From Escherichia phage ph0011, in sequence record OP557969.1: a DNA stretch of 64,000 nucleotides; one strand, given 5' to 3'. Under the pieces are notes generated by a model. It was not told where the DNA came from. It did not search any database and was given only the letters and a program-made list of their open reading frames with translations. Positions 1 to 64,000 of the stretch are shown piece after piece. How positions within the stretch are numbered: position 1 is the first letter of the stretch; every line of letters begins with the position of its first letter. The position numbers were made by a program, and so were the translations under genes.

Positions 1-2
1 TG

Positions 3-212
3 CATTTCAAGTACCAAGATGAAGAGGCAGACAATTATCCTTTACCTAATTTAGTACAAATACAGGAAGAGGAATTATTCCAGTACAGTTTAGTATACGA
101 CATTGATATTTGCACGATGCCAGTATTAATTAATATACAAAAAGTGATGCTCGATATGTATGATAAGCTAATACAAGGTATGTCAGGGAGGATCATTGAA
201 ATCGATATATAA
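3..212 (+). CDS. FamA (FQxS) paralog, 5'-truncated by window edge
   Basis: Frame 3 open from window start, stop 210-212; core EEELFQYSLVYD. Confidence 0.6.
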   Translation, partial: HFKYQDEEADNYPLPNLVQIQEEELFQYSLVYDIDICTMPVLINIQKVMLDMYDKLIQGMSGRIIEIDI

Positions 213-408
213 GAATTTACCTAATGCATATATGTTGAAGTACAAAGAGTTTATTAAAGATGTATATGTAGATCCTTTCAATATAAAATTATCAGAGTTC
301 GATGTATTATTTTATCTAGGGACAATAGTACAGGACCAATACGTTAATAATCTAATAAGGTGTTTGAAAAAGGAGATACAATGCAGACCCAAATGTACAA
401 AAAAATAA
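196..408 (+). CDS. small hypothetical protein, FamB (LFYLGT)
   Basis: TTG start 5 nt after GGGAGG; core LSEFDVLFYLGTIVQDQ; paralogs at 381, 11717, 11913. Confidence 0.55.
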   Translation: MKSIYKNLPNAYMLKYKEFIKDVYVDPFNIKLSEFDVLFYLGTIVQDQYVNNLIRCLKKEIQCRPKCTKK

Positions 409-644
409 ACCGTTATTTGTATGCATCAAAGTACAGGGATTTTTGTTTACAAGGAGGTGAGGACGATTTCGGTCTGAGGTTATCGGAATTTAATATGTTA
501 TTTTATCTTGGTACATCCGTACAAGAAGAAATGGTTCAGAAATTTCTCAATAACCTTGTACAAAAAATTAATATTCAAATTATGATGCATAAATTACAGA
601 ATGAGATAAATGAATATGAATCTAGAAATAGTTCAGGATCTTAA
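381..644 (+). CDS. small hypothetical protein, FamB (LFYLGT)
   Basis: ATG 5 nt after AGGAG (track ORF 360..644); core LSEFNMLFYLGTSVQEE. Confidence 0.6.
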   Translation: MQTQMYKKINRYLYASKYRDFCLQGGEDDFGLRLSEFNMLFYLGTSVQEEMVQKFLNNLVQKINIQIMMHKLQNEINEYESRNSSGS

Positions 645-1005
645 AAAAGTAATATTTCTTTTGAATACAAGAAGCTCTTTATATAAGGAGTTCAAAGATA
701 AGGATAGTTCTTTTAAACCAGTATGTATAGAATTCAATGATTTAATTACAGATGCATTGTTTGAATTTTCCGAGAAATATCAAGATACAGTGTTTGGTGT
801 TAGGAATGCTATTCATCCAATTACAGGCACAAGGAAGATAACGTTATCTCATTTTACATTTGACAATAAAGATTTATTCAGTTATAATCCCAGTACATCT
901 TTATATTTTATTCCAAAAGGAGACAAGAATAGTCCGATTCATTACGGATGGATTATATCTTATGTAGTGCAAGGAAAGGAGTATCCTATCAAATGGCACG
1001 ATTAG
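610..1005 (+). CDS. hypothetical protein, possibly decayed FamA member
   Basis: 131-aa ORF; N-terminal helix LEIVQDLKKVIFLL like FamA N-termini; no intact F-Q core. Confidence 0.45.
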   Translation: MNMNLEIVQDLKKVIFLLNTRSSLYKEFKDKDSSFKPVCIEFNDLITDALFEFSEKYQDTVFGVRNAIHPITGTRKITLSHFTFDNKDLFSYNPSTSLYFIPKGDKNSPIHYGWIISYVVQGKEYPIKWHD

Positions 1006-1145
1006 GACAGGAAGATTATAGTTTAAATATATTATTAAGAAATATTAATGCGGATTATTGTGTATGGGTTAAGAATCGAGACATGATGTATTATGATTTT
1101 TATTTAGATTATGCCATCAAACGCTTTTTAAGAGAAGAATATTAA
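948..1145 (+). pseudogene. possible frameshifted 3' part of 610..1005
   Basis: Overlaps upstream ORF by 58 nt in another frame; QEDYSLNILL resembles a FamA core lacking F-Q. Confidence 0.3.
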
Positions 1146-1321
1146 TGAAAGTGGTTAATACAAAAGCAATAAATGATTTAAATGATTCTTTATTAGTAAG
1201 TATTAAGTTGTATTATAATATTCATTTAAAGGGTGGTATTAACGATTTTAGTTATTACTTAAGTGCAATATCACAAGAGCATTTAAATTATCAAGATCAT
1301 TTATTACATCCAAATCATTAA
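1145..1321 (+). CDS. small hypothetical protein (58 aa)
   Basis: Hand-translated ORF below track cutoff; TAATG overlap with upstream stop; fills gap before 1330. Confidence 0.3.
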   Translation: MKVVNTKAINDLNDSLLVSIKLYYNIHLKGGINDFSYYLSAISQEHLNYQDHLLHPNH

Positions 1322-1329
1322 GGCAAATT

Positions 1330-1890
1330 ATGAATGAGATAGAGTTATTATCACACAAGATTAGTACAATAGCTACAGTACTGAACAACAAAAATAAAGT
1401 ACATAGTTCCTTTTTAAGAATTAATAAAGTTGGTAGTAGTTTATATTTGGAAGTAAAAGCGGGTTTTGCAGGACAGTACAATGATAAAATCAAAGAAGAA
1501 GTTAAGGGAAATGAAGATGCTTTCATTGAGGTTTGTGCAACAGTTGGTTCAAATCCAATTTCAGTATCACCGTTAATGCGAAATGAAAATTCAGAATTTG
1601 ATTCCAGTTTCGAAGGTTATTTGTGGTACAATTATGGTGATAATTATTTTATATATCAGAATTCCAAAACGAATTATAGTGAAGAAGGTATAAAATTCAT
1701 TGATCCTTACAATGAAGCAGAAGTATTTCAGAAATCCCTAATATACAATACAAATCAAATGAAGTATCTTATGTTGTTTAGTACAATGCATTTGAATCCA
1801 TTGAAAGATAATTTAAAATTTTTCATTCGTTTAGAATTAGTTGATATTACTTATGATCTTTTAATCCAAGGAAGTAGTTATGAAGTATAA
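1330..1890 (+). CDS. FamA (FQxS) paralog
   Basis: 186-aa ORF; core EAEVFQKSLIYNTN. Confidence 0.75.
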   Translation: MNEIELLSHKISTIATVLNNKNKVHSSFLRINKVGSSLYLEVKAGFAGQYNDKIKEEVKGNEDAFIEVCATVGSNPISVSPLMRNENSEFDSSFEGYLWYNYGDNYFIYQNSKTNYSEEGIKFIDPYNEAEVFQKSLIYNTNQMKYLMLFSTMHLNPLKDNLKFFIRLELVDITYDLLIQGSSYEV

Positions 1891-2194
1891 AATGATGTAT
1901 ACACCATCATTAGTATATGTAGAATTAGAATCAAATGATAATGGGTGGAATTTCATTAAACATATCGATACCAATACATGGTACATGGCTCACTTGGATA
2001 ATAATGTGGTATCAGACCATTTTATGGATTTCAATATCTTAGATGAAGATGAATTTTTCCAAATGCAATTGGTGCTTGACACAAATGGTTTTGATATGGT
2101 ATTATTAAAGAATATACAGAAAGCTGTTGATGAATTAATAGCTGAACATAATTTGAGCGAAATAAGGATTAGTTATGACCTCGAAGTACTGTGA
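1880..2194 (+). CDS. FamA (FQxS) paralog, short variant
   Basis: 104-aa ORF; core EDEFFQMQLVLDTN. Confidence 0.7.
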   Translation: MKYKMMYTPSLVYVELESNDNGWNFIKHIDTNTWYMAHLDNNVVSDHFMDFNILDEDEFFQMQLVLDTNGFDMVLLKNIQKAVDELIAEHNLSEIRISYDLEVL

Positions 2195-2525
2195 GTTTGA
2201 AATTAATAAGTTAAGAGAATGGTTTTATAATATTGAAATTGAGGCCATTCCTTATCATACATATGAACAAAGTGATTTACAATGTATTGATATTAGGGAG
2301 TTGTACAAATATTATCAAAGTGCGTTAGAGATGCATAAATTATTTTTGAGTACGGATTTCTTTATGCAGTATAATTTTGAGGAATATAATAATTATAACT
2401 TAGTACAGAAATACGTAGTAGCAAAGTACATGTACATTCAAGGTATTAAAGGTTGTATTGAATTCAATACTGTTCTTGCTTTAGTTGAGGTAATTTTATG
2501 TACAGCATGTGCATATCTAATTTAG
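2175..2525 (+). CDS. hypothetical protein
   Basis: 116-aa ORF in gene chain; only weak FamA-like bits (YQSALEMHKLF, DFFMQYNF). Confidence 0.5.
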   Translation: MTSKYCEFEINKLREWFYNIEIEAIPYHTYEQSDLQCIDIRELYKYYQSALEMHKLFLSTDFFMQYNFEEYNNYNLVQKYVVAKYMYIQGIKGCIEFNTVLALVEVILCTACAYLI

Positions 2526-3016
2526 AGTTTAGTTTAGATGCAGCCTTTAAATTTGCACATAAGATAGAAACAATATATAGTTTTTTTAGTGAAGTTTATG
2601 AAGTTTGTGCTAAACGATATATCGATACAATAGACATTAGCAATAAGTTCGATGTATGGCACAAAACAATCCAAAGCAAAAAGCAGTGTGCAGCAGTTTT
2701 TAGTGTTTTATCATTTAATCCCAGCAATTGTTACCCAGAGAAGCATGAACGTTATCCCAATGACGACATGTGGTTTGTGTACAAAGAAGATGCTGATATG
2801 TCGTCATTTGAAGTTCCTGATAATTTTGATATCAGTGATTTAACAGAAGAGTGGTGGTTCCAGCAGAATTTAGTACATGATGATATTGATTTATTTTTCT
2901 ATATCGTGTTCAAAATACTTTATCACAACAATATAGTTAAAGATAGTGTATCGTTTTCATGTCTATATATTGATGAGTTGTTCGAAGATATCAAAAATCT
3001 CAAGCCTGTATCGTAA
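2498..3016 (+). CDS. FamA (FQxS) paralog
   Basis: GAGG RBS; N-term FSLDAAFKFAHKI; core TEEWWFQQNLVHDD. Confidence 0.75.
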   Translation: MYSMCISNLEFSLDAAFKFAHKIETIYSFFSEVYEVCAKRYIDTIDISNKFDVWHKTIQSKKQCAAVFSVLSFNPSNCYPEKHERYPNDDMWFVYKEDADMSSFEVPDNFDISDLTEEWWFQQNLVHDDIDLFFYIVFKILYHNNIVKDSVSFSCLYIDELFEDIKNLKPVS

Positions 3017-3031
3017 GATATGGGCTTTTTT
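3002..3031 (+). terminator. weak hairpin + T-run
   Basis: aagcc(3002-3006)/ggctt(3023-3027), large loop, then tttttt. Confidence 0.4.
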
Positions 3032-3033
3032 GT

Positions 3034-3062
3034 TTGACTCAAGTACAAATGAATGGTACAAT
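3034..3062 (+). promoter_or_regulatory. sigma70-type promoter
   Basis: TTGACT - 17 nt - TACAAT, 25 nt upstream of the 3088 start. Confidence 0.55.
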
Positions 3063-3087
3063 GTGAAATCATTTTAAGGAGAACCCT

Positions 3088-3636
3088 ATGGAAAATTTTC
3101 AAATACCACAAGATTACGATACAGCGAAAGAGATGGTACACAAGGTTCATTACATTTTTAATGAATTAATTATTGCAAATTCATCCTGTATGCAAATTGA
3201 GTTAAAGGGTATTAATAGTGAAGAAGTTTTTTTGGCTTCTCCAAGTTCAATTATTCCGTTGTATGGTATGGACCGTTTATGGTTCATGAGAGATGCACCA
3301 ATTGACAGGTACAAAATACAAAAAAAATCAGAGAATGATTTTCTTTATGATTATTTTAATATTTCATTACAAGCACACGATATAAGTACAATGAGTGCAG
3401 AGGAATATTTTCAGCACAGTACAGTGTATAGTCCAGAAGAAATCTTTGTTGTTATGCTTGTTGCAAAATTGAGTACTGTTGATTTTGGGACGTACCCAAA
3501 TAAATCATTCAAGATTATTATTCCTGCATTTGTTGATCTTTATGATTTCATTGTGCACAAGAAAGAAAGTACAGTGTACGATATGCAGCGTTCAAATATC
3601 AGTTTAATTGCAGTAAGTGCAGGGGAATTAAAATGA
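3088..3636 (+). CDS. FamA (FQxS) paralog
   Basis: AAGGAGA RBS; core SAEEYFQHSTVYSPEE. Confidence 0.8.
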   Translation: MENFQIPQDYDTAKEMVHKVHYIFNELIIANSSCMQIELKGINSEEVFLASPSSIIPLYGMDRLWFMRDAPIDRYKIQKKSENDFLYDYFNISLQAHDISTMSAEEYFQHSTVYSPEEIFVVMLVAKLSTVDFGTYPNKSFKIIIPAFVDLYDFIVHKKESTVYDMQRSNISLIAVSAGELK

Positions 3637-4241
3637 ACATAGACCAATTAATGAAGTACAGTAAAAGTACAGTTCCAGTACTAAGTAAAGTGTTAGATGC
3701 CTTCACTGCTAAGTACCCTGAAGGTTCAGAGTTAAATATTCCTTTTACTACACCAGGGATTGATGATACTTACATGGTACACATTGGTAGTTCAGGTATT
3801 GTTTTGAAGCAAAAGTACAGTGATAGTGAATATTATGGTTTGAAACTGGATAAAATTTCAGGAGAGAAGACACCTTTTGAGTTTTGGATTCCGAATAGTA
3901 TTGAATCATGGAATACACATATTAATAAGAGAGACGAAGGTAATATTTCTCTTGTAAATTATAAGGAAAAAAGATTTGACGTATTTTATTATTACAGTAC
4001 AGATACGTTTCCAGAAGAGATTTATTTAAATTCAGAGATGTATGAAGATATTGAATCATTTTTCTTTCAGTTATCATTGGTACATGATATCATGCCATTG
4101 CAAGCGTTCAGGGATGAAATAAATTTAGCGAAAGAGATTTCGGATATGTTACCTGAATTTAGTGTTCTTTATGGTAGTAGAGCTTTACCTGAAAATGTGT
4201 ATATAGAATTTATTTCTTGTGTTCAAGGATTGAATATATAA
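3633..4241 (+). CDS. FamA (FQxS) paralog
   Basis: ATGA overlap; core IESFFFQLSLVHD. Confidence 0.75.
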   Translation: MNIDQLMKYSKSTVPVLSKVLDAFTAKYPEGSELNIPFTTPGIDDTYMVHIGSSGIVLKQKYSDSEYYGLKLDKISGEKTPFEFWIPNSIESWNTHINKRDEGNISLVNYKEKRFDVFYYYSTDTFPEEIYLNSEMYEDIESFFFQLSLVHDIMPLQAFRDEINLAKEISDMLPEFSVLYGSRALPENVYIEFISCVQGLNI

Positions 4242-4242
4242 T

Positions 4243-4437
4243 ATGAACGAAGATGATATCAAAAAAAGGCATACGAAGTTTGAACTGCTCCCTGACGAAA
4301 TCCACATTGATATAGTTAATTTTAACATCAAAGCGTCCTTGCATCCTATATCACAAGATGATTTTGACAACAGAGTGCTTAACATAGTGGTGATTTTGTG
4401 CTATAATCATTTCAGTGAATATTTTAACAAAAGATGA
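4243..4437 (+). CDS. small hypothetical protein
   Basis: 64-aa ORF fitting exactly between neighbours. Confidence 0.45.
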   Translation: MNEDDIKKRHTKFELLPDEIHIDIVNFNIKASLHPISQDDFDNRVLNIVVILCYNHFSEYFNKR

Positions 4438-4444
4438 GGTACAT

Positions 4445-4966
4445 ATGTATCAGCACACGTACAATACATCATATGAGTATGGGTACAGCATTTTGAAGAT
4501 TATCAAAGCGTTAGAGGGTGGATTGCTTAGTCATAAGTACACCAGAGTAGGTGACAATTGGTTCAGAAATGATGATGATGAGTTCAGAAGTCATAAAATC
4601 GTTTACAGTAATAATTACAGTGCTAATTATCTTCAGGATGTGGTTATGTGCTTTGAATACGTGTTACAGTTCAGGGGTTCCATCAGACCAGAGTTAAGAG
4701 AACACATGTACATTCGATACCTACCAATGCTTGAGGATGAGAAATCAATATTCAATTCAGTACACCACAGAGTACGAGATAGAACATTCAGGAATATTTT
4801 GGAAGATGAAGCTGCCTATTTTCAGCGATCATTGATTGATGCTCCTGATGTGTTACAGATGCAGAATTTGTATAATGTATTAGATGCGAACATCGATACT
4901 GATATCTTTTTTTCCTTAAGTGATTATGAAACATGTTTGGAAGATTTAAAGGAAATAGGATTATGA
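4445..4966 (+). CDS. FamA (FQxS) paralog
   Basis: ATG after GAGGT (track ORF 4415..); core DEAAYFQRSLIDAPD. Confidence 0.75.
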   Translation: MYQHTYNTSYEYGYSILKIIKALEGGLLSHKYTRVGDNWFRNDDDEFRSHKIVYSNNYSANYLQDVVMCFEYVLQFRGSIRPELREHMYIRYLPMLEDEKSIFNSVHHRVRDRTFRNILEDEAAYFQRSLIDAPDVLQMQNLYNVLDANIDTDIFFSLSDYETCLEDLKEIGL

Positions 4967-5307
4967 GTGGATTTACAGTATATATAGTAAACGTCAGTAC
5001 AGATGGTAGTTTAATTGAATTTGATGTAGTTGATGACGATGATAATGCATATGGTATTAAGGTGCAAGACAATGTTGTGCAGTTCAGTACAAGAACAAAT
5101 TACGAAAATCCAGTTCCTGTTCCTAATTTCATAGAAGACGAAGCTGTACGATTCCAATACGAAACTGCCTTTGACAATATAGCGATGCATATTATTATGC
5201 AACACAGTTTAGTTCAATTAGTTCCTTTATTTAGACAAAATGTATATGTACATGAATTGTCGATTAATAACGTTCAAAGTTCCGTTTTGTTCGGCACAAA
5301 TATGTAA
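4963..5307 (+). CDS. FamA (FQxS) paralog, variant
   Basis: ATGA overlap (track ORF 4933..); core EDEAVRFQYETAFD. Confidence 0.65.
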   Translation: MSGFTVYIVNVSTDGSLIEFDVVDDDDNAYGIKVQDNVVQFSTRTNYENPVPVPNFIEDEAVRFQYETAFDNIAMHIIMQHSLVQLVPLFRQNVYVHELSINNVQSSVLFGTNM

Positions 5308-5316
5308 GGAAGGATA

Positions 5317-5859
5317 ATGAGTTTATTAGATACCATAGAAAAAGACAGAAGTGCCATTAAGAGATTAAAAAATCTGGTTCTGTGTATTGTGAACAACGTT
5401 GAAAAGTTTGAAGTCCAAGGAAGAATTGGTGATATTTCACATACAGGAATAAAATCCCTGAAGTCAGATTTATTAATTCATAAGGAAGATAAATTATTAT
5501 TTGTATTGAGTTCAGATTTATTGGTTGCAAGTAATGGTTTCAATTCGGTATCAACACAAGATGGTAGTACTGGATTATATCTATCACAGGGTGTACAGAC
5601 GAATGAACATAAGTGTTTTAGTTCAAGAGTACAGAATCCCTTTAAGTTTAATACAGAACAAGCTACAGAGCTTTTTGAGGCTTCAGAAGAGATGTTATTT
5701 CAGTACAAAATGGTCTATACAGATTTTGAAATACGATGCCTATACGCTGTTAAGCATTATGTACAAGAGTTCGAAGATTTAAATTATCTTTTAGTTCGAA
5801 CGAATACGAAGAACATTGACATATTAGAAGATTACATTTCAACAGTTGTTAGTGTGTAA
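5317..5859 (+). CDS. FamA (FQxS) paralog
   Basis: AAGGAAGG RBS; core SEEMLFQYKMVYTD. Confidence 0.75.
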   Translation: MSLLDTIEKDRSAIKRLKNLVLCIVNNVEKFEVQGRIGDISHTGIKSLKSDLLIHKEDKLLFVLSSDLLVASNGFNSVSTQDGSTGLYLSQGVQTNEHKCFSSRVQNPFKFNTEQATELFEASEEMLFQYKMVYTDFEIRCLYAVKHYVQEFEDLNYLLVRTNTKNIDILEDYISTVVSV

Positions 5860-5863
5860 TGGG

Positions 5864-6034
5864 ATGTTGCTTATGAAGGAGTTATTTGATGAACAGTTCA
5901 ATGTATTAATGGATAATATTCTTTTTTATAGCCTTGGTAGTAAACGAGGAAATCGTGCTTACAATATAGATTACATATTAACTGTGTTGAGTTCACAGTA
6001 CACATATGCTGTGCAGAGGACATATTATGAATAG
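5864..6034 (+). CDS. small hypothetical protein
   Basis: Track ORF 5846..6034 trimmed to first ATG after upstream stop. Confidence 0.35.
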   Translation: MLLMKELFDEQFNVLMDNILFYSLGSKRGNRAYNIDYILTVLSSQYTYAVQRTYYE

Positions 6035-6212
6035 TTATAGTGGTGTTGCTAAGGAGAAGTTAAATTGTAGTTTAGATTTTGGCTTAAATGATTTTCTTAC
6101 GTGCACAATGTTCAGGAATGATGATTATGAACAATCCGTAATTTCGTTGTATAGATATTTTGAAATAATTTACACAAGATACCTTAGAAGGTTAGAGGGA
6201 TTGGAATTATGA
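6027..6212 (+). CDS. small hypothetical protein
   Basis: Track ORF 6006..6212; ATG after AGAGGA. Confidence 0.4.
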   Translation: MNSYSGVAKEKLNCSLDFGLNDFLTCTMFRNDDYEQSVISLYRYFEIIYTRYLRRLEGLEL

Positions 6213-6427
6213 TTTATGAACAAAAAGTACCAAGTGGTTATAGTGTTGATGGTTTTGAATTCATGATGGATTTGGTTTTAAAGAATACATTAGTAGTACA
6301 CCGTGCATTACCGGACCATGTAGATAGTGCGGTTCAACGAATAATGAATGTATACGAGATGACGAGTCGAAAGCTTTGTGCAATGAAAAGGATTGAAGAA
6401 ATCAAGCGTTCTAGGATGAATAATTAG
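6209..6427 (+). CDS. small hypothetical protein
   Basis: ATGA overlap with upstream ORF; 72 aa. Confidence 0.5.
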   Translation: MIYEQKVPSGYSVDGFEFMMDLVLKNTLVVHRALPDHVDSAVQRIMNVYEMTSRKLCAMKRIEEIKRSRMNN

Positions 6428-6567
6428 AGACGTTTCGTATGATGTATTCAAACGTACAATAAAACAATACTATATAACTTTTTATAATTGATATTTTTTA
6501 AAAAATACACAATCACAACGTGCTCCTTTTATTGGAATTTACCTTATTAATTATAGTTGAGGGGAAG

Positions 6568-6945
6568 ATGGAAATGAAATATAAAGATTTTCATATAGGG
6601 ACATGGATGTACACTGGTGAGTTTATTACGTGCTGTAATTTATACAAGCGTGATTTAAACTACTCAAGGGAGAAGGTTATAAAGTTCGCAGATTCACAAT
6701 TTTATTTTATGGAGTTAAGTACTGGAATTCGTGTTAAATCAACCGTTATGCTGGATTATACAGTTCTGGATGAGGCACAATTATTTCAGGAGTCATTAGT
6801 ATTTGATAAGAAGTACAACTGTACATTAGAAGAGATAGTTGAAATCCAGCGTAGGATCAAATTTATTCACAAGGATTGTATCGATAAATGGTGTAAAACT
6901 GGTGAAACTAATTTTAGTAATTATTTCAATCTAGGGGAAGAGTGA
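6568..6945 (+). CDS. FamA paralog, short FDKKY subclass
   Basis: ATG after GAGGGGA (track 6520..); CCNL.K.D; core DEAQLFQESLVFDKKY. Confidence 0.8.
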   Translation: MEMKYKDFHIGTWMYTGEFITCCNLYKRDLNYSREKVIKFADSQFYFMELSTGIRVKSTVMLDYTVLDEAQLFQESLVFDKKYNCTLEEIVEIQRRIKFIHKDCIDKWCKTGETNFSNYFNLGEE

Positions 6946-7301
6946 TGGAATTTGATTTTGTAATATCAGTACATTCTTTCAAGAATAGTTTTCAGTACTT
7001 TTGTAATTTAAACAAAGGTGATTTAATGCACAGTGCAAATGAGTATATTCATTACACTGCTGGTAAATTTACATTTATTGATTACGATTCATTACAGTAT
7101 CCACATCAGGATATGCCGGACTTTACATTAATGGATGAGGCCGAACTATTCCAAGCTGCATTAGTATTCGATAAGAAGTACTTGTGTACACTAGAAGAAG
7201 TAATTGCCATACAAAATGAAATAAAAGAGTATGCTGCTTTGAATAAATCCAATGTAAGTATTAATCAAGAATACAAATTCAATATAGGAATTACAGAATG
7301 A
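6945..7301 (+). CDS. FamA paralog, short FDKKY subclass
   Basis: TGATG overlap; core DEAELFQAALVFDKKYLCTLEEV. Confidence 0.8.
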   Translation: MEFDFVISVHSFKNSFQYFCNLNKGDLMHSANEYIHYTAGKFTFIDYDSLQYPHQDMPDFTLMDEAELFQAALVFDKKYLCTLEEVIAIQNEIKEYAALNKSNVSINQEYKFNIGITE

Positions 7302-7663
7302 CATTTGATTATTCGATATACGTTTGCAAGTCCAGAACGGGGTGGGATTTGTGCTGTAATCTTGTCAAGGGTGACTCGGAACATGAGTTGAGTTTATATA
7401 TTCAGTACTCGGATTTGTGTTTTAATTTTATTGATGTATTGTATGATGACTTCGACTATAACTCTGAAAGTATTACAGATTATACAGTACTGGATGATGC
7501 TGAACTATTTCAAGCTTCTTTGGTGTTTGACAAGAATAAGTACTCATGTACAATAGAAGATATGATTTTTATACAAAATGAAATGAAGAGATATGTCAAA
7601 GAAAACACCTTTGATACATCTACACCAACAACAAGTAATTATTATTTCAATACAGGTGAGTAA
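7298..7663 (+). CDS. FamA paralog, short FDKKY subclass
   Basis: ATGA overlap; core DDAELFQASLVFDKNKY. Confidence 0.8.
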   Translation: MTFDYSIYVCKSRTGWDLCCNLVKGDSEHELSLYIQYSDLCFNFIDVLYDDFDYNSESITDYTVLDDAELFQASLVFDKNKYSCTIEDMIFIQNEMKRYVKENTFDTSTPTTSNYYFNTGE

Positions 7664-7664
7664 T

Positions 7665-8006
7665 ATGGAATATGATTTTTCTATTTATATGCCTATAATT
7701 AGTTCACAAGATGTGTATTGTAATCTTAATAAAGGTGATTACGAACACAAAATGGATCAGTACATTAAATTTAATGGTGCGTACTTTAGCTTCATTGATT
7801 ATCAGGCCAAAGGATCAGTTGTAGAAAATATGAAAGACTATACAACAGTACATGGTGAGGCTGAAATATTTCAAGAGTCATTAATATTCGACAAGAAGTA
7901 CTTGTGTACTCTAGAGGAAGTAATTGAACTCCAACAGAAGATGAAAGAATATAGAAGAATCTACACAGAGACTGGTTCCAAAGATAGGTATCGTTTTAAG
8001 CTATGA
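7665..8006 (+). CDS. FamA paralog, short FDKKY subclass
   Basis: ATG after AGGTGAG (track 7593..); core GEAEIFQESLIFDKKYLCTLEEV. Confidence 0.8.
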   Translation: MEYDFSIYMPIISSQDVYCNLNKGDYEHKMDQYIKFNGAYFSFIDYQAKGSVVENMKDYTTVHGEAEIFQESLIFDKKYLCTLEEVIELQQKMKEYRRIYTETGSKDRYRFKL

Positions 8007-8188
8007 ATAAAAAAGAACAAATGGAATCATTCATGAATACAATACTTCGACGATTCGTAATTGATATTAGACATAACAACATTACCAGGAATGACATGTG
8101 CTTCGGTACATATAATATTAGTGAATTGTATATAGCTAATATTCACATGGTGTACCGAGATTATATCCAGACACTACACGGGAGTTGA
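8003..8188 (+). CDS. small hypothetical protein
   Basis: ATGA overlap; 61 aa. Confidence 0.45.
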   Translation: MNKKEQMESFMNTILRRFVIDIRHNNITRNDMCFGTYNISELYIANIHMVYRDYIQTLHGS

Positions 8189-8189
8189 T

Positions 8190-8660
8190 ATGAGTTTTGA
8201 AAGAGCATTAGAAATTGCTAAGTTAATTGATGTATGTAAAAAAGAAATAGTGCTCAACAGACTCAATGGGTATCTATTCAAGGAAGGTAAATCTTATTGC
8301 CGAATGATATACGATGACAGTAGTGAATATATTCACATGTATGAAGAAAATCTTGATGAATCTGAAACAACACTCACTGGGTGTGATGTTAATCTGGAAG
8401 ATAATTACATGTACTTCTGTCGTGATGCTGATATTTTAATACAAGAAACATCATATCAAACTGGGAATCCAGAGGTATATCTTCCATATTCAGTACTGGA
8501 TAATGACTGGGGAAGTGAAGAGTTCTACTTCCAGCAGAATACTATCTACGATGAAGATGTACTTGACAAGCTTGTCATTCTGTGGTACTTTAAGAACACT
8601 GATACTCCTAACTTCTATATAGATTTGGATCTACTAAGAGTTATTAATGAGGATATATGA
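8190..8660 (+). CDS. FamA paralog, ~150-aa SALE/WYFK subclass
   Basis: N-term MSFERALEIAKLI; core SEEFYFQQNTIYDEDVLD; WYFK. Confidence 0.8.
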   Translation: MSFERALEIAKLIDVCKKEIVLNRLNGYLFKEGKSYCRMIYDDSSEYIHMYEENLDESETTLTGCDVNLEDNYMYFCRDADILIQETSYQTGNPEVYLPYSVLDNDWGSEEFYFQQNTIYDEDVLDKLVILWYFKNTDTPNFYIDLDLLRVINEDI

Positions 8661-9097
8661 GTTTAGTAAGTGCACTTGAACTGGCACACAAAATACACAA
8701 CTTCCATGATAAAATAAAAAGTGGGTTTTATGGTGATAACGTAAGTGAATTTGGTAATGAGTATTATCTATCAAGTTCAAATACATACGCTGATGATATT
8801 TTACTTATGGGTCATGATAAAGACAATACTATACAGTACTCTTCATGTAGTCAATATGCTAGTTTTATGGTATATATTCCAGGAACTAAGATTACTTTTG
8901 ACACATCAAATACACCTGTTGACTTCGGGGTACTTGATGGTCCATGGGGTACTGAAGAGTATTACTTCCAACAGAGTCTTATTTTTAGCCAAGAGATGCT
9001 TGATACCTTGGTTGTGTTGTGGTACTTTAAAGAATTGAATTTTGAACCATTCTTTCTTGACTGGGGAGCATGTGAGTATTTAAGTTCAGGAGAATAA
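8657..9097 (+). CDS. FamA paralog, ~150-aa SALE/WYFK subclass
   Basis: ATGA overlap; MSLVSALELAHKI; TEEYYFQQSLIFSQEMLD; WYFK. Confidence 0.8.
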   Translation: MSLVSALELAHKIHNFHDKIKSGFYGDNVSEFGNEYYLSSSNTYADDILLMGHDKDNTIQYSSCSQYASFMVYIPGTKITFDTSNTPVDFGVLDGPWGTEEYYFQQSLIFSQEMLDTLVVLWYFKELNFEPFFLDWGACEYLSSGE

Positions 9098-9099
9098 TA

Positions 9100-9567
9100 A
9101 TGTCATTGCGAAGTGCATTGAAAGAAGCAAAGAAGATCCATAATTACATGATTATGGTACAAGAAGGTTCCGTGCCTGGTGTATATAAAACATCTGATAC
9201 TGAATTTTTCGTAAAAGATCGAGATGATTATGATGAGTCAGAGATATGTGCAGAAACGTTAGTACTGCACATTGATACGGATGATACTGATGACTGTGAA
9301 TATCAGATGCACAATCAATACCTTAGTTATTATAGGGATGAAGATATTATAATTTACACTCCTGATTACGATGATGATAACATAATCATTCCGTATTCAG
9401 TTCTGGAAGGTCCATGGGATAGTGAAGAATATTATTTCCAGCAAAGTACTGTGTATAATGAAGATGTTTTAGATGTTATTGTAATTATGTGGTACTTTAA
9501 AAGTATTGATTCTGACAGTTTCTATTTCGATTATGAATACGTAGAGAATACTGTAGGGGGAAGATAA
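9100..9567 (+). CDS. FamA paralog, ~150-aa SALE/WYFK subclass
   Basis: MSLRSALKEAKKI; SEEYYFQQSTVYNEDVLD; WYFKSID. Confidence 0.8.
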   Translation: MSLRSALKEAKKIHNYMIMVQEGSVPGVYKTSDTEFFVKDRDDYDESEICAETLVLHIDTDDTDDCEYQMHNQYLSYYRDEDIIIYTPDYDDDNIIIPYSVLEGPWDSEEYYFQQSTVYNEDVLDVIVIMWYFKSIDSDSFYFDYEYVENTVGGR

Positions 9568-10010
9568 TGTCATTACAAAGTGCTCTTGAAAAAGCAAAAG
9601 AACTTCATGCATATATTGAAGATATTAAGGCTGGGAAGTTCGAAGAAATATACAAAGCCGAGAATGGTAACTACTACAAGGATAGTGATTTTGCTACAAC
9701 TACAGTTATTCTTGGGTTGAATTCCAAAAGTCCAGTAGACTTTTCTCAATACAATCCAGATGCAGAATTTATTAGTTATGCTTATGGTGGCGAAATCCGT
9801 TTTTATAATCGCAGCAGACCTTTAAAATTGAACTTTGAAGTACTGAAAGGTCCGTGGGATAGTGAAGAGTACTACTTCCAGAATAGAACTTTGTATGATG
9901 ATGAAGTTCTAGATACTTTAGTTATTATGTGGTACTTTAAAAGTATTGATAGTACAAGATTTTATTTGGATTATGAATATGTACGTGAAGTTTATAAGGG
10001 TAAACGATGA
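9567..10010 (+). CDS. FamA paralog, ~150-aa SALE/WYFK subclass
   Basis: TAATG overlap; MSLQSALEKAKEL; SEEYYFQNRTLYDDEVLD; WYFKSID. Confidence 0.8.
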   Translation: MSLQSALEKAKELHAYIEDIKAGKFEEIYKAENGNYYKDSDFATTTVILGLNSKSPVDFSQYNPDAEFISYAYGGEIRFYNRSRPLKLNFEVLKGPWDSEEYYFQNRTLYDDEVLDTLVIMWYFKSIDSTRFYLDYEYVREVYKGKR

Positions 10011-10321
10011 AATTCTTATACAATATTCAGTACATTCCGGGTACAATTAGTTTAATGTATTTCTTCGACCATGATAATTTCCAACATCTTGCAGTTAGGA
10101 GATGTAATGAATCTTTAATGATCGAATATCTTCACGATTGTGATTATCTTCCTGACTTACTTGAATGTGATTACAGAGATGAGCATGAATCATTTCTGTT
10201 TCAGGAATCACTTGTATGGGACAAGAGAATAAATTTTTATGTTTTACTTGAGATACAAAAACAAGTAAAGTACTACTGGGATTACTTAATCACCCAAGAC
10301 TATATAGAGATTGAAATATAA
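10007..10321 (+). CDS. FamA paralog, short subclass
   Basis: ATGA overlap; core EHESFLFQESLVWDKR. Confidence 0.75.
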   Translation: MKFLYNIQYIPGTISLMYFFDHDNFQHLAVRRCNESLMIEYLHDCDYLPDLLECDYRDEHESFLFQESLVWDKRINFYVLLEIQKQVKYYWDYLITQDYIEIEI

Positions 10322-10764
10322 TGTACGAAAGTGATCTTAAGCACGCTGAAGAATTAGTTAATATAGTAAAGTTCTTTCAAAATAATGTAAAGTACTTAGA
10401 CTATAAAGGGGCTTATATTAGTACTATAAGTGTTGGTACAGATATTCTAGGATTAGGCAATGAATATAAGTACGAGTCCCATGATTATGACTTGGAATTC
10501 AAGTACTTCGTATGGGATTCTGGAACTTTCTATTCTATAGATGAAGATGGCAAATATTTTGAATTCACAGAAGAAGAAGTTCTATTCTTAAATTCAGAAG
10601 ATGCTTACTTTCAATATAGTACTATATACCCAAACGCGGCGTTAAGAGCTTTAGTAGTTTTTAATGCATTTCTGAAAGAGAACTTTAACAATTCTATATT
10701 CATTGATTTAGATTATGTATATGAACTAAATCAGGTGATATATATGGAGTCCAGAAAAGAATGA
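10321..10764 (+). CDS. FamA paralog
   Basis: TAATG overlap; MYESDLKHAEELV; core SEDAYFQYSTIYPN. Confidence 0.75.
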   Translation: MYESDLKHAEELVNIVKFFQNNVKYLDYKGAYISTISVGTDILGLGNEYKYESHDYDLEFKYFVWDSGTFYSIDEDGKYFEFTEEEVLFLNSEDAYFQYSTIYPNAALRALVVFNAFLKENFNNSIFIDLDYVYELNQVIYMESRKE

Positions 10765-11216
10765 GTTATGAAAGTGCACTAAAAAAGGCTAATGATATTC
10801 TACGCGTTGTTCAGTTCTTAAAGGACTATCCTGTTTATGTAGATGATGAACGCAGAGAAGTTTCTAATGGCACGAAGATTACAATTGATTCTTTATTTGA
10901 CACTAGCAGCAACAACTGTAGTACTATTGAATTAGCATACGATTATATTTCATTGAACAGAAAATATGATGAAGTTACGATAGAGCGTCATGAGGATGAA
11001 GAATCTTTTAAAATTTCTGATATTTTATCCCTGAGTACTGAAGAAGGGTACTTCCAGGGAAGTACTCTTTATAATGAAGAAACACTTGACAATCTATGTA
11101 CATTTAGTGTACTATATCAGAAGTCAGTACTGGATATATTTTATCTAGACACTGAAAAACTTGATAGGTTAGTTGATTTCGTTACTATAGAAGAGGCATC
11201 CTTTGAGAAAAATTAA
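10761..11216 (+). CDS. FamA paralog
   Basis: ATGA overlap; MSYESALKKANDI; core TEEGYFQGSTLYNEETLD. Confidence 0.75.
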   Translation: MSYESALKKANDILRVVQFLKDYPVYVDDERREVSNGTKITIDSLFDTSSNNCSTIELAYDYISLNRKYDEVTIERHEDEESFKISDILSLSTEEGYFQGSTLYNEETLDNLCTFSVLYQKSVLDIFYLDTEKLDRLVDFVTIEEASFEKN

Positions 11217-11739
11217 CATTAATGATTATGATGCATTACAAGATTTATCAAAAAAGATTCGCACTATCGTACCAGTACTGAAGAAATGCAGTACTGGATT
11301 AATCGATCCTAGTACAGTTATTAGTGAGAAGTACAATTTTCATAAACTGTTACAAGGGAATGGTGCATTCCAGAAGTGTGAGATACGTGAGACACACGTA
11401 ATTGATACATCATTGTTTTCTATTGGTGCACCTGTGTCGAATAATACTATTTTCCTAGACAACGCTGGAAATATTCAACAATTAACATTTAAGAAAAGGA
11501 AAAAGAACAATAACATTGGTGTGTATGCGATGAAGTGGGGTCAACCTGATTTGAAGCGTGAAATTCACATCCCTAAGTACAATTACAATGCATTTGACGA
11601 ACAGTGTTTTCAACTATCGTGTACTGACCCTGACTATGCTATCATTCAGTTCTATATGGAATTGCAGATTGCATTTAACAGTAATTTGTATATTAACTTA
11701 TTGGCGATGAACATCGATGAAGTATTCAAAAACATTTAA
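11203..11739 (+). CDS. FamA paralog
   Basis: TTG start after GAAGAGG; core FDEQCFQLSCTDPD. Confidence 0.65.
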   Translation: MRKININDYDALQDLSKKIRTIVPVLKKCSTGLIDPSTVISEKYNFHKLLQGNGAFQKCEIRETHVIDTSLFSIGAPVSNNTIFLDNAGNIQQLTFKKRKKNNNIGVYAMKWGQPDLKREIHIPKYNYNAFDEQCFQLSCTDPDYAIIQFYMELQIAFNSNLYINLLAMNIDEVFKNI

Positions 11740-11935
11740 TCGAATTGAATACATGAGAACTGTGAGTGCAGTGTGGGACATATGGTTCACTACTAAACCA
11801 AAAATGGATTACCATGACTTTAAGCTATTGTTCTTCGTTGGCTCTAACAAACAGGATGTTGCAATGAAGGGTTATATTCAGCACTTACAGGAACTAATCC
11901 AGAAGAGAATATATGAAAATAATAGACCAAGATGA
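11717..11935 (+). CDS. small hypothetical protein, FamB (LFYLGT)
   Basis: 72 aa; core HDFKLLFFVGSNKQDV..IQHLQELIQK. Confidence 0.55.
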   Translation: MKYSKTFNRIEYMRTVSAVWDIWFTTKPKMDYHDFKLLFFVGSNKQDVAMKGYIQHLQELIQKRIYENNRPR

Positions 11936-12104
11936 TATTGCTAAACTATTCAATATATATTCTTCTAAAATGATGCAAATCGACTCATATAGTACTGAAT
12001 TCAAAGAATTAAAAGTACTGATGTATTTGGGTACACAACATCAGGAACAAGTTGTTAAAGAATATATTGATTCATTACAGAAGGATATACGTTATGTACA
12101 ATGA
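11913..12104 (+). CDS. small hypothetical protein, FamB (LFYLGT)
   Basis: 63 aa; core EFKELKVLMYLGTQHQEQVV..IDSLQKDI. Confidence 0.55.
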   Translation: MKIIDQDDIAKLFNIYSSKMMQIDSYSTEFKELKVLMYLGTQHQEQVVKEYIDSLQKDIRYVQ

Positions 12105-12648
12105 GCTTGACTTAGCATTTGAACGTGTAAAAATCTTCATTGAAACTTATCTTATGCACAAAACTATATTGAAAACAAAAGGAATATGGTTCACTGATAA
12201 ATTTCTTACTATGGCTAAGAGAGATGGAATGGAACATCTTTACTGTACAGATAGTGCCAGAATTTCAGTACTGAATTATGATGAAAGTGTATCATCTGGT
12301 ACTAGTTTAATTTCGACATATAATGATAATATTACTAGTATTATGTATACTAAAAATTGTTCAAATGTTTCTGTATATAAAAACTGTGATAGTTCATTAT
12401 CGTACAATATCGATCAGTACTTTTATCCTAATACAGAAGAAAACATCTTTCAAAATAGTCTTATATTGGATGATACATCTAATAAATGTATATATCTTTA
12501 TAATAAATTAAAAGAGTACATTGATAACAGTTCAATTAGAACTAATACATTCAGTGTTTCTGTTTTAAATTATAATAAGGAAGATGTGTTTTATTATACA
12601 GAAATTGAAAGAATACATACAATGTATAAGGAACTACTATGTTATTAA
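12094..12648 (+). CDS. FamA paralog
   Basis: ATG after AAGGA (track 12052..); ELDLAFERVKIF; core TEENIFQNSLILDD. Confidence 0.7.
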   Translation: MYNELDLAFERVKIFIETYLMHKTILKTKGIWFTDKFLTMAKRDGMEHLYCTDSARISVLNYDESVSSGTSLISTYNDNITSIMYTKNCSNVSVYKNCDSSLSYNIDQYFYPNTEENIFQNSLILDDTSNKCIYLYNKLKEYIDNSSIRTNTFSVSVLNYNKEDVFYYTEIERIHTMYKELLCY

Positions 12649-13241
12649 ATGCAAATAAATGTTGTAGTGCTGATGTTCATGTATATTTTAAGAAATTAGT
12701 CAATGATATCATCTATATGCAAGAAATCATTTATCACAAAAGAATGGACTTAGAAAAAGCATTAGCTCAGTTCTCTTTTAATCTAGATGGTGATATATCT
12801 TTAGATGGTGATGGGTTACGTATAACATTAGACAGCAATTCCAATAGAGTTTTCTTTTGGATAGATAATAAATTATGTTCCTCAATTTGTCGCACTTTTT
12901 ATAACCCTATTTCGGACTTGTATCAATTGGTTTATTCGAAAGGTGCGGTTGAAGCATCATATGGTGATAGTTTTGCACTAGGGAAGTCCATTCCATATAT
13001 GCAAACATTTGATATTGAATTAGTCAGTACTGATGAAGATGTAATGTTCACAAATGATCTAACGATGCAGCGTGAATCTGCAATGAGATATATAACAAAT
13101 TCAATGCATACCTTCTTTAAAATAGCAGAATTTGATAATGTATATATATCAAATGTAAATATTTTCACTGACTTGTGTCAGTTTTTGAGAAATATTTTTG
13201 ATTTTGATGAAAGATATTCTAAGTTTTATACTGAGGTTTAA
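12639..13241 (+). CDS. FamA-like, decayed core
   Basis: 200-aa ORF; DEDVMFTNDLTMQ at the expected position. Confidence 0.6.
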   Translation: MLLNANKCCSADVHVYFKKLVNDIIYMQEIIYHKRMDLEKALAQFSFNLDGDISLDGDGLRITLDSNSNRVFFWIDNKLCSSICRTFYNPISDLYQLVYSKGAVEASYGDSFALGKSIPYMQTFDIELVSTDEDVMFTNDLTMQRESAMRYITNSMHTFFKIAEFDNVYISNVNIFTDLCQFLRNIFDFDERYSKFYTEV

Positions 13242-13246
13242 ATCAA

Positions 13247-13606
13247 ATGAATACCATTAGTATTACGTACTACACAACTAAAAAATACGTTTGTTGTTTA
13301 CTTTCTTTGAAGACTAATGATGATATGTTCAATAATGTGGCATATACATTAGAATTGTCAGAAGATGGTTTTCAATGTCATGAAGCATACTCAAATACAC
13401 GTGAAGATACAATTGATACTACGCTCATGCAAGAGGATGAATTATTTCAAGAAAGTTTAGTATGGGATAAAAAGTACTATTGTGATTTTGATTTTCTATG
13501 TTTAATCCAGAAAGAAATGAAAAGGATCTTCGACAATTATCCAGTGAAGAGATTAAGTTCTGGACCAGAGCAGTACAGGAGGATGATATTCCGATATGAA
13601 GACTAG
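13247..13606 (+). CDS. FamA paralog, short subclass
   Basis: core QEDELFQESLVWDKKYY. Confidence 0.75.
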   Translation: MNTISITYYTTKKYVCCLLSLKTNDDMFNNVAYTLELSEDGFQCHEAYSNTREDTIDTTLMQEDELFQESLVWDKKYYCDFDFLCLIQKEMKRIFDNYPVKRLSSGPEQYRRMIFRYED

Positions 13607-13931
13607 ATTAGTAAAAGTAATGTATGCTACACATATTAAACTACTTCTTGTGAAATTTGATTATAATAAAAAACACAATGAGTTTTATACTTTAATTCGT
13701 AATGAAGAATCATTTTCATTGAGATGTAATAATATACCAATGAAAATAAACGATTACACCACATTAGATGAGGGAGAACTATTCCAAGAATCATTAGTTA
13801 TTGATAGTAATATAAAAATAGATATAGAAATTATTAAGCAGTACCAGACGTTATTAAACAAAATTATGAATTGTTATCCCTGTAGAATAGAAGGTAATAT
13901 GCAATTTAAATCGAAAATGTACGAGTTGTGA
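13596..13931 (+). CDS. FamA paralog, short subclass
   Basis: core DEGELFQESLVIDS. Confidence 0.75.
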   Translation: MKTRLVKVMYATHIKLLLVKFDYNKKHNEFYTLIRNEESFSLRCNNIPMKINDYTTLDEGELFQESLVIDSNIKIDIEIIKQYQTLLNKIMNCYPCRIEGNMQFKSKMYEL

Positions 13932-13938
13932 GGTTTTT

Positions 13939-14475
13939 ATGTTAGATAAAATAATCAATACTGGAACACCATACAACCATCTTAAGTTGGATACATTTGA
14001 GTCAGCATTAAGTACTGCCCAAGATATAATTGATATTATTAAGTACATTAAAGAAAATAAGATAAAATGTTTAAAAAAGATAAATCATTCAATGTACAAA
14101 GATGACGACATTCATGTATCAGTTCTAAAGCCAAAAGATAAAGTAAATGGGAGAGATTTTTATAATAATAGTGGACAGTATGAATGCGAATATGACCCAG
14201 AATTTCGTGGCGGGTTCATGTGCTACAGTAAAAATGACACATCACATATTGAGATACGTACAATAAACGGTGGTATAACTAGATTGGAGTTCATTGATAT
14301 AGTTTTAAATCAGGAAAATTACTTCCAACAAACATTAATTTATCCTTCTTATTATGTAGGAGTACTATTCATGTACAAGTACTTCTATGTGCACTTAAAT
14401 GAAGATTTCTATATAGACTTAGAAGATTACCAATTAGTATGGGAAGAAATGATAGAACTTCGCAATAACACTTGA
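13939..14475 (+). CDS. FamA paralog
   Basis: GTGAGG RBS; FESALSTAQDIIDI; core NQENYFQQTLIYPS. Confidence 0.75.
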   Translation: MLDKIINTGTPYNHLKLDTFESALSTAQDIIDIIKYIKENKIKCLKKINHSMYKDDDIHVSVLKPKDKVNGRDFYNNSGQYECEYDPEFRGGFMCYSKNDTSHIEIRTINGGITRLEFIDIVLNQENYFQQTLIYPSYYVGVLFMYKYFYVHLNEDFYIDLEDYQLVWEEMIELRNNT

Positions 14476-14501
14476 CCCCCACCAAATCTTTGTGATATAA
14501 T
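14472..14501 (+). promoter_or_regulatory. early-type sigma70 promoter (TGTGATATAAT class)
   Basis: TTGACC ... tgTGtGATATAAT; -10 at 14496-14501. Confidence 0.65.
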
Positions 14502-14534
14502 CTCTTTAAATTAATTGTAAAGGGTTATATCGCA

Positions 14535-15008
14535 ATGTCACCAGACCTCAATTTCGATAATGCACAAAAAATCGCACAATATATCATTAAACTTCATAAG
14601 TTTCTCATAACAGTTAAAGAGGATATAATTCTACCCAAAGGTAAACTTTATGTGGGCAAAAATTATTTGTCATATCGTGGAAATTTATTGTATACTACAG
14701 ATGAAAATTTCTGTGGTATTCGTGTAATTGACGATGTACCAACAGGAAACTTTATCTCATATTGTTTCCGTACATCTAGTCGTTTTAAGTACTATCATCC
14801 TAGATATGATGATGAACATGACACATTTGATGTTAGGACAGAAGAAGATTTTTTCCAGAACAGTACTTTACACGATGAGAGAATTGTGTTGAGTTCTACA
14901 ATTTTTACAGTTCTTAAAGATGAACTCAACGACGCAAATGATAGATTCTATATGGATTTAAACTTCGTAGATGAAATTATGGAGTACATGGAGACGAATG
15001 GTTTATGA
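14535..15008 (+). CDS. FamA paralog
   Basis: LNFDNAQKIAQYI; core TEEDFFQNSTLHDE. Confidence 0.75.
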   Translation: MSPDLNFDNAQKIAQYIIKLHKFLITVKEDIILPKGKLYVGKNYLSYRGNLLYTTDENFCGIRVIDDVPTGNFISYCFRTSSRFKYYHPRYDDEHDTFDVRTEEDFFQNSTLHDERIVLSSTIFTVLKDELNDANDRFYMDLNFVDEIMEYMETNGL

Positions 15009-15475
15009 TTACAACAACATATGATTACGATGGTGTTTTGGAATTTGCATCTAACATTCATCGCATTGCTAAGGAGTTCAGAAGTCCCGAACCGTTTGGT
15101 GGAATGTTCCATTATGACATGTTCAGTTCACCCAAAGGAAAACTTGCCTATAAAAATAATAAGGGTAATCAAGTATATGCTGAAATCTTTGACGATAATG
15201 ACTTTCACTACAAAGCCGAATACATTTCATATTGTCCTGGGTCTGATTTGAAGATTTATATTGATAGGGATAAAGAAAATGTATTTGTTCCATATACTGA
15301 TTTAGTCTTCATGTCAGAGGAAATGTACTTTCAGGAATCATTGATTCATGATATAAAAGTTCTTAATGCTATATTATTATATGGTACACTACTTAATTAT
15401 TACAAATACAATCAAAGATTCTTTTTAGATTTAGAAGTATACTATATATGCGTGGATTATTTGAATGCAAAATAA
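15005..15475 (+). CDS. FamA paralog
   Basis: ATGA overlap; core SEEMYFQESLIHD. Confidence 0.75.
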   Translation: MITTTYDYDGVLEFASNIHRIAKEFRSPEPFGGMFHYDMFSSPKGKLAYKNNKGNQVYAEIFDDNDFHYKAEYISYCPGSDLKIYIDRDKENVFVPYTDLVFMSEEMYFQESLIHDIKVLNAILLYGTLLNYYKYNQRFFLDLEVYYICVDYLNAK

Positions 15476-15827
15476 GAAAACAATTCAGTACATCACTGAT
15501 GGCAATGAATACTTTGCTTCAAGATATGAATTCAGTGAGGGTCATTTCGTAACTTATATACCTGAATATAATCAGTTTTATCTCCAGATTTACCAAAAAG
15601 ATTCCAATATAAATGAATTATATACCGAAATAAAAATCCCAGATTATAGTACTTTATCAGAAGAGGAATTGTTTCAGGAGAGCACGATCAGTACTGAAGA
15701 TGTATACGAACTAATTGAATATCAGAAGGTACTTAAATATTTCCATAAATCACATGATATAGAAATGGATATGGTTAAACCGTGGCGTTATAATACATAT
15801 GAGGTAAATTATGTTAGAAATGATTAA
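15465..15827 (+). CDS. FamA paralog, short subclass
   Basis: core SEEELFQESTISTED. Confidence 0.75.
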   Translation: MQNKKTIQYITDGNEYFASRYEFSEGHFVTYIPEYNQFYLQIYQKDSNINELYTEIKIPDYSTLSEEELFQESTISTEDVYELIEYQKVLKYFHKSHDIEMDMVKPWRYNTYEVNYVRND

Positions 15828-16224
15828 AATCATACAACGCTGTCTTGTTGACAAATATGGTATATATGGATATAGTTTAAGTGCTCCTATTGACAAAAAC
15901 AAAACAACCTATGTAAGCTATAATGCAGTGCGTGGGTTTGATATATTCATTAGTACTAATCATCAAATTAAACAAGCTAAAGATGTGTCTATGATGGCCC
16001 CTGACGAGTTGTTTCAGTACAGCTTAGTTCTTCCTACATGTATCGATATACATCGTCTAGGAGCTATACAGAAGGTTTTACGTGAACATAAAATACTACC
16101 TAATAAAATTACACACATCCCAGAAACAATCTTCAAAACCATAGAAGTAGAAACCCCTGATTATATGTTAAGTGATGATGAGTTCTACGAGAAGCACTTC
16201 CCTGGTAAAGTTTGGAGAGACTAA
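15811..16224 (+). CDS. FamA paralog
   Basis: GAGG RBS; core APDELFQYSLVLP. Confidence 0.7.
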   Translation: MLEMIKIIQRCLVDKYGIYGYSLSAPIDKNKTTYVSYNAVRGFDIFISTNHQIKQAKDVSMMAPDELFQYSLVLPTCIDIHRLGAIQKVLREHKILPNKITHIPETIFKTIEVETPDYMLSDDEFYEKHFPGKVWRD

Positions 16225-16691
16225 TGAACCGAAAGTACAGAGAAACTATGAAGTTCACTAAGGAGTGTTTAGAGGTAGTTGATTTCATTTTCGATAACAA
16301 AGACTCTCTGGGTCATCACTTCGTAATTACAAAGAAAGAAGATAAGAGATACAAGTGTCAAAGACTAGGATACAGTATTGAGTTCTCCTTAATGAGTGAT
16401 GGAATGATTAACTCCTTATATGAATGTGGGAAGACTGATTACATTTCATTTAGATCATGGAGTGATAATATAATGTTCTTGAGTCCTAATGGAAGTAAAT
16501 ATCCATTTCTTAATGATTTATCAGAAGAAAGTTACTTTCAAAATAGTTTAATTTACACAGAAAAAGAACTCAAGATGCTATTCATTATGTCGTACTTTAA
16601 AAAGTACTGCAAATTTAAATTATTATCTTTTGAGATTTCATCAATGAAAGTATTCATTAAAAATGTAAAAGAATTAAAGAGGGTTTTTTGA
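16224..16691 (+). CDS. FamA paralog
   Basis: TAATG overlap (track 16212..); core SEESYFQNSLIYTEKE; SYFKK. Confidence 0.75.
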   Translation: MNRKYRETMKFTKECLEVVDFIFDNKDSLGHHFVITKKEDKRYKCQRLGYSIEFSLMSDGMINSLYECGKTDYISFRSWSDNIMFLSPNGSKYPFLNDLSEESYFQNSLIYTEKELKMLFIMSYFKKYCKFKLLSFEISSMKVFIKNVKELKRVF

Positions 16692-17233
16692 TGTACATAG
16701 AAAATGATAATGTAAAATGCATTTCTGACATTTGTATAAAATTAATGAAAATTTTCATTAACCCAAAATACAAGACTCGTTTATTACGTCATAACATTGA
16801 TGAACATTGTGTAATTACTATTTTAGGTAGTATGCTTGATGTAAAGTACGATGGAAAAATTCTTTTTGGTATAAGAGAAGAAAAGATTGAAGATTCCTTC
16901 TTTACTCCTAAAGATAAATTTGAACCTTCTGATTATAAAGTAATTATTCGTGATGATACACTATACATTAGTAGTGATTATTCCAACTTTTTGGACCAAA
17001 TATATACTGAAAATGTTGACTACTATCATGAATTATTAGATTTACCAAAAACTGACATAGATATGGAGAGAATTAAATTTTCATTATCATATAATGAGTT
17101 CTTAGGTATACAAACATATTATTCACTCAAAGGAAAGATTCCACCTTCTATGTATATAAGGATTGAGATTGGTAATGTATTCAATGAAAAAGTTCTATCA
17201 ATTGCTGATAAAATATTGAGGGTTGAATTATGA
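16691..17233 (+). CDS. FamA-like, decayed core
   Basis: TGATG overlap; ENVDYYHELLDLP at the expected position. Confidence 0.55.
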   Translation: MYIENDNVKCISDICIKLMKIFINPKYKTRLLRHNIDEHCVITILGSMLDVKYDGKILFGIREEKIEDSFFTPKDKFEPSDYKVIIRDDTLYISSDYSNFLDQIYTENVDYYHELLDLPKTDIDMERIKFSLSYNEFLGIQTYYSLKGKIPPSMYIRIEIGNVFNEKVLSIADKILRVEL

Positions 17234-17802
17234 ATATTATGAATTTTACAAATTACCAATTTCATAGGCTTGAATTTCGTCATTGTGTTGCATTTGCAAA
17301 AACATTGATGTGTATCATTGACACTCTTTCAAACAAATCATTTCTAAAGGATAATGATTTATTTCTGAAAAAAAATCGTGTGGCATCATCCGATGTCGGT
17401 GTCGAACTATATGTTGAGATCAGTGTTGATACGGAAGATAGTTCAAGAGTGGGGTGTATTGGCACTATTGGTACACATTGTTTTACATGGAATCCAAATA
17501 CAAGTCAAGTTCGTATTGATAGAAACAATTCACGTTGGGTTAATCTTAGTACTGAACCCGATTTAGAATCAGTAATGTTTCAGTTGAGTTTAATACACGA
17601 ACCTAATGAACTTCTTTATATTATTGTATTCAGTTATCTTTCACAAAATTACGATAAACCAACAGGGTTTTTCATAGAATCGGATATAGATGAAATTATG
17701 GAAGAGATTCCTAGTTTAAAGCATATTTTAGTACAGAAAGATTTCTATGAAGACTTCAGAGATTTATATGACATGCACTTAGGGTTATTTAAGAATGGAT
17801 AA
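17230..17802 (+). CDS. FamA paralog, long subclass
   Basis: ATGA overlap; core LESVMFQLSLIHEPNE. Confidence 0.75.
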   Translation: MNIMNFTNYQFHRLEFRHCVAFAKTLMCIIDTLSNKSFLKDNDLFLKKNRVASSDVGVELYVEISVDTEDSSRVGCIGTIGTHCFTWNPNTSQVRIDRNNSRWVNLSTEPDLESVMFQLSLIHEPNELLYIIVFSYLSQNYDKPTGFFIESDIDEIMEEIPSLKHILVQKDFYEDFRDLYDMHLGLFKNG

Positions 17803-18313
17803 AGATGGTATTCTAATTAGACTAATTAAGAGTTTGATGAAGTTCACAAATAATGATGTCGATACATACAAAGTTGGGGATATTGAATTCAAATCATTTG
17901 GTATGTACGGTGAAGCCAAAACATATTATGCATCAATAAAATTACAAGAATCACACGAAATGTTAATATCGTTATCATACGAAGATGTTGACCCAAGATG
18001 GAGTTCCAGTATCTCGTTATCGAGAATGGTAATTCGTAATAATCACCGATACATTTCGTCAAGGAATACTCCTAACTTGTTTGATATTGTTTTGAATGAA
18101 AATACCAACCCTATATCTAAACATGATATCGTACCTTTAACTGATGAAGTTCGTTTTCAGTTGAGCACCATTTGTGACGAAGATGTAATATCATGTATGA
18201 AAATTTACGAGAAGGTTGGGAGTGATATTCCCATGAACTATTACCTAACCATCGATGGAACGTACATCCGAGATGATGTTCTTGTGTACATTGACAGTGT
18301 TTTACCAAAATAA
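17795..18313 (+). CDS. FamA paralog, long subclass
   Basis: core TDEVRFQLSTICDEDV. Confidence 0.75.
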   Translation: MDKDGILIRLIKSLMKFTNNDVDTYKVGDIEFKSFGMYGEAKTYYASIKLQESHEMLISLSYEDVDPRWSSSISLSRMVIRNNHRYISSRNTPNLFDIVLNENTNPISKHDIVPLTDEVRFQLSTICDEDVISCMKIYEKVGSDIPMNYYLTIDGTYIRDDVLVYIDSVLPK

Positions 18314-18334
18314 AGACCCGTATGGGTCTTTTTG
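18312..18334 (+). terminator. Rho-independent terminator
   Basis: agaccc-gtat-gggtct then ttttt, directly after stop 18311-18313. Confidence 0.75.
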
Positions 18335-18344
18335 TGTTTTAGGC

Positions 18345-18373
18345 TTTACATAAGCATTCAGGTGTGTTATACT
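18345..18373 (+). promoter_or_regulatory. sigma70-type promoter
   Basis: TTTACA - 17 nt - TATACT with upstream TG. Confidence 0.6.
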
Positions 18374-18400
18374 TGATTTTAAATAAAATTGGAGGAATAT

Positions 18401-18964
18401 ATGAGTACTGAATTAATTAAAGAAGTCACATTACTTCTGAAACATTGTTTTAAGTACATTCCTGATACTGGTTCACGCCAGTACATTAAAGTTAATGAGA
18501 AATATAACATTAATGTCTTAAAGAATGAAACCGTTAACAGTTATGCAAACATTGAGTTAGATGTTGAGGACAAATACACAGCATTACACATCATTTCGTC
18601 AGGCGATAGAAAACAAGATTATCGTTCTACATTTTATGATGAGAGTGTTACTGTTGGTTATAACTTTCATAAAAATAAAATTGCGTACAAGAATACATAC
18701 ACACATGAAGTAATTGAAGAGTACAATTATAAAATTAAAAAAGACGAGTACGATGTACTTTTATTCAATGCGAACCTCATACATAATGCTTGCACAGTTC
18801 GCAATCTTATGTTAGCATATGAAATTCCAAAGGTGATAGAAAGAAATGAATTGATAATCTTCAAAACTATTTTAAAATTCAGTACAGAAGAATTAGAAGA
18901 ACTAGTACTGGCTCTTAAGATGTTCATCAATGAATATGTGCCTGTTAAATTAGAGGACTTATAA
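18401..18964 (+). CDS. FamA-like, decayed core
   Basis: ATG after GGAGG (track 18389..); DEYDVLLFNANLIHN. Confidence 0.6.
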   Translation: MSTELIKEVTLLLKHCFKYIPDTGSRQYIKVNEKYNINVLKNETVNSYANIELDVEDKYTALHIISSGDRKQDYRSTFYDESVTVGYNFHKNKIAYKNTYTHEVIEEYNYKIKKDEYDVLLFNANLIHNACTVRNLMLAYEIPKVIERNELIIFKTILKFSTEELEELVLALKMFINEYVPVKLEDL

Positions 18965-19548
18965 TGCAAGCTGAACACATTCAAATTATGAATTTGATGC
19001 ATGACATTGCGGAACTATCTGATAAGTACGATATTACTGTTCATGAGTCTATTGGAAATTATCGACTTAAAGTTGAAAACAAATCACCACATCGTTTTGG
19101 TTCTGTGACACTGGAGTCTTATAAAGATTACGGTTATGGAACGGCAAAAAAGGGTTTCTGGGATACTATGGCAATGTATATACGTACATCAAGACGTAGA
19201 GAACAAATCGGTTCAATTACGCCAAATATGATATTTGTCAATGCTGTACACAGTGATATTAATCGAATTGTTGAATCTAATTTTGGTGACGTTGAGAACG
19301 ATACATATTTGGAAATTCCACCAGAACTAGACCAATGTGAAGACATTCGTGAAGCATACATTTTCCAGAGATCATTACTTAACAACTTCAATGAGTTTCA
19401 GTACTTGATGCTTTGTTATGAAGCTGCAAAAGCTATTAAGACTGGTGAATTGGTAATGTATAATAATTTCATTAACTGCAAATCCGATACACTTAAAGAG
19501 TTACACACTGCCATCAAAAACATCAAGGATACATATGAACGCTTATAG
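18964..19548 (+). CDS. FamA paralog, long subclass
   Basis: TAATG overlap; core IREAYIFQRSLLNN. Confidence 0.7.
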   Translation: MQAEHIQIMNLMHDIAELSDKYDITVHESIGNYRLKVENKSPHRFGSVTLESYKDYGYGTAKKGFWDTMAMYIRTSRRREQIGSITPNMIFVNAVHSDINRIVESNFGDVENDTYLEIPPELDQCEDIREAYIFQRSLLNNFNEFQYLMLCYEAAKAIKTGELVMYNNFINCKSDTLKELHTAIKNIKDTYERL

Positions 19549-20113
19549 TTATATGACAGAACGTCATCAGATATTATATGATATCAGTACTAAAATGTTA
19601 TCAATCGTTAATAGTGGAAAAGAAATTGAAAAACAATACCTCATCCGTGATGTAGCAATTTCATCTAAATGTTGGTCCAATGAATATTACAACCACGGTA
19701 TTCTTACGATTTCTGGTGCTAGAAATATTTGTATTGTAAAAAATAAAAACAAAAGTAATGAAGAGTGTGAGATTAGAACCGATATACAAATTAAGGATGA
19801 TGGAAGTTTTTCACACTACCCATTTCATATTAGTACTATTGGTGTTTTATATAATATTAAAGTACTATTCGGTGATGAAGAGTATAAGTTAAAATATATC
19901 GACCCAGAATCGAGTACAGTCCAAGAAGACCTGTTTCAGATGAGCACAATTATGCCCGAAGAAGTTCTTAGTACTGTTGTTTTTTGTAGTTTAATTTATC
20001 ACGAATACAAAAAGAACCAATTCGATTTCCACATGATAGGAACGTACATCTTCAATAATTTGAATGTAGATCGTTTAAAAGCATTAAATTCAGCAATGGA
20101 TAAGGTGCTATAA
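19535..20113 (+). CDS. FamA paralog, long subclass
   Basis: AAGGA RBS; core VQEDLFQMSTIMPEE. Confidence 0.7.
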   Translation: MNAYSYMTERHQILYDISTKMLSIVNSGKEIEKQYLIRDVAISSKCWSNEYYNHGILTISGARNICIVKNKNKSNEECEIRTDIQIKDDGSFSHYPFHISTIGVLYNIKVLFGDEEYKLKYIDPESSTVQEDLFQMSTIMPEEVLSTVVFCSLIYHEYKKNQFDFHMIGTYIFNNLNVDRLKALNSAMDKVL

Positions 20114-20541
20114 TGACAAGAGATGATTGTTTGTACATATGGGATGTAGTTGAAAATACACTTTCAAATCCAGAAAAATATAAAACACAAAAAAGACAGC
20201 GACATAAAACATGGATAGATTTGTTCGTTGAGGACATACACGCAGTGACTATTTGGGATTCACCGAGGGCATCAGCATCTACTCTATTGGACAATGAATG
20301 TATTGATTGCATTAATTCCACTTTTCATCTACACGGTTCTACAATTTTCGGTACATTTCTGGATATTGAAAATAAAGATGATATTGATTCACTTGCGTTA
20401 CAATATCAAGTACTGTATAATACTAAATTAATTTATGATTTAGTTCTAGCTTCTTATGTGTATAAATTAATGAAGAAATATAATTATATTTCTGTTTCAG
20501 TTTATACTAAGGATATTCTTTCATTAAGAGACAAAACATGA
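20113..20541 (+). CDS. FamA-like, decayed core
   Basis: TAATG overlap; DSLALQYQVLYNTK. Confidence 0.55.
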   Translation: MTRDDCLYIWDVVENTLSNPEKYKTQKRQRHKTWIDLFVEDIHAVTIWDSPRASASTLLDNECIDCINSTFHLHGSTIFGTFLDIENKDDIDSLALQYQVLYNTKLIYDLVLASYVYKLMKKYNYISVSVYTKDILSLRDKT

Positions 20542-21047
20542 ATTTATTAAATGCACGCGAATTGGTTGAGATGTATGAGATATTGTCTACATATAAAAAT
20601 TCACCTGACGATGTAATTATCAACAAAAAGTTCCATGTCAGTGTTGATCATATGACAAATATAGATATGATTTCTTTGGTTGAAAGTAATAAGTCAGGTC
20701 TTGAACGTGATATCATGCGTTTGATTTATATTCCCAAACCATCATATCCTAATGATAGTTCAATTAGTAATGAGACTTTTATATATAATCCTTATACTGA
20801 TTGTACTTTAGTTTCGGTATCGAATCAGAAACAAGATACTTTTCAATTCATCTATACCAGTACTGATAACCTTGAAGAAATCGAATTCCAAAATAATACA
20901 TTAAGTCCATGTGGAAGTATTATTGCATTCATGTCATATCTGTGGTCAATCAAATCAGATACCATAGTATATAGTTCAAATTATACACAGGATTGTATTG
21001 TTGAATCATTTAAAGTTCTAAAGGAATACTATGAAAATAACAAATGA
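20538..21047 (+). CDS. FamA paralog
   Basis: ATGA overlap; core LEEIEFQNNTLSP. Confidence 0.7.
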   Translation: MNLLNARELVEMYEILSTYKNSPDDVIINKKFHVSVDHMTNIDMISLVESNKSGLERDIMRLIYIPKPSYPNDSSISNETFIYNPYTDCTLVSVSNQKQDTFQFIYTSTDNLEEIEFQNNTLSPCGSIIAFMSYLWSIKSDTIVYSSNYTQDCIVESFKVLKEYYENNK

Positions 21048-21612
21048 TTTTATTAAAAGTTTAGTACACCCTATGCTTAGTGTTATGAAAAAATCACAGT
21101 CTCTACCTGAAGATAACGATTACAAGTATAATCGTTTTGATTCAGATGTGTTTTGTATTGAAATGGAAATTAATAACAATCGTGATTTTTATTTAAAATT
21201 CAAAGAATCTTCAAGTTCGTACTACAATTTTGACATGAATTTCAAAATGGACACAAATATTGAAGAAAACGCAATTTCAAATCATATTAGTAGAAATGGT
21301 TTTATGTATAGATCTAATATGCATAATAATAAAAAAAGTGTTAGATCTAAATGGAACCAGCAATTCACTAAAATTTGTGAAATTGATAGCAGTACTTTTG
21401 GTGAAGAACAATATTTTCAATTAAGCACAATTCATGAACTACCACCATATGATTTTGTTAAAACATGGTTTGATATTCATAATATAATTGATGAAACAAT
21501 TGAACTTCCATTTAGTTTATCAATATCATATACTGCAACTAAAACGTTTATTTTTACTGAAGATATGATTATGAAAAAAATATGGGCAATGCTCCCTCTT
21601 ATGAGTGATTAA
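21031..21612 (+). CDS. FamA paralog, long subclass
   Basis: core GEEQYFQLSTIHELP. Confidence 0.75.
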   Translation: MKITNDFIKSLVHPMLSVMKKSQSLPEDNDYKYNRFDSDVFCIEMEINNNRDFYLKFKESSSSYYNFDMNFKMDTNIEENAISNHISRNGFMYRSNMHNNKKSVRSKWNQQFTKICEIDSSTFGEEQYFQLSTIHELPPYDFVKTWFDIHNIIDETIELPFSLSISYTATKTFIFTEDMIMKKIWAMLPLMSD

Positions 21613-21624
21613 CGGAGAAACTAC

Positions 21625-22176
21625 ATGAATCAAAGTCATGATCTTTTTAAATTATGTGCATCCAAAGATGTTGAAGGATGGACAGATAAAGTCAATACAA
21701 TCATCAATAGATTCCGAGTCTTTAGTGCTCGTGCACGAAGTGATGGTTCTATGAATTTCAAATATTCAATGACAATTGATGGTGTTGTAATTCATGTAGA
21801 TGAAGAAAAACTATCTATTAATCTACATGATTCATGTGTATTTGCTATTCATCAAAAGATGGGTTCAGGATGGGGTTGCAACAACATGAACTCAAAAGCA
21901 TTCTTTTGGGTTGGTCATTACAATACAGTTCTTGATCCTTCCATCAAATCCAATCTATTAGTTAATAATATCGTTTATGATTTATCGTATCCAGAAGAGT
22001 CACATTTTCAATTGAGTACATTACATAATTTAGTCAAATATGAAGATTGTGTCAAAGCATTAGAATTATGTCATTCAATTGATCTTAAAGATAAGTTGAT
22101 ACAAATTTACCCGTTGTTCTTCCATGAAGAAGTACAATGCACACTTGAACATATTTTATATGGGTACGATAAATGA
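21625..22176 (+). CDS. FamA paralog, long subclass
   Basis: ACGGAG RBS; core PEESHFQLSTLHN. Confidence 0.75.
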   Translation: MNQSHDLFKLCASKDVEGWTDKVNTIINRFRVFSARARSDGSMNFKYSMTIDGVVIHVDEEKLSINLHDSCVFAIHQKMGSGWGCNNMNSKAFFWVGHYNTVLDPSIKSNLLVNNIVYDLSYPEESHFQLSTLHNLVKYEDCVKALELCHSIDLKDKLIQIYPLFFHEEVQCTLEHILYGYDK

Positions 22177-22775
22177 GAAAAAGTTACCAAGAAGCTATTG
22201 ACCTAATTCGAGAAGTTATTAAGGTTGCACCAGGTGCAATAGCATTCAAGAAGTCTCTATATAAGAAATATGGTCCCATGTCAAGTATGTGCTGTCAAAA
22301 GAAACGTAGTAAATTCACTACGCAGTACTGGCATGACTCTATTATCTTGAGTAATGAACATCAGCGTATTTTAACAATCGAATCAGTAGATAATCAATAT
22401 GGGGAAGGATTGATTTGTATTCCTGACTATGATGAAATTAATTTCAATTGTGGGGATTATGAGACAACATTATTATTACACGAGGGTTATCCTGAAGGTG
22501 ATGTAATGGCAGAGTATAATCCAAAAACAAAAATACTGAAACGTGGTATACAGTTCAAAATCGATAACAAAGATGATGTGGAAGCTGCACTAATGCAACT
22601 GAGTACAAGCGAACCTATCTCTATTGATGTAGAAGAGTTATGGGGAATCATTTCAGTACTTAATGAGTGTTATAAAATTAAATCATTGCATAAGTACTCT
22701 ATAATTTTACATACTAATTGTGCAATGATAAAATGTAAGAACATACAAGAGATGGTGGTTCCAGATGAACTTTAA
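22173..22775 (+). CDS. FamA-like, decayed core
   Basis: ATGA overlap; VEAALMQLSTSEP. Confidence 0.6.
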   Translation: MRKSYQEAIDLIREVIKVAPGAIAFKKSLYKKYGPMSSMCCQKKRSKFTTQYWHDSIILSNEHQRILTIESVDNQYGEGLICIPDYDEINFNCGDYETTLLLHEGYPEGDVMAEYNPKTKILKRGIQFKIDNKDDVEAALMQLSTSEPISIDVEELWGIISVLNECYKIKSLHKYSIILHTNCAMIKCKNIQEMVVPDEL

Positions 22776-23349
22776 AGAAATAGAAAGTAAAATTAAGTAC
22801 TTCAAAGATATCAAAAAACTTTGGGAAAAGTATAAAATTGTTTATCAATTCCAAGATGATGATACTGTTCAAACCATTGATATTAGTATTCGTGTGAAGT
22901 TCAAGAATGGTAGTTATGGTGAAGTTAAATTGAATTCTATGGGTGTATATCTTAGAGACTATGATGGTTCCACTCTTGCACAATTTGACTTCACACCTGA
23001 CCCTGATGATATGTTACTGAGTGAAATCAATGCGTATGACCTTGAGATGTTTGGTGGGAAACCTTTATTATTCCGCTTATCAGATGAATGGGATGAGGTT
23101 TACTACACATACAAAGATGGAGTGATTCGAGACGTGAATGATGAGGTTGTAAATGATATGGAAGAACGTCTATTCCAAGAATCATGTGTGTCATCTGAGT
23201 CATATACATACCAATACCTACTTGACATGTTCGATTTGTATAGTAAAATAGATTCAGAAATGGGTACATTGGGTATTCATTATCTCACAATAAATGACTA
23301 TGCTCAACTCGAAACCGCAGTGAAAGCATTATCTAAAGTTCTGAAATAG
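22765..23349 (+). CDS. FamA paralog, long subclass
   Basis: core MEERLFQESCVSSES. Confidence 0.7.
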   Translation: MNFKEIESKIKYFKDIKKLWEKYKIVYQFQDDDTVQTIDISIRVKFKNGSYGEVKLNSMGVYLRDYDGSTLAQFDFTPDPDDMLLSEINAYDLEMFGGKPLLFRLSDEWDEVYYTYKDGVIRDVNDEVVNDMEERLFQESCVSSESYTYQYLLDMFDLYSKIDSEMGTLGIHYLTINDYAQLETAVKALSKVLK

Positions 23350-23358
23350 GAATGAATT

Positions 23359-23772
23359 ATGAAACTGTATCATGCGAGTACTGTAAAAATTGATAACTTT
23401 TATATCCCGTATGGTGGCCTTCATATGGGAGGTAAACACAGTGCACTTGAAGCTGCATTACGCAAGCTAAGAAGCCCACTGAACGTTGTTGCCGCTGATA
23501 CAGTATACTTGCATACTTTAGAAGTTGATGTTGACAACGTGCTTCTATGGGAGGATTTGGGTAGTGATGATGAGTGGCGTTCACTAATTGAACATTGTAA
23601 TTCTAAAGGTTACGATGCTGTTCAATACACAAATGAATACGAGCCGGATAATGTTCCTAGTTATATGATTTGGGATACGTCTAAGGTTCGCATTGTCGAA
23701 GTTGATGCTATGCATATGGATGATGCAGAAATGATCATCGAAGATTTCCTTGATGAATATGAAGGTGTATAA
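23359..23772 (+). CDS. hypothetical protein, not FamA (interrupts the array)
   Basis: 137 aa; MKLYHAS..GGLHMGGKHSALEAA; locally higher GC; acidic C-terminus. Confidence 0.6.
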   Translation: MKLYHASTVKIDNFYIPYGGLHMGGKHSALEAALRKLRSPLNVVAADTVYLHTLEVDVDNVLLWEDLGSDDEWRSLIEHCNSKGYDAVQYTNEYEPDNVPSYMIWDTSKVRIVEVDAMHMDDAEMIIEDFLDEYEGV

Positions 23773-24290
23773 TGATTGAACCTATGACAGTACTAGCACG
23801 TACTAAATTATTATTGAAGATTGGTGAGATATTAACTGATATTTTGTACAGTGAGATTGATATACATGAATTATGCATTATACAACCATGGGAATTAACC
23901 AAATTCTCTGCGTTCTATCGTTTATCATATAAAGGGGAAACAGTTCTGGACTGGAACCCCAAAGCCAGATTTATGGAGTATGCAGCTTTATATGGAACAT
24001 GTGGTGGAATAACAAATGATTTTAAAGAAATTAAAACTCAAACAGCGTCACATGAATTTAATGATTTATTATATCCAGAATTTAAGTTAACAGAAGAATC
24101 ATTATTCCAGCACTCATTAATTTTAAAAGATCTTAATGATTTAGAGTACTACAAAGAATTAGTAGATATTTTTATGAATACACGACTTTCAAAAGATATT
24201 GTGATATTCTGGTATACAGAGCATGTTACGGAGGAATTGCTTACTGAATTTCTTCTAAATATGACAGCTATAAAGGAGAAGTTATGTTAG
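23772..24290 (+). CDS. FamA paralog
   Basis: TAATG overlap; core TEESLFQHSLILKD. Confidence 0.75.
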   Translation: MIEPMTVLARTKLLLKIGEILTDILYSEIDIHELCIIQPWELTKFSAFYRLSYKGETVLDWNPKARFMEYAALYGTCGGITNDFKEIKTQTASHEFNDLLYPEFKLTEESLFQHSLILKDLNDLEYYKELVDIFMNTRLSKDIVIFWYTEHVTEELLTEFLLNMTAIKEKLC

Positions 24291-24757
24291 ATATTTTAGG
24301 AAACATCGATACTGCAAATTATTTTATCCAAGACGCACTGTTTAATACACTACAAAAAGGTTTAGAAGTTCGTCACAATGTATACCAAGGTGATGGTTAT
24401 TTCGTTGATATTATTGAGGCACGAAAGAATACGTTTAATCTTAACGTTACGACGCTTGGAAGACAGAACATTGCACGAATTTTAGTAAGTAAAGATGAAA
24501 TTGTATTAAGATACAGTGCTAAGTTTATGCTGACTTACAAGAAAAAAACTGACATGTTCAGTACTAATTTATTTGATGAGCCATTTGACCTTGAAGATAT
24601 TGAAGCTACTTTCTTCACTCAAAGTACTATGGTAAAATACACTGATGTTCAATTTTCAGCAGACGTTATGTCTGAAACATTACAAATGATCAAGGTATTA
24701 TTTTATGCTTTTGAGCAATTTAGAGAAGAAAGAAATAAGGTTAACAACCACAGATGA
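24284..24757 (+). CDS. FamA-like, decayed core
   Basis: AAAGGAGAAG RBS; IEATFFTQSTMVKY. Confidence 0.6.
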   Translation: MLDILGNIDTANYFIQDALFNTLQKGLEVRHNVYQGDGYFVDIIEARKNTFNLNVTTLGRQNIARILVSKDEIVLRYSAKFMLTYKKKTDMFSTNLFDEPFDLEDIEATFFTQSTMVKYTDVQFSADVMSETLQMIKVLFYAFEQFREERNKVNNHR

Positions 24758-25118
24758 ACTAATAGAGGCGATTACTAAGGATTCAAAATACCATAAAGGG
24801 ATTCGTCTATACTTTATAGATACTGGCTCAATGGAAGGTACATACATTTATGGCTCACAATCTTTGTCTTATGTTGTAATACCAAATAAAAATGTAAAAA
24901 TCTTTTTAGGTTCAAGTAAAAAAGCGTTCTTGACAGTTAATGACAACAGTGTTATTATGAATTCCTTGGGTCATGACAAGGTAGAAATTGATCTAAACAC
25001 ATTAGAAGAAATGGATTTTTTTCAGTACGAGTGTTTAGGCGTTGACTTACATGGTATCAGTAGTGATATGATAAAATCATTAATTAAATATTTCAAGGGT
25101 GTTTATAAATGTATCTAA
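24705..25118 (+). CDS. FamA paralog
   Basis: core LEEMDFFQYECLGVD; start uncertain (53-nt overlap). Confidence 0.6.
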   Translation: MLLSNLEKKEIRLTTTDELIEAITKDSKYHKGIRLYFIDTGSMEGTYIYGSQSLSYVVIPNKNVKIFLGSSKKAFLTVNDNSVIMNSLGHDKVEIDLNTLEEMDFFQYECLGVDLHGISSDMIKSLIKYFKGVYKCI

Positions 25119-25606
25119 CAAAATCGATGAAAAATTCATTTGATAAGATCAAGAGTGTTCTTGGTGGTGAGCATATTACTAGTGTGACTCAAACGGCTGA
25201 CCAAATTCAATGCAGTTCAAATGATTATACTGTAATTCTAGGTTTACATAGTCTACGTTTGACAATAGTAAATAATATTGACAACACTGCAATTGTAATA
25301 ACACCATGCCATATCAAAAATGAAAATGGTGTATATCTTCATCATATGGGAACAGTATTTCATATTTTTAATACAAATGAAAATATTGTTAAAGAATACA
25401 ATACACTTAATATTGATTCAGGTGAATTATTTCAAATGAGCACGTTGTACTCATGTAATTTTACAGATACTTCACGTATTTTACCATTCTTCTTAGAAAT
25501 TATTAAGAAAATGGAAAATTTAAAACGTGAATACAATAAAGAAATGGTTCCTGAAGCTATATTAAATATTACTAATGCTATAGAGAAGTATAATTCAGTG
25601 ACTTAA
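25109..25606 (+). CDS. FamA paralog
   Basis: core DSGELFQMSTLYS. Confidence 0.7.
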   Translation: MYLTKSMKNSFDKIKSVLGGEHITSVTQTADQIQCSSNDYTVILGLHSLRLTIVNNIDNTAIVITPCHIKNENGVYLHHMGTVFHIFNTNENIVKEYNTLNIDSGELFQMSTLYSCNFTDTSRILPFFLEIIKKMENLKREYNKEMVPEAILNITNAIEKYNSVT

Positions 25607-25648
25607 TAAAAACGCACATGGAGTGCATGAGAAGATCAAGGATAGATC

Positions 25649-26122
25649 ATGGAGATTAAAACCGTTGAAAATGGGGAAATTGATGACATTTTAGAGTTGG
25701 ATGCCTTCAAAGTTCATGATATAATGTTCAATGTGAAAGACATTATTCAATGTCTGTTTTTGTGCAGCAAGACTATGCATGACTTTTTTCACAACCCAAA
25801 TACAAATGTTTTTATACTAACAATCAGTACTGAAAGCTCGTTCATCATGGGTATGCCTATGAGTACGAATGAACAGTATATTGATTGTGTTATTCGCAAT
25901 AACGATAGTATTACACCTCAATCTGAAGTACGTAAAAAGAAAAACACTTACACAATCAAAGATGATAAAATTATGATGTGCTGTAGTAAGGGGTTTATAT
26001 TAGATAATTTTATTGTCAAAGATAGTTATCATGACTTTAAAGTTTCCGAAAACCAATCTAATGTAGTTCTTTATGCAAGTGACATAGAAAGTCTAACAGT
26101 AAAAGATCCCAGTTTGGAGTAA
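25649..26122 (+). CDS. hypothetical protein
   Basis: 157-aa ORF, AAGGA RBS; no FamA core seen. Confidence 0.6.
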   Translation: MEIKTVENGEIDDILELDAFKVHDIMFNVKDIIQCLFLCSKTMHDFFHNPNTNVFILTISTESSFIMGMPMSTNEQYIDCVIRNNDSITPQSEVRKKKNTYTIKDDKIMMCCSKGFILDNFIVKDSYHDFKVSENQSNVVLYASDIESLTVKDPSLE

Positions 26123-26124
26123 TT

Positions 26125-26256
26125 ATGTCGAAGAAAGTTAATAATTTCGTACAGAAACACATGAATGAGTTTAATAAACCTCAAACACATGTGGATCGTA
26201 AAAAAGAAATGAAAAATGGTAAAGTAAAACATAAGTCGAGATTTATTCTCGACTAA
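26125..26256 (+). CDS. 43-aa lysine-rich peptide
   Basis: Hand-translated MSKKVNNFVQKHMNEFNKPQTHVDRKKEMKNGKVKHKSRFILD; GGAG 5 nt upstream; last 7 codons form the terminator stem. Confidence 0.45.
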   Translation: MSKKVNNFVQKHMNEFNKPQTHVDRKKEMKNGKVKHKSRFILD

Positions 26257-26262
26257 TTTTTT
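26235..26262 (+). terminator. Rho-independent terminator overlapping the peptide 3' end
   Basis: GTCGAGA-tttat-TCTCGAC (26235-26253), stop TAA 26254-26256, then tttttt. Confidence 0.7.
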
Positions 26263-26285
26263 GTCCAAATTTATGGAGATTGTAT

Positions 26286-27134
26286 ATGTTAGATAGTACA
26301 GAATTTCGCAACTTCAAAAAGTATTCAGTACTTGAACATATCAACGAATTTCTGAATTCTCCAACACCATTTGGTATCAGTACATCAGATTCATACGATG
26401 GATATAGAATCTTCACATGTAATGACTTTCAAATTTCTGTCAAAAAAGGTACTTCAAAAGAAGTTGCAATTCGTGATGTAGTACTGTATAGCGATTCTTC
26501 CATTTCTTACTGTCATGATGTGAACAATTTTGAATCTCTTTCAACACCTAATTGTTCATACTACAAATCCCATGACACGATGATGTATAAAGAACAACAT
26601 ATCAATGGCGTTTCGTTCTATAAAACTAGCAGTGATAAATCATATACATCTAGAGATGATTTTGGAAAATACACATGTACTATGTACACGGATAATGAAA
26701 AAACAAATTACACTCATTCATTCGAGTCCAAATTCAAAGAAAGTGAAGTTTCAAATATCACTATACAAGAACAGGTATCAGAAGGCATTGTTTATCGTAG
26801 CACTGCATTCTTTCGCATGAAAGATATTGAATCTGGTAGGCCAATGATGTATAATATTGATATATACATGCAAGGTGAAATATCTGAAGTAGTGATTAGT
26901 GTTGGATATCGTACTAGCTTCACATTTACGATAAACTCACCAGATGCATCATTGGTACACCTCTTTGACAAATTGTATACATTCCAAGTTGAGTTTTGTC
27001 TCAATTCAAACGAATATCAAATATTCGATATATTAAAAAGTAATATCATTAATAAATTAGAATATTACTATAAGTTGGGTGGGAAGATGAGTATAGTTAA
27101 TACAATGATACATAATATAAAAGAAACATTATAA
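26286..27134 (+). CDS. hypothetical protein, divergent FamA-like C-terminus
   Basis: ATG 7 nt after GGAG (track 26280..); 282 aa; DKLYTFQVEFCLNS near C-terminus. Confidence 0.6.
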   Translation: MLDSTEFRNFKKYSVLEHINEFLNSPTPFGISTSDSYDGYRIFTCNDFQISVKKGTSKEVAIRDVVLYSDSSISYCHDVNNFESLSTPNCSYYKSHDTMMYKEQHINGVSFYKTSSDKSYTSRDDFGKYTCTMYTDNEKTNYTHSFESKFKESEVSNITIQEQVSEGIVYRSTAFFRMKDIESGRPMMYNIDIYMQGEISEVVISVGYRTSFTFTINSPDASLVHLFDKLYTFQVEFCLNSNEYQIFDILKSNIINKLEYYYKLGGKMSIVNTMIHNIKETL

Positions 27135-27150
27135 ATCTGGAGGATTTGGT

Positions 27151-27444
27151 ATGGATACTAAATTCAAAATTATTTTTAAAACGAAGCCGTATATACCATA
27201 TACTGCCGAACGTTTTATACCACCTGGTGCAGAGGAAATTATTCACCAAGATGGTACAAAGTTATATCTAGTTCCATGTTCATATGAACGTGCAGTAGAA
27301 ATGCTACTCATGAATTCTAAACTATGCACAAATAAGTATATTAGTTACCTATATAATGAACATATCTTAGAGTTCAATGATGAAAATATGTTTATTCTTG
27401 CAATTGAAGATTTTAATAAATGGTTTGAATTTATTAAAGTCTAA
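27151..27444 (+). CDS. hypothetical protein
   Basis: 97-aa ORF, TGGAGGA RBS. Confidence 0.6.
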   Translation: MDTKFKIIFKTKPYIPYTAERFIPPGAEEIIHQDGTKLYLVPCSYERAVEMLLMNSKLCTNKYISYLYNEHILEFNDENMFILAIEDFNKWFEFIKV

Positions 27445-27457
27445 TGAAAAAAATAAT

Positions 27458-27486
27458 GTGGACAAATTAAATCCCTGTGATATAAT
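27458..27486 (+). promoter_or_regulatory. early-type sigma70 promoter (TGTGATATAAT class)
   Basis: GTGGAC - 17 nt (..ccctgtga) - TATAAT. Confidence 0.65.
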
Positions 27487-27516
27487 GTTCGCATCTTTTT
27501 GATAACGGAGATATAG

Positions 27517-27903
27517 ATGAATACAAGTTCAATCCTAAAAGCAATTGGTGGTGTTTTACTCATTGAGGTGAAAGGTGAACCAAAACTATGCTGTTTAGAA
27601 GATATGAAGAACACAAAACACTTCAGTACTGGTCAGATTTTCAATGCAATTCGCGTTCTGAATGACAAATCCATTGCTGATTATGGTAAAGTTTGGCCTG
27701 TATATCAAAATTCTGATGGTGAGATCAGTTCTGATTGGAAAACAATTGAAGAAGTTCGACAAAATTGTGATTGTGATTGGGACTTTATCGTTGAAGTATG
27801 TGACCAACTACAAGAAGATGTACCAGAAATCGTAGAACGAAAGGAAGTTCTGGCAAATCTAGAAAAATTCCGTAATGGAACACTCCAATACGACACAATC
27901 TAA
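27517..27903 (+). CDS. hypothetical protein
   Basis: 128-aa ORF, ACGGAG RBS. Confidence 0.65.
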   Translation: MNTSSILKAIGGVLLIEVKGEPKLCCLEDMKNTKHFSTGQIFNAIRVLNDKSIADYGKVWPVYQNSDGEISSDWKTIEEVRQNCDCDWDFIVEVCDQLQEDVPEIVERKEVLANLEKFRNGTLQYDTI

Positions 27904-27952
27904 TCTGCTTATTTAAAAATAGCTAGTTAACATTATATAAAAGGAATTTAAA

Positions 27953-28258
27953 ATGGAAGACAATGGAATGAAATTTGATATGTTTGAGGGTGTGCCTGAG
28001 TTTGATTTTAACAAACTTGAAGAAGGTGAAGCCACTGAACTTGTCAGTGTTACGCTTAAAGCTGATACTAAAAAGAAATATTCACCATCAGTTCGTGCAC
28101 GCTCAAAAGAAGAATATGAAACATTTATTGAGAGTATTCATTATGAAACATTCTATCACAAAGATGGAACTCCATATGAAGTACGTGTAACAGTTCTGAA
28201 GCCTGAAGTAAACCCAATGGAAAATCTACGTCCTGTTTACTGCTGGGCAAGCCACTAA
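27953..28258 (+). CDS. hypothetical protein
   Basis: 101-aa ORF, AAAGGA RBS. Confidence 0.6.
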   Translation: MEDNGMKFDMFEGVPEFDFNKLEEGEATELVSVTLKADTKKKYSPSVRARSKEEYETFIESIHYETFYHKDGTPYEVRVTVLKPEVNPMENLRPVYCWASH

Positions 28259-28266
28259 TAAACCAT

Positions 28267-28298
28267 AGGACGGGATATAATATCTCGTCCTTTTTTTT
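28267..28298 (+). terminator. Rho-independent terminator
   Basis: aggacgggata-taa-tatctcgtcct stem (~11 bp) then tttttttt. Confidence 0.8.
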
Positions 28299-28310
28299 GT
28301 CTGGAGATAT

Positions 28311-29159
28311 ATGAAACTTTATCTAATCGTTGACTACAGTAAGGGTTATTATGACTACGCAGAAGAATCTGAAGGGTATTGCTCGTCTACTAATGTCAAT
28401 GTACGCACCAGTAGTACACATGAGCATGAATCTATTACAAATCTAAAAGATTTTATTGCATATCGAGCATTTGAAAAGAATTTCTGTCGTAGTAGATATT
28501 CGAAGTTTGAGTACCCGTTAATTGATGTTCCTGATGAATTGATGTTCCAGTTAATGCTCACTGGAGTACAAGATTATGATTACATTGCGTACAATCACAT
28601 TACTAAGAAAATTTATATCGGTACGTCAACGCATGACATTTCTATGTATGCATCATGCCCCGATGATCGAATGAATGATAGAAAATCATACTATAGTGGT
28701 TCAGTTGGTTCAAATGTTCCATCAAATAAAAATTTATTCTTTGAGTACGAGTTTGATAATCATCGAGGGAAAACAGACCGAGAAGATTATTGTACTGAAA
28801 TTAATAGTTCAAATGGATATGAAGAAGTGAAAGAAGCAATAATGCCATATATCCTAGACAAGTACTACAAAGATTTTCAGTACTGTAGTAATTTTCTAAT
28901 CCGAAATTCTATCAAAATCGGTCGTCAAAGCACTGCATTCTCTAAGTACTACAATGATTCCCCTGTTGCTGAAAATGAATACTGTAATGTTCTCTCAATC
29001 CCACGTGAAGATATGGTATTCATGTTCACATCTTTCATTGAAGATGATGAGTTGTATGTAAAAAACAAGCACAGGTTCATGCTAAGTAATATTGAGGTTA
29101 TGAGAAGCTTAAGTGCAGATATATTAACGAATTTCACTGAAAAAACAGAATACAACTGA
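28311..29159 (+). CDS. hypothetical protein with two FamA-like cores
   Basis: 282 aa, TGGAG RBS; PDELMFQLMLTGVQD (aa ~85) and PREDMVFMFTSFIEDD (aa ~235). Confidence 0.65.
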   Translation: MKLYLIVDYSKGYYDYAEESEGYCSSTNVNVRTSSTHEHESITNLKDFIAYRAFEKNFCRSRYSKFEYPLIDVPDELMFQLMLTGVQDYDYIAYNHITKKIYIGTSTHDISMYASCPDDRMNDRKSYYSGSVGSNVPSNKNLFFEYEFDNHRGKTDREDYCTEINSSNGYEEVKEAIMPYILDKYYKDFQYCSNFLIRNSIKIGRQSTAFSKYYNDSPVAENEYCNVLSIPREDMVFMFTSFIEDDELYVKNKHRFMLSNIEVMRSLSADILTNFTEKTEYN

Positions 29160-29185
29160 GACATACCATAAGTTTATGATATAAT
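29157..29185 (+). promoter_or_regulatory. early-type sigma70 promoter (GATATAAT class)
   Basis: TGAGAC - 17 nt - TATAAT; same -35 as the 44595 promoter; overlaps the stop of 28311..29159. Confidence 0.55.
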
Positions 29186-29189
29186 ATAA

Positions 29190-29220
29190 GGTGACAGCAG
29201 AATATGTTGTCACCTTTTTT
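29190..29220 (+). terminator. Rho-independent terminator
   Basis: ggtgacagca-gaata-tgttgtcacc (10 bp, one G-U) then tttttt. Confidence 0.8.
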
Positions 29221-29840
29221 AATCCTGAAAGGTTCCTTTAAAGGAAACGTTTAAAACCTAATCCACTCGAAAATGTAGAGGGTAGATGAGTAGTCCTTTC
29301 AGTACGAACAGCAGATGAAACCCGTTAGATGATGGCATAGTTTGAACCACTCACGGCAATGCGGCTGTATAAAGAACTCCAATAGGATAAAGAGAGTTCC
29401 TCGATAGACATATAAGGATCGCACCTTACCAATTATCTAAGGGAGATTTCATGAGAAATATGCGGTCGGAATTATACAATATAGTTGCGTCCAAATTTTG
29501 TGAAATCAAATACAAGTACTGGTCATATGGTATTTGTATTATGTGTTGGGATGTTTAAGACCAACGACCGTTGCTACAAGAACCGCGATAGAGAGAAACC
29601 GAGCAACCCGCTTTCGTCTCGTATGAGAATTCGTGATATGAACTATGTGAAGACCACCAGCGTCAAATTTTTTTGTTCTTTCCCCTGCGGGGGGATGAAA
29701 TATGCTCAAACAAACCTCGTCAATATTAATTAAAAGAATTATTATTACTTGTAGAATTTGACATGCGTAGCATGGATAATTCTACTGGTGTTGATGTAAT
29801 CAACATCACGTATATATTCATTGAAGTTTCCACAGGAATA
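29221..29840 (+). ncRNA. candidate structured non-coding RNA (unclassified)
   Basis: ~620 nt without a credible ORF; three 60-nt lines counted at 43-48% GC vs ~33% around; nested complementary segments; promoter at 29157. Confidence 0.35.
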
Positions 29841-30386
29841 ATGATGGCATTTATTAAAAAACAAAAAACATTTACCTATAAGACTTTGGATTTTATTGAT
29901 TGCGAAAATCAAACACAGAATGAAGATAACTTTACTGGATTTGTTGTTATTAAAGAAAAAGGATGTATTTCGTATATCAAGGAATTACAAAATGGAATTG
30001 AAGTAACGTCGGTTAAATTACTTCCTACACAAAAGCCAACAATATCCAAAGCACAATATGGTAATTATTTTGAGGAAAGATATAGTAATAATTTAATAAG
30101 TGTTAAGGCTCATATTATAAAAGGAGAACTAGAAGGAGAATATAGAAAATTCAATCCACAAGGAAAATGTGTTTGGGTTAAATACTTCAATTCAGGAAAT
30201 GATGTAACATCTGAAATAATTGAGTTTTTAGGTTTAACATGTACCCCTGAAACTCTTCATGACTACAAATTTAATGCTGAAGAAGAGTTTAATCTGATGA
30301 TGCGTTATGGAACACATTTTAAATTTTTATATGAATATAACATTGACAGTGGTGTTTTTGATAGGATAGTACAAAACTGTCTTTAA
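29841..30386 (+). CDS. hypothetical protein (possible MORN/YwqK-like repeats)
   Basis: ATG after AGGA (track 29763..); GELEGEYRKFNPQGKCVWVKYFNSGND repeat-like segment. Confidence 0.5.
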   Translation: MMAFIKKQKTFTYKTLDFIDCENQTQNEDNFTGFVVIKEKGCISYIKELQNGIEVTSVKLLPTQKPTISKAQYGNYFEERYSNNLISVKAHIIKGELEGEYRKFNPQGKCVWVKYFNSGNDVTSEIIEFLGLTCTPETLHDYKFNAEEEFNLMMRYGTHFKFLYEYNIDSGVFDRIVQNCL

Positions 30387-30402
30387 CAAAAGGATTTATA
30401 AC

Positions 30403-30927
30403 ATGTCGAAGAAGGATACTTCGAAGAAAAAGCAATCAGTACATTTCAGTACTGGAAAAGATAACTGGACAACTCCAAAGGATTTCTTTGAAGAGTTGGA
30501 TGAGTTATGGGGATTCACACTTGATGCTGCTTGTGTTGATGAGACGGCATTATGTGAAAATTATTTTACACCAAATGACGATTCTCTATCACAGGATTGG
30601 GGAAAGAATATAGTTTGGTTAAACCCGCCATATAGTGATTTGAAAACATGGTTATCTAAAGCAGTAGATGCGTATAATAAAGGAGCAACAGTCGTAATTC
30701 TAGTTCCATCACGAACTGATACAATAGCCTTCCATGAATATGCTGCAAAAGTTTGTGATTGTATTTGTTTCATTAAAGGAAGATTACGATTTGGTATCCC
30801 AGAAGAACCAGAGAAGAAGACAGATTCAGCACCATTTCCTTCATGTCTTATAGTTCTTGATAATTACTTAACTACTGCTAAAATAAATTATCTTAAATCT
30901 ATTGGGTTGGTAATGAAGAAACTATGA
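30403..30927 (+). CDS. DNA N6-adenine methyltransferase (phage Dam-family type)
   Basis: 174 aa; DWGKNIVWLNPPYS catalytic (D/N)PPY motif; FTLDAAC upstream. Confidence 0.75.
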   Translation: MSKKDTSKKKQSVHFSTGKDNWTTPKDFFEELDELWGFTLDAACVDETALCENYFTPNDDSLSQDWGKNIVWLNPPYSDLKTWLSKAVDAYNKGATVVILVPSRTDTIAFHEYAAKVCDCICFIKGRLRFGIPEEPEKKTDSAPFPSCLIVLDNYLTTAKINYLKSIGLVMKKL

Positions 30928-31457
30928 AAGAAACATGTATTTTATCATTTATGAGATGTAACCCTGTACATAATGGACATGGTTTAGTTTTTGAAAAGGC
31001 CAAAACATTACAAGAACAGTACAATGCTGATTTGAAAATATATCTAAGTACCAGTACTGACAATATAAAAAACCAACTCCCACCTGAACTAAAAATGTAT
31101 TATACAGAGGGATTTTATCCTTCAGTACAAGAGAACATCTACACCGAAGACAATCTATTTGATATAATGAGAGAACTGGATGGAAAATACTTAGATGTAT
31201 TTTTCATATGTGGTTCAGACCGTATTGAATCTTTTCAGAAAACTCTTGACAGTTACAATGGGAAATTATATAATTTTTGTAATATAAAAGCAATTCAAGC
31301 AGGTATTGATCGCCAATCAAGTCAATATAGTTCAACACAAATGCGTAACTTCGCAAAAAATGAAGATTTTGATAATTTTCGAGAATTTTTACCAGGTAAT
31401 GATGAGGACTTAAAAATTCAATTATTTGAAGATGTTATCAAATACATGAGGAAATAA
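30924..31457 (+). CDS. HxGH nucleotidyltransferase (NMN adenylyltransferase-like)
   Basis: ATGA overlap; RCNPVHNGH and YSSTQMRN (ISSTxxR-like) motifs. Confidence 0.55.
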   Translation: MKETCILSFMRCNPVHNGHGLVFEKAKTLQEQYNADLKIYLSTSTDNIKNQLPPELKMYYTEGFYPSVQENIYTEDNLFDIMRELDGKYLDVFFICGSDRIESFQKTLDSYNGKLYNFCNIKAIQAGIDRQSSQYSSTQMRNFAKNEDFDNFREFLPGNDEDLKIQLFEDVIKYMRK

Positions 31458-31459
31458 CT

Positions 31460-31753
31460 ATGACAGTACTGTTCAAAACTAATCCAGTTCTTTGGGAACA
31501 AAATGAGCAAGCAGGATTCCGTTCTATCCATGTTGAATACAAGGGTAACACGGTAGTTGCAATTATTGCTAATAAAACTTTAGGAAAATGGACTGCACAA
31601 GTTGTTCCTATGGGATATTCTTATACATCTGATGAGGTAGAATTTTTGGCTGATCTTTATCGTCAAATGCCTTTTATCATTAATGTTCTAGAACAAAGTG
31701 ATACATTAACACATGAAGATGTAATCAACTTTCTTGGAAACTTACATGTGTGA
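31460..31753 (+). CDS. hypothetical protein
   Basis: 97-aa ORF abutting the upstream stop. Confidence 0.6.
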   Translation: MTVLFKTNPVLWEQNEQAGFRSIHVEYKGNTVVAIIANKTLGKWTAQVVPMGYSYTSDEVEFLADLYRQMPFIINVLEQSDTLTHEDVINFLGNLHV

Positions 31754-32033
31754 TGTGATTAATCTTACTGGATATTTTTTACAAGAATCAATGATTAAAT
31801 TTAGTGAACACTTTCCAGTACTGGATGGTATAGAAATGTGGCATGTTAAGCCACTTTTCAACTCTTTCAGTAAAGAGCACAAAATGTTATTGACAGAAGC
31901 GAGTAAATCTAATAACATATGTGAAATCAAGATTGGTGTGAATGTCTATAAAGGGTTGGTAATCTTTTTTGACAATAACAGCAATTATTTTTATATTGTT
32001 AAGGAGCATTACGTTGACAAATACAAATACTAA
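31746..32033 (+). CDS. hypothetical protein
   Basis: Track ORF 31734..32033 trimmed to first ATG. Confidence 0.5.
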   Translation: MCDVINLTGYFLQESMIKFSEHFPVLDGIEMWHVKPLFNSFSKEHKMLLTEASKSNNICEIKIGVNVYKGLVIFFDNNSNYFYIVKEHYVDKYKY

Positions 32034-32625
32034 TACATACTTTAGATATCTTCGCCTTGGTCTTTCCCTACGTCCTATTCGTGGTAAGTGTGATTCGCTT
32101 ACAGATCTTGATTATGCATATGCATTACATCATGAAGGTGTACAGTATGTATTAGGTGATTATGGCGAATTTGAAGAAACAAATGACAGTACTGCTATTA
32201 ATGCAGGTGTTGAAAATCTTAACAACATTGCTAATAGTTCTCGTCATGATATTGTGTTACAAATCCAGAACTTTATTGAACAACACACAGGTAAACGTGT
32301 TTGGTGCTATGTAGGCACTGATGCACAAATGTCAATTTCCTTCGGGAACGATGAAGGATATGTTGCACAGCTTATTATGGATTTTGAATCTGAAGAGAAG
32401 TTTTTAGAATTTAAAGAGAAAATCATCCAGTCACTCGTTGATATGGGTATCCCAGAAGATAAAATGCCAGAAGTTCAAAACATCGATGAATTTGTTTTGA
32501 TTCCATCTGATGAAAAGTATGATGCAATGTTTACTGCTCTTAATATTCCCGGAGTTATTGTGGAGTACTTTGATGATGGTGATGATAGTATCTATATCGA
32601 CCTAGATGATGATGATGATGAATAA
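32014..32625 (+). CDS. acidic hypothetical protein (poly-Asp tail)
   Basis: TTG 7 nt after AAGGAG (track 31969..); C-terminus YFDDGDDSIYIDLDDDDDE. Confidence 0.55.
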   Translation: MTNTNTNTYFRYLRLGLSLRPIRGKCDSLTDLDYAYALHHEGVQYVLGDYGEFEETNDSTAINAGVENLNNIANSSRHDIVLQIQNFIEQHTGKRVWCYVGTDAQMSISFGNDEGYVAQLIMDFESEEKFLEFKEKIIQSLVDMGIPEDKMPEVQNIDEFVLIPSDEKYDAMFTALNIPGVIVEYFDDGDDSIYIDLDDDDDE

Positions 32626-32632
32626 TGCAAAC

Positions 32633-32659
32633 AGCCCGACATAAGTTCGGGCTATTTTT
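32633..32659 (+). terminator. Rho-independent terminator
   Basis: agcccga-cataagt-tcgggct then atttttg. Confidence 0.75.
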
Positions 32660-32671
32660 GTAAGGAAAAAT

Positions 32672-32941
32672 ATGAATTACAAAAATATACAATTCACTTA
32701 TATGGAATTATTTAAATTACACCATAAAAACAGAAGTTCTAACACAATTATTAAAAATGCGTTTACCCATAAACTATGGACAAATTACCTAGAAGAATTG
32801 CGTGAATATTTTGTTGATACTGAAATTTTCATTGGTGGTAAAAAACGAAAAATACTTAGAGTCGATAGTTTTGGTGGTCGATTAGTTCTTTCATATAAAC
32901 TTAATAACGATCTATGTTCTGTGAATTTGGTAGATTTATGA
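32672..32941 (+). CDS. FamC (IQFTY) small protein
   Basis: MNYKNIQFTYMELFKL; ..LEELREYF..; C-terminal GGRLVLSY. Confidence 0.65.
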   Translation: MNYKNIQFTYMELFKLHHKNRSSNTIIKNAFTHKLWTNYLEELREYFVDTEIFIGGKKRKILRVDSFGGRLVLSYKLNNDLCSVNLVDL

Positions 32942-33198
32942 ATTATAAAGATTTCCAATTTACATTCAAATATATTCGTAGTATAGCAGATAAAAATAAT
33001 AGTGTGTTTTTAGAAGACACATGTTCTGAAATGATTAATACTGTTCGTGATAGGATTAAAGAAAAATTCAGTACTGTTATTATTAACGATGAACATGCAG
33101 AATTTTCAGATATAATAATTCGACGAGATGGTAAAGTTGAGGTTCAGTACTACACTGATTTTGGATTTACCAGTGTTACGTTGGAGATATTCCCTTGA
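32938..33198 (+). CDS. FamC (IQFTY) small protein
   Basis: ATGA overlap (track 32914..); MNYKDFQFTFKYIRS. Confidence 0.65.
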   Translation: MNYKDFQFTFKYIRSIADKNNSVFLEDTCSEMINTVRDRIKEKFSTVIINDEHAEFSDIIIRRDGKVEVQYYTDFGFTSVTLEIFP

Positions 33199-33506
33199 GA
33201 TTAAATTTAAATGATATTCAATTTACATATAAAAATATATACGATTTGTATGATATGTATCTTTTTAGTGGGAAGATTGGTAACCATACTGAATCAAAAG
33301 AATCACCATTTATCCAAAATTACTTTGATTACTTAGATGCAGTTGGTGAATATATAAAAAAGAATTACAGTACTTACACTGATGGAGATGATATGTTTGA
33401 ATATTCAGGTATAAAATCTTATCAAGGAATTATCCATGTTGAGTTTCTTGAAAAAACTGATAGGGAGTTTATAGAGATCAAAGTGATGAAGTTAACGGAC
33501 CTGTAA
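33195..33506 (+). CDS. FamC (IQFTY) small protein
   Basis: TTGA overlap, TTG start; LNDIQFTYKNIYDLY. Confidence 0.6.
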   Translation: MRLNLNDIQFTYKNIYDLYDMYLFSGKIGNHTESKESPFIQNYFDYLDAVGEYIKKNYSTYTDGDDMFEYSGIKSYQGIIHVEFLEKTDREFIEIKVMKLTDL

Positions 33507-33516
33507 GGATTGACAT

Positions 33517-33807
33517 ATGATTCTTAATGATATACAATTCACATATAGAGTTTTATACATGGAGTACTCTCATACTGATCCTAAAGACTATCACTATTAT
33601 GAAACCTTTCGAACGATATGGATTGAATTTTTAGATGAATTAAAAGCGTATTACGGTAGTGTTCGTATTGTTCGTGATGGTAGAATTTACACTTGTAAAG
33701 ATGTTGTCAGTCATAGTGGTAAGCTACGATTAGAATTATATACAGAAGGACATGGTTGGATTGGTGTAAATTTACTGGATTTAGATAATGAAACACAACT
33801 TAAATGA
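33517..33807 (+). CDS. FamC (IQFTY) small protein
   Basis: TAAGGA RBS; MILNDIQFTYRVLYMEY; SHSGKLRLEL. Confidence 0.65.
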   Translation: MILNDIQFTYRVLYMEYSHTDPKDYHYYETFRTIWIEFLDELKAYYGSVRIVRDGRIYTCKDVVSHSGKLRLELYTEGHGWIGVNLLDLDNETQLK

Positions 33808-34066
33808 CATACAAGTGTTCTATAGCTTCGTATATGAATCTTATGCATCAGAAGGTTACTATGAAAGTGTGTATTATTTTTTATGGCAACAATACCGTAC
33901 TATAGTACGAGATTTATATATAGGAAAATATATAACATACTGTGATAGTAGAATGATGTGCACAGATGTTCTTAGTTATCATGGTAGGTTGGTATTCCAG
34001 TTCGAAGACAGTGAAGGTAGTATGTCTTTAAATGTAAGAGATTTAAAAGGAGTGCATTTTGAATAA
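33788..34066 (+). CDS. FamC (IQFTY) small protein
   Basis: LNDIQVFYSFVYESY; SYHGRLVFQF. Confidence 0.65.
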   Translation: MKHNLNDIQVFYSFVYESYASEGYYESVYYFLWQQYRTIVRDLYIGKYITYCDSRMMCTDVLSYHGRLVFQFEDSEGSMSLNVRDLKGVHFE

Positions 34067-34259
34067 GTGTCCATATTGTAACAGTACTCAATTAGCTCGT
34101 TTCCGTTTAGATTCAGACTGGGCCACTGGTGCTGGTGATTTCTTTCCTATCAATGATGATGCAGAATATACAGAAGAACAGCACAAAGATTTTGATAAAT
34201 CATGGCGACCTGACATTGAGTGCATTTATTGTCTTAATTGTGAGCGTATACATGACTAA
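34059..34259 (+). CDS. zinc-ribbon protein
   Basis: TTG after AAGGAG; CPYCNS ... CIYCLNC. Confidence 0.5.
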   Translation: MNKCPYCNSTQLARFRLDSDWATGAGDFFPINDDAEYTEEQHKDFDKSWRPDIECIYCLNCERIHD

Positions 34260-34515
34260 AGCTGAACTGATCGTACAAACACTGCGTTTATTGAGGGATT
34301 TAGATATCCCACGCATGGATGTGAAACTTGAAGATATCTACATTGAATCTCTTAGTGAAGATTACACCGATACCGTAATGATGCTGAATGACGTGCTTTA
34401 TCGTATAGATAGCATCAGTCGTCTTGGAAGTACTTTAAAAGTGAATATGGAAAGAGTTGATAAACTTTATGTACATATATATAGTCTACCTATTTCAATA
34501 TTAAACTATAGATGA
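34252..34515 (+). CDS. small hypothetical protein, FamC/D-like
   Basis: Track ORF 34129.. trimmed to the ATG at the upstream stop; 87 aa. Confidence 0.5.
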   Translation: MTKAELIVQTLRLLRDLDIPRMDVKLEDIYIESLSEDYTDTVMMLNDVLYRIDSISRLGSTLKVNMERVDKLYVHIYSLPISILNYR

Positions 34516-34802
34516 ATATTATATTGATACAAAAAACATATGCGTTATTGATGAAAGAATATACTAATACTTATGATGAAAAGTGCAGTGCAAATCATAA
34601 TATGTATAAATTCATTACCCAAGAGTACAGGGATTATATATATGCTGCGTTAGTGGGTAGATATTTCAGTACTAAAAAACGTAAAGAACTCAAAGTTGTA
34701 GATATTACTTTTTTCTACAACGGGCATATAACAATTCATGGTGTTGAACATAATTCACAAATATATCGTAACTATTCATTCAATGAGGTAACAATTATAT
34801 GA
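34512..34802 (+). CDS. FamC (IQFTY) small protein, variant
   Basis: ATGA overlap; MNIILIQKTYALLMKEY. Confidence 0.6.
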   Translation: MNIILIQKTYALLMKEYTNTYDEKCSANHNMYKFITQEYRDYIYAALVGRYFSTKKRKELKVVDITFFYNGHITIHGVEHNSQIYRNYSFNEVTII

Positions 34803-34981
34803 GAGTAGTATTTTTTATCTGGAGTCTTTTCTCACTAGCAGTACTGACAGTTTCAGGTGCTTATTCTTTTTTAACAATGAACACATGGTATGTTAATTTA
34901 CTATTCCCAATTGTTGGTGTCGGTTTAGGATTTACTTTACATAGTGTATGTAAGGATTACAATGACAAATACAACAAATGA
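34799..34981 (+). CDS. small membrane protein (2 TM)
   Basis: ATGA overlap; two hydrophobic stretches FFIWSLFSLAVLTVSGAY / LLFPIVGVGLGFTL. Confidence 0.55.
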   Translation: MRVVFFIWSLFSLAVLTVSGAYSFLTMNTWYVNLLFPIVGVGLGFTLHSVCKDYNDKYNK

Positions 34982-35240
34982 AGTTCTTATTGCTGAAACA
35001 ATGAATATGATTTATTTTATTACTACGGCACAGGATTTGTCTTATCCAGTGAAATCGTTACTTAGGTCAATGTATATTGATATTGTAAAAGAATATTATA
35101 AATCTAAACACAGAAGTATTATTAGTGTTTATCGTGATTATGAAAGGATTCGTATTTTATTCTGGAACAAGAACCGAGTTCGTGAGGAATGTGATCTAGT
35201 AGATTTTAAATTAGAGAATCTTTATTGTTACAAAATTTAA
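34962..35240 (+). CDS. small hypothetical protein, FamC/D-like
   Basis: ATG after AAGGA (track 34944..); 92 aa. Confidence 0.5.
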   Translation: MTNTTNEVLIAETMNMIYFITTAQDLSYPVKSLLRSMYIDIVKEYYKSKHRSIISVYRDYERIRILFWNKNRVREECDLVDFKLENLYCYKI

Positions 35241-35296
35241 AAGATGATAAATATTTTACAAAAGAATGTTTTTTTAGAAAAAAAAGGATTTTGTAA

Positions 35297-36781
35297 ATGA
35301 AAGTATGTACGAATTTAAATGTTACTGGTGATATAACGTCTAATGGGATGACGTTAAGCAAGAATCATAATTATGAGAATTTTAGTGACCTACAAGAAAG
35401 ATGTACTAAAATGCTTTTACAATTTGATAAACCTGAAGTATACGATCCTGATATTACTATTACAATAACTACTAAAAATGTAAATTATACATATAAAGGA
35501 CCAATTGATGGTATGTGTGATATAGAAAATCCTTCATTGTATAAAATTTCCATGTATGTATACACTGACAAAGAGTATTTTATAAACGATGTACAATTAT
35601 CAGATGATGGTAGTTTTCATTTTTCTAAAACGAATAATGGCTCAAAACAATTTAGACTAATTAGAATATCTGATAATAAATGGATTGATACATTAGAATA
35701 TGCATTATTGACTAGAAGTTATATAATACCAGAAACTGAAGATTCGCAAGTTAGAAATACAATGAAAGATCGTTGTTACACATATGATCAAGCGGCAGTT
35801 GCTATTGCATTAATGGTACAAAACCACCCAGAGATGGATAGATATGTATATGGTTTGTGTCAATTGGTTGAGGAAAATGGTGGAATAAAATTTTTTGTTA
35901 ATAGGATATCGGCATTTTCCAATAGAGCATACTATAGAATGGGTAATGCTGCATGGGTATTATATGGATTAGCTTTTTACTTATGGAAATTCCCAGATGG
36001 GGTATATGCGAATTTGGCCCGTGAAAAACTTTTGTTAGGGTTAGAATGGGTATCAACTTTTAAAGTAACTACACCCGGTGATAAAAGAGAAGGTTTATAT
36101 ATGGGTGGAAAAGGAAAATTTATCAATAATGGTTCTCAATTTGACCCGAATTACATTGCTAGTTGGTGTGCAATGGAACACAATTTAGATCTTTGGTTTT
36201 TATTTGATCTATGCTCTGTTATTGGAATTCAGAATTATGATACAATAGCAAAGGAATTACATAATAATATAAATGATAAATTGTGGATAGAAAGTGAAGG
36301 ACGTTTTCGTCAAGGTGTACATGAAACAACAGATGATAATGCTGCTGCATTAGATCAATCATCATGGGGTGGTTTGTATTCTTTATATGCAGATGGTAAT
36401 GATACAAAAGCAGTAAAATGTCACAAATATATGGAACGTTTTATGTTTGGTACGTTGGAATGTGAGGGATATACGCCTTATAATAAATTATTTGGTTATC
36501 CAAATGCAGTACAAGGTGTATGGACTGAAGGAACTGCTGGTGTGGCTTTGTTTGAACGTGCATTGGGTAATGACAGAACTGCCGCAAAATTAATTGCTAA
36601 TTTGAAGCCTATATGTGACCCAGTTTATGGATATCGTGACTCATGTGATGACCCAGATTACGATGTTCTTCCAGATTGGCCTTCCTCGTGTAATACAGCA
36701 TGGATTATTCTGGCTATTAACCCACAAGGTTTCTGGAAAGTTGAAGCCCCACTGATGGATATTGGGCTTGTGAAATATTAA
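35297..36781 (+). CDS. 494-aa protein, possible (alpha/alpha)-barrel glycan-degrading enzyme with fibre-like N-terminus
   Basis: N-term LNVTGDITSNG; repeated W/aromatic helix pattern (AAWVLYGLAFYLW, SWCAMEHNLDLWFLF, DQSSWGG, VWTEGTAGVALF); pattern-level only. Confidence 0.35.
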   Translation: MKVCTNLNVTGDITSNGMTLSKNHNYENFSDLQERCTKMLLQFDKPEVYDPDITITITTKNVNYTYKGPIDGMCDIENPSLYKISMYVYTDKEYFINDVQLSDDGSFHFSKTNNGSKQFRLIRISDNKWIDTLEYALLTRSYIIPETEDSQVRNTMKDRCYTYDQAAVAIALMVQNHPEMDRYVYGLCQLVEENGGIKFFVNRISAFSNRAYYRMGNAAWVLYGLAFYLWKFPDGVYANLAREKLLLGLEWVSTFKVTTPGDKREGLYMGGKGKFINNGSQFDPNYIASWCAMEHNLDLWFLFDLCSVIGIQNYDTIAKELHNNINDKLWIESEGRFRQGVHETTDDNAAALDQSSWGGLYSLYADGNDTKAVKCHKYMERFMFGTLECEGYTPYNKLFGYPNAVQGVWTEGTAGVALFERALGNDRTAAKLIANLKPICDPVYGYRDSCDDPDYDVLPDWPSSCNTAWIILAINPQGFWKVEAPLMDIGLVKY

Positions 36782-36793
36782 TTATAATAAAAA

Positions 36794-36826
36794 ATGAACA
36801 TATAAAAATATATGTTCATTTTTTTA
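36794..36826 (+). terminator. Rho-independent terminator
   Basis: atgaacatata-aaaa-tatatgttcat (11 bp) then ttttttt. Confidence 0.75.
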
Positions 36827-36854
36827 TGGACATTATTAATATTTGTGATATAAT
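36826..36854 (+). promoter_or_regulatory. early-type sigma70 promoter (TGTGATATAAT class)
   Basis: ATGGAC - 17 nt (..atttgtga) - TATAAT. Confidence 0.65.
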
Positions 36855-36894
36855 ATTGGATAAGGAACAATAACTAACACAAGGAGTGTGGAAA

Positions 36895-37623
36895 GTGCTT
36901 GACCGTATCCGTTTTGCCACAGAGATGGCGAATGAATTAAACATGGCAAATTTTCAAATGTTAACATCAGTGATGGCTGAACATGCATGTGCTTATTCTG
37001 TAAGTGGTGTGCAGTGTGGTCAGGAGAATATGTTAGCAGATGTATATAGCGAAGTTCAAAGTAAACAATACAGTGTAAAGACGTACAAGGATAAGTTCGT
37101 TAGTCTTTATATGAATGAAGACATTTCAGAAGACCGCAAATATACTGATTTTATTATTGAACGAAGAGTATCAGGTGTATCTAATCCTAACGCACCAAGT
37201 GATGAAGTTTTTTCAGAAGTACTGAAAGATATATACGAAAATGAATTGAAAAGTAAGAATCATTACAATGTACGTGAAACTAACACTGTGCTCTTGGGAT
37301 ATGATGAAGACGATCAATATTATTATTTCCGTATGACAGAAGTCCCTTTTGAATACAAATCACCAAGTACTACTGCTGTAAAAGAATTTACCGAGAAAAG
37401 CAAGAACTACAAGAAACATGAAGGCAACCGTTGTAGTATAAATGGTTATAATGAAGATGGTGTTCATATATATGAATGGGTTCATCCTAATTGCCAGACA
37501 TATACCCGTTGCTTGAAGAAACGTTATAATTTAGAAGACAATGAATCCTTCTACTTTAAAGTTAAGAAACAAAGCTATACTCGCCCTGAAGATTCAGAAT
37601 TGATGGGTATGGTATATTTCTAA
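36895..37623 (+). CDS. hypothetical protein
   Basis: GTG 8 nt after AAGGAG (track start 36886 overlaps the RBS); 242 aa. Confidence 0.6.
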   Translation: MLDRIRFATEMANELNMANFQMLTSVMAEHACAYSVSGVQCGQENMLADVYSEVQSKQYSVKTYKDKFVSLYMNEDISEDRKYTDFIIERRVSGVSNPNAPSDEVFSEVLKDIYENELKSKNHYNVRETNTVLLGYDEDDQYYYFRMTEVPFEYKSPSTTAVKEFTEKSKNYKKHEGNRCSINGYNEDGVHIYEWVHPNCQTYTRCLKKRYNLEDNESFYFKVKKQSYTRPEDSELMGMVYF

Positions 37624-37632
37624 GGAACTGTT

Positions 37633-37914
37633 ATGGATTTTTACCTACACACATGGTCATACGAACAATACATTACATTATATCTTGAGATTATTAATAC
37701 TGATCCCAGATATGGTTGTGATTTTGCTGATATTATAAAAGAGTATGCAGATGAGTTTGAGTTTGTATATCTTGGCTCTGACCTATTCGTGAAGAGTGTA
37801 GGTAAAACCGGACGCATCACTGAGATTGATTATGATACTGTTAGTGTGAATTTCTATGTTGATTTTCCTTGTGATGGCGTTGATGGTGTATATTGTCTAT
37901 ATGAAATAATTTAA
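37633..37914 (+). CDS. small hypothetical protein, FamD-like
   Basis: TAAGGA RBS; ..EYADEFEFVYLGSDLFVKSVGKTGRITEIDYD. Confidence 0.55.
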   Translation: MDFYLHTWSYEQYITLYLEIINTDPRYGCDFADIIKEYADEFEFVYLGSDLFVKSVGKTGRITEIDYDTVSVNFYVDFPCDGVDGVYCLYEII

Positions 37915-37921
37915 ATTTTTA

Positions 37922-37945
37922 GGCCAGCGTTTGCTGGTCTTTTTT
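37922..37945 (+). terminator. Rho-independent terminator
   Basis: ggccagc-gttt-gctggtc then tttttt. Confidence 0.8.
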
Positions 37946-37958
37946 CGCAGGTACAAAG

Positions 37959-38258
37959 ATGATTAGTATAGATTTAATTAACAGTACTATAAAGTTGTTG
38001 GCTGATGTAGTGAGAGAATCCAATGGAACTGTATACCCATCAATGTATAAAATCTTTGAACGATACATCAAGGATTGTAACATATCCTTATATGGACTGG
38101 CGGTTGATATAGACGACCACTATGAAATTAATACTTCATATAAAACAGGAATGTTAATTGGTATTAATATGATGGGATATTTTCCTTATTACTGTATAGG
38201 ATTACCAGATAGTACTATGGTAGATTACCCAGCCAGTACTATTAAATTAAGAGGATAA
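37959..38258 (+). CDS. small hypothetical protein
   Basis: 99-aa ORF after the terminator. Confidence 0.5.
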   Translation: MISIDLINSTIKLLADVVRESNGTVYPSMYKIFERYIKDCNISLYGLAVDIDDHYEINTSYKTGMLIGINMMGYFPYYCIGLPDSTMVDYPASTIKLRG

Positions 38259-38265
38259 AACTAAA

Positions 38266-38844
38266 ATGAATGTATTAGAATTAAGTACTAAGCTTATTAG
38301 TATGCGTAATGAGTGGTACGATTGGTTTTATAAAGGCACTGATATGGATTTTTCAAAATATCCATTTATGGAATCAGGATGTGATGCAAACTACCGCTGG
38401 TTGAGCAAAAGTGATTCTGGTTTATTCATTCGAATTGATGATAGTGGTCAAGGAATTTTAAAAGATTTAATTCGAGTTGAAGAACTCGTCCATGACAATT
38501 GGTGTGATAATGATCCATACCTTGGAAATATGATTTATGTAAGTGAAAATGATTGCATATTCGTTATCCAGCGTCATGGTGATTCTATGTTTTATGTAGC
38601 AGACAACAGTACACCTGACGGTGCGGCAGCCAGTGAACTTATGCCTAAGATTGGTATATTGGAATTTGGATTACCTGAGCACTTTCAGATTAGTACTTTA
38701 TACGATATTCCACCACTTGAGTTCTTTGAAGAATTTAAATTATACTACAATGATCTTCAAAAATTGAGTTCTGAACATCGAATTGAAATAATAGTCAAGT
38801 ACATGGATGGGACAAAATTAACCGATACGGGGATAGAATTTTGA
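38266..38844 (+). CDS. FamA paralog (outlier copy)
   Basis: core LPEHFQISTLYDIPPLEFF. Confidence 0.7.
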   Translation: MNVLELSTKLISMRNEWYDWFYKGTDMDFSKYPFMESGCDANYRWLSKSDSGLFIRIDDSGQGILKDLIRVEELVHDNWCDNDPYLGNMIYVSENDCIFVIQRHGDSMFYVADNSTPDGAAASELMPKIGILEFGLPEHFQISTLYDIPPLEFFEEFKLYYNDLQKLSSEHRIEIIVKYMDGTKLTDTGIEF

Positions 38845-39530
38845 TTAAAGATTTAGATAGAATTTTATATGTACTAAGGGGTGTGATTACATTGCATCCA
38901 CAGATTAATCGCATGGAGCGTGTATTTGAATTAAAATCAATAGAAACTCCATATTCACATATATCAAATGTAGTTGGATCATTCAGTACTGAAGACTCTC
39001 CATATGATATTTGTGTATGTGAAGTACAACCAAGTTCGGATATTGGATTTGCTATTTTTGATAAAAATCGAAATCTTATTAGTATGTTTCAGTGCAATAA
39101 TCCTTTTTGGAAAACATGCCTGTATCCAGAGTGGGCTATGCTTGATCCAACAAAGAGTAACATTAAAGTGTACGACTCTAAAAACAAAGAAGTCGTTATT
39201 GATTTGGATGAGTCAATGACTGAGGAAGAACACTTTCAGTTAATGATGTTGCGAGCTATGCCTGAATACAATGCAATGATTAACACTGTGAAATATATTA
39301 ATGATACTATGCAATCATTGCGTACACATGAGTTTTGTCATCCAGTATTGTATGAAAATTTAGATTTAGACTTCAGTACTATTAAATTTAAAGATAATGT
39401 TGTAAATTACATTCAAGAGAATGTTAAATTTGATTTTATTAATACTATGAATAATAATCCAAAAACAAATTTCAGGCATCAGTATAATGAATCGCTCTCT
39501 AATGGACGCGATACCAGTTGGTGGAAATAA
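38841..39530 (+). CDS. FamA paralog (outlier copy)
   Basis: TTGA overlap, TTG start; core TEEEHFQLMMLRAMPE. Confidence 0.65.
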   Translation: MIKDLDRILYVLRGVITLHPQINRMERVFELKSIETPYSHISNVVGSFSTEDSPYDICVCEVQPSSDIGFAIFDKNRNLISMFQCNNPFWKTCLYPEWAMLDPTKSNIKVYDSKNKEVVIDLDESMTEEEHFQLMMLRAMPEYNAMINTVKYINDTMQSLRTHEFCHPVLYENLDLDFSTIKFKDNVVNYIQENVKFDFINTMNNNPKTNFRHQYNESLSNGRDTSWWK

Positions 39531-39531
39531 T

Positions 39532-39795
39532 ATGAATATCCAAGATAGATTACAATTGTTGTGCACACTTGAACAAGCTGCTTATGAACTTGTTAATAAA
39601 ATCTCTGAAGAACTTCCCAAAGGAACTAGAGTTCGTGTTCGTGAAATGGATTATGTAACGGGTGAAATTGAAGAAAAAGTTTTAACAGTGGTTAAAGTAA
39701 CATACTATGAGTCAGAGCTATCAATTCAATGTAAGTCAGATAATGGTTACATTTCCTACTATGGCACTGATATAGAGATGGAGGTAATCAAATGA
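39532..39795 (+). CDS. small hypothetical protein, FamD
   Basis: ATG just after upstream stop (track 39487..); LEQAAYELVNKISEELPKGTRVRVREMD. Confidence 0.55.
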   Translation: MNIQDRLQLLCTLEQAAYELVNKISEELPKGTRVRVREMDYVTGEIEEKVLTVVKVTYYESELSIQCKSDNGYISYYGTDIEMEVIK

Positions 39796-40934
39796 CCCTT
39801 TTACAAATATATGAAGATTTGATGCACTTATGTAATACCCGTGAGGCTTTCTTTTATGTAGATCATAAAAGTCCTGCTGGTGGCACATATCGTGTATTCA
39901 GTTATCGACTAGCATCATATACTGATTTCATGCAACCGAATGCATTGGAAACCCGTGGTTCTATGTGGGAAATCGATGACGATGGCAACATGATACGTTG
40001 TGCATCACGTTGTATGAAAAAGTTCTTTAATGCTTACGAAAATCCTGCTACGATGTTCCCTGCTGATACCAAATGTGATGACATTGCAGTAGTGATGCCT
40101 AAGTTGGATGGTTCAATTATCAGTTCTTACCGTGATAATGATGGTATTATTCGTTGTAAATCACATACCTCATTGTATTCTGACCATGCAATTAACAGTA
40201 CTCGACTAATTAACGAGAACCAGAATTTGTATCAGTACATTGATGAAGCTGAACGTTTGGGTTACACGGTTAACATGGAGTACACAAGCCCAGAGTACCG
40301 AATCGTATTGCCATATCAGGTAGAACAACTATTTGTTCTAAACGTCCGTCATCGTGTAAGTGGTGAATTGTTGTGTGGTAAAGCATTACGCGAAAAGTTT
40401 CCTTGTCTTTCACAGTACAGCACCAATATGACAGGTAAAGATATTCATCACACGTTTCCGGTAAGAAATACATTTCGTGAAAGTGTTGAAGAAGTTCATA
40501 AAATGCTTGATATTGAGGGTTTTGTTTGTATTCTAAAAGATGGGACAATGTGTAAAATAAAGACGGATTGGTATAGTTCATTACATCTAACAAAAGACAG
40601 TATCATTATTGATTCACATTTGTTCGAAGCTGTGTTAAATGGTTCAAGTGACGACTTGAAACAATTATTCAGTACTGACGAATATGCTATGCAAAAGATA
40701 TTGAGAATGGAACAATTGGTATTTTCGTGCTATAATTCATTACAAGATGAGGTAGAAAACTTCGTCAATACACACAAGCACTTGGGACGAAAGGAATTCG
40801 CAATGAAGGTTCAGGAGTGTTTGACTAATGAACTAAATCGTCAGGGCTTGGCCTTTGCAATGTATAACAATAAGTATGTTGATTATAAAGAAACTCTTAT
40901 CAAATACATGAAAGTAGTACTAAAGGACTTTTAG
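39792..40934 (+). CDS. rnlA: RNA ligase 1 (T4 gp63/RnlA-like)
   Basis: 380 aa; N-term ..FFYVDHKSPAGGTYRVFSYRLASYTDF..ALETRG and KLDGS adenylation lysine collinear with T4 Rnl1 as I recall it. Confidence 0.85.
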   Translation: MTLLQIYEDLMHLCNTREAFFYVDHKSPAGGTYRVFSYRLASYTDFMQPNALETRGSMWEIDDDGNMIRCASRCMKKFFNAYENPATMFPADTKCDDIAVVMPKLDGSIISSYRDNDGIIRCKSHTSLYSDHAINSTRLINENQNLYQYIDEAERLGYTVNMEYTSPEYRIVLPYQVEQLFVLNVRHRVSGELLCGKALREKFPCLSQYSTNMTGKDIHHTFPVRNTFRESVEEVHKMLDIEGFVCILKDGTMCKIKTDWYSSLHLTKDSIIIDSHLFEAVLNGSSDDLKQLFSTDEYAMQKILRMEQLVFSCYNSLQDEVENFVNTHKHLGRKEFAMKVQECLTNELNRQGLAFAMYNNKYVDYKETLIKYMKVVLKDF

Positions 40935-40966
40935 TATAATCTATAGCCTAAGCACAAGGAGAAGTG

Positions 40967-41221
40967 ATGGCTAAACCTAAGTATAGAAATGACGGTTCCC
41001 TTTCTCCAACAGAGTTCAGGAAGATACAAGAAGAAATCGATACATTACAGCACAAACGCTCTAAGAAAGGTGTGAAGATTAGTAAGAAACGAATCGAGAA
41101 TACTTTCGGTTGTAGTAGTACTGAATATAAAAAGAAAAGGAAACCGAAAGATGTTAGACCGAGAATATATGATATTACTCGTTATACATCAAGACGTGAA
41201 AATAAGTTTGATCCACTATAA
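40967..41221 (+). CDS. basic (Lys/Arg-rich) hypothetical protein
   Basis: ATG after AAGGAG (track 40964..); 84 aa. Confidence 0.55.
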   Translation: MAKPKYRNDGSLSPTEFRKIQEEIDTLQHKRSKKGVKISKKRIENTFGCSSTEYKKKRKPKDVRPRIYDITRYTSRRENKFDPL

Positions 41222-41230
41222 GGAGTTCAT

Positions 41231-41461
41231 ATGAAAGTTGAAGTTCAGCATAGTATTGTTCAAGATATGTCGGTAGTGAAATTTCATTCTCTGAAAGATT
41301 ACTTCAGGTGTATCAAGTTTCTAGAAGAATCTCATTTACAGTGGACTCCATTGAAATACAGTTCATTTAATGATACAGCTAGTATTCGTTGTGATGAATC
41401 TGTACTTGTAAAAATTACAAAACGATTTGGGTTAGGTAAAATTAATGAGCACAGTAAATGA
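41231..41461 (+). CDS. small hypothetical protein
   Basis: TAAGGAG RBS; 76 aa. Confidence 0.6.
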   Translation: MKVEVQHSIVQDMSVVKFHSLKDYFRCIKFLEESHLQWTPLKYSSFNDTASIRCDESVLVKITKRFGLGKINEHSK

Positions 41462-41699
41462 CCTAAAATACTACAACCAAACTGCGGATACCTTTATTAC
41501 CCATTTATATGAAGAATTCAGTCGTATCCGCAATGAATATACTGGTAAATGTATTTTATATAGCTTTTATCATAGTGGTGAAATTGAACTTGCTTACATT
41601 ACTAAAGTGAAGTTTTCAGATGACTATCAATTACTCTTTGAATTAGACAATAGTTTCGTTATTGAAGCTAATTTGATAGTTGATGTACTAGATAAGTGA
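41445..41699 (+). CDS. small hypothetical protein, FamD
   Basis: ..THLYEEFSRIRNEYTGKCILYSFYH.. Confidence 0.55.
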   Translation: MSTVNDLKYYNQTADTFITHLYEEFSRIRNEYTGKCILYSFYHSGEIELAYITKVKFSDDYQLLFELDNSFVIEANLIVDVLDK

Positions 41700-41705
41700 G
41701 GACAC

Positions 41706-42020
41706 ATGAATAAAGAACTTGCTCAAAAAGGCATTGATCAGTTAAAGTACATTGAAAAGGAACTAATAGAATCAGTTGAATTAATGGTCGAAGATTTCGT
41801 GTTTGATTTTAAGAAAACATTGATTGGATGTAAAGTCAAATGCTGGGACCATACTATCAGGGAATGGTTTAGTACTATAATCCTTGATGTTAAAGTATCG
41901 CGTACTGCTTTTGGTAACTTAGTAAATGGTGAATGCTTTGTATACACTGAATACAATAACGGAACAAGACACCTTTCAAAAGGATGGCACAGACTCGAAG
42001 ATGTAGAATTCATTGAGTAG
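41706..42020 (+). CDS. small hypothetical protein, FamD
   Basis: GTGAGG RBS; ..LKYIEKELIES..KKTLIGCKVKCWDH. Confidence 0.6.
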   Translation: MNKELAQKGIDQLKYIEKELIESVELMVEDFVFDFKKTLIGCKVKCWDHTIREWFSTIILDVKVSRTAFGNLVNGECFVYTEYNNGTRHLSKGWHRLEDVEFIE

Positions 42021-42032
42021 TAAGGAGTAATA

Positions 42033-42965
42033 ATGCCGACTATCACACTAACAGTTGGTTTACCTGGATGTGGTAAAACAACATGGGCAGTACAAGAGAT
42101 TAAAAAAGCCAAATCCAAGACTATCAATATCAACCGTGATGATATTCGTGAATCGATGGCTGGGTCACATGATGCTTACAAATTCAATGATGCTAATGAG
42201 AAGTACGTAACTAATTTACAGTTCAGTGCAGCAAAATTAGCAGCAGAGAATGGTTGGAATATTATTGTATCCGACACAAACCTTAAACCACATTTCCGTG
42301 AACAATGGAAAATGTGGGCTAAAGATAATGGTTATGATTATAAAGAAAAGAACTTCTATGATGATTTTGTACCAAAGGAAGACCGTGGTGCAGATGTTCA
42401 TGAATTCTTTAAGATTAAAGAGTTTGTAAAACTTTGTAAGAAATATAACCTCCAGCGTGAGCGTTCAGTACAAGATAATATCATTGACACAATGGCAGAT
42501 ACGTACTATTATAGTAAGGCATTGCATATTGGTTACTATGGTAATTCTCGTGAAGAAGCGATTATCGTTGATATCGATGGAACTCTTGCTCATAAATGGA
42601 ACCGCAATCCATTTGATGAAAGTACAGTTCTCCAAGATACACCAGACGAAGAAGTTATTTTGTCTGTTATCGCCGAAGCAGTTTTTCATAAACGCAAGAT
42701 TATTGTCATGAGTGGTCGTACTGAAGGGTGTCGTGCTGACACAGAACAGTGGTTGAAGAATTGGGGTGTTCCCTACGATGCATTGTTTATGCGAGGCATT
42801 GATGATAAACGTCCCGATGATGTTGTTAAATTCGACCTGTACATGAAAAATGTGGTTGATCATTACGATGTTAAAAAAGTATATGATGACAGAGCACAAG
42901 TCGTATTCATGTGGCGTAAACTACTTGGATTGAAAGTGATGCAAGTTGCGGAAGGAAATTTTTAG
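42033..42965 (+). CDS. pseT: polynucleotide 5'-kinase / 3'-phosphatase (T4 PseT-like)
   Basis: GLPGCGKTT P-loop; DIDGTLA HAD motif; C-terminal ..MWRKLLGLKVMQVAEGNF like the T4 Pnkp end. Confidence 0.85.
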   Translation: MPTITLTVGLPGCGKTTWAVQEIKKAKSKTININRDDIRESMAGSHDAYKFNDANEKYVTNLQFSAAKLAAENGWNIIVSDTNLKPHFREQWKMWAKDNGYDYKEKNFYDDFVPKEDRGADVHEFFKIKEFVKLCKKYNLQRERSVQDNIIDTMADTYYYSKALHIGYYGNSREEAIIVDIDGTLAHKWNRNPFDESTVLQDTPDEEVILSVIAEAVFHKRKIIVMSGRTEGCRADTEQWLKNWGVPYDALFMRGIDDKRPDDVVKFDLYMKNVVDHYDVKKVYDDRAQVVFMWRKLLGLKVMQVAEGNF

Positions 42966-42972
42966 TACAAAA

Positions 42973-42997
42973 AGGGATCAGTATATGATCCCTTTTT
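42973..42997 (+). terminator. Rho-independent terminator
   Basis: agggatc-agtatat-gatccct then ttttt. Confidence 0.75.
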
Positions 42998-43015
42998 CTT
43001 TTAAGGTACATTATA

Positions 43016-43192
43016 GTGAATGTAACAACACAAATGTTATTACGAAAAGATTATTTAGAAAATATAGAAAGATTCTATAGAATGTCTTTGTATGAAAATA
43101 AGCATAAAAATTATAATTTTGATAAACTGCTAAATTCCAGTACTGATGATTATTTATTTTCATCAATGTTTTATGTGAGAGGATTATTGTAA
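43016..43192 (+). CDS. small hypothetical protein (58 aa)
   Basis: Hand-translated GTG ORF (or ATG 43034); TAATG overlap with 43192. Confidence 0.35.
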   Translation: MNVTTQMLLRKDYLENIERFYRMSLYENKHKNYNFDKLLNSSTDDYLFSSMFYVRGLL

Positions 43193-43452
43193 TGGATAAA
43201 TTTCATACAGATATAACACAGATAGGTAACCTTATCAATAGTCTAATTACTGATTTAGAAGAAAAGTACTTAGGGCGAAATGTATACGTAGAAATGTATG
43301 AAACATATGGTGTTATTGATATGATTTATTATAGTGCATTGAAATATGAAATACGTTTAACTGTATGTTTATATGAAAAAGGTACATTTAAAAGAAGTTC
43401 TGCAATCCGTCAAGTCGGAGTTGACGACATTGAATTATACGAGGAACAATGA
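43192..43452 (+). CDS. small hypothetical protein, FamD
   Basis: ..IGNLINSLITDLEEKYLGRNVYVEMYE.. Confidence 0.6.
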   Translation: MDKFHTDITQIGNLINSLITDLEEKYLGRNVYVEMYETYGVIDMIYYSALKYEIRLTVCLYEKGTFKRSSAIRQVGVDDIELYEEQ

Positions 43453-43703
43453 TGTTTGAGCAGGACTTAGAGCTATTCAAAAGTTATATTGAGTACTTAG
43501 TTACTTTAGAAAAAGAGCTAACTGCAAAGTACAAGGGTGTTCGTGTTCAGTGCTGGTATGACGATTGTGATTATAAACGTGAACTTATTATTGACCGAAT
43601 ATATTTCATCGATGGTGTATTGAATGTACATGGTGTTAATGATTTTGGACATTCATATACTTATTCAAATAATGCAAAATTCAAGAGGATTGACAATGAA
43701 TGA
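43449..43703 (+). CDS. small hypothetical protein, FamD
   Basis: ATGA overlap; ..YIEYLVTLEKELTAKYKGVRVQCWYDD.. Confidence 0.6.
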   Translation: MMFEQDLELFKSYIEYLVTLEKELTAKYKGVRVQCWYDDCDYKRELIIDRIYFIDGVLNVHGVNDFGHSYTYSNNAKFKRIDNE

Positions 43704-43998
43704 GTATTATCAAAATTTATTCAAATACATAAAACTAATAGATGATCTTGCTTTTGATTTTCTTAGTACTGATAAAGTTGATGAGCCTTTATATTATGAT
43801 TGTATTGGTTCACTTTGTTCATATGAAAAAGAAATATTAGAAAACAATTTACCATCAACGCTCTGTATTATCAATGGTTCTAAAGCGGTGGTGGTAGATG
43901 TTAATTTTTATAAATCACTTAATACAATTGTTTACAAGTTTGATAACACTGGGTTTAATCATATAACAGGTAATATTAAATCTGTGAGGTTCTTATGA
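43696..43998 (+). CDS. small hypothetical protein, FamD-like
   Basis: ATG after AGAGGA (track 43624..); MNEYYQNLFKYIKLIDDLAFDF. Confidence 0.55.
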   Translation: MNEYYQNLFKYIKLIDDLAFDFLSTDKVDEPLYYDCIGSLCSYEKEILENNLPSTLCIINGSKAVVVDVNFYKSLNTIVYKFDNTGFNHITGNIKSVRFL

Positions 43999-44291
43999 AT
44001 TTAAAACATTTGTTAGAACAGGCTCATTTATTGTATAGCTGTGCTGATGGTTCTGGTAAGGAGTATAGTGAAGTTTATTTAGAACTGTTTAGAACGGAAA
44101 TACACATAATTAGAAGATACTTAATTGATAATAAAACTGAAGTAAAAGTTAGATACCATAATGGTACTTTAAAGAATGGTATAATTATTGGATTGATAGT
44201 TTCACGAATGTCTAGTAATATTAAAGTTGCAATTAGATTAATGACTGATGATGGTGTCTACACCATAGAAGTAAGTGAGATTATATATTAA
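43995..44291 (+). CDS. small hypothetical protein, FamD-like
   Basis: ATGA overlap; 98 aa. Confidence 0.55.
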   Translation: MNLKHLLEQAHLLYSCADGSGKEYSEVYLELFRTEIHIIRRYLIDNKTEVKVRYHNGTLKNGIIIGLIVSRMSSNIKVAIRLMTDDGVYTIEVSEIIY

Positions 44292-44597
44292 ATGGATATA
44301 CAAACATTCAATAAACTTAAGTACTACGACAATGGTTTTACTATTATTATTAATGAACTGGATGGGATACCATATGAGTATCATAATGGTGTAATGAAAA
44401 TATTAAAAAGTATTTGTGATGATTTAAAAACTATATTTGAAAATGAATATGTTTACGACTTAGGCATAAACAATAAAAAATTATACATAAAGAAATTCAG
44501 TGGGACGCATTGTGGGCTGATGGTTAATTTGGGTTTATGTGCTGACAATAATTTTGAAGCATGTAGTTTATATCTGGATGAAATGCGAATCTCATGA
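44292..44597 (+). CDS. small hypothetical protein, FamD-like
   Basis: 101-aa ORF directly after upstream stop. Confidence 0.55.
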   Translation: MDIQTFNKLKYYDNGFTIIINELDGIPYEYHNGVMKILKSICDDLKTIFENEYVYDLGINNKKLYIKKFSGTHCGLMVNLGLCADNNFEACSLYLDEMRIS

Positions 44598-44623
44598 GAC
44601 ATATCTTGAATCGGTGATATAAT
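44595..44623 (+). promoter_or_regulatory. early-type sigma70 promoter (GATATAAT class)
   Basis: TGAGAC - 17 nt (..tcggtga) - TATAAT. Confidence 0.6.
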
Positions 44624-44655
44624 TTCATTACAACACTGACAATGGAGTAGATGTT

Positions 44656-44985
44656 GTGGATGACGATTTTTTTAAAACGTTGGATAAAACGATAGTTATT
44701 CTATCTAGTTCATTAATGCACATTTTCAGTACTGATAATTCTTATAGTTCACATACATTTGATTTAATATGTAATAACTATGTAAATGGTATATCAGATG
44801 ATTTATGTCCATTTATTGCATATTTACTCGATGATAGTGAAGAATTTAATATATGCAACATTAGTTGTGGATTTGGTGATTGGATTGTGTTAAATGAACG
44901 TGGTGGGATCTGTTTATACACCGAAGATATTGGTAAATTTATATATAAAGGAGTAGAATATGTTAACAATCGCAGCAGTTATTAG
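44656..44985 (+). CDS. hypothetical protein
   Basis: GTG 8 nt after GGAG; 109 aa. Confidence 0.55.
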   Translation: MDDDFFKTLDKTIVILSSSLMHIFSTDNSYSSHTFDLICNNYVNGISDDLCPFIAYLLDDSEEFNICNISCGFGDWIVLNERGGICLYTEDIGKFIYKGVEYVNNRSSY

Positions 44986-45550
44986 TGTACTAGGCGTAGC
45001 CATTACAGGTATGCTTGCTTACAATTACAACCGTAGTGTTATCGGTTATGTACTACTTAGTCTAGTACTAACACCAGTACTAGCCATCGTTACTTTATTA
45101 GTATTAGGTGAACGTAAAATCAACTTCATTATTAATGATAAACGTGATCAAGTTACACCCGAACCCGAAAAAGTTATCAATGAAGAACGAGAAGAGCAAA
45201 AAGTTGAAGTTCAAATGAAAGTGAATGTTCACAACGCACTTGATGAAACTGACCCTAAAGTTAATATTACTGTTGTTCCTAAAGTCAATGAAGTAAAGCC
45301 TAAAACAGCAACAAAAAGTTCTAAATCAAAGAAAAGCACCAAGACCACAAAGAAAGCTCGCAACACAAAAGGTAAGAATAAAAACAAAGTTCAAGATGAA
45401 CCACAACAAGACACACATGATCATACTTCCCATATTATTACAGCAGCTACAACCGCAGCAGTTGTGACACCATATATCTCTTCTGCTGATACTGGTTCAT
45501 ATGATAGCTCTAGCTGTGATTCAAACACTAGTTCTGGAAGCGGTGATTAA
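44960..45550 (+). CDS. membrane protein with Lys-rich and Ser-rich tail
   Basis: AAAGGAG RBS; two N-terminal TM segments; KSSKSKKSTKTTKKARNTKGKNKNK. Confidence 0.65.
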   Translation: MLTIAAVISVLGVAITGMLAYNYNRSVIGYVLLSLVLTPVLAIVTLLVLGERKINFIINDKRDQVTPEPEKVINEEREEQKVEVQMKVNVHNALDETDPKVNITVVPKVNEVKPKTATKSSKSKKSTKTTKKARNTKGKNKNKVQDEPQQDTHDHTSHIITAATTAAVVTPYISSADTGSYDSSSCDSNTSSGSGD

Positions 45551-45552
45551 CA

Positions 45553-45885
45553 ATGAAACATCTTGTACAATATAATCAGTACTTGATTTCATTACACAAA
45601 ATGAAAGATGATTTCTTTAGAAGTGCTGAGATTGAACTCGTTGGTAAGATAGTAAAATTTACTGACGAGTATATCAAAAGATACACTGACATAGATGATG
45701 ACCCAGAGTATGAATCATACTACCAGTACATAAATCAATATACTAGAATGCGAATTGTTGGAATTTTAAAATTCGGTATACGATTAGTTGCACATGTGGA
45801 ATTCATCAATTACGAAGCAATTGATGCAGCAGCCTTTGGGGATGAAATTAGTTTAGATCATCTTATACTAGTTGATGAGGAATAA
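45553..45885 (+). CDS. small hypothetical protein, FamD
   Basis: ..YLISLHKMKDDFFRSAEIELVGKIVKFTDE.. Confidence 0.6.
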   Translation: MKHLVQYNQYLISLHKMKDDFFRSAEIELVGKIVKFTDEYIKRYTDIDDDPEYESYYQYINQYTRMRIVGILKFGIRLVAHVEFINYEAIDAAAFGDEISLDHLILVDEE

Positions 45886-45887
45886 TA

Positions 45888-46103
45888 ATGATTACATTTT
45901 TTGCAATATATGGGTTTGTTGCGTTTTGTTCATTTATATGTAACTTTCTAGTACTAAATTGGAATTGTTTCAAAGATGAAATCATAACTGCAATGAGTCT
46001 GCAATCAGCAGCACTAATGGCTATAATTTGGCCTGTAACTATGGTGTATCTTTTTATCTCAATAATAAAAGATATCACATCCCACTTCAAGAGAAAGAAA
46101 TAA
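45888..46103 (+). CDS. small membrane protein (2 TM)
   Basis: 71 aa, hydrophobic FFAIYGFVAFCSFICNFLVL / AALMAIIWPVTMVYLFISII. Confidence 0.55.
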   Translation: MITFFAIYGFVAFCSFICNFLVLNWNCFKDEIITAMSLQSAALMAIIWPVTMVYLFISIIKDITSHFKRKK

Positions 46104-46354
46104 TGTTTAACACAGACTATTCACATTTACGATATCTTATGTCTTTGGCTGATGATTTTATTAATGATTTGAAGCCTAAGTATATTGGACAGGAAGTAAG
46201 TTTGATAAACTCTAGGGGTTATGGAAAGTACATTATTACTGATATGTATATTAGCGGTGGAGAATGGCGTTTCAAAGTTAATACGTATCTTAAAGATGGT
46301 TCTTTTGCAGGTACACAAGTTACAAAACACACTAACATTATATGGTTGAAATAA
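46103..46354 (+). CDS. small hypothetical protein, FamD
   Basis: TAATG overlap (track 46028..); ..LRYLMSLADDFINDLKPKYIGQEVSLIN.. Confidence 0.6.
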   Translation: MFNTDYSHLRYLMSLADDFINDLKPKYIGQEVSLINSRGYGKYIITDMYISGGEWRFKVNTYLKDGSFAGTQVTKHTNIIWLK

Positions 46355-46356
46355 TA

Positions 46357-47100
46357 ATGAAACATTTCTTAGAAGTTACAGTACCGGATGATAAAGATTT
46401 ATATATTGTTGGTGATTTACATGGTAATGGAAAACTGTGGGACGCGACTAAGAAAGAGTTCGGTGTCACCAACGAAGATTACGTGTTTTCTGTTGGTGAT
46501 GTTATTGACCGTGGTGACCAGAACTCTAAGCTTCTATTTGAATTCCTTTTCGGTGAAAACCGTTTTATGATTACTGGGAACCACGAGATGATGTGTGTTG
46601 ATTCTGAAACTCATCGTGACTGGTATCACTGTTGGGTCCAAAATGGTGGAGATAAGTTCATTGATGAAGTTGGGGTAACAGGCATTCAATTCTTTCGTCA
46701 GTACTTAAATGATCTCCCTATGATTATCCAAATCAATCACCGAGGATTGAAGATTGGGTTAGTTCATGCAGGTGTTCCATTGGAATATACAACATGGGAA
46801 CGTTTCGTTAATGGGACAAAATCACTTAGTGCTGATATAATTGAGAAGTGCTTGTGGGAACGTGATACATTTGACTACTGCAAGAAAAATAACACATATT
46901 ACGCCCCTAGACTTGATGGTATCCATTGCGTATTTAGTGGTCATACCGCAGTATCTGACCCACTCATTTATGGTAATCGTATTTGGATTGATAGTCAGTT
47001 TTTAACAGGTGATTTGACTCTTGCAACTCCACAAAGCGGTGGGATGAGATACTTACGTAAAGAAAAAGATGAGTACTCATTCAATCGTTTCAAAAGGTAA
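46357..47100 (+). CDS. Ser/Thr protein phosphatase-type metallophosphatase (lambda PP / PrpA-like)
   Basis: GDLHGN, GDVIDRGD, GNHE motifs; start moved to the ATG after the upstream stop. Confidence 0.8.
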   Translation: MKHFLEVTVPDDKDLYIVGDLHGNGKLWDATKKEFGVTNEDYVFSVGDVIDRGDQNSKLLFEFLFGENRFMITGNHEMMCVDSETHRDWYHCWVQNGGDKFIDEVGVTGIQFFRQYLNDLPMIIQINHRGLKIGLVHAGVPLEYTTWERFVNGTKSLSADIIEKCLWERDTFDYCKKNNTYYAPRLDGIHCVFSGHTAVSDPLIYGNRIWIDSQFLTGDLTLATPQSGGMRYLRKEKDEYSFNRFKR

Positions 47101-47105
47101 TAATT

Positions 47106-47366
47106 ATGCATGACGTAATTAAAAAATACTTAAATGATAGATATGTCCTGACAAAATCTATTAATTCTATACTAAAAGACCATGCTAATCAAATACATGA
47201 GATTCTATCCGAGAAACTTATTGGTTGTTCAGTTGAATTTGACTACAAAAAGAATATCGGAGTTATTCGACGTGTAGTTGATGTTTATGAACAAAATGTA
47301 TATGTTGAAATTGTATATGATGGTAAATTATTACAACTAAGTACTGAAGATTTGACATTTTTATAA
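47106..47366 (+). CDS. small hypothetical protein, FamD
   Basis: ..SINSILKDHANQIHEILSEKLIGCSVEFDYKK.. Confidence 0.6.
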   Translation: MHDVIKKYLNDRYVLTKSINSILKDHANQIHEILSEKLIGCSVEFDYKKNIGVIRRVVDVYEQNVYVEIVYDGKLLQLSTEDLTFL

Positions 47367-47376
47367 GGAAATAGAA

Positions 47377-47604
47377 ATGAAAGTAATTCAAGTTATGGTA
47401 GAAAAATACCAAACTGAAGATGGTCGCATTTTTGATTCAGCAAAACAAGCTGAACATCATGAACGTATTATTTCTGGTACACGTAAAGTGTGTCCTACAT
47501 GTAATGGAACACAACAAGTACCGTCAGAGGATTACCGCAGCTTTTATGCTTGTCCACAGTGTGACGGTAAAGGTTACGTAGAAAAACAAGAGGTATGGAA
47601 ATGA
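47377..47604 (+). CDS. DnaJ-type zinc-finger small protein
   Basis: TAAGGAAA RBS; CPTCNGTQ ... CPQCDGKG (CxxCxGxG x2). Confidence 0.6.
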   Translation: MKVIQVMVEKYQTEDGRIFDSAKQAEHHERIISGTRKVCPTCNGTQQVPSEDYRSFYACPQCDGKGYVEKQEVWK

Positions 47605-48014
47605 AATTATATTGCTTAACTAATATGTATTGTCAAGGTGTCCAAGCTGGTATTCAAGCATTTCATGCTGGAGTTAAACTAATCAAAGAATATGAAGGTT
47701 CTTCGTTCAGTACTATGATTGATGAATGGTACAATGAGCATGAAACTATTGTAGTACTAAATGCGGGTGGACATGATAAATTAAATTCTTATTATAAAGA
47801 CCTTAACAAACAGGGAACAGTTCCGTTTGCCAAATTCAATGAAGCTGGATTGAATGATGCTATTACATGTATAGCAGTACTGTGTACATCTGAAATGGTT
47901 GAAGATATGTCTATTATGCGTATGAATCTTCCTGCTGGTGATCAGTTAATGCAGGTGAAATATGGATCATTATTTGACACATTAAAAGCAATTAGTACTA
48001 TGAGGACTATTTGA
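47601..48014 (+). CDS. hypothetical protein (weak PTH2/DUF2000-like pattern)
   Basis: ATGA overlap (track 47595..); ..GVQAGIQAFHAGV..W..ETIVVLNAG..; pattern-level impression only. Confidence 0.3.
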   Translation: MKLYCLTNMYCQGVQAGIQAFHAGVKLIKEYEGSSFSTMIDEWYNEHETIVVLNAGGHDKLNSYYKDLNKQGTVPFAKFNEAGLNDAITCIAVLCTSEMVEDMSIMRMNLPAGDQLMQVKYGSLFDTLKAISTMRTI

Positions 48015-49213
48015 TGGATTTTCCAGAGAAGTTATTTGTTGCACGTTCCTATATAAACCACAACCAAGTTAATGGTTATATTATCGATGCAACAAAATCA
48101 CACACAAAAGCATTCGAAACAAAGAAAGAAAGAGCTGAGTACTGGGCCAACAAGAACAAACTCCCATCGTTGTATATTGATAATGTACCAACTACAGGTT
48201 TTTGTGTAGTTGATAAATTGACAATTCATGCACGTGAAACATATTTCACTATCCGACATCCTGAAGGATTTGAATTTATGATTAGTTCCAAAAACATGAA
48301 TGATTTGATTATTAATAATGATATAATTAAAGGTGTTTTTGTTGACCCAATGTTTTTCAATAATAACTTAGAGTTGATCAATGGTAAAACAAAAGCATTT
48401 GCTAAGTTGGTTGATAAAGAAAATAAAAAAGAAAAACAAAAAGAAATTGTAGCAGGACTCAAAGTTGGTGATGGCTTCACTTATAACAAAGAAGATTACT
48501 ATTACTGTGGTAAAGTACATGCAATTTGTATAAAGAAAACTAAAGAATTTGCATACCCAGATAAAAGTTCAGTATATCATTTAGTGTTTAATAGTTCTCG
48601 TGGAACTTATGCTTTGAATCAACGTTTGGATAATTACAAACTGGAACCTCGTGCTCTTTTGAATAAGAAGACTACAACAGATGAAGAAATTAAACTTGCT
48701 AATGAATTTTGGCAAAGCTATAGAACAAACAGACATAACCCATTAGGTGAATCTAACATTCCAGTACTGGTACACAATAAATCATTTAAAGCAAAAGACC
48801 TTAAAATTAAATACGAAGAAATAAATGTTGATGATCTTATGAACAATGGACGTTTCAACGAAAACGTACCATTCATGACTAAAGATAATGAACAATCTTA
48901 TCGCGTATTTTTTGGTGTAAGTAATAATACAACACGTAGTTATTACGGGCGTAGTGGAGATTACACTATCCATTACAATGATAAATTTGAACGATTTAGT
49001 GCATATCCAGTTCAAATAGATGATAATGGAATTATGGTAATGGATGTTGATATTAACACACACTCTTCATTCAGTACATGGAATGGTCATCGTTCTCCAT
49101 TCTTTCCACCAAATGAACGCAAAACATCAAGTACTCGTTACTATCAAGATAAGCCGTGTCACGTACAACTAGCAATCAGCAATCCACTTTACATTGGAAA
49201 GTATTATCTATAA
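48014..49213 (+). CDS. hypothetical protein (399 aa)
   Basis: TGATG overlap; long ORF, no motif recognised. Confidence 0.7.
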   Translation: MDFPEKLFVARSYINHNQVNGYIIDATKSHTKAFETKKERAEYWANKNKLPSLYIDNVPTTGFCVVDKLTIHARETYFTIRHPEGFEFMISSKNMNDLIINNDIIKGVFVDPMFFNNNLELINGKTKAFAKLVDKENKKEKQKEIVAGLKVGDGFTYNKEDYYYCGKVHAICIKKTKEFAYPDKSSVYHLVFNSSRGTYALNQRLDNYKLEPRALLNKKTTTDEEIKLANEFWQSYRTNRHNPLGESNIPVLVHNKSFKAKDLKIKYEEINVDDLMNNGRFNENVPFMTKDNEQSYRVFFGVSNNTTRSYYGRSGDYTIHYNDKFERFSAYPVQIDDNGIMVMDVDINTHSSFSTWNGHRSPFFPPNERKTSSTRYYQDKPCHVQLAISNPLYIGKYYL

Positions 49214-49224
49214 AGGAATATACA

Positions 49225-50643
49225 ATGAGCATTTTAGCAATTATTGAAAGCATTAAAAATACTAGTAGTACACTAGGCAAAAAAGCTATCCTTGAACAAA
49301 ATAAAGATAACTTAACTTTACAAAAAGTACTGAAATATACTCTCGACCCTTCAATTGTAAGTGGCTATAAGAAACTCCCTGCCGCTGATGACGTAGATCA
49401 ACATATGACGTTAGATGAAGCAATTGATAAGCTAGAATGCATTTACAAGCGTAGCTTGACAGGAAATGCGGGGCGTGATTTCATTGCTTCAGTACTGGGT
49501 TCAGTATCAGAAGATGATCAGGAAGTTCTCCGTAAAATGCTCACTAAGAACCTTGATTGTGGTATCCAAGAAAAGAACTGCAATGATGTGTTTGGTAAAG
49601 GATTCATCAAAGACGAACCATATATGCGTTGTTCTTTGATTGACAAAAAGACTGCAAAGAACATTAACTTCAAAGACTATGGCTATGCAGTCTCTGAGGT
49701 GAAAATGGATGGTCAGTACTTGAACCACGTTGTCATTAATGGTTCATTAACTTCTACATCCCGTAATGGTAAACTCTACGACTTCCTGGGTTGTCGTGAT
49801 GGTGAGATGGCAGGTCTTGCTCACATCATCCAAAGTAAAGATGAACGTTTTAGTAGTGGTGTAGTCTTTATGGGTGAAGGTGTAGTACTGGATACTGATG
49901 GAGAAACCATTCTCCCGCGTACTACAGGTAATGGTATTATTCAGAAAGCTGGAAAAGATTCAATCACTCAAAGTGAAGCAATGCGTACTGTATTCGTTCT
50001 ATGGGATGTTGTTCCATATGATGCATTCAGTGAAGGTGTATGGAATGTAAAACGTAAAGAACGCCGCGAGATCTTAGTTGGTGCAATCAATGAACTCGGT
50101 AGTGAATTTGTTCGTATGGTTGGGTTCCGTAAAGTTAACAACATCAAAGAAGCATTTGAGTACAACAGTGAACTGATGAACAAAGGTGAAGAAGGTTCAG
50201 TACTGAAATGTGAAGATGGTATCTGGAAATCTCATACTTCTCCTAAGCAGTTGAAAATGAAACTTAAGATGCAATTGGATTTGCGTATTGTTGGTTTCAA
50301 TGAAGGTGAAGGTAAGCGTAAAGGTAGCCTTGGTTCTTTACAACTGGAAAGTGCATGTGGTACACTAAAAGTAAATGTAGGTACAGGTATCCGTGAAAAA
50401 GATGCCGAATGGACGTTTAAAACCATTTGGGAAAGAATGCAAGAACTCATTGGTAAAGTAGTAACCGTGGAGTGCAATGATATAGTACAAGATAAGCGTA
50501 CTGGCGAACCATCACTATTTTTACCTGTGTTTATTGAATTTAGATTTGACAAAAACACTTGCGACGATTATACTCGTATCTTAGAAATTCGTGATAGTGC
50601 AGTTGAAGTGTTTTCAAACAGTATTATTGAAGTTTTAGGTTAA
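49225..50643 (+). CDS. 30: ATP-dependent DNA ligase (T4 gp30-like)
   Basis: KMDGQ adenylation motif (SEVKMDGQYL); N-term MSILAIIESIKNTSSTLGKKAILEQNKDN resembles the T4 ligase N-term; ATG after AAAGGAA. Confidence 0.85.
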   Translation: MSILAIIESIKNTSSTLGKKAILEQNKDNLTLQKVLKYTLDPSIVSGYKKLPAADDVDQHMTLDEAIDKLECIYKRSLTGNAGRDFIASVLGSVSEDDQEVLRKMLTKNLDCGIQEKNCNDVFGKGFIKDEPYMRCSLIDKKTAKNINFKDYGYAVSEVKMDGQYLNHVVINGSLTSTSRNGKLYDFLGCRDGEMAGLAHIIQSKDERFSSGVVFMGEGVVLDTDGETILPRTTGNGIIQKAGKDSITQSEAMRTVFVLWDVVPYDAFSEGVWNVKRKERREILVGAINELGSEFVRMVGFRKVNNIKEAFEYNSELMNKGEEGSVLKCEDGIWKSHTSPKQLKMKLKMQLDLRIVGFNEGEGKRKGSLGSLQLESACGTLKVNVGTGIREKDAEWTFKTIWERMQELIGKVVTVECNDIVQDKRTGEPSLFLPVFIEFRFDKNTCDDYTRILEIRDSAVEVFSNSIIEVLG

Positions 50644-50662
50644 CCATTTATTGGAGGTAATT

Positions 50663-51454
50663 ATGAAATTTGTCGTAACATCTGATGTACACGGTAGTAC
50701 TGATTACCTCCATAGTGGGGATTACAGCGATACAGTACTGATTATTGCGGGAGACTTCGATGAAGTTAAACGAAGTCGTTATCGTACTGGTATTGAATCA
50801 CTGTGTAAGCAGTTCAAGAATGTAGTTCTGGTTCCAGGAAACCATGAGTATTATGGTTCAAACATTCACAAAACGCATCGAGTACTGTCCGATATGCAAG
50901 ATGAGATTCCAAATTTCATCTTTTTGCAAAACAAATTTGTATGGCTGGATGGTGTACTGCTCGTTGGTAGCACACTATGGACTGACTTTGATAAAGGCAA
51001 TGCACTGGTTAAGTTTGATGCTCAACAAAAGATGAATGATTATAAACACATTCGTCATGGAACAACATCAGAACCGTGGAAACGTAAACTCAAACCTGAT
51101 GATGTTGAGTTCATGCATTATCAGGATAAACAATTTATCAAAAATTCAGTTGATACAGTTCGTCTAATGAATGATAATGATATCAAGGTTGTGGTGGTAA
51201 CACATCATGCACCAAGTTATCAGAGTGTATCTCCGAGATACAAGAATGACTCACTGAATGGATGTTATTGTTCTGATATGGACCAGTACATCGAAGATTT
51301 GGGTGCTGATGTTTGGATTCATGGTCACGTTCATAGTAGCTTTGACTACCACATTGGTAAGACACGTATCATTTGTAATCCACGAGGCTATGAATCGTAC
51401 AGTGGTGCTTGTGAGAATTTTGATTACAATCCAAAATTTGTAGTTGAAATCTAA
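50663..51454 (+). CDS. calcineurin-like metallophosphoesterase
   Basis: ATG after GGAGG (track 50651..); SDVHGS, AGDFDE, GNHEYYG, VVTHHAP, GHVH. Confidence 0.8.
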   Translation: MKFVVTSDVHGSTDYLHSGDYSDTVLIIAGDFDEVKRSRYRTGIESLCKQFKNVVLVPGNHEYYGSNIHKTHRVLSDMQDEIPNFIFLQNKFVWLDGVLLVGSTLWTDFDKGNALVKFDAQQKMNDYKHIRHGTTSEPWKRKLKPDDVEFMHYQDKQFIKNSVDTVRLMNDNDIKVVVVTHHAPSYQSVSPRYKNDSLNGCYCSDMDQYIEDLGADVWIHGHVHSSFDYHIGKTRIICNPRGYESYSGACENFDYNPKFVVEI

Positions 51455-51463
51455 GGTAAGGTT

Positions 51464-51859
51464 ATGATACATACATTTCACATTGATGATAAGATGCTTG
51501 TTATATTGAGTTGCTGTCATATGTTTCAACGATTGGGTATGCGTATGCTATACTCTTGTGACAAAATCCAATACTACAATCCTGATGGTACTGGTACAGT
51601 GATGAAAGATAGATATAACTTCACCCGTGATGTAAAACGAGCAGACGATTTAGATTCATTTGTGGGAAAGGCGTATGTTCTTGTTCATGATGACAGTCGT
51701 GGTGATGTGTTACCATTCAGCACTTTATCAATTAATATGTTCTTTAAATATGAACAATTTTCAAATACACTAAGAATGATTGAGATTGATTTTGATAACA
51801 TTCCTGTTGGTACACGTTATGAATTTCTTTATGCCCTTACCACAATAGGGGTGTACTGA
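51464..51859 (+). CDS. hypothetical protein
   Basis: TAAGGTAAGG RBS; 131 aa. Confidence 0.6.
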   Translation: MIHTFHIDDKMLVILSCCHMFQRLGMRMLYSCDKIQYYNPDGTGTVMKDRYNFTRDVKRADDLDSFVGKAYVLVHDDSRGDVLPFSTLSINMFFKYEQFSNTLRMIEIDFDNIPVGTRYEFLYALTTIGVY

Positions 51860-52242
51860 TGGAAAATGTCGTTGTATATGTATTTGAGATCAATAATGAA
51901 ATCAAGTACGTAATTAATGGTTATAAACATTACACAAGAGCAGACCGAAAGCTGGAAATATATTCAAAAGAAGCAAGAAACTACTGCTTAGGTGATGATT
52001 CAGTTGAGGTTTGGATTGATGGAAATGCAGAGTATTTTGATGCTGACTTCTATGATGATCTTGACAAATCAAATGACTTGTACATTTATGTAGAAAATGA
52101 ACATTATTACACAAATTCTTTGTTTGACATTACCGACAGTACAGTATATGATACTGCTATGGTTAAGTTACTAAAGATTGACCACGATATGTTTAATAAA
52201 CATACAATTTGTGGTTTATTAGATTTTTTCAGAAACTTGTAG
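51859..52242 (+). CDS. hypothetical protein
   Basis: TGATG overlap; 127 aa. Confidence 0.6.
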   Translation: MENVVVYVFEINNEIKYVINGYKHYTRADRKLEIYSKEARNYCLGDDSVEVWIDGNAEYFDADFYDDLDKSNDLYIYVENEHYYTNSLFDITDSTVYDTAMVKLLKIDHDMFNKHTICGLLDFFRNL

Positions 52243-52267
52243 ACAAATACGATCACTGTGATATAAT
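52239..52267 (+). promoter_or_regulatory. early-type sigma70 promoter (TGTGATATAAT class)
   Basis: GTAGAC - 17 nt (..cactgtga) - TATAAT. Confidence 0.65.
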
Positions 52268-52301
52268 ACTCACATAAATGAAACAATAGAGGAAAATAAC
52301 A

Positions 52302-52997
52302 ATGGTTGAACAATTCAATTTTGGTGGTTATGCTAATGGTGAAGTAAGTAACATTTCTATTCCATATGTAGTTGAGAAAGTTAATGGTTCAGAACGTACA
52401 TATGATCTAGCATCTCGTATGATGCAAGACCGTATCATTTTCCTTGATACTGACTTCAATGACCAAATGGCACATATCATCAAACAACAATTGGTGTGGT
52501 TAGACTCACAAGGTGATTCCCCTATTACATTCTATATTAGCTCACCGGGCGGTTCAGTACACGCAGGATTGGGTATTGCAGATGTTGCCAAGTCTTGTGT
52601 TTCACCAATTCGTACTGTAGTAATGGGTTATGCAGCTTCAATGGGGTGTTATACTCAATCGGTAATTGGTACTAAAGGTTTTCGTTTAGGTGGTAAGCGT
52701 TCTTACTTTATGTGTCATCAAGTAAGTTCTGGCACACAAGGTTTAATTACCGACCAGAAGATTTCACTTAAACATTCTGATGAATTGAATACACTATTGA
52801 CCAAAGAAATCGCAGAAGCAGTAGGTGTTTCTCATGAACAACTACTGAAAGATGCAGACCGTGATTTGTGGTTGAATGCTGAAGAAGCACTCGAATATGG
52901 TGAAAAAGGATTTATCGATGGTATTATCCTTGGACCACGCAACGAGAAAGGTCAATACCTAGTCAAGCGTCGTGGTGGTGTTGAAGAGTGGGTGTAA
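52302..52997 (+). CDS. ClpP-family (S14) serine protease
   Basis: ISSPGGSV, catalytic-type GYAASMG and FMCHQ; 231 aa. Confidence 0.8.
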   Translation: MVEQFNFGGYANGEVSNISIPYVVEKVNGSERTYDLASRMMQDRIIFLDTDFNDQMAHIIKQQLVWLDSQGDSPITFYISSPGGSVHAGLGIADVAKSCVSPIRTVVMGYAASMGCYTQSVIGTKGFRLGGKRSYFMCHQVSSGTQGLITDQKISLKHSDELNTLLTKEIAEAVGVSHEQLLKDADRDLWLNAEEALEYGEKGFIDGIILGPRNEKGQYLVKRRGGVEEWV

Positions 52998-53009
52998 AAT
53001 AGTTTTATT

Positions 53010-53036
53010 GATACCCCAAATGGGGTATCATCTTTT
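53010..53036 (+). terminator. Rho-independent terminator
   Basis: gatacccc-aaat-ggggtatc (8 bp) then atctttt. Confidence 0.75.
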
Positions 53037-53045
53037 GGAGATTAT

Positions 53046-53336
53046 ATGAAAGTTCTAGTTCGTAATAATACTGAAGTGGAAAGTGTATTAGATGATTCCG
53101 ATTTTATTAATGTTGCATTCGACCAAATGAGCACAGTAGTGCTTGAATTAAAAAATATAGATGAAGCCGAACGTGTACTGAATGGATTTGCAATTGTGCT
53201 TGAATTAATGAAAGAAGTATTAATTAAAAAGAACATGAATCCAGGTGATGTGGTTAAACATGCAGAAGCTGAGCGTAAAGAACACGGGTCATTCTCTGAT
53301 AAAAAATACATTCAAACTGATGAGGTAAAAGAATAA
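53046..53336 (+). CDS. hypothetical protein
   Basis: TGGAG RBS; 96 aa. Confidence 0.6.
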   Translation: MKVLVRNNTEVESVLDDSDFINVAFDQMSTVVLELKNIDEAERVLNGFAIVLELMKEVLIKKNMNPGDVVKHAEAERKEHGSFSDKKYIQTDEVKE

Positions 53337-53337
53337 T

Positions 53338-53784
53338 ATGTCCAATGCACAATATAAAGATGGTTATGACGCATACAAAGCAAAAGTAGTTCTAAGTGCT
53401 GAACAACTAAAAATGCAGCACCCATTGTATCGTCAGGGTTATCGTGCAGCACAAGCAGAATCGATGAAGAAAAATAATGTAACTTTCCCTACGACGTTAT
53501 ATGATATTCCAAAACGCCCACACATTTTTAAAGCAGAATGGACTGATATTATGGCAGCAACTAAACGTCCTCGTTTTGCTAAACTTCACACTGATGAAGG
53601 TCGATGGCTACTAATGGGTATTATGAAAGCAGTTGAGAATCAATCTCACAAAATCGTTCGTTATAAAGATGTTGTGGCTATGGTTGATAAAGCATTTGAT
53701 CTCGTGCTACAATACGGCTATGAAGAAGGCGTATTAACTGTTGCAGATTGTGAACAATATCAGTACACACCTTTTCAAAAATAG
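53338..53784 (+). CDS. hypothetical protein
   Basis: 148-aa ORF directly after upstream stop. Confidence 0.6.
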   Translation: MSNAQYKDGYDAYKAKVVLSAEQLKMQHPLYRQGYRAAQAESMKKNNVTFPTTLYDIPKRPHIFKAEWTDIMAATKRPRFAKLHTDEGRWLLMGIMKAVENQSHKIVRYKDVVAMVDKAFDLVLQYGYEEGVLTVADCEQYQYTPFQK

Positions 53785-53793
53785 TATAACAAA

Positions 53794-53819
53794 AAGGAAT
53801 CCAGATCTGGATTCCTTTT
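53794..53819. terminator. palindromic (potentially bidirectional) terminator
   Basis: aaggaatccaga|tctggattcctt perfect palindrome flanked by an A-run and a T-run. Confidence 0.7.
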
Positions 53820-53875
53820 CTTATTACTGTATACTTAAATGAATATATGAAATTAGTTCTGGTTTAGAGGACATA

Positions 53876-54400
53876 ATGAAATATACACAACTAAACAACA
53901 ATGATACTAATATATGGTTAGGAAATATATCTAAAACACTTGAATTGGTTAAATTCACACTACAAAAATCGGTCGATATTGAAATTAATATTAAGAAAGA
54001 AATATTAAAACATTATCATAAAAATAAATTTTACAAGTTTATTTCTAAATTAATCTATGGGTTATATGATATTGAAGATATTTGTATTGGGTACAGTACT
54101 GGTATTTGTTTCACTACTGATGGTATAATGAATGATTTAAATTTTCGACTAACCCGCGAAGAACAAGATTTTCGTATATTTTGTGATAATATCATGAATG
54201 AAGATAAAATCCAATTTGTGATTGAATTGAGTCAGATATGGTCTGTATATGCAGACAAACCATTCGAAATTAATGAATCAGATATATTAAACTATATTCG
54301 AATAATGAAAATTCATGATTTATGTAAAAACGCATTACTAAGTATTGGAGCCTATGATGAAGCATACGACGTGGTTAAAGATAGCAGAAGTGGTTGCTGA
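53876..54400 (+). CDS. hypothetical protein
   Basis: AGAGGA RBS; 174 aa. Confidence 0.6.
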   Translation: MKYTQLNNNDTNIWLGNISKTLELVKFTLQKSVDIEINIKKEILKHYHKNKFYKFISKLIYGLYDIEDICIGYSTGICFTTDGIMNDLNFRLTREEQDFRIFCDNIMNEDKIQFVIELSQIWSVYADKPFEINESDILNYIRIMKIHDLCKNALLSIGAYDEAYDVVKDSRSGC

Positions 54401-54836
54401 AGAAAGTAAATGTCTTTCTCAAAAAGTTGGGTGTGTGATTGTTAAAAATAACCGAGTATTGAGTACTGGTTATAATGGTACTCCATCTAAACAACCTAAT
54501 TGTTGTGATGTTAATCAACATTTAGTTAAGAATGGTCGTTTTCAAGACTGGATTAGTGATGAAGCAAAGCATGAACACCATGAGTGGAGTAATATTCATG
54601 AAATACATGCAGAAATGAATGCACTGTTATATAGTTCTCCGACTGAGCGTCAAGGTTCAACACTTTACACAACACTCCAACCGTGTTATACTTGTTCTAA
54701 ATTGATAGCGGGGAGTGGTGTTTCTCGTGTAATTTATCAAAAAAGTTATCCTCGTACTCCACCAGAGGCTATTAAAGTACTGGAAGATGCTGGGATTATT
54801 GTAAATTGCATTTATGATAAGGATCTTGACAAATGA
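54357..54836 (+). CDS. cd: dCMP deaminase (T4 Cd-like)
   Basis: HAEMNAL and PCYTCSKLI zinc motifs; N-term ..IAEVVAEESKC..KVGCVIVKNNRVLSTGYNG like T4 Cd; start 54354/54357. Confidence 0.85.
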   Translation: MKHTTWLKIAEVVAEESKCLSQKVGCVIVKNNRVLSTGYNGTPSKQPNCCDVNQHLVKNGRFQDWISDEAKHEHHEWSNIHEIHAEMNALLYSSPTERQGSTLYTTLQPCYTCSKLIAGSGVSRVIYQKSYPRTPPEAIKVLEDAGIIVNCIYDKDLDK

Positions 54837-55090
54837 CATTATTGGCAATCGCTGGTTTTTTGTTTATATTAGTTTTCTTGTTATTATTGGTAATGTTTGT
54901 TATTGATGATAACGATGGATATTTCAGAAATTATAAAGTACGCTTTTCTGCACAAAATAATAAGTATTATATTGTGAATTGTATTAAACATCGTGAAAAG
55001 AATGTAACAAATAGATTTGGATTTACAATTTATTACAAAGACCGCGTAGAGGCTGATATGATTTGTCAAAAACTTAACACAGTAGAATAA
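54833..55090 (+). CDS. small membrane protein (1 TM)
   Basis: ATGA overlap; LLAIAGFLFILVFLLLLVMFVI. Confidence 0.55.
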   Translation: MTLLAIAGFLFILVFLLLLVMFVIDDNDGYFRNYKVRFSAQNNKYYIVNCIKHREKNVTNRFGFTIYYKDRVEADMICQKLNTVE

Positions 55091-55094
55091 AAAA

Positions 55095-55117
55095 AGGAGC
55101 CATATGGCTCCTTTTTT
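55095..55117. terminator. bidirectional-type terminator
   Basis: aaaaa-aggagcc-atat-ggctcct-ttttt. Confidence 0.75.
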
Positions 55118-55311
55118 ATGTTTTTACGTAAGATGTATAGATCATTATTCAATTTGATTTTGTGAATCATATACATAGAACAAAAACCTCCAACACCTGC
55201 TTTTTCATCTTTTAATTTAATGAAGAAAGTATCATCTCTTAGACTTTCATCTGAATTTTCGATACTATCAATAGAAAAAGGAAGTCTTCCGGTTAATGCA
55301 ATTATGCTACT

Positions 55312-55342
55312 CTAAGGAAAGTGCATGATAATTATCATGCAC
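55312..55342 (-). terminator. hairpin downstream of the minus-strand gene
   Basis: gtgcatgata-at-tatcatgcac (10 bp); on the minus strand followed by tttcctt (weak U-tract). Confidence 0.45.
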
Positions 55343-55356
55343 TATATTATTAAAAA

Positions 55357-58029
55357 TTAAGCACTGATTGTTACAGTTGCAGTATCTTTTTTATTACCAT
55401 CCACTGTAGTCACTGTAATGATTACAGAACCTTCTTCTAGAGCAGTTACTAATCCATCATCACTAATAGATACTTTAGTAGGTTTATCTGCACTATAAGT
55501 TACTGATTTGTTAGTTGCTTTAGCTGGTAGAACTTCTGGAACTAGTTGAACTGTTTTAGTTCCTGATAGTGAAAGTTCAGTAGTTTTAGGTGTTAAACTA
55601 ACACTGGATACTGGAACTGGAATATTAACGATTACTGATGTTTGACCAGTAACATCACTACCATCAGCGGCAGTAGCGATAATATTTGCAGTACCATTAG
55701 TTAGTGCAGTTACGATACCAGTATTAGCATCTACTTTAGCAATTTCTGGAGCACTGGATGACCAAATTACATTTTTATTGGTTGCATCACTTGGGGTAAT
55801 TGCAGCAGCCATTTGTTTAGTTGCATTCAATGTAGTCAAAGTTTGATCTTTAGGAGTTACATCAATTGCAGTTACTGGCACTGGAATATTAACAGTAATA
55901 ACACCTTGACCTGTTTTACCACTTCCATCAGCAGCAGTTGCGATAATGTTTGCAGAACCGTTAGTTAACGCAGTTACAACACCAGTACTAGCATCTACTT
56001 TCGCTACAGCAGGTTTACTGGAAGACCATGTTACAGATTTATTTGTTGCGTTAGTTGGAAGAACTTCAGCAGCCATTGCTTGAGTTGCGTTAACAGCAGT
56101 CAATGTTTTAGTTGCTGGAGTAACATTAATAGATGCGACTGGAACTGGAATTGCTACAGTTACCGCACATTTTGCAGTTTTTGCTCCATCAGCAGTTGTT
56201 ACTGTGATATCAGCAGTGCCATTTGCTACAGCAGTGATTAAACCAGTTGGACTAACAGTTGCCACTCCATCAGCAGAAGTACTATAAGTTACTGCTTTGT
56301 TGGTAGCATTAGGTGGTAGTACAGTTGGTGTTAGTTGTTGAGTATCACCGACTGAAGTTAATTTAGCACTTGTTGGAGATACTGATACACTTGCAACAGG
56401 AACTGGAATGTTAACAGTTACCACGCAAACTTTAGAAAATCCACCATCAGATGTGGTTGCTGTAATATTTGCAGTACCGTTTGCAACAGCAGTGATTAAA
56501 CCAGTTGGACTTACCGTTGCGACACCCTCAGCAGAAGTAGTGTATGAAATATCTTTACGACGAGCGTTATCTGGAATAACAGATGCAGTTAGTTGTTGAG
56601 TAGCACCTACAGAAGTTAGGGTTGCTGTCAACGGAGTCATATTAATTCCAGTTACTGGGATCGTTACATCAATCACTGATTCAGCAGTTTTAGCACCATC
56701 ATCAGTGGTAACAGTAATAGTTGTAGTACCGTTATCAACCGAAGTTACTAGACCAGTATTACTAACTTTTGCTACGTCTGGATATGAAGAAACATATGAA
56801 ACTGCTTTATTGGATGCAGTTGCAGGAGCAACGGTTGTTTCTAATTGTTTAGTATCACCTAATGTTGAGAATGTATAAGTACTAGGAGTCATTGTGACAC
56901 CAGATACTGGTGTTTTCACTGTGATTGTAGTAGTGTCCGTTTTAGCACCATCTTCGGTTGTAGCTGTAATCACCACTGTGCCGTTAGCCACACCAGTTAC
57001 TAGACCAGAAGTAGGGTTAACAGTTGCTATATCAGGTGTTGCTGAAGACCACGTGACGTTTTTATTAGTTGCATCATCAGGAGATATTGTAGCAGTTAAT
57101 TGTTGAGTACTGCCAACGTTAATTGATGCAGTTTTAGGAGAAACAACAACACCACTAACTGGAGTTGTTACAGTAACAGTACATTTTGAAACAAATGAAC
57201 CATCAACTGTAGTTGCAATTACATCAGTACTGCCATCTGCAATACCAGTTACCATACCAGTTGGACTTACAGTTGCGAAGCGTGGTATACTGGATGACCA
57301 AATAACACTTTTATCACTTGCATCATCGGGTGATACGGTAGCTGTTAGTTGATGAGTTTTACCAACACCAAGAGATAGAGTTGAAGGAGAAACAACAACA
57401 CCACTAACTGGAGTTGTTACAGTAAATGCACAAACATCGGTGAAACCACCATCATGAGTAGTAACTGTTACATTTGCATTACCATTAGCACGGGCAATTG
57501 CTAAACCAGTTTGAGCATCAACTTCAACTATTGTTGGAGCAGAGGAACTATAACTTACTGTTGGATCATTTGCATAATCTGGATTAATTGTAGCTGATAG
57601 TTGTTGTGTGCTACCAACTTTAAGTGCTACTACTTTGGGTGAAATAATAACACCATTAACTGGTGTAGTATAATCACGTTTAACCACACGACCATTGTTC
57701 AATTTAATAATACGACCCATATAAAGAGTAGCATATCCCTTACTAATCCCATCATCTACATAAATCATAAATGAATTGTCTTGAACCATATTAATTGCGT
57801 CTACTGGCTTAACAGTATTTGGAATGTCGATACCACGGGTATCATACCAACACATGGAAACTTTGTAATATATATCACCATTATCATTGATGAGATCATA
57901 CACGTTACTGGAACGTTGACGGTTAATATATAAAGTTTCGGTTAATACCTTACCATCGATTTTAGCGACAGAAACTTTAATACCACCAATACCAAATGGC
58001 AATTTACCTTCACTAGATATTGCTTTCAT
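55357..58029 (-). CDS. Ig-like (Big_2) repeat virion-surface/adhesin-type protein
   Basis: 890 aa; ~121-aa N-domain then 9 repeats starting (T/I)PV..V..P....L..G.TQQL..; AAAGGAAAG RBS; only minus-strand gene. Confidence 0.8.
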   Translation of the reverse strand: MKAISSEGKLPFGIGGIKVSVAKIDGKVLTETLYINRQRSSNVYDLINDNGDIYYKVSMCWYDTRGIDIPNTVKPVDAINMVQDNSFMIYVDDGISKGYATLYMGRIIKLNNGRVVKRDYTTPVNGVIISPKVVALKVGSTQQLSATINPDYANDPTVSYSSSAPTIVEVDAQTGLAIARANGNANVTVTTHDGGFTDVCAFTVTTPVSGVVVSPSTLSLGVGKTHQLTATVSPDDASDKSVIWSSSIPRFATVSPTGMVTGIADGSTDVIATTVDGSFVSKCTVTVTTPVSGVVVSPKTASINVGSTQQLTATISPDDATNKNVTWSSATPDIATVNPTSGLVTGVANGTVVITATTEDGAKTDTTTITVKTPVSGVTMTPSTYTFSTLGDTKQLETTVAPATASNKAVSYVSSYPDVAKVSNTGLVTSVDNGTTTITVTTDDGAKTAESVIDVTIPVTGINMTPLTATLTSVGATQQLTASVIPDNARRKDISYTTSAEGVATVSPTGLITAVANGTANITATTSDGGFSKVCVVTVNIPVPVASVSVSPTSAKLTSVGDTQQLTPTVLPPNATNKAVTYSTSADGVATVSPTGLITAVANGTADITVTTADGAKTAKCAVTVAIPVPVASINVTPATKTLTAVNATQAMAAEVLPTNATNKSVTWSSSKPAVAKVDASTGVVTALTNGSANIIATAADGSGKTGQGVITVNIPVPVTAIDVTPKDQTLTTLNATKQMAAAITPSDATNKNVIWSSSAPEIAKVDANTGIVTALTNGTANIIATAADGSDVTGQTSVIVNIPVPVSSVSLTPKTTELSLSGTKTVQLVPEVLPAKATNKSVTYSADKPTKVSISDDGLVTALEEGSVIITVTTVDGNKKDTATVTISA
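55360..57666 (-). repeat. 9 tandem ~255-270-bp coding repeats (Big_2 domains)
   Basis: Adjacent units near-identical at DNA level, e.g. 56210-56280 vs 56470-56540 (..cagcagtgattaaaccagttggac..). Confidence 0.75.
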
Positions 58030-58066
58030 ATACTTTCCTTTATAAAATTGTATTGTATTGTTATAT

Positions 58067-58074
58067 TATTTATA
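58067..58074 (-). promoter_or_regulatory. T4-late-type promoter TATAAATA
   Basis: Plus strand tatttata = minus strand TATAAATA, ~38 nt upstream of the Big_2 ATG. Confidence 0.5.
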
Positions 58075-58265
58075 TTATAACAAAATTATTTTAGTATTAA
58101 AAAGGTGTTCGAATGCTTCTTGAAATCTGGCTTGGACAGGTCAATCTTTGCTTTTAAAATGGAATTGTAAACTGCCTCCTGATATGATATCATAGTTTAA
58201 ATGGTAAATCAATAAACTTAACAAAAAAAACTTGCTACTACAGTCATAATTGTTCAATTTTGTAC

Positions 58266-58294
58266 TTGACATAATTAATCAATTATTGTACTAT
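58266..58294 (+). promoter_or_regulatory. sigma70-type promoter
   Basis: TTGACA - 17 nt - TACTAT upstream of 58330. Confidence 0.55.
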
Positions 58295-58329
58295 TGTTAA
58301 TGTTCCTTAACTCAAATCCGAGGTAATCA

Positions 58330-58935
58330 ATGAAACTATTCTTGAAAGAGATTGTACAAACCGTTGTTTTAATCGCTGCATTAAATTTTCCAGCAGCGGC
58401 AGAAGTTTCAAAAAAAGCATCTGTTCTTCTATTAAATGAACAGGTTGTATCAATGGATGGTGAACTAAATGATAATACGGTACAAGAAGTAGAGCAGTTG
58501 TGGAAAGAAAAAAGATTTAAAATTTTAACAATTACATCACCTGGGGGTGATTTTGATGCTGGTATTAAAATGGCAAATTTTGTTAGAGACAATGGTATAA
58601 ATTTAATTGTTTCTAAATATTGCAATTCGGCATGTACTGTGGTATTCTTTAGTGTATCCCCAGAAAAGCGATATATGACAAATCAATCAGTACTGGGATT
58701 GCATAATATTTCAATCAAAAGTAACGTTAAAGATATGGATCATACTTTCGTATCTGTTAGACAACTATCATCATTTACTGAAGAAATGGCAACAAAAGTA
58801 GGATTTTTATTTACACTATATTCAGCTAATGGTATTCCACCTAGCATTCTATATAAAGTTAGTCGTTCACGTGGTGAAGATGTTGTTATCTTAACAAAAA
58901 CAGACCTAATAAATTACGGTTCAGTCAATCCATGA
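58330..58935 (+). CDS. secreted ClpP/NfeD-fold serine-protease-like protein
   Basis: Signal peptide ..VVLIAALNFPAAAE; ITSPGGDFDAG, CNSACTV, GLHNIS resemble the ClpP-class layout. Confidence 0.55.
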   Translation: MKLFLKEIVQTVVLIAALNFPAAAEVSKKASVLLLNEQVVSMDGELNDNTVQEVEQLWKEKRFKILTITSPGGDFDAGIKMANFVRDNGINLIVSKYCNSACTVVFFSVSPEKRYMTNQSVLGLHNISIKSNVKDMDHTFVSVRQLSSFTEEMATKVGFLFTLYSANGIPPSILYKVSRSRGEDVVILTKTDLINYGSVNP

Positions 58936-59003
58936 AAATAATTATAATAACAGGATGATTATGTTGTTCTTCCTTTGTTATTAACTATATCGGAAATATA
59001 ACC

Positions 59004-59264
59004 ATGACAAACATCCAGAATTTGACATCTATTATTTTTTATGCTACAGTGGTGATATATGCTATTGTACTTATTTTAACAGTTTTTATATACAAAGATT
59101 ACAAAAAAGGCTTTATTAATAGCACAACAATCAAGTTCAATTCTAAATTTAAAGAAATTATATTTTATGTTTTGACAACATCATATTTGTTGTGTATATT
59201 GTTACTAGGGCCATTGATTTATATTTTATATACAACATTATTTGCAATTGGAGCTATTTTATGA
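59004..59264 (+). CDS. small membrane protein
   Basis: 86 aa, 2-3 hydrophobic segments. Confidence 0.55.
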   Translation: MTNIQNLTSIIFYATVVIYAIVLILTVFIYKDYKKGFINSTTIKFNSKFKEIIFYVLTTSYLLCILLLGPLIYILYTTLFAIGAIL

Positions 59265-59857
59265 CATGTATTATTGCACACACTAACGGTGTAACTTCAT
59301 TTATTGCAGGGGACAAGATGGGGAGTGATGGTTTTACGAAATCAATCCAAACAGAGCCGAAAGTGTTTGAGAAAGAATTCGTAAAGATTAGTGGTGATGA
59401 CGGCTTGACTCGTACAAAAGATGTTATGACTTTTGGATTCACTACATCATTTCGTATGGGGCAACTGCTAACTTACAATTTAAATTTACCAGACCAAAAT
59501 TCAAATGAGACGTTTCTACAGTACTTAGTACTGAAAGTTATTCCTATTATTCGCCAAATGTTTAAAGACGAATGGGGTGCACGTGATACATCACAAGATG
59601 TTGGTGGTGGTCAATTTATTATTTTACACAATCATAAGATTTATGAAATTCAGGAAGATTTTTCAGTTCTCCAGTCAAAATCAAGTATTGCATCAGTTGG
59701 TAGTGGTACATATCATGCAATTGCAGCGATGCAAGCATACATTGAACTCGAAAAAGAAACTAACGTACAACTTCATGAACGTATCAAATCTATTTTCAAA
59801 ATTGTCAGTGATAATGTGTCGAGTGTAAGTGAAGAGTTTGATGTATTAAAATATTAA
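59261..59857 (+). CDS. HslV/proteasome-beta-like Ntn hydrolase
   Basis: ATGA overlap (track 59192..); Met-Thr start (MTCIIAHT..), ..GDKMGSDG.., ..SVGSGTYHAIAAMQAY like the HslV GSG..A motif. Confidence 0.55.
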   Translation: MTCIIAHTNGVTSFIAGDKMGSDGFTKSIQTEPKVFEKEFVKISGDDGLTRTKDVMTFGFTTSFRMGQLLTYNLNLPDQNSNETFLQYLVLKVIPIIRQMFKDEWGARDTSQDVGGGQFIILHNHKIYEIQEDFSVLQSKSSIASVGSGTYHAIAAMQAYIELEKETNVQLHERIKSIFKIVSDNVSSVSEEFDVLKY

Positions 59858-59872
59858 AATTATAAGAGAGAA

Positions 59873-60067
59873 ATGATGGCATACACAATTTATGAATGGA
59901 TTTTGAGTTTTATTATAGTATTTTTTATGGTTGTAATTTACAATAATGCTAAATGCTTATATAGAGATTTAAAATCCAATGGTTATCATGCAAACAATAA
60001 TTTAATGTATGCCTATCATATTGGAATCATTCTATTATTATCAATATATTTAATTGGCTTTATATAA
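59873..60067 (+). CDS. small membrane protein (2 TM)
   Basis: 64 aa; WILSFIIVFFMVVIY / IGIILLLSIYLIGFI. Confidence 0.55.
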   Translation: MMAYTIYEWILSFIIVFFMVVIYNNAKCLYRDLKSNGYHANNNLMYAYHIGIILLLSIYLIGFI

Positions 60068-60076
60068 GGATTACGT

Positions 60077-60829
60077 ATGATATCAGAAAAATTCATAAGT
60101 AATGAGGGAAACAAGAGATTACTTATCATCTCAGGAGCAGGTCTTTCCGTTGAAAGTGGTATGGACCCATTTCGTTTCGATGATGGCCTATGGGATACAT
60201 TTAAAATTAATGATGTATGTAATATTGCAAATTTAGATACAAAATATCATATTGTTCATTCGTTTTATAACACGCTGCGTGTTAAACTGGGTCAATGTGA
60301 ACCAAATGCAATGCATTATTTTATAAAATCATTAGAGGAACAATATGGTGATTGTTTCCTTCATATGACTTCAAATATGGATGATCTTTACACCCGTATT
60401 GGCGGTAAAGAACTTAAACTTCATGGTAATTTATGTGAAGTGATAGAAAATTATAGTATTAATGGTGATGATTACAACATTGTTAACTGTGGTTATGAGC
60501 CATATATCCCAAAACATGATATTTTTGCTAAACCAAATGTAGTGATGATTGGTGAGTATCATCGTTATGTAGATGGTGTACGCCTACCAATATATGAAGA
60601 ACGAAATAATGTCTTGAAATCCCTTGATGAAAATGATACAGTTATTGTTATTGGTAGCAGCGATACTGTTCTTGTATGGTCCCGATTGGTAGCATCATTG
60701 CCATGTTATAGTGTCAATGTTAATATTAGAAAGAATGATAATGATTTTTTGTTTAATGAAAAAATTATCAAGCCAGCAACCAAAGCAATACCACAACTAG
60801 AGACTATAATTAAGGAACGTATGAAATGA
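60077..60829 (+). CDS. Sir2-family NAD-dependent deacylase/ADP-ribosyltransferase
   Basis: ISGAGLSVESGMDPFR, LHGNL, KPNVVMIGE, VIGSSDTV motifs; no 4-Cys zinc module seen. Confidence 0.8.
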   Translation: MISEKFISNEGNKRLLIISGAGLSVESGMDPFRFDDGLWDTFKINDVCNIANLDTKYHIVHSFYNTLRVKLGQCEPNAMHYFIKSLEEQYGDCFLHMTSNMDDLYTRIGGKELKLHGNLCEVIENYSINGDDYNIVNCGYEPYIPKHDIFAKPNVVMIGEYHRYVDGVRLPIYEERNNVLKSLDENDTVIVIGSSDTVLVWSRLVASLPCYSVNVNIRKNDNDFLFNEKIIKPATKAIPQLETIIKERMK

Positions 60830-61377
60830 GTGTTAAAGAAGTTCCCTTTGGTGAATATGGTTCACGTGCAAATTTTGTATTCTGCTATTTCTTTGCAAGA
60901 GGATGTAATCCCTACGAAAACTATGAGTTGAATGATATACCAGAAGTAAATTTAGTATTACTTCAACTACGATGGGATGGCCTTCTGGGTGGATGTGGTG
61001 GTACAGTTGAAAGTACTGATATCTCATTAGAAGATGCGTTGCGTCGTGAAATACAAGAAGAAATGAACTACTATATTTTTGTTTCTCACCTAAAACCACT
61101 TAAAACGTTTGAAATTTACCCAGGTGCAAACAGTCATAGTTTCAGTTATGAAGTAACATATGATGAGTTAAAATACATTCGTGATGGGTATACAACTGCC
61201 AAACATGCAAGTGCCGAAGTTGCTGGTGTAAATTTATGTCACATTTCTCGTTATTCTAAGGGACAAAATCGAGAAGCGGGATATAATAATCTTATGACAC
61301 AGAACTTCATCGGTACAGCAAAACACGAATTAGCGTATCTGGTACAAAAAGAGAACTTACTAATTAGCTATCTATAG
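60826..61377 (+). CDS. Nudix hydrolase
   Basis: ATGA overlap with Sir2; GGTVESTDISLEDALRREIQEEMN (REUxEE signature, non-canonical spacing). Confidence 0.6.
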   Translation: MSVKEVPFGEYGSRANFVFCYFFARGCNPYENYELNDIPEVNLVLLQLRWDGLLGGCGGTVESTDISLEDALRREIQEEMNYYIFVSHLKPLKTFEIYPGANSHSFSYEVTYDELKYIRDGYTTAKHASAEVAGVNLCHISRYSKGQNREAGYNNLMTQNFIGTAKHELAYLVQKENLLISYL

Positions 61378-61387
61378 GAGTTTAAAA

Positions 61388-61708
61388 ATGTCTTACTCTA
61401 TGTTTTTGGATGACATTCGTGATGCAAAACAATATTACCCTAATCAAGATATGGTAGTATGTCGTGATTTTAACAGTGCGTGTGAATATGTTGTTAAAAA
61501 TGGAATTCCAGCATTTGTATCATTTGACCATGACTTGGGTGATATGAGTGGAGACGAAAAAACTGGATATTCTTTTGCTAAATTTCTTATTGATTATATG
61601 TTTGATAATAATATTAAAGAACCGTTTGAGTACTTTGTGCACAGTAGTAACCCAGTTGGTAAAGTTAACATTGAAACATACTTAAACAATGGATTTAATG
61701 CATTATGA
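61388..61708 (+). CDS. receiver-like (cyclic-phosphate-processing REC-like) domain protein
   Basis: MFLDDIRD ... VSFDHDLGD ... EKTGYSFAKFLIDY; matches my memory of that phage domain, unverified. Confidence 0.45.
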   Translation: MSYSMFLDDIRDAKQYYPNQDMVVCRDFNSACEYVVKNGIPAFVSFDHDLGDMSGDEKTGYSFAKFLIDYMFDNNIKEPFEYFVHSSNPVGKVNIETYLNNGFNAL

Positions 61709-62007
61709 TTCAAACACATATTAAAAGTATCATTTGCACTATACTACTAGGTGTAGGAGTTCTATGGTTCAGTAATTATCACGAGAACACTAAGCGTACA
61801 AATATTCACTATAATACCGCAGAAGTTGTAAGTTTAGGACAATGTAGTGAGTACAAATGTTCGTTTATGTACAAAACCAGTAATGGTGAAGTACGTAATG
61901 GACTATCTAGTGAACCAGTTTCGATTGGTCAAATTGTTTACCAGGAGTGCTGGGAAGAAAAGGTTCGAGGTTCACGATGTTATGTTGAATACGAACCAAA
62001 AATGTAA
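61705..62007 (+). CDS. small membrane-anchored protein (1 TM)
   Basis: ATGA overlap; IICTILLGVGVLWF. Confidence 0.55.
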   Translation: MIQTHIKSIICTILLGVGVLWFSNYHENTKRTNIHYNTAEVVSLGQCSEYKCSFMYKTSNGEVRNGLSSEPVSIGQIVYQECWEEKVRGSRCYVEYEPKM

Positions 62008-62034
62008 TAATAACATGAGTCAATAATAATAGCC

Positions 62035-62052
62035 GAGTACAAGGATGTACTC
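62035..62052 (+). promoter_or_regulatory. hairpin in the phoH leader
   Basis: GAGTACA-agga-TGTACTC perfect 7-bp stem, no U-tract; 19 nt before the ATG. Confidence 0.3.
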
Positions 62053-62070
62053 ACAATTCAAGGATGTTTT

Positions 62071-63510
62071 ATGAAAAAATATACAATTGACACAAACGTA
62101 CTACTATCTGATCCAAATGCATCTGTTGCTTTTGATGGTGCTGCAATCATTCTACCATTTACAGTACTGGAAGAATTGGATTCGATTAAGAGTCGCAATG
62201 TTGATGTTTCACGTGATGCTCGTGTTGCGATTCGTAACATTGAAGCAATTATTGCAGAGGCATCACATAATGAGATTAGTTGTACTGGTGTTAATATTGC
62301 TGATGTTCATACCAATATGAGTCCTGAAAGCAAATTGTTTGTTATTACAAACGAAGAAGCTGAAGCACTAATTCGTACTAAGGCAATTGAAGATAAAGTT
62401 CAAACACTTCTCAAAAGTTCTGTACCAGATGATAAAATTATCTTAGTCGCTTTAGCAACTGATTCAGTACTGGTTACCCGTGATATCAATATGCGTATCA
62501 AGGCTCTTAGTTATGGAGTTGAAGTACAGGATTATCGTCATGATGTGGTTATCGGTGATAGCGATCTAATGCACGTAGGTCAACATCATCTCGATATCGA
62601 TTTCTGGGCAGAATTCAGTGGGATTGAAAATGCTGAAATTAAATCTGAAAAAACAGGTCGCCGCCTGTATCATTATATCCCAACACATCTAATCAAAGAT
62701 CTTCTTCCACAAAATCTTTGTATTGGTGACTATCTATATGATAATGCTGATGTGCTCTTTGTTTACGAAGGTCAGTCTGCAATCGAAGAAGATGATGGTA
62801 GTCTAACACCAGAAGATATTTTGGTCTTCCAAGATATTGGTCAATCTGTTGCATTACGTGCTAATGTATGGGATATTAAAGCTAAGAATGTCAAACAAGC
62901 ACTAGCTATTAATAGTATTCTCGATCCCGATGTACATCTAACAGTTCTACTAGGTTCTGCTGGGACAGGAAAAACACTAATTACGATTGCTACTGCACTA
63001 GAGTTAGTTCTGGAAAAACGTAAATACGACCGTATTATCTTCTCTAAAACACAAGATTCACAGTTTGAAGATATCGGATTCTTGCCTGGTTCAGAGGCCG
63101 AGAAAGTGATTCCATTTTGTGGTCCAGCGATTGACGCACTAGAGTACCTACATAAAGATGATGCAAATCCACAAGGTAGCATTGAGGAAATCATGAAACG
63201 TAATGTTATCCAGTTCAAAGCATTGAACTTTATTCGTGGTCGTTCTTTTGCCAATACAATTCTAATTGTGGATGAAGCACAGAACTTAACACCAGCCCAG
63301 CTAAAAACTGTCTTGACAAGAGCCGGAGAAAACTGTAAAGTAATCATACTTGGTAACCTAGCACAGATCGATAACAAGTTTATCAGTCCAGTAAACAGCG
63401 GTCTAACTTATGTAACTGAGAAATTTAAAAATTGGTCTGGTTGTCGTATCATTGAATTGGAAGGTGTTGTTCGTTCACCACTTGCTGAATTTGCTGAAGA
63501 AAATATGTAA
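62071..63510 (+). CDS. phoH: PIN-domain PhoH-like ATPase
   Basis: N-term PIN-like (YTIDTNVLL..), Walker A GSAGTGKT, Walker B IVDEAQN; 479 aa. Confidence 0.85.
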   Translation: MKKYTIDTNVLLSDPNASVAFDGAAIILPFTVLEELDSIKSRNVDVSRDARVAIRNIEAIIAEASHNEISCTGVNIADVHTNMSPESKLFVITNEEAEALIRTKAIEDKVQTLLKSSVPDDKIILVALATDSVLVTRDINMRIKALSYGVEVQDYRHDVVIGDSDLMHVGQHHLDIDFWAEFSGIENAEIKSEKTGRRLYHYIPTHLIKDLLPQNLCIGDYLYDNADVLFVYEGQSAIEEDDGSLTPEDILVFQDIGQSVALRANVWDIKAKNVKQALAINSILDPDVHLTVLLGSAGTGKTLITIATALELVLEKRKYDRIIFSKTQDSQFEDIGFLPGSEAEKVIPFCGPAIDALEYLHKDDANPQGSIEEIMKRNVIQFKALNFIRGRSFANTILIVDEAQNLTPAQLKTVLTRAGENCKVIILGNLAQIDNKFISPVNSGLTYVTEKFKNWSGCRIIELEGVVRSPLAEFAEENM

Positions 63511-63514
63511 TATT

Positions 63515-63547
63515 GTATGGGACAATATGTCCCATACATGATATAAT
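63515..63547 (+). promoter_or_regulatory. early-type promoter whose -35 lies inside a 9-bp hairpin
   Basis: GTATGGGAC-aatat-GTCCCATAC (63515-63537); TGGGAC - 18 nt - TATAAT (63542-63547). Confidence 0.55.
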
Positions 63548-63579
63548 GCTGTTATCATAATACAGAAGGAGATAGTAAA

Positions 63580-63768
63580 ATGGCTAAACAACCTAAGAAA
63601 AAAGAACCAGTAGCTAAAGTTAAAAAAGCAAAAGTTATTACATCCACAGAACAACGTATGTACGAACAACGTAAGAGTGAAACACTTTCTGGTCTACAAG
63701 CTCTTCGCAAACAAGGAGTCCTAACTCGTGCACAATATCGTAAGTTGGTAACACAAAAAGGTTATTGA
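63580..63768 (+). CDS. small basic hypothetical protein
   Basis: GAAGGAG RBS; MAKQPKKKEPVAKVKKAK..; 62 aa. Confidence 0.6.
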   Translation: MAKQPKKKEPVAKVKKAKVITSTEQRMYEQRKSETLSGLQALRKQGVLTRAQYRKLVTQKGY

Positions 63769-63870
63769 TACATTTGAAGTAATATTATGGGGTTCTTAAT
63801 AAATAACCTTATAAGAATAATAATACTTTTTATTAAATTAAAAAGAACTCCATGTGTTATTTCAGTTTTT

Positions 63871-63897
63871 ATCCCTGTCGGTTGGCAGGGATTTTTT
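63871..63897 (+). terminator. Rho-independent terminator
   Basis: atccctg-tcggttgg-cagggat then tttttt. Confidence 0.75.
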
Positions 63898-64000
63898 CTA
63901 TCTATGTATTGACAAAAGGATTAATTTATGAGAACATGTATAAAAGGCCGTATGACATTCCATTAGGTTAGTTTTTAACTTAAAGGAGATATATATGTTT

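Follow-up and report, generated by a model that had tools for sequence, protein, structure and literature searches.

The DNA analysed here (the window, 64,000 nucleotides of Escherichia phage ph0011) carries one palindrome, CAGTACTG, many times over, which raises the question of what keeps it there. A preliminary description had reported at least 35 copies where about 0.6 were expected by chance, and about 140 copies of the core AGTACT against about 20 expected. The recount confirmed all 35 start positions exactly and found no others in the window (Table 1). In 100 dinucleotide-preserving shuffles of the window CAGTACTG occurred 0.77 ± 0.99 times (maximum 5), and Markov models of order 1, 2 and 3 predicted 0.71, 1.84 and 4.17 copies. 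AGTACT was present 143 times against 16.7 ± 4.4 in the 100 shuffles and is the most frequent hexamer of the window; CAGTACTG is its joint top octamer (tied). The C…G flanks were complete around 35 of the 143 hexamers, half present around 62 and absent around 46.

Table 1. Features of the window. Copies are exact matches to CAGTACTG; the state in PBECO4 is taken from the alignment where given.
Feature	Position	Strand	Context	PBECO4
AGTACT population	1377..62471	.	143 dispersed hexamers, clade-wide core motif (shuffles, flank table)	
Orphan phage N6-adenine DNA methyltransferase	30403..30927	+	174 aa; candidate writer or reader	
Nucleotidyltransferase-like gene	30924..31457	+	overlaps methyltransferase stop by 4 bases	
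CAGTACTG	1376..1383	.	ORF 1330-1890 (+), T-V-L	beyond alignment
CAGTACTG	7485..7492	.	within ORF 7298-7663	same
CAGTACTG	8491..8498	.	ORF 8190-8660, S-V-L	same
CAGTACTG	11125..11132	.	ORF 10761-11216, S-V-L	CTGTACTA
CAGTACTG	11273..11280	.	ORF 11203-11739, P-V-L	CAGTACTC
CAGTACTG	11289..11296	.	ORF 11203-11739, C-S-T-G	same
CAGTACTG	12266..12273	.	ORF 12052-12648, S-V-L	same
CAGTACTG	13025..13032	.	ORF 12639-13241, V-S-T-D	same
CAGTACTG	15689..15696	.	ORF 15465-15827, I-S-T-E	same
CAGTACTG	20858..20865	.	ORF 20538-21047, T-S-T-D	same
CAGTACTG	22323..22330	.	ORF 22173-22775, Q-Y-W	same
CAGTACTG	25825..25832	.	ORF 25649-26122, I-S-T-E	same
CAGTACTG	27624..27631	.	ORF 27517-27903, F-S-T-G	same
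CAGTACTG	28878..28885	.	ORF 28311-29159, Q-Y-C	same
CAGTACTG	30447..30454	.	methyltransferase gene 30403-30927, F-S-T-G	TAGTACTG
CAGTACTG	31052..31059	.	nucleotidyltransferase-like gene 30924-31457, T-S-T-D	same
CAGTACTG	31464..31471	.	ORF 31460-31753, T-V-L	same
CAGTACTG	31816..31823	.	within ORF 31734-32033	same
CAGTACTG	32187..32194	.	ORF 31969-32625, D-S-T-A	same
CAGTACTG	33069..33076	.	ORF 32914-33198, F-S-T-V	same
CAGTACTG	34839..34846	.	non-coding, flanked by ORFs 34512-34802 and 34944-35240	same
CAGTACTG	38984..38991	.	ORF 38841-39530, F-S-T-E	same
CAGTACTG	40670..40677	.	RNA ligase gene 39792-40934, F-S-T-D	same
CAGTACTG	43138..43145	.	small ORF 43016-43192, S-S-T-D	same
CAGTACTG	44727..44734	.	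ORF 44656-44985, F-S-T-D	CAGTACTA
CAGTACTG	47875..47882	.	ORF 47595-48014, A-V-L	same
CAGTACTG	48762..48769	.	ORF 48011-49213, P-V-L	same
CAGTACTG	49490..49497	.	DNA ligase gene 49156-50643, S-V-L	same
CAGTACTG	50198..50205	.	DNA ligase gene 49156-50643, S-V-L	same
CAGTACTG	50733..50740	.	metallophosphoesterase gene 50651-51454, T-V-L	same
CAGTACTG	54094..54101	.	ORF 53876-54400, Y-S-T-G	same
CAGTACTG	57225..57232	.	minus-strand 890-aa ORF 55357-58029	
CAGTACTG	58688..58695	.	ORF 58330-58935, S-V-L	
CAGTACTG	62162..62169	.	ORF 62071-63510, T-V-L	
CAGTACTG	62465..62472	.	ORF 62071-63510, S-V-L	

Coding sequence makes up 92% of the window and holds 134 of the 143 AGTACT sites; no position bias inside genes was found in the window. 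The excess might simply follow from protein sequence, codon-pair usage or paralogous gene families, or arise from errors in assembly or sequencing. The window does contain many paralogous ORFs of ~190 aa, and some of the signal does come from codon and amino-acid usage: within-gene synonymous codon shuffles, preserving each protein and the per-gene codon usage, kept 49.3 ± 5.4 AGTACT, against 17 at first order and 143 in the real sequence. However, the same shuffles yielded only 4.3 ± 1.5 copies of CAGTACTG (maximum 9) against the real 35, which places the excess at the DNA level. The spread of sites over three frames, both strands and non-coding DNA, together with the same excess in ten independently sequenced genomes (see below), completes the refutation of this reading, to which we give next to no probability. 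The earlier statements that the word is no protein motif and that selection acts on the DNA itself withstood these shuffles, the latter agreeing also with per-site conservation above background. The motif is conserved outside coding sequence too, since the intergenic copy is identical in PBECO4.

By crude gene calls, CAGTACTG is read xCA-GTA-CTG in 14 copies, xxC-AGT-ACT-G in 15 and CAG-TAC-TG in 2, close to the 17, 16 and 2 given previously; 2 copies are intergenic and 2 lie on the opposite strand. The motif overrides codon usage. As had been suspected for the Val-Leu copies, 28 of the 68 Leu codons that follow GTA are CTG (41%), against 7% of all Leu codons in the window, and Ser-Thr is spelled AGT-ACT in 59 of 123 cases (16.5 expected); Thr-Ser occurs 64 times versus the 123 of Ser-Thr. 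The motif more plausibly causes this raised codon and dipeptide usage than results from it.

The window derives from a Rak2-like (Asteriusvirus-type) jumbo phage with ~88% identity to PBECO4/121Q. Every Rak2-like genus sampled showed a 9–15-fold (about ten times) enrichment of AGTACT, with observed/expected counts in ten genomes of four genera of 143/17, 161/13, 144/12.5, 104/10.5, 113/9.9, 163/11.7, 90/10.6, 182/11.8, 97/9.8 and 114/10.8. An excess was not found in PA5oct, XacN1, Atu_ph07, T4 or E. coli, and the hexamer is avoided in the relatives XacN1 and PA5oct. A bias inherited from the host does not account for the counts, as a 50-kb sample of E. coli K-12 held 3 AGTACT where 4.8 were expected. 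Judged by these comparisons, the Rak2-like phages (Asteriusvirus, Mimasvirus, Eneladusvirus and Alcyoneusvirus) share the signal as a derived trait, clade-wide and not peculiar to the window. The real unit is the hexamer, common to the four genera, with CAGTACTG as the best-flanked class in the window's lineage. CBB and GAP32 favour A…T flanks around AGTACT, not C…G, and the C…G flank is a lineage-specific preference. Such variation is expected of a co-evolving phage-encoded reader.

Between the window and PBECO4, AGTACT was conserved in 78% of cases versus a background of 49%, and CAGTACTG in 87% versus 41%. Other lineage pairs gave 84/57, 60/29, 56/24 and 71/37% (AGTACT conserved/background). 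Window–PBECO4 retention with zero, one and two C/G flanks was 43/64/85% and 61/79/97% (background 41–49%). These figures show purifying selection on the sites, which is stronger the better a site fits the extended consensus. The PBECO4 branch lost none of 57 ancestral sites and gained 11, and the window's own lineage is pruning weak sites by way of a peculiar burst of AGTACT-to-AGTTCT changes. A neutral molecular drive, by which methylation-linked very-short-patch-type mismatch repair or biased gene conversion recreates AGTACT, would mimic purifying selection and suits the gains without losses; a repair-drive model was proposed for HIP1 of cyanobacteria by Elhai (PMC4390886). We consider it quite improbable for these phages. 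One-off neighbours of AGTACT are not depleted (all at or above about 0.65x; AGTATT, AATACT, AGTGCT and AGCACT each at 1.0–1.8x), which argues against repair drive, position-5 C-to-T changes are not elevated among the losses, two bases outside the hexamer grade its conservation, and the missing GCGC, if converted, would not account for the ~260 extra GTAC per 64 kb.

Half-sites contribute multiplicatively and the sites act singly, without phasing. The CAGTACTG count is near the prediction from independent half-sites (35 observed, 30.4 expected), the outer flanks of AGTACT are independent of each other (162 vs 147), and one good half-site has a 2.5–3x effect and both 11x. A monomer reading CAGTAC on each strand separately would equally fit this multiplicative behaviour. 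Such near-independent half-sites suit strand-wise (C)AGTAC recognition by an enzyme of replication or recombination, which might work on each strand separately or on the duplex; gp61-type primase, a nickase, the phage's type II topoisomerase and a Chi-like attenuator of a phage nuclease are examples. The sites would then offer recombination-dependent replication of so large a genome many points of entry. Genes for gp61/gp41-type primase-helicase, topoisomerase II, gp46/47, UvsX and UvsW are present in the clade (PMC5259590), and Chi-like action has been suggested for HIP1 (bioRxiv 10.1101/2024.09.10.611283). AGTACT is also dense (~1 per 220–450 bp in Rak2-like phages) and fairly even in every region sampled, comprising early, replication and structural modules. 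Nevertheless, we find this explanation unlikely: a fully palindromic GTAC core is unexpected in a strand-specific signal, cutting both strands of the palindrome would produce double-strand breaks, and gene conversion should eliminate a site that is cut, not conserve it. It also sits badly with known primases, for which a trinucleotide suffices, and with Chi sites, which are asymmetric and orientation-biased. The DnaG-type CTG priming site put forward in the preliminary description found no support, as 5'-CTG is not conserved in CBB/GAP32 with their A…T flanks.

Phages are known to block host cell division. About a thousand sites per genome could do so during infection by hijacking and activating a host protein, most obviously the nucleoid-occlusion factor SlmA. 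The 12-bp consensus of SlmA, GTGAGTACTCAC, is centred on AGTACT (PMC3020112). SlmA binding strongly depends on G1, T2, A4 and G5, with a purine required at position 3 (PMC3020112); of the phage sites, however, 11% carry G at position 1, and position 3 is C (44%), not a purine. Moreover, GAGTACTC is the rarest flank class (2/143 in the window, 8/666 pooled), SBS-like 12-mers (3 mismatches at most) amount to 21 versus 21.1 expected, and flank preference varies among phage lineages that share enterobacterial hosts. This flank analysis largely refuted a SlmA hijack, which is very improbable.

In 434 kb, 18 of the 64 hexamer palindromes had zero copies and 7 more stood at or below 0.13x; GCGC was at 0/245 and AGTACT at 11x. 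AGTACT is probably protected in these genomes, because they have lost every GCGC and about 25 further hexamer palindromes. Protection by itself accounts for tolerance of AGTACT, not for its 11-fold enrichment. Our preferred reading, held at rather less than even chances, sees AGTACT as a mark of the HIP1 kind that a symmetric phage-encoded protein modifies or binds. A sequence-specific protein with two-fold symmetry would read AGTACT on duplex DNA. The reader would most probably be a DNA-modifying enzyme, making the hexamer an epigenetic 'self' signal of the HIP1 type; marked sites would be spared by restriction and would also be used in a genome-wide process that requires sites a few hundred bases apart. 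At a guess, this might be recombination-dependent replication or repair, or the telling apart of phage and host DNA. HIP1 is likewise a short, over-abundant palindrome with a role still unexplained, and its earlier naming as the closest analogue was upheld, the excess being exact, at the DNA level and without a host counterpart. Nested palindromes, orphan methyltransferases, outer-position deviations, site conservation and methylation-dependent function have all been described for HIP1 (PMC4390886, PMC5861425, bioRxiv 10.1101/2024.09.10.611283).

The sites may instead bind or nucleate a non-enzymatic phage protein (nucleoid-like, protective, or for packaging or condensation) without base modification, dispersed sites letting a 350-kb genome be coated or organised, for example by a factor linked to the capsid inner body. 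We judge this somewhat unlikely. The selection is graded like affinity, half-sites are additive and flank preference differs by lineage, all as such binding would have it, and phAPEC6 is reported to have an inner body and ordered layers of DNA (PMC7247149). The sites are spaced a little more evenly than at random in all eight relatives (CV 0.79–0.92 vs 0.99 ± 0.08), with maximum gaps shorter than random. Helically phased or cooperative AGTACT spacing was looked for, though, and none was found, and the escape from restriction where ~25 palindromes were purged would go unexplained unless the bound protein protects.

For a modified HIP1-like mark, the candidate writer is the conserved orphan methyltransferase, with the A of GTAC as its presumed methylation target. 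Its product matches Pfam PF05869 Dam (E=7e-33) and, just under the cut-off, TIGR01712 (E=2e-27). Against this candidate, the characterised PF05869 members are known to methylate GATC, and the family was found in 1,766 phage records. Orthologues are annotated or were detected in PBECO4, A4, Kaldavass, XbC2, CBB and Serratia phage BF. The gene is possibly dispensable, because tblastn with Salmonella phage SD-1_S14 matched only its last 33 codons. Its pairing with the nucleotidyltransferase-like gene is conserved across genera; the latter has weak NMN/NaMN adenylyltransferase similarity only (E ~3e-4), and a link to the motif is speculative. RaK2 DNA was reported to be methylated, with data not shown there (PMC3622015). 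The other modification genes found are lineage-restricted (Mom in RaK2, a PF01555 methyltransferase in Yen9-04).

The 35 copies of CAGTACTG listed for the window in the preliminary description were each an exact match, and a recount of the window found no further copies. In dinucleotide-preserving shuffles this octamer occurred 0.77 ± 0.99 times (maximum 5), and its core hexamer AGTACT, of which the window holds 143 copies, 16.7 ± 4.4 times; Markov models of order 1, 2 and 3 predicted 0.71, 1.84 and 4.17 copies of the octamer. With 0.55-0.77 copies expected, the excess of CAGTACTG is 45-63-fold. AGTACT was the top hexamer and CAGTACTG the joint top octamer of the window, which has a G + C content of 32.5%. 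In a stricter null model, synonymous codons were permuted inside each gene, preserving both the proteins and the codon usage per gene. This codon-preserving comparison, suggested in the preliminary description, did not reproduce the excess: it yielded 4.3 ± 1.5 copies of CAGTACTG (maximum 9), 49 ± 5 of AGTACT and 327 ± 12 of GTAC, against 35, 143 and 451 observed. Since the synonymous shuffles fall this far short, a protein or codon by-product was rejected, and the probability that the AGTACT excess is any by-product or artefact is negligible.

The copies were also claimed to be independent of reading frame, and all three frames were indeed occupied: 14 copies read xCA-GTA-CTG, 15 read xxC-AGT-ACT-G and 2 read CAG-TAC-TG, the remaining copies lying in non-coding DNA and in one minus-strand gene. 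The bias towards CTG for leucine after GTA, noted earlier as well, amounted to 28 of 68 cases, against 7% CTG among all leucine codons of the window. Ser-Thr was encoded by AGT-ACT in 59 of its 123 occurrences (16.5 expected), and this dipeptide was twice as frequent as Thr-Ser (123 versus 64). The pressure for AGTACT outweighs codon usage and even the choice of amino acid; the excess of AGTACT and CAGTACTG is confirmed and is a property of the DNA. A bias inherited from the host, the other source considered in the preliminary description, was rejected on the count in an E. coli K-12 sample (see the table below).

The window is about 87-88% identical to the Escherichia jumbo phages PBECO4, 121Q, slurp01, G17 and Sharanji of the genus Asteriusvirus (genomes of about 350 kb), and no deposited record closer than these was found. 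Its genes lie almost all on the + strand. For comparison within the clade, samples of 30-50 kb were taken from nine other Rak2-like genomes, spanning early, replication and structural modules, with first-order expectations.

AGTACT in samples of Rak2-like phages and of other genomes
Genome	Observed	Expected
PBECO4	161	13
A4	144	12.5
JNE01	104	10.5
Erwinia phage Kaldavass	113	9.9
Xanthomonas phage XbC2	163	11.7
Yersinia phage fHe-Yen9-04	90	10.6
Pectobacterium phage CBB	182	11.8
Cronobacter phage GAP32	97	9.8
Klebsiella phage RaK2	114	10.8
PA5oct (more distant relative)	3	14.3
XacN1	0	9.2
Atu_ph07	3	6.3
T4	6	9.3
E. coli K-12	3	4.8

The other AGTACT-rich genera have almost no similarity to the window at the DNA level. 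CAGTACTG reached about 12-88 times its first-order expectation in the nine further samples and was the leading octamer, or close to it, in seven; its excess was 12-15-fold in Yen9-04 and GAP32, where other flank variants outranked it. No substitute dominant palindrome was seen in PA5oct, T4, XacN1, Atu_ph07 or E. coli K-12. When viral contigs were screened for closely spaced AGTACT triplets, no dispersed enrichment appeared beyond Rak2-like contigs among the at least 120 loci listed, and dense AGTACT in other viral contigs consisted, among the matches listed, of tandem protein repeats. The AGTACT excess is a synapomorphy of Rak2-like jumbo phages and not a peculiarity of the window. In a test for amelioration, homing-endonuclease genes had a near-normal AGTACT density (16 versus 21.6) and contained no GCGC. 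A 494-amino-acid ORF of the window without a Pfam match, which is missing from the syntenic PBECO4 annotation, has no AGTACT across 1.5 kb where 3.3 would be expected at the local density, which suggests a recent insertion.

Pooling of the ten samples (434 kb) gave an 11.1-fold enrichment of AGTACT, 1.5-3-fold for words with one good half-site (AGTACV, BGTACT) and 1.2-fold for TGTACA. Given GTAC, the inner flanks were nearly independent (1311 observed versus 1120 expected); given AGTACT, the outer C and G were independent (162 versus 147 pooled, 35 versus 30.4 in the window). Because the flanks act independently, selection need not have targeted CAGTACTG as such, and the octamer is not a unit in its own right but comprises the sites with two optimal halves. 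Flanks were symmetric, C…G followed by T-rich/A-rich sequence; information content was about zero past ±3 nt, where the remaining bias was weak and T-rich/A-rich. Asteriusvirus, RaK2, XbC2 and Kaldavass favoured an outer C…G, CBB and GAP32 an outer A…T, and Yen9-04 was mixed. Near-independent half-sites are what would be expected of additive reading by a two-fold-symmetric dimer; alternatively, CAGTAC may be read strand-wise. NAGTACTG and CAGTACTN were each enriched about 10-13-fold and most internal one-nucleotide variants about 2-fold or less. Changes between genomes were mostly at hexamer positions 1 and 6, with the exception of a burst of A to T changes at position 4 in the window lineage.

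The short-range spacing of AGTACT (samples of 30-64 kb) was near-exponential with mild regularity. It showed no helical phasing or favoured pair distance, and no cooperative or helically phased site pairs were found. In eight of eight relatives tested, several of whose loci are mutually homologous and therefore not independent tests, spacing was slightly more even than random (CV 0.79-0.92 versus 0.99 ± 0.08), and the maximum gaps in these eight were shorter than random; the window was no more regular than random (CV 1.04). That the sites belong to a repeat element, tandem or dispersed (MITE, protein repeat), was rejected on their unique contexts and the information of about zero beyond ±3 nt. 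About 25 ORFs of 140-200 amino acids, many overlapping by a few bases, form a head-to-tail array in the window, evidently the paralogous families FamA, FamC and FamD of the preliminary description. Three pairs of AGTACT lie exactly 29 bp apart, probably as a result of the paralogy of this array.

Individual sites were compared between the window and PBECO4, which are 86.7% identical over the compared sequence and have diverged by 23% at third codon positions. AGTACT of the window was conserved in PBECO4 in 78% of cases versus 49% for arbitrary hexamers, and CAGTACTG in 87% versus 41% for arbitrary octamers; in four other lineage pairs conservation of sites and background was 84/57, 60/29, 56/24 and 71/37%. 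PBECO4 sites with zero, one and two C/G flanks were kept in the window in 43%, 64% and 85% of cases (two versus zero flanks, Fisher p = 1.3e-4), and window sites were kept in PBECO4 in 61%, 79% and 97%. In comparisons between genera, for which synonymous change is saturated, 12 AGTACT positions in orthologous genes coincided, versus 0.15 if sites were placed at random; part of this coincidence could be due to dipeptides that are conserved and subject to the same encoding bias. As judged from these alignments, the pattern is that of purifying selection on putative protein-recognition sites of graded quality. A neutral repair drive could in principle produce an excess of AGTACT, and would deplete the words that it converts. 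AGTATT, AATACT, AGTGCT and AGCACT stood at 1.0-1.8 times expectation in all genomes and the one-mismatch neighbours showed no depletion, the opposite of the prediction for very-short-patch-type repair, so that such a drive is disfavoured and improbable. Deamination of GCGC into GTAC was also rejected: the roughly 260 extra GTAC per 64 kb are unreachable in this way, and GTGC/GCAC show hardly any enrichment. The excess of AGTACT is real, overwhelming in statistical terms, situated at the DNA level and upheld by selection on single sites.

Gains and losses were polarised with A4 and JNE01 as outgroups. On the PBECO4 branch none of 57 ancestral AGTACT was lost and 11 were gained; on the window branch 18 were lost and 6 gained. 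Single-step losses on the window side were A to T at position 4 (AGTACT to AGTTCT) in 23 of 37 cases, and never A to G or A to C at this position, although genome-wide A/G differences (705) were nearly as common as A/T differences (860). Fourteen of the 23 were synonymous GTA to GTT changes; among background GTA codons, 36 became GTT and 28 became GTG or GTC (Fisher p = 7e-4 for the contrast). Another six replaced Thr by Ser, exceeding the three synonymous losses open to that frame, and three replaced Tyr by Phe. The reverse-complement product AGAACT, a radical amino-acid change whatever the frame, arose once. Losses in the window lineage fell on poorly flanked sites, whose retention equalled the background, and spared the CAGTACTG octamers. 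Because of this burst the window contains 57 AGTTCT versus 15 expected; no such burst was seen in the other lineage pairs. A to T at position 4 is the sole substitution that destroys the central TpA of the dyad and is also, in each of the three frames, either synonymous or conservative. We tentatively read the burst as weak sites being actively pruned with the smallest cost to the proteins. It may instead reflect a mutational hotspot, peculiar to this lineage, at a modified adenine. A sequencing artefact at a modified base was rejected as the source of AGTTCT, the changes being strand-specific and filtered by protein constraints.

The same ten samples (434 kb) were purged of other palindromes. 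GCGC was absent with 245 expected, and 18 of the 64 palindromic hexamers had zero copies, among them CAGCTG and CTGCAG (43 expected each), GTCGAC (40), TGCGCA (38), GAGCTC (31), CTCGAG and TCCGGA (29 each), CGTACG (27), and GCTAGC and AGCGCT (22 each). Seven further palindromic hexamers were at or below 0.13-fold; CGATCG stood at 1 versus 29 expected, and all palindromic hexamers except AGTACT summed to 6238 versus 8036 expected. PA5oct and T4 lacked this purge of GCGC and hexamers. The total absence of GCGC could stem from host restriction or from a phage-encoded, GCGC-directed nuclease acting on host DNA. GTAC flanked by G/C was strongly avoided, with GGTACC at 8 versus 33 in the pooled samples and, in the window, GGTACC at 0 versus 4.3 and CGTACG at 0 versus 2.7. 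With CGTACG and GGTACC avoided and AGTACT enriched 11-fold, the sign of selection on GTAC therefore flips with one flanking base pair. Restriction-site avoidance was rejected as an account of AGTACT: this word is enriched 11-fold in genomes purged of GCGC and of 25 other hexamer palindromes. Its density of 2.2-4.5 per kb extrapolates to roughly a thousand copies per genome. A clade that purges palindromes would hardly keep about a thousand of them unprotected, and XacN1 and PA5oct avoid AGTACT; this is indirect evidence that the sites are probably shielded, for which modification would be the simplest means.

The sequences show that the signal exists, how it is built, how it is distributed among the phages and that selection acts on it; the identity of its reader, and what reading achieves, we infer. 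A candidate modifier or reader is encoded in the window by an orphan N6-adenine methyltransferase gene (PF05869, E = 7e-33; also TIGR01712), whose stop overlaps the start of a nucleotidyltransferase-like gene with weak similarity to NMN/NaMN adenylyltransferases. This pair is kept in PBECO4, A4, Kaldavass, XbC2 and CBB. Since the two genes are adjacent across genera, a functional partnership of their products is hinted at. An orthologue of the methyltransferase with 43% identity occurs in the Eneladusvirus Serratia phage BF; the PF05869 family has 1,766 phage records, and by sequence no PDB relative of the window protein was found. The genes of the pair share 4 bases in the window and likewise in PBECO4 and A4; in Mimasvirus-like genomes a few bases separate them. 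Among the proteins of RaK2 is a true member of the Mom family of adenine modification (PF25680, E = 4e-37), whose nearest relatives are in Vibrio phage ICP1-like and Enterococcus phages. As a clade-wide reader or writer the Mom family was rejected, PF25680 being limited to the Klebsiella branch of the clade, and so was a PF01555 methyltransferase beside the candidate non-coding RNA (see below) in Yen9-04, which is unique to that phage.

Coordinates of features in the window and in sampled loci (L) of Rak2-like relatives
Feature	Sequence	Position (strand)
Orphan PF05869 methyltransferase gene	window	30403-30927 (+)
Nucleotidyltransferase-like gene	window	30924-31457 (+)
Methyltransferase/nucleotidyltransferase-like pair	window	30403-31457
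	L001	25450-26501
	L002	23374-24431
	L004	12461-13546
	L005	21120-22205
	L007	21104-22207
Mom-family protein gene	L009 (RaK2)	35506-36090
ncRNA candidate, about 500 nt	window	29225-29740 (+)
	L001	24280-24800
	L004	11275-11790
	L005	19935-20450
	L006	19830-20420
	L007	19915-20400
	L008	19660-20330
Head-to-tail ORF array	window	~12000-25600
AGTACT pairs 29 bp apart	window	9839/9868, 10391/10420, 19832/19861
AGTTCT from position-4 losses (23 sites)	window	span 6762-53056, e.g. 6762, 9399, 27727, 28192, 30852, 34982, 50824, 53051
494-aa ORF without AGTACT	window	35297-36781 (+)

The explanation that we tentatively put forward, as possible rather than probable, resembles that of HIP1 (GCGATCGC), the highly iterated palindrome of cyanobacteria: AGTACT would be the target of a symmetric modifier or reader of the phage, for which the PF05869 methyltransferase is the candidate, and the marked sites would serve a genome-wide DNA transaction as a protected 'self' signal. 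The sites may instead bind a non-enzymatic architectural or protective protein, which we consider unlikely, or be acted on by a replication or recombination enzyme, which appears more doubtful still.

HIP1 had been named as the closest analogue, and this comparison holds: the phage motif has four of six general HIP-like features, namely excess of a palindromic octamer (judged by a threshold of at least about 15-fold genome-wide), frame independence, site conservation and outer-position variants. Both motifs are nested palindromic octamers (GATC within CGATCG within GCGATCGC; GTAC within AGTACT within CAGTACTG) with a tens-fold excess in all reading frames that outweighs codon usage. In both, sites are conserved between genomes above background, single-nucleotide variants cluster at the outermost positions, and orphan DNA methyltransferases occur in the same genomes; a methyltransferase specific for the inner palindrome is a further HIP-like feature, for which the phage enzyme is a candidate. 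For HIP1, the nested palindromes, the tens-fold excess in all frames, the conservation of sites, the outer deviations and the link to orphan methyltransferases have been described (PMC4390886, PMC5861425). Newer evidence suggests that HIP1 influences recombination in a way that depends on methylation and is Chi-like or uptake-related (bioRxiv 10.1101/2024.09.10.611283, 10.64898/2026.06.24.733823). Unlike HIP1, the phage word is AT-rich and resides in a lytic jumbo phage instead of a cellular chromosome; its conserved unit is the hexamer, with outer flanks drifting among lineages; the genome is otherwise purged of palindromes, and methylation is only a candidate mark. A periodicity of 10-90 kb is reported for HIP1, whereas the phage samples span just 30-64 kb, and the role in DNA uptake now proposed for HIP1 would be meaningless for a virion-borne genome. 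Membership in HIP1 proper was rejected, the word not being GCGATCGC and the replicon being a phage; the motif is an analogue only.

The uptake sequences of Pasteurellaceae (USS) and Neisseriaceae (DUS) occur about once per kb, within genes and in all frames, shape peptides and are fairly evenly spaced. They are likewise dispersed short words upheld by the preference of a protein machine for DNA bearing them, but are non-palindromic 9-12-mers read during transformation, whereas AGTACT has dyad symmetry and phages have no uptake step. Chi sites (RecBCD/AddAB) are also over-represented short words in coding DNA, tagging 'self' for a nuclease/recombinase; they are asymmetric and strongly orientation-biased with respect to replication, and the enrichment of AGTACT (11-fold, about 50-fold for the octamer) is far above theirs. 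A Chi-like asymmetric, strand-biased signal was rejected on the palindromic motif and its symmetric flanks.

Hijacking of host SlmA by the phage sites was considered as well, since the SlmA-binding sequence (SBS) GTGAGTACTCAC is palindromic, has an AGTACT centre and is read by a symmetric dimer. The E. coli chromosome has about 24-52 SBS, versus roughly a thousand phage sites (extrapolated). At phage AGTACT sites G1 was present in 11% and R3 in 38% (SlmA numbering), GAGTACTC was the rarest flank class, and SBS-like 12-mers numbered 21 versus 21.1 expected. An SlmA half-site needs G1, T2, R3, A4, G5 and Y6 (PMC3020112); with these flanks disfavoured and SBS-like 12-mers not enriched, SlmA sites were rejected and the hijack is very improbable. 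The phage motif is identical in sequence to the targets of ScaI, RsaI and CviQI-type enzymes (AGTACT, GTAC), and XacN1 and PA5oct avoid AGTACT as if it were such a target. In phages, depletion is the norm for restriction targets, whereas AGTACT is 11-fold enriched and its sites are individually conserved. Chlorella viruses have GTAC-specific adenine methyltransferases. For mollivirus, AGTACT is discussed as one of the targets of orphan methyltransferases, the site of ml_135 being printed once as AGCACT and elsewhere as AGTACT (PMC7253447). RaK2 DNA behaves as methylated, with data not shown there (PMC3622015), and ten enzymes, GTAC-related ones not among them, cut fEgEco12 DNA normally (PMC13070987). 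Phage G17 has been sequenced by SMRT on the PacBio RSII (PMC6563267). No report of the AGTACT motif was found in accessible papers on CBB, RaK2, Sharanji, fEgEco12, phAPEC6, G17 and PA5oct, nor a mention in restriction-avoidance surveys.

More broadly, though we regard this as rather unlikely, sequence composition might constitute a self/non-self code, in which about 25 palindromes and GCGC are erased and AGTACT is multiplied to about 1 per 300 bp, marked by the methyltransferase and read by the replication, repair or packaging apparatus of the phage. Erasure would spare the phage from host restriction enzymes or from its own shredder of host DNA, and the mark on AGTACT would be a positive 'self' signal for the machinery of recombination-dependent replication, repair or packaging, in Rak2-like jumbo phages that would manage without a phage nucleus and without wholesale base substitution. 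The matter bears on how 350 kb of DNA is protected in jumbo phages that form no nucleus. Highly iterated palindromes in cyanobacteria have lacked an explanation for three decades, and the phages are an independent occurrence with a different word. If the self/non-self reading is true, it would mark the first HIP-like system of a virus and offer the first chance of tracing the reader, among about 550 genes. The phages are lytic on E. coli, Klebsiella, Cronobacter, Erwinia, Pectobacterium, Yersinia and Xanthomonas, can be cultured and, with about 550 genes, recoded. Natural variation is at hand in the flank preferences of lineages, in the apparent shedding of weak sites by the window lineage and in PA5oct and XacN1, which lack or avoid the motif. 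The reader and purpose of an iterated palindrome are therefore directly testable. Practical reach extends to ScaI/RsaI mapping, to recoding and synthesis for therapy and to k-mer-based prediction of host or taxon.

Salmonella phages SD-1_S14, SD-6_S16 and SD-2_S15 (similarity-search hits H50-H52 and H128) are Asteriusvirus-like with genomes of 310-322 kb, and cover the syntenic 20 kb only as 14-19 fragments. In SD-1_S14, tblastn matches just the last 33 codons of the methyltransferase. These look like naturally or experimentally reduced genomes, and could reveal whether the methyltransferase is dispensable. Upstream of the methyltransferase operon, a 600-nt gap holds a candidate structured ncRNA, the sole part of window 20-40 kb matched in other genera by megablast (73-87% identity). 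No match to Rfam 15 was obtained, even at E<=1. A TATAAT-like box of its own accompanies it, its invariant blocks alternate with indel-rich hairpins, and RNAalifold predicted 86 pairs, of which 32 are retained via compensatory changes on both sides.

Follow-up and report, generated by a model that had tools for sequence, protein, structure and literature searches.

Short DNA matches in a tandem gene array of an Asteriusvirus-type phage: a probable product of an old conserved protein core and codon bias

Genes at the locus

The window (the whole stretch of 64,000 nucleotides that was analysed, from Escherichia phage ph0011, record OP557969.1) is part of a jumbo phage of E. coli that is of the Asteriusvirus type (121Q/PBECO4-like), and its nucleotide identity to Asteriusvirus phages is 82-90%. 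Much of its first part is taken up by a tandem array near the left genome end, the members of which form one orphan superfamily with the core motif E-E-x-[YFL]-F-Q-x-S in a motif scan (Table 1). With at least three adjacent homologous genes on the same strand, the array is a tandemly duplicated multigene family. We note that the small genes run densely on the same strand, with overlapping stop and start codons. The array does not lie within the terminal repeat, a placement we rejected by reference to fEgEco12, whose termini have been experimentally confirmed and whose corresponding blocks are at 37-45 kb, outside the 21-kb repeat. The Sharanji record begins within the array.

A first-pass annotation of this DNA had singled out two blocks of four genes, and these are real: A1-A4 (6568-8006) and B1-B4 (8190-10010), with a 61-aa ORF between them. 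Each of A1-A4 matches PHROG 15629 (E 1e-31 to 1e-53) and each of B1-B4 matches PHROG 9317 (E 1e-50 to 1e-61), and the blocks are two sub-families inside the larger array. The A-type conserved core reads ...E-L-F-Q-x-S-L-V-F-D-K-K-Y..., the B-type core ...E-E-Y-Y-F-Q-x-S...V-L-D..I-M-W-Y-F-K.... An HMM built from the A-type alignment matches 16 ORFs and one from the B-type alignment 20, the two sets partly overlapping. In a profile-profile comparison of the two types a 17-column motif alone aligns, with 49% probability, and the part shared across sub-families is limited to a core of 10-20 residues. The HMM and PHROG cross-matches suggest, short of proving homology, that the A and B types are distantly related. 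The 61-aa ORF showed no family membership by HMM, Pfam or PHROGs. The array proteins are probably non-structural, and searches against Pfam, PADLOC and solved structures returned no significant match for them.

Table 1. Position of the array, of the genes in blocks A and B, and of the segments discussed in the text.
Feature	Coordinates	Strand	Remarks
Tandem array	3..25606	+	one orphan superfamily, about 30 small ORFs all on this strand (motif scan, HMMs)
A1	6568..6945	+	125 aa; A-type, PHROG 15629; orthologues 62-78% aa
A2	6945..7301	+	118 aa; A-type; first copy of the 40-nt patch, 7167-7206
A3	7298..7663	+	121 aa; A-type; missing from sister contig L014
A3 start	7298..7315	+	crossover site of the L014 one-gene deletion; 13/18 nt identical to A4 start, 7665-7682
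A4	7665..8006	+	113 aa; A-type; second copy of the 40-nt patch, 7887-7926
61-aa ORF	8003..8188	+	between the blocks; travels with A4
B1	8190..8660	+	156 aa; B-type, PHROG 9317
B2	8657..9097	+	146 aa; B-type
B3	9100..9567	+	155 aa; B-type; 27-nt patch, 9484-9510
B3 C-terminal core	9399..9543	+	80.7% over 145 nt to 9839-9983 in B4; top paralogous DNA match in the array
B4	9567..10010	+	147 aa; B-type; 27-nt patch, 9924-9950

The conserved core and the patches

Two short DNA matches had been reported within the blocks, and both lie at the coordinates given for them: the 40-nt patch of A2 and A4 agrees at 37/40 positions and the 27-nt patch of B3 and B4 at 27/27 (Table 1). The top paralogous DNA matches of the array all fall within blocks A and B. 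Paralog alignments also bear out the observation that the N-terminal parts of these genes are far more divergent than the C-terminal parts. In AlphaFold models (pLDDT 84-86) the variable N-terminal part is predicted as beta-sheet and the conserved C-terminal core as helical, with both patches in the best-predicted helices; the 27-nt patch in B3 codes for I-M-W-Y-F-K-S-I-D, at the end of predicted helix 121-135. Between orthologues, dN/dS is 0.03-0.26 in the core (B1 alone reaches 0.42) and mostly higher ahead of it (0.12-1.1). Both patches lie within a core under purifying selection. The E-x-x-Y-F-Q and L-F-Q motifs of the core resemble TEV and 3C protease sites; a cleavage site was rejected, the motif lying in both models inside a helix (pLDDT ~95) of the folded core and not in a linker.

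Matches of this kind are far above the expectation for random DNA because the genes are homologous, and we therefore compared them with a codon null in which the proteins are kept and synonymous codons are resampled from the window's codon usage. Under this null the 40-nt A patch is unremarkable (P=0.18) and the 27-nt run in B is of borderline significance (P=0.022 across the six B pairs); the sole excesses are the best 145-nt windows (P=0.001 for B, P=0.013 for A). In all 12 within-block pairs, conserved residues share identical codons about as often as codon usage predicts. Synonymous identity in block A is 0.63 in the core and 0.61 outside it, with 0.51-0.53 expected; the excess is small, alike in both parts and therefore not specific to the C-terminus. 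In block B the excess is found only in the core (0.60 against 0.49 expected; 0.44 against 0.46 in the non-core part). Amino-acid identity plus codon usage accounts for the A patch. As for the B patch, its codons are mostly common to the other B paralog groups, with 26/27 positions matched in B0, a fifth B gene of some relatives, and with TGG TAC TTT near-universal across the groups; where the PBECO4-class B3 and B4 depart from these codons, their states seem to be derived. Since the patch codons are largely common across B groups, retention explains the B match.

Age of the paralogs

The four genes of each block had been described as recent duplicates, a view that their divergence contradicts. 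Within blocks the paralogs are only 29-47% identical in amino acids and 49-59% in nucleotides, and synonymous sites are near saturation (dS from 0.56 to saturated). For all eight genes, other Asteriusvirus phages carry positional orthologues that are 62-97% identical in amino acids and in conserved order, and in 45-nt windows across all eight the best orthologue is always closer than any paralog. We thus find none of the marks of recent segmental duplication, neither near-identical DNA over whole units (the best local match is the 145-nt segment in Table 1) nor copies that lack separate orthologues in relatives, and in no 45-nt window do we find paralogs closer than orthologues, as concerted evolution would have it. 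The further proposal that N-terminal parts are swapped finds no support in trees of the pre-core region, which recover every orthologue group with 100% bootstrap; most of these groups are monophyletic even in core-only trees. Conserved order and flanks exclude the idea that the apparent orthologues are independent duplications.

Evidence bearing on gene conversion

Ongoing gene conversion had been put forward to account for the patches, and neither patch calls for it, given that the A patch fits the codon null and the B-patch codons are mostly group-wide. Nor is it seen among close relatives: across ten sister contigs, 96-99.6% identical to the window, the 78 segregating variants include no paralog-derived tract, and the 11 that match a paralog only are scattered singly and differ in donor.

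Old and occasional conversion is another matter. It is possible, though in our judgement somewhat improbable, that short-tract ectopic exchange between adjacent paralogs homogenised parts of the C-terminal core. The candidates are an exchange between B3 and B4 near the 3' end of this core and, in Ecwhy_1, a transfer from A1 to A2; the 27-nt patch of B3 and B4 would then belong to, or adjoin, such a tract, and this reading can coexist with divergence under constraint. The last ~60 nt of the B4 core resemble B3 more than they do the B4 allele of the PBECO4 class and so form a candidate old conversion tract. In favour of exchange, the synonymous excess of block B is core-specific, its best 145-nt window exceeds the codon null (P=0.001), and NJ trees of the core alone fail to recover B4 (25% bootstrap) or A2 (5%) as monophyletic, both groups standing at 100% in the pre-core region. 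The W-class B4 allele, which is that of the window, Turkey3, Ecwhy_1 and SP27, has 19 core states in common with B3, where the PBECO4-class B4 has 7 (P=0.029, uncorrected), and a three-taxon asymmetry of 12 to 3 is seen for B3 against B0. These asymmetries are specific to the nearest paralog (B4, which shows one with B3, shows none with B1 or B2) and are absent from the pre-core region. An unbiased scan flags two cases only, W-class B4 with B3 (alignment columns 186-196, 23/30) and Ecwhy_1 A2 with A1 (24/27, against 17 for the A2 consensus). Over the first half of the core, A1 and A2 are 0.87-0.91 identical in Turkey3 and Ecwhy_1 against 0.74-0.78 elsewhere. For A2 and A3, a core-only permutation picks out 9 polymorphic sites in succession that agree (global P=0.03).

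Against this, all of the P values are nominal (about 0.02-0.04), drawn from many comparisons over 38-53 codons, the patch codons are those already common to the B groups, and nothing comparable segregates among the sister contigs. The asymmetry of Ecwhy_1 A2 is also present against A3 (in an alignment judged by eye) and may therefore be ancestral retention. A core-restricted permutation for B3 and B4 gives P=0.12; we rejected the whole-gene GENECONV-like result for the same pair (P=0.007) because that test is biased by rate heterogeneity. The core anomalies fit some old exchange between paralogs and are not predicted by pure divergence under constraint, but short alignments and saturation could also yield them; if the core has undergone ectopic conversion at all, the events were rare and old and their tracts short.

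Three further candidates were rejected. The window A2 carries CTA...GTA, as A4 does, where most A2 have TTT...GTT; the A2 haplotype difference among sisters, however, spans 7059-7293, with states at 7208, 7223 and 7236 that A4 lacks, and the middle GAG of A4 was not transferred; the pattern is better read as an allelic patch than as an A4-to-A2 micro-conversion. A B0-like tract in the window B3 was suggested by 5 of 6 W-specific changes within 27 nt that match B0; so small a number of changes is not enough, and B0 is missing from the window. Finally, P/Q triplet scans found paralog-like sites enriched in the core, with a similar result in the reciprocal control (19/35 against 15/39); conservation alone predicts such enrichment.

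Gain and loss of genes among relatives

The expectation that copy number varies among relatives by unequal recombination was borne out in three ways, although the mechanism of each rearrangement is one that we infer. The first is a 367-nt in-frame deletion in sister contig L014, where the A3 start is fused to the A4 body at TGATT, a microhomology common to the A3 and A4 starts (Table 1). This deletion was seen in one assembled contig only, and a search for its junction in IMG/VR and JGI metagenomes did not find it. The second is an extra module, present in 13 of about 35 records and flanked by 85-bp repeats: in Turkey3, G17 and 121Q these are direct repeats of the A2 start, 83-96% identical, and the first 85 nt of A2 in the window (about 6945-7029) are the segment so duplicated. 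The third is a cassette of A4 and the 61-aa ORF, found in 7/33 phage records, which alternates with B0. Relatives are thus polymorphic in copy number, differing by whole units that are joined at corresponding points of adjacent units.

Such changes, arising in close relatives, are what one would cite for ongoing recombination in this lineage that leaves the C-terminal module in place and moves N-terminal modules from one paralog to another. We consider this distinctly unlikely. The breakpoints of the structural variants are at gene starts or boundaries, outside the core, and therefore whole genes were removed or replaced with their combinations of N- and C-terminal parts intact; none of the 20 loci compared carries an N-terminal part on another paralog's core, and the same eight genes are present in 9 of the 10 sister contigs.

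Still less probable is the idea that the patches are nucleotide-level elements (an RNA structure, a regulatory site or a recombination site) within coding sequence. Some synonymous positions are indeed invariant across paralogs and phages, for example in TGG TAC TTT and GAA GAG TAT TAC TTC, but the invariant codons are mostly just the preferred ones, promoter-like and terminator-like sites are not in excess, and orthologues share identical codons no more often in the core than elsewhere (0.80 against 0.81 for B; 0.81 against 0.89 for A, where the core is the more divergent part). As for recent tandem duplicates with very fast N-terminal divergence, neighbours do resemble one another in length and strand and have DNA-level matches, but we give this virtually no credence, since separate orthologues of all eight genes exist in phages that are 10-18% diverged in DNA, an orthologue map that already refutes the idea, and both the paralog dS and the pre-core trees stand against it.

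Discussion

We have found that the quoted DNA matches are probably the product of an old conserved protein core and codon bias, and that the two blocks are old sub-families that evolve by birth and death. The age and orthology of the genes, the pattern of selection, the codon null and the structural variants are matters of observation. The duplications predate the divergence of the sampled members of the genus, and purifying selection has since held the core while the rest of each gene drifted. The patches are probably places at which a pair of paralogs has gone on coding for identical core residues; with the AT-richness and codon bias of this genome, the same residues often receive the same codons. 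The array itself probably changes mainly through birth and death and cassette exchange: recombination at the starts or boundaries of genes would remove, add or replace them whole, and co-circulating phages would exchange alleles. We note that matches of 25-40 nt between divergent paralogs in AT-rich phages should be read as motif plus codon bias and are no evidence of recent exchange. By-products of the analysis are a map of variation for a ~30-gene orphan family among Asteriusvirus phages, which covers three polymorphic slots, a clear case of an in-frame deletion that removed a single gene at a 5-nt microhomology, and two confident structure models for a family without known relatives that makes up a noticeable share of a 350-kb genome.

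It is conceivable, though we hold it to be unlikely, that the array is a host-interaction repertoire, serving takeover or anti-defence, with a fixed helical scaffold, variable beta-sheet surfaces, and recombination in the core and at gene starts. If so, core conversions together with deletion, insertion and swapping of whole genes would generate lineage-specific repertoires. T4-like and other large phages have hyperplastic regions of small accessory genes, and SPO1 and T5 carry host-takeover gene clusters near their genome ends. The present locus resembles these in its dense, same-strand small orphan genes, its content, which varies between close relatives, and its breakpoints at gene boundaries; it differs in that most of its genes are one family, and the likeness is one of gene layout.

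An array of this kind and its reading as a tandem duplication had already been noted in 121Q, and the history of the present array is one of ordinary birth-and-death evolution of a gene family. In 2017 the array of 121Q was described as a tandem duplication (mBio, PMC5646251), a statement repeated for phAPEC6 (PMC7247149). 121Q is of the same genus and has the same kind of array, and genes of the window are orthologous to 121Q genes 365-391. Those papers give the array one sentence, without analysis, and the exact identity of their array with the present one is unproven; their term 'very similar' overstates the likeness of the members, which have a core of just 10-20 residues in common across sub-families and are 29-47% identical within a block.

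Gene conversion between tandem paralogs occurs in bacterial tuf genes and in pilin cassettes. Like these, the Asteriusvirus genes are adjacent homologues with a common conserved segment able to pair. Unlike them, they do not have paralogs closer than orthologues when this is tested, and show weak local hints only. Birth and death, as opposed to concerted evolution, is a general model for multigene families, due to Nei and Rooney. The array follows it in that each of the old paralogs has been retained, as an orthologue, in different lineages, single genes are gained, lost or replaced, and paralogs are not homogenised within genomes; it departs from the general model in that this is a phage locus, where co-infecting phages trade alleles and cassettes as well.

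Results

Blocks A and B within a larger gene array

Blocks A and B, each made up of four overlapping same-strand genes with a conserved C-terminal core, belong to a larger array of ~30 related ORFs (3-25606, all on the + strand) that was delimited with a motif scan and two HMMs and whose members have the motif E-E-x-[YFL]-F-Q-x-S in common; the best paralogous DNA matches of the array lie inside these two blocks. The window has a G+C content of ~32%, and 6000-14500 is matched by 35 phage records, every one from an Asteriusvirus jumbo phage of Escherichia or Salmonella (121Q, PBECO4, G17 and phAPEC6 among them), the closest being Turkey3 at ~90% identity. Our sister genomes are ten contigs, metagenomic or genomic, whose B3 protein is identical to that of the window and whose DNA is 96-99.6% identical to window positions 3100-15570. 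We note that the array (window 1-25606) maps to ~31-56 kb of fEgEco12 (PP777464.1), counted from a left end that was confirmed experimentally, just past the 20,993-bp direct terminal repeat of that phage, and that the Sharanji record begins within the array, between A1 and A2. We also note that the strongest self-matches of the whole window are ~264-nt internal DNA repeats of an 890-aa ORF with nine Big_2 Ig-like domains (55357-58029, - strand).

Both PHROGs matched by the blocks are of unknown function, and the proteins have no match in Pfam or PADLOC; in BFVD they match solely RaK2-like jumbo-phage proteins that are themselves uncharacterised. When 5.8 billion proteins were searched by word seeding, a method of limited sensitivity, relatives turned up almost solely on Asteriusvirus-like contigs, many of ~350 kb; profiles run exhaustively against 1.84 billion representatives returned 102. 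The paper on the phAPEC6 virion proteome names in its text no protein of the range gp42x-gp46x, which includes family member gp442c, weakly suggesting that the family is non-structural; we infer, as a working guess, that these may be accessory host-interaction proteins.

Table. Genes of the two blocks and associated modules
Feature	Coordinates	Strand	Description
A1	6568-6945	+	ORF, PHROG 15629
A2	6945-7301	+	ORF, PHROG 15629
A3	7298-7663	+	ORF, PHROG 15629
A4	7665-8006	+	ORF, PHROG 15629
61-aa ORF	8003-8188		between blocks A and B
B1	8190-8660	+	ORF, PHROG 9317
B2	8657-9097	+	ORF, PHROG 9317
B3	9100-9567	+	ORF, PHROG 9317
B4	9567-10010	+	ORF, PHROG 9317
Extra A-type module	L001 3091-3534		in Turkey3

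Age of the duplications

The first-pass annotation had read the blocks as recent duplicates, or as genes undergoing ongoing unequal recombination or conversion that preserves the C-terminal module and swaps N-terminal parts. The matches behind this reading are real (37/40 between 7167-7206 in A2 and 7887-7926 in A4; 27/27 between 9484-9510 in B3 and 9924-9950 in B4), as is the contrast between N- and C-terminal halves. A recent origin is nevertheless contradicted by low paralog identity and by orthology. Within-block pairs are 29-47% identical as proteins and 49-59% as DNA, paralog dS ranges from 0.56 up to saturation, and identical codons at conserved residues are about as frequent as codon usage predicts in 12/12 pairs. 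When ORFs from the corresponding locus in ten further phages were matched to the window, all eight genes had positional orthologues (62-97% amino-acid identity) in conserved order, and in 45-nt sliding windows the best orthologue was always closer than any paralog, including at the two patches. Taken together, these comparisons show that the duplications predate the divergence of the sampled Asteriusvirus members. Orthologue identities for B4, A3 and 10007-10321 are bimodal (~93-97% or ~69%); among these phages, then, deeply diverged allele classes are in circulation and each gene is reassorted separately.

The patches and sister variation

Under a codon null, in which the eight proteins and their alignments were held fixed and all codons redrawn 2000 times from window codon usage, the A2/A4 patch (P=0.18) is ordinary: its 13 identical residues, F-D-K-K-Y-L-C-T-L-E-E-V-I, have identical codons at 10, as expected from the codon usage of this genome. 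The 27-nt B3/B4 run is borderline among six pairs (P=0.022; P=0.005 at the exact site) and uses the preferred codon at 6/7 degenerate codons. Across the ten phages most of its codons are common to other B paralog groups, TGG TAC TTT being near-universal, and most relatives carry a fifth B gene, B0, that agrees with the run at 26/27 nt. The deviating states of PBECO4-class B3 and B4 alleles look derived, and the identity probably reflects mostly retention rather than lineage-specific transfer. Both patches fall in the best-predicted C-terminal helices of AlphaFold models (pLDDT 85.8 and 84.2). Within the core, dN/dS between orthologues is 0.03-0.26, with B1 up to 0.42, and before the core it is mostly higher (0.12-1.1); synonymous divergence between orthologues is not reduced in the core, which argues against a hidden nucleotide-level element.

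Nor do the ten sisters bear out ongoing conversion. The B patch is unchanged in all of them; the A2 patch varies (33/40 to 38/40 against A4) as part of a 230-nt haplotype difference with states missing from A4, and is thus allelic. The eight genes show 78 alternative alleles, of which 49 recur in orthologues of other phages, 18 in neither orthologue nor paralog, and 11 in a paralog only, scattered singly with differing donors. Such a pattern is that of mutation together with exchange of alleles between phages, and not that of ectopic conversion. Some sisters carry 13-18 differences in A1 and A2 and only 0-3 per gene elsewhere, the variant states mostly matching orthologues of other phages; short allelic replacements have a local hotspot here.

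Hints of old exchange in the core

The closest 145-nt windows are more alike than the codon null predicts, both in B3/B4 (117/145, P=0.001) and in block A (P=0.013), and a core-only GENECONV-type permutation gave P=0.12 for B3/B4 and P=0.03 for A2/A3, these and the other P values for core exchange being nominal, from many comparisons on 38-53 codons. The small identical-codon excess of block A is the same inside the core (0.63) as outside it (0.61), against an expected 0.51-0.53, and so is not a C-terminal effect, whereas that of block B is confined to the core (0.60 versus 0.49; non-core 0.44 versus 0.46). NJ trees of pre-core sequence recover every orthologue group at 100% bootstrap; core-only trees lose the B4 (25%) and A2 (5%) groups. 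W-class B4, the allele carried by the window, Turkey3, Ecwhy_1 and SP27, has 19 core states in common with B3, versus 7 for PBECO4-class B4 (P=0.029), an asymmetry absent toward B1 or B2 and before the core.

An unbiased scan for lineages that had gained similarity to a paralog flagged two cases only: the 3' end of the W-class B4 core (versus B3), just downstream of the 27-nt patch, and 16 codons in the first core half of Ecwhy_1 A2 (alignment columns 79-95), identical to its own A1 at 24/27 versus 17/27 for the A2 consensus. Of all our data, the latter makes the strongest candidate for ectopic conversion. Turkey3 A1 has the A2-type codons TTA ATG at this site. These observations hint at rare, short, old exchanges in the core.

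Copy number changes by whole genes

Copy number does vary among relatives, as the first-pass annotation predicted. One sister contig lacks A3: at its junction, ATGACATTTGAT followed by TTTTCTATTT, the first four A3 codons join the A4 body at the microhomology TGATT, an in-frame deletion of exactly one unit (367 nt) found in this one assembled contig and nowhere else among the databases searched. In thirteen records (including Turkey3, G17, phAPEC6 and 121Q), A1 and A2 are separated by an extra module that consists of a 53-74-aa remnant and a 123-aa A-type gene. On either side of it the initial 85 nt of A2 stand as direct repeats, 83-96% identical; if the two recombined, exactly the window arrangement, without the module, would result. 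The module is 100% identical in Turkey3, G17, phAPEC6, SHEFM2K, CRJP21 and Sharanji while their neighbouring genes are 10-15% different; it therefore moves between lineages, which indicates recent lateral exchange of a single cassette. A4 and the 61-aa ORF occur together in only 7/33 records; the others carry B0 (~57% identical to B3) in that slot, the swap breakpoints lying at the final codons of A3 and ~10 nt upstream of where B1 starts. All breakpoints of the copy-number variants are gene starts or boundaries; none lies within the conserved core and no N-terminal part was found joined to a foreign core in the loci compared, contrary to the proposed swapping between paralogs.

Instead of the B-type gene at 10321-10764, PBECO4, 121Q, G17, JP4, SD-15_S21 and UE-S1 have an unrelated 102-aa ORF; this is another alternative cassette of the same array. 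In UE-S1 (L004, 2003-2731), A1 and A2 are annotated as one 242-aa ORF, through a genuine read-through fusion or else through an error in sequencing.

Discussion

Of the original interpretation, copy-number change stands and recent duplication falls, and any conversion would be old and rare at most. A passage of Hua et al. (PMC5646251) already describes an array in 121Q as a tandem duplication, a statement repeated in a passage of the phAPEC6 paper (PMC7247149). Lying in a variable phage region, the array behaves as a standard birth-and-death multigene family in which old paralogs are kept as orthologues with a conserved core, and loss, gain and replacement proceed gene by gene.

Follow-up and report, generated by a model that had tools for sequence, protein, structure and literature searches.

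A transcript that ends before its own stop codon is a non-stop mRNA; as long as trans-translation has spare capacity, the protein made from it receives a tmRNA tag and is destroyed. The products of arfA and brfA are small, basic proteins that lack a GGQ motif and recruit RF2 to stalled ribosomes. In Escherichia coli, loss of arfA is synthetically lethal with loss of ssrA, and the arfA transcript is processed mainly by RNase III, which cuts a longer hairpin. To our knowledge, a design in which an internal terminator or cleavage site brings a gene under tmRNA control has been shown for arfA and brfA only. Non-stop mRNA is the template for ArfA, and the coding region of brfA contains a rho-independent terminator a few codons ahead of its stop, which leads to a non-stop mRNA and to control by tmRNA (PMC6881298). 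ArfT of Francisella tularensis consists of 40 aa with a Lys-rich C terminus and was missed by annotation and by homology searches; its authors expect further families of rescue factors (PMC6299226). In a survey of 188 genomes of Acinetobacter baumannii, no ArfA, ArfB, or RQC was found (PMC8522692).

The locus described here belongs to the DUF7230 family, which shares with ArfA (YhdL, PF03889) the small size, the basic character, a Lys/Gly-rich stretch, and a hairpin within the 3' part of the coding sequence. The bacterial members are, in addition, stand-alone chromosomal genes with a predicted transcript end before the stop codon and a variable hydrophobic tail. DUF7230 differs from ArfA by the lack of detectable homology, by a distinct conserved N-terminal motif, and by its layout: most DUF7230 genes feature a canonical hairpin followed by a T-run, and the phage copy has its stop codon at the hairpin. 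BrfA (YqkK) of Bacillus subtilis has the same terminator layout as the genes of Acinetobacter and of three further bacterial lineages (L006, L180, and L182); however, it is a Firmicute protein of 71 codons with experimentally demonstrated activity and has no sequence similarity to DUF7230. ArfT, compared by description only, resembles DUF7230 in its length of approximately 40 aa, its Lys-rich C terminus, and the absence of a GGQ motif. T4 Stp (PF08133) is a tiny early phage peptide with the spacing N-F-x3-H-x3-F that is also found in the peptide described here, and the phage of this locus encodes Rnl1 and PNK. However, Stp has 26 aa and is devoid of the Lys-rich half, and DUF7230 also occurs in bacterial chromosomes.

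The small gene and its neighborhood

The window, that is, the whole stretch of 64,000 nucleotides of Escherichia phage ph0011 that was analyzed (OP557969.1), stems from a jumbo coliphage of the Asteriusvirus group. Over 1.2 kb around the small ORF, it is 89-95% identical to PBECO4, 121Q, SP27, and about 30 further records. The start codon, the stop codon, and the GGAG motif lie exactly where the initial annotation had placed them (Table 1), and the translation, MSKKVNNFVQKHMNEFNKPQTHVDRKKEMKNGKVKHKSRFILD, is identical to the one given there. The GGAG is embedded in the final codons of the upstream 157-aa ORF (TTG GAG TAA), and this junction, ..TTGGAGTAAnnATG, recurs in 121Q, Munch, fHe-Yen9-04, and five more Asteriusvirus sequences. 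The order of the two genes is kept in 121Q, Munch, Yen9-04, CBB, GAP32, RaK2, and A4, and translation of the small ORF is probably coupled to that of the 157-aa gene.

The ORF had been described as unannotated, which holds for the PBECO4 record, but the records of most relatives list it as a hypothetical protein, e.g., as gene 410 of 121Q. Between the window and WPEC3, it differs by 11 synonymous and 3 non-synonymous changes. This mostly synonymous change, the match to DUF7230, and the presence of the small ORF in 158 phage records found by tblastn bear out the conservation of the reading frame in relatives, on which the initial annotation had made its claim depend, and confirm at the level of sequence comparison that the 43-aa ORF is a real gene and more than a product of chance. 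The neighboring genes of the window have no Pfam matches, and neither an Rfam match nor a tRNA gene was found in the whole 64 kb. The tRNA-repair pair noted earlier in the same window was recovered as Rnl1/PNK at 39792-40934 and 42033-42965.

Table 1. Features of the small gene in the window and hairpins of related genes
Source	Feature	Position	Strand	Description
Window	Upstream 157-aa gene	25649..26122	+	phrog_16362; without Pfam match
Window	Shine-Dalgarno GGAG	26116..26119	+	5 nt 5' of ATG
Window	43-aa ORF, TAA included	26125..26256	+	Pfam DUF7230 / phrog_1359 member
Window	Start codon ATG	26125-26127	+	Read from sequence
Window	Family core, residues N7-K37	26143..26235	+	N-x-V-x-K-H-x3-F-N-K-x3-H-x-D-R-K-K-x2-K-x-G-x2-K-H-K
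Window	8-bp hairpin AGTCGAGA / TTTAT / TCTCGACT	26234..26254	+	End of codon 37 to codon 43 plus T of TAA
Window	Hairpin arms	AGTCGAGA 26234-26241, TCTCGACT 26247-26254	+	5-nt loop TTTAT
Window	Stop TAA	26254..26256	+	Shares T with last stem pair; precedes T-run
Window	T6 run	26257..26262	+	Completes intrinsic-terminator-like site
Window	Downstream 282-aa gene	26286..27134	+	phrog_27741; own GGAG 26275-26278
Window, 121Q, A4	Hairpin GTCGAGA/TCTCGAC, then TAA + T6-7			Tail SRFILD (A4: SRFYLD)
RaK2	Hairpin GCGGGAGT/ACTTCCGC, then TAA + T5			Tail GGSEYFR
Munch	Hairpin GGACGTG/CACGTCC, then TTT TAA			Tail GRGWDTSF
Yen9-04, Kaldavass, CBB, GAP32	Hairpin AAAGGACGC/GCGTCCTTT, then 2-5 further codons			Tail GRYDASFDV(SKG)
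EJP2	Stop codon within hairpin loop			Tail GQDW
L006	Hairpin GAAGGGGCC-ATAAC-GGCCCTTTT	20-26 nt before stop
L180	Hairpin AAAGGGGCGA..TCGCCCTTTT	54 nt before stop
L182	Hairpin AAAAGGGGAC..GGTCCCCTTTT	47 nt before stop
L183	Hairpin AGAAGGCC..GGCCTTCT	63 nt before stop

The DUF7230 family

The peptide matches Pfam DUF7230 (PF23876) with 62.4 bits (cut-off 27; E 4.4e-17), its residues 3-41 falling on positions 1-39 of the 42 positions of the profile, and phrog_1359 with an E value of 1.2e-13. DUF7230 is the sole family matched in the Pfam search; NCBIfam gave no match for the peptide, and the entries of DUF7230 and phrog_1359 have no function assigned. A literature search on DUF7230 found no publication in the library covered, and searches on phage-encoded rescue factors and on backup systems of Acinetobacter yielded nothing relevant beyond the papers cited above. 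An exhaustive HMMER search of 1.8e9 representative proteins returned 213 clusters at E ≤ 1e-3, most of them of 40-65 aa; a word-indexed protein search with the single peptide found only two relatives. The hosts of the family are large myoviruses and bacterial chromosomes. Among the tblastn records are jumbo myoviruses of Escherichia, Klebsiella, Cronobacter, Erwinia, Yersinia, Serratia, Pectobacterium, and Salmonella as well as T4-like phages of Aeromonas, Vibrio, and Enterobacteriaceae.

The family consensus reads N-[PF]-V-A-K-H-x3-F-N-K-x3-H-x-D-R-K-K-x2-K-x-G-x2-K-H-K. In an alignment of 120 members, N7 is invariant, and conservation reaches 90% or more at V9, K11, N17, D24, K26, and K35. 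The AlphaFold2 model features an extended chain with two short helices (pLDDT 82), which, in our reading, suits a peptide that takes up its fold on a partner better than a globular protein. A Foldseek comparison of this model with the PDB gave no match, a fold search being of little informative value for a 43-residue extended chain.

The hairpin at the end of the reading frame

The perfect 7-bp hairpin GTCGAGA/TCTCGAC that had been reported in the last codons is present and is extended to 8 bp by an A-T pair, the T of which is the first base of TAA. The site has the composition of an intrinsic terminator, namely a G+C stem-loop (8 bp with four G-C pairs, 5-nt loop) followed by a T-run that begins 2 nt past the stem, and is graded terminator-like by the consensus scan. 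Local folding of the hairpin region yields -16.8 kcal/mol with z = -2.4. The hairpin arms are identical in five of six aligned Asteriusvirus sequences, the window counted; in A4, one arm base is changed. The consensus scan found seven terminator-like sites in 7 kb compared with 2.2 ± 1.7 in shuffles. More terminator-like hairpins lie nearby, at 28267-28291 and 29188-29216.

The stem is predicted to be at most a partial terminator because the next gene, which has a GGAG of its own, begins at 26286 and the consensus scan found no promoter-like site between the small ORF and this 282-aa gene. Since the start of the latter sits 24 nt past the T-run, its expression must depend on read-through. The position of the stop codon between stem and T-run means that a terminated phage transcript most likely still holds the stop, and the phage mRNA of the window is therefore probably not a non-stop mRNA, as judged by its layout. 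The truncated transcript of ArfA, which the initial annotation had invoked for this gene, is thus not suggested for the phage copy, in which the stop precedes the T-run.

Bacterial members

The bacterial DUF7230 genes stand alone in the chromosome amid housekeeping genes, with Balneatrix alpica, Acinetobacter variabilis, and a 4-Mb chromosome among the carriers. A genome scan, for which an NFVAKH-type sub-alignment served as query and which returned almost only Acinetobacter, yielded 80 loci, with labels that are almost all Acinetobacter/Moraxellaceae and include many named species. Among Acinetobacter species, the names of the DUF7230 clusters show only ones other than A. baumannii.

A hairpin followed by a T-run lies within the ORF in all 62 distinct Acinetobacter-type genes compared with 3 of 179 control ORFs (1.7%; ORFs of at least 100 aa from the same loci), a count that is pseudo-replicated in that the loci represent one genus, which the covariation and the other lineages offset in part. 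The T-run starts 13-136 nt (median 23) upstream of the stop codon, and the hairpin has a median of -16.5 kcal/mol. It is G+C-rich and directly follows the KHK codons, as in AAA CAC AAA CAA GGGCGAT-N12-ATCGCCC TTTTTTA TGG GCA GCT TAG. Across the Acinetobacter stems, 95.8% of the cells are paired, and three pairs feature double-sided changes (27 cells), with GGGCGAT/ATCGCCC, GGTCGAT/ATCGACC, GGGAGAT/ATCTCCC, and GAGCGAT/ATCGCTC as variants. The observed covariation was reached in none of 500 shuffles, and slid registers drop to 41-63% paired. Pairing is kept even at the price of an Arg-to-Leu replacement (..YRPF versus ..YLPF). As judged by this covariation, selection acts on the Acinetobacter hairpin at the level of RNA. 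The end of a convergent gene falls next to this hairpin, which could, from its position, double as the terminator of that gene; yet the perfect T-run is found on the DUF7230 strand.

The residues encoded past the T-run form hypervariable, hydrophobic tails that often end with AA or FA (LWAA, LMAA, LLPCCAA, and LWTTIFA). Full-length ArfA carries a hydrophobic tail that resembles them. Four other bacterial lineages repeat the layout with different hairpins 20-63 nt before the stop (Table 1). In L006, L180, and L182, the stem continues into CCN-TTT (..PF); L181 and Balneatrix feature long imperfect hairpins. A predicted rho-independent terminator within the coding region, the mark of the BrfA type, is hence found in the bacterial members, whereas the site in the window overlaps the stop. 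In L183, an SspB-like gene is located two genes downstream.

Phage members

In six lineages of jumbo phages, the hairpin core starts within approximately 3 nt of the KHK codons, with stem sequences that are unrelated to one another and with different residues at the C terminus (Table 1). The design of the GAP32 group, GGN-CGN ... NCG-NCC-TTT, mirrors that of Acinetobacter, and for this reason the hairpin looks like an ancestral feature of the gene. The proteins of jumbo phages have no hydrophobic tail and end at or near the hairpin; from this arrangement, the jumbo-phage copy can be read as a pre-truncated, deregulated version. A hairpin after KHK is not universal, which was ruled out by the T4-like phages Ah1 and RB16 and by most marine and environmental members from IMG/VR, all of which feature a short tail and a stop only. 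Because these members do without it, the stem is considered regulatory and dispensable for the function of the protein.

In about 30 IMG/VR contigs, the DUF7230 gene is located inside a phage tRNA cluster. In four marine phage contigs (L118, L125, L128, and L129), the first base past the KHR codons is also that of a tRNA-Ala gene, such that the end of the ORF, 'GAVAQ*', is the 5' end of the tRNA-Ala. Processing by RNase P at this boundary would give rise to a non-stop mRNA. Both the placement in tRNA clusters and the junction with tRNA-Ala fit a translational role.

Comparison with ArfA, BrfA, and Stp

The queries used for T4 Stp and for E. coli ArfA are genuine, as judged by their matches to PF08133 (E 2e-21) and PF03889 (E 9e-26), respectively. 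Homology to ArfA was rejected: hhalign gave a probability of 0.07% for DUF7230 against an ArfA profile, which was shallow with 20 sequences of 80-93% identity, and no match to PF03889 was found at E ≤ 10. The single ArfA sequence searched against the DUF7230 profile gave nothing; the Lys-rich stretch of E. coli ArfA falls on the DUF7230 model below threshold (E 0.11, 13 bits). The PDB contains ribosome-bound ArfA and BrfA, including a complex of BrfA, RF2, and the ribosome. With the DUF7230 profile as query, no PDB chain sequence was hit at E ≤ 10, by which homology to BrfA was rejected as well; a resemblance to bS21 ('F-x-K-P-T...RKR') was dropped after the same search. For T4 Stp, the hhalign probability is 0.45% over 11 columns. 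Stp matches PF08133 and phrog_6763 but neither DUF7230 nor phrog_1359, and the peptide matches neither of the Stp families.

Homology to ArfA, BrfA, and Stp is rejected because the Pfam, profile, PDB, and Foldseek comparisons are all empty or near zero. The likeness to ArfA that the initial annotation had put forward therefore falls as far as sequence is concerned and stands for the architecture of the bacterial DUF7230 genes, in which the terminator lies inside the ORF. The likeness to Stp did not survive, although the N-F-x3-H-x3-F spacing is present in both peptides.

Proposed function and alternatives

Ribosome rescue is proposed for DUF7230 because the family fits such a role in its size, its charge distribution, the lack of a GGQ motif, its gene architecture, and the hydrophobic read-through tail. 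With a probability of roughly 50%, we consider DUF7230 a non-homologous analogue of ArfA and BrfA, of which the bacterial product would have a non-stop mRNA as its template and the phage copy would be pre-truncated with a stop codon of its own. The family-wide gene architecture supports an ArfA/BrfA-like mode of working at roughly even odds. More tentatively, and at a little short of even chances, DUF7230 would constitute an unrecognized family of RF-dependent rescue factors that serves as tmRNA backup in Acinetobacter and other Gammaproteobacteria and was captured and deregulated by large myoviruses.

In the proposed mechanism, the Lys-rich half (DRKK..K.G..KHK) would fill the mRNA channel left empty when a ribosome stalls at a broken mRNA 3' end, and the N-terminal half (N-x-V-A-K-H..F-N-K) would recruit a class-I release factor, the peptide itself being devoid of GGQ. 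Bacterial transcripts would end at the terminator inside the ORF, directly after the KHK codons, and the template of the protein would thus lack a stop codon. tmRNA would then tag the product for degradation, and only saturation of trans-translation would allow it to build up; read-through of the terminator would add the variable hydrophobic tail. The jumbo-phage copy would have kept the ancestral hairpin, placed a stop codon at it, and lost the tail, which would allow the phage to make a factor of mature length constitutively, from terminated and read-through transcripts alike. A plausible purpose is the recycling of ribosomes while host mRNA is destroyed or while defense nucleases cut mRNA and tRNA. 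Several points weigh against the rescue reading: neither sequence nor fold resembles ArfA or BrfA, the stop codon of the window comes before the T-run, the hairpin is missing from Ah1, RB16, and most marine phage members, the Acinetobacter count stems from one genus, the Acinetobacter hairpin could serve the convergent gene, and a 40-mer rich in Lys could attach to nucleic acids of many kinds.

The alternative that survives best, albeit unlikely, is that of a small basic protein with another role in translation or on RNA, such as binding to the ribosome or tRNA, hibernation, or modulation of trans-translation, of which the bacterial versions would still depend on tmRNA via non-stop expression and which would not release peptidyl-tRNA. 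Such a protein is expected to have the identical gene architecture, and its extended predicted structure, the location of DUF7230 within phage tRNA clusters, the SspB-like gene two genes downstream in L183, and the lack of detectable likeness to known rescue factors would all be in line with it. However, the genes with an internal terminator under tmRNA control are, as far as known, arfA and brfA only, and the size, the charge pattern, and the absence of GGQ match RF-dependent factors.

Improbable is an ordinary small phage protein, e.g., for DNA binding or host take-over, the hairpin of which would be a terminator or stabilizing stem that overlaps the end of the ORF by compaction. The phage genomes provide the arguments for it: the stop before the T-run in the window, the next gene 24 nt further on with no promoter-like site in between, the two terminator-like hairpins downstream, and the many phage members that miss the hairpin. 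Compaction fails, however, for the bacterial genes, which have roomy intergenic regions and yet carry the terminator inside the ORF in 62 of 62 cases, and the hairpin after KHK recurs in independent lineages with unrelated stems.

An extremely diverged true homologue of ArfA or a Stp-like peptide, acting as activator of the PrrC anticodon nuclease or in anti-restriction, is highly improbable. The sub-threshold placement of the Lys-rich stretch of ArfA, the spacing common to Stp, and the Rnl1/PNK pair in the window speak for such a relative, as does the RB16 copy of DUF7230 three genes after ndd, a position that we take to be near the stp site on the T4 map. The hhalign probabilities for both ArfA and Stp speak against it; moreover, Stp lies in families outside DUF7230, the conserved residues V9, K11, N17, D24, K26, and K35 have no counterpart in Stp, and a chromosomal gene present throughout Acinetobacter would make no sense as a phage anti-restriction peptide. 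There is likewise very little to recommend a leader peptide, with the hairpin as an attenuator that would control downstream genes via ribosome occupancy: a short ORF and a terminator are followed by same-strand genes in the phage and in L006, but phages and bacteria alike conserve the sequence of the peptide, the next gene in Acinetobacter and Balneatrix is convergent, which leaves nothing downstream to attenuate, and the folds feature no alternative antiterminator pairing.

Implications

Bacteria cannot do without ribosome rescue, which is also a target of antibiotics. If the rescue reading is true, DUF7230 would be a candidate backup rescue factor in Acinetobacter, and genes of this kind could be sought in general as small basic ORFs that contain a terminator and end in a variable tail. 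Since a peptide of 43 residues can be synthesized, the rescue hypothesis is directly testable. Jumbo coliphages, T4-like phages of Aeromonas and Vibrio, and marine phages would be the phage carriers of the factor. It would then be the first virus-encoded ribosome-rescue factor as far as found, often located in a phage tRNA cluster, and would bear on how phages keep up translation while mRNA and tRNA are under attack.

Other features of the window

A tRNA-repair pair, which the initial annotation had noted in the window, is borne out by the domain content: the genes for a T4 Rnl1-type RNA ligase and a polynucleotide kinase/phosphatase lie downstream of the small ORF, at a distance of approximately 13.5 kb. 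Two stronger terminator-like hairpins close the next gene groups, which suggests an organization of the region in short early transcription units.

Coordinates of further features in the window
Feature	Position	Strand	Details
Two stronger terminator-like hairpins	28267–28291 and 29188–29216	+	11 bp and 12 bp, with T-runs after both
T4 Rnl1-type RNA ligase	39792–40934		PF09511 + PF20819
Polynucleotide kinase/phosphatase	42033–42965		AAA_33 + HAD_PNKP
Two calcineurin-like phosphoesterases	46342–47100 and 50651–51454
ATP-dependent DNA ligase	49156–50643
890-aa protein	55357–58029	−	nine Big_2 Ig-like repeats
PIN-PhoH fusion protein	62071–63510

Variants of the DUF7230 ORF

The orthologous ORF of Escherichia phage CMSTMSU (L185) is disrupted by a one-base and a two-base homopolymer deletion in an A-run and in the T-run; these look like sequencing errors because the record carries the status UNVERIFIED_ORG. 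In metagenomes, the DUF7230 motif is also embedded in predicted proteins of 200 to 480 aa (P0021, P0028, P0062, P0096, P0103, P0105, P0107, P0116, and P0138), several of which share a Cys-containing C-terminal motif, ..RLDPKCWKGYKKQGTKVKGGVRVNNCVPK. These may be real fusions or gene-calling artefacts.

Genomic surroundings of the family

The DUF7230 genes of environmental phages (IMG/VR contigs within L094–L173) are embedded in same-strand clusters of tRNA genes; a tRNA-Arg(TCT) gene is typically located 30 to 500 nt upstream. In four of these contigs, L118 (2001–2187), L125, L128, and L129, tRNA-Ala(TGC) begins at the first base past the conserved KHR codon—hence, the final codons of the DUF7230 ORF, GAVAQ*, are the 5′ end of the tRNA. 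A single phage-like metagenomic contig (L183) carries a gene for an SspB-family protein (3773–4534) two genes downstream of the DUF7230 gene; SspB acts as the adaptor between ClpXP and proteins carrying the ssrA tag. The genome of Escherichia phage A4 has an insertion immediately downstream of the DUF7230 hairpin: a putative HNH endonuclease gene (L174:741–1118), which occupies the place of the 282-aa gene of the window.

In phage RB16 (L005:434–1546), ndd is followed, three genes on, by the DUF7230 gene, and stp of T4 sits at roughly the matching place on the T4 map. In Aeromonas phage Ah1 (L004), the DUF7230 gene is flanked by gene 52 and asiA. Judged by RB16 and Ah1, the family belongs, in T4-like genomes, to the early, host-take-over region.
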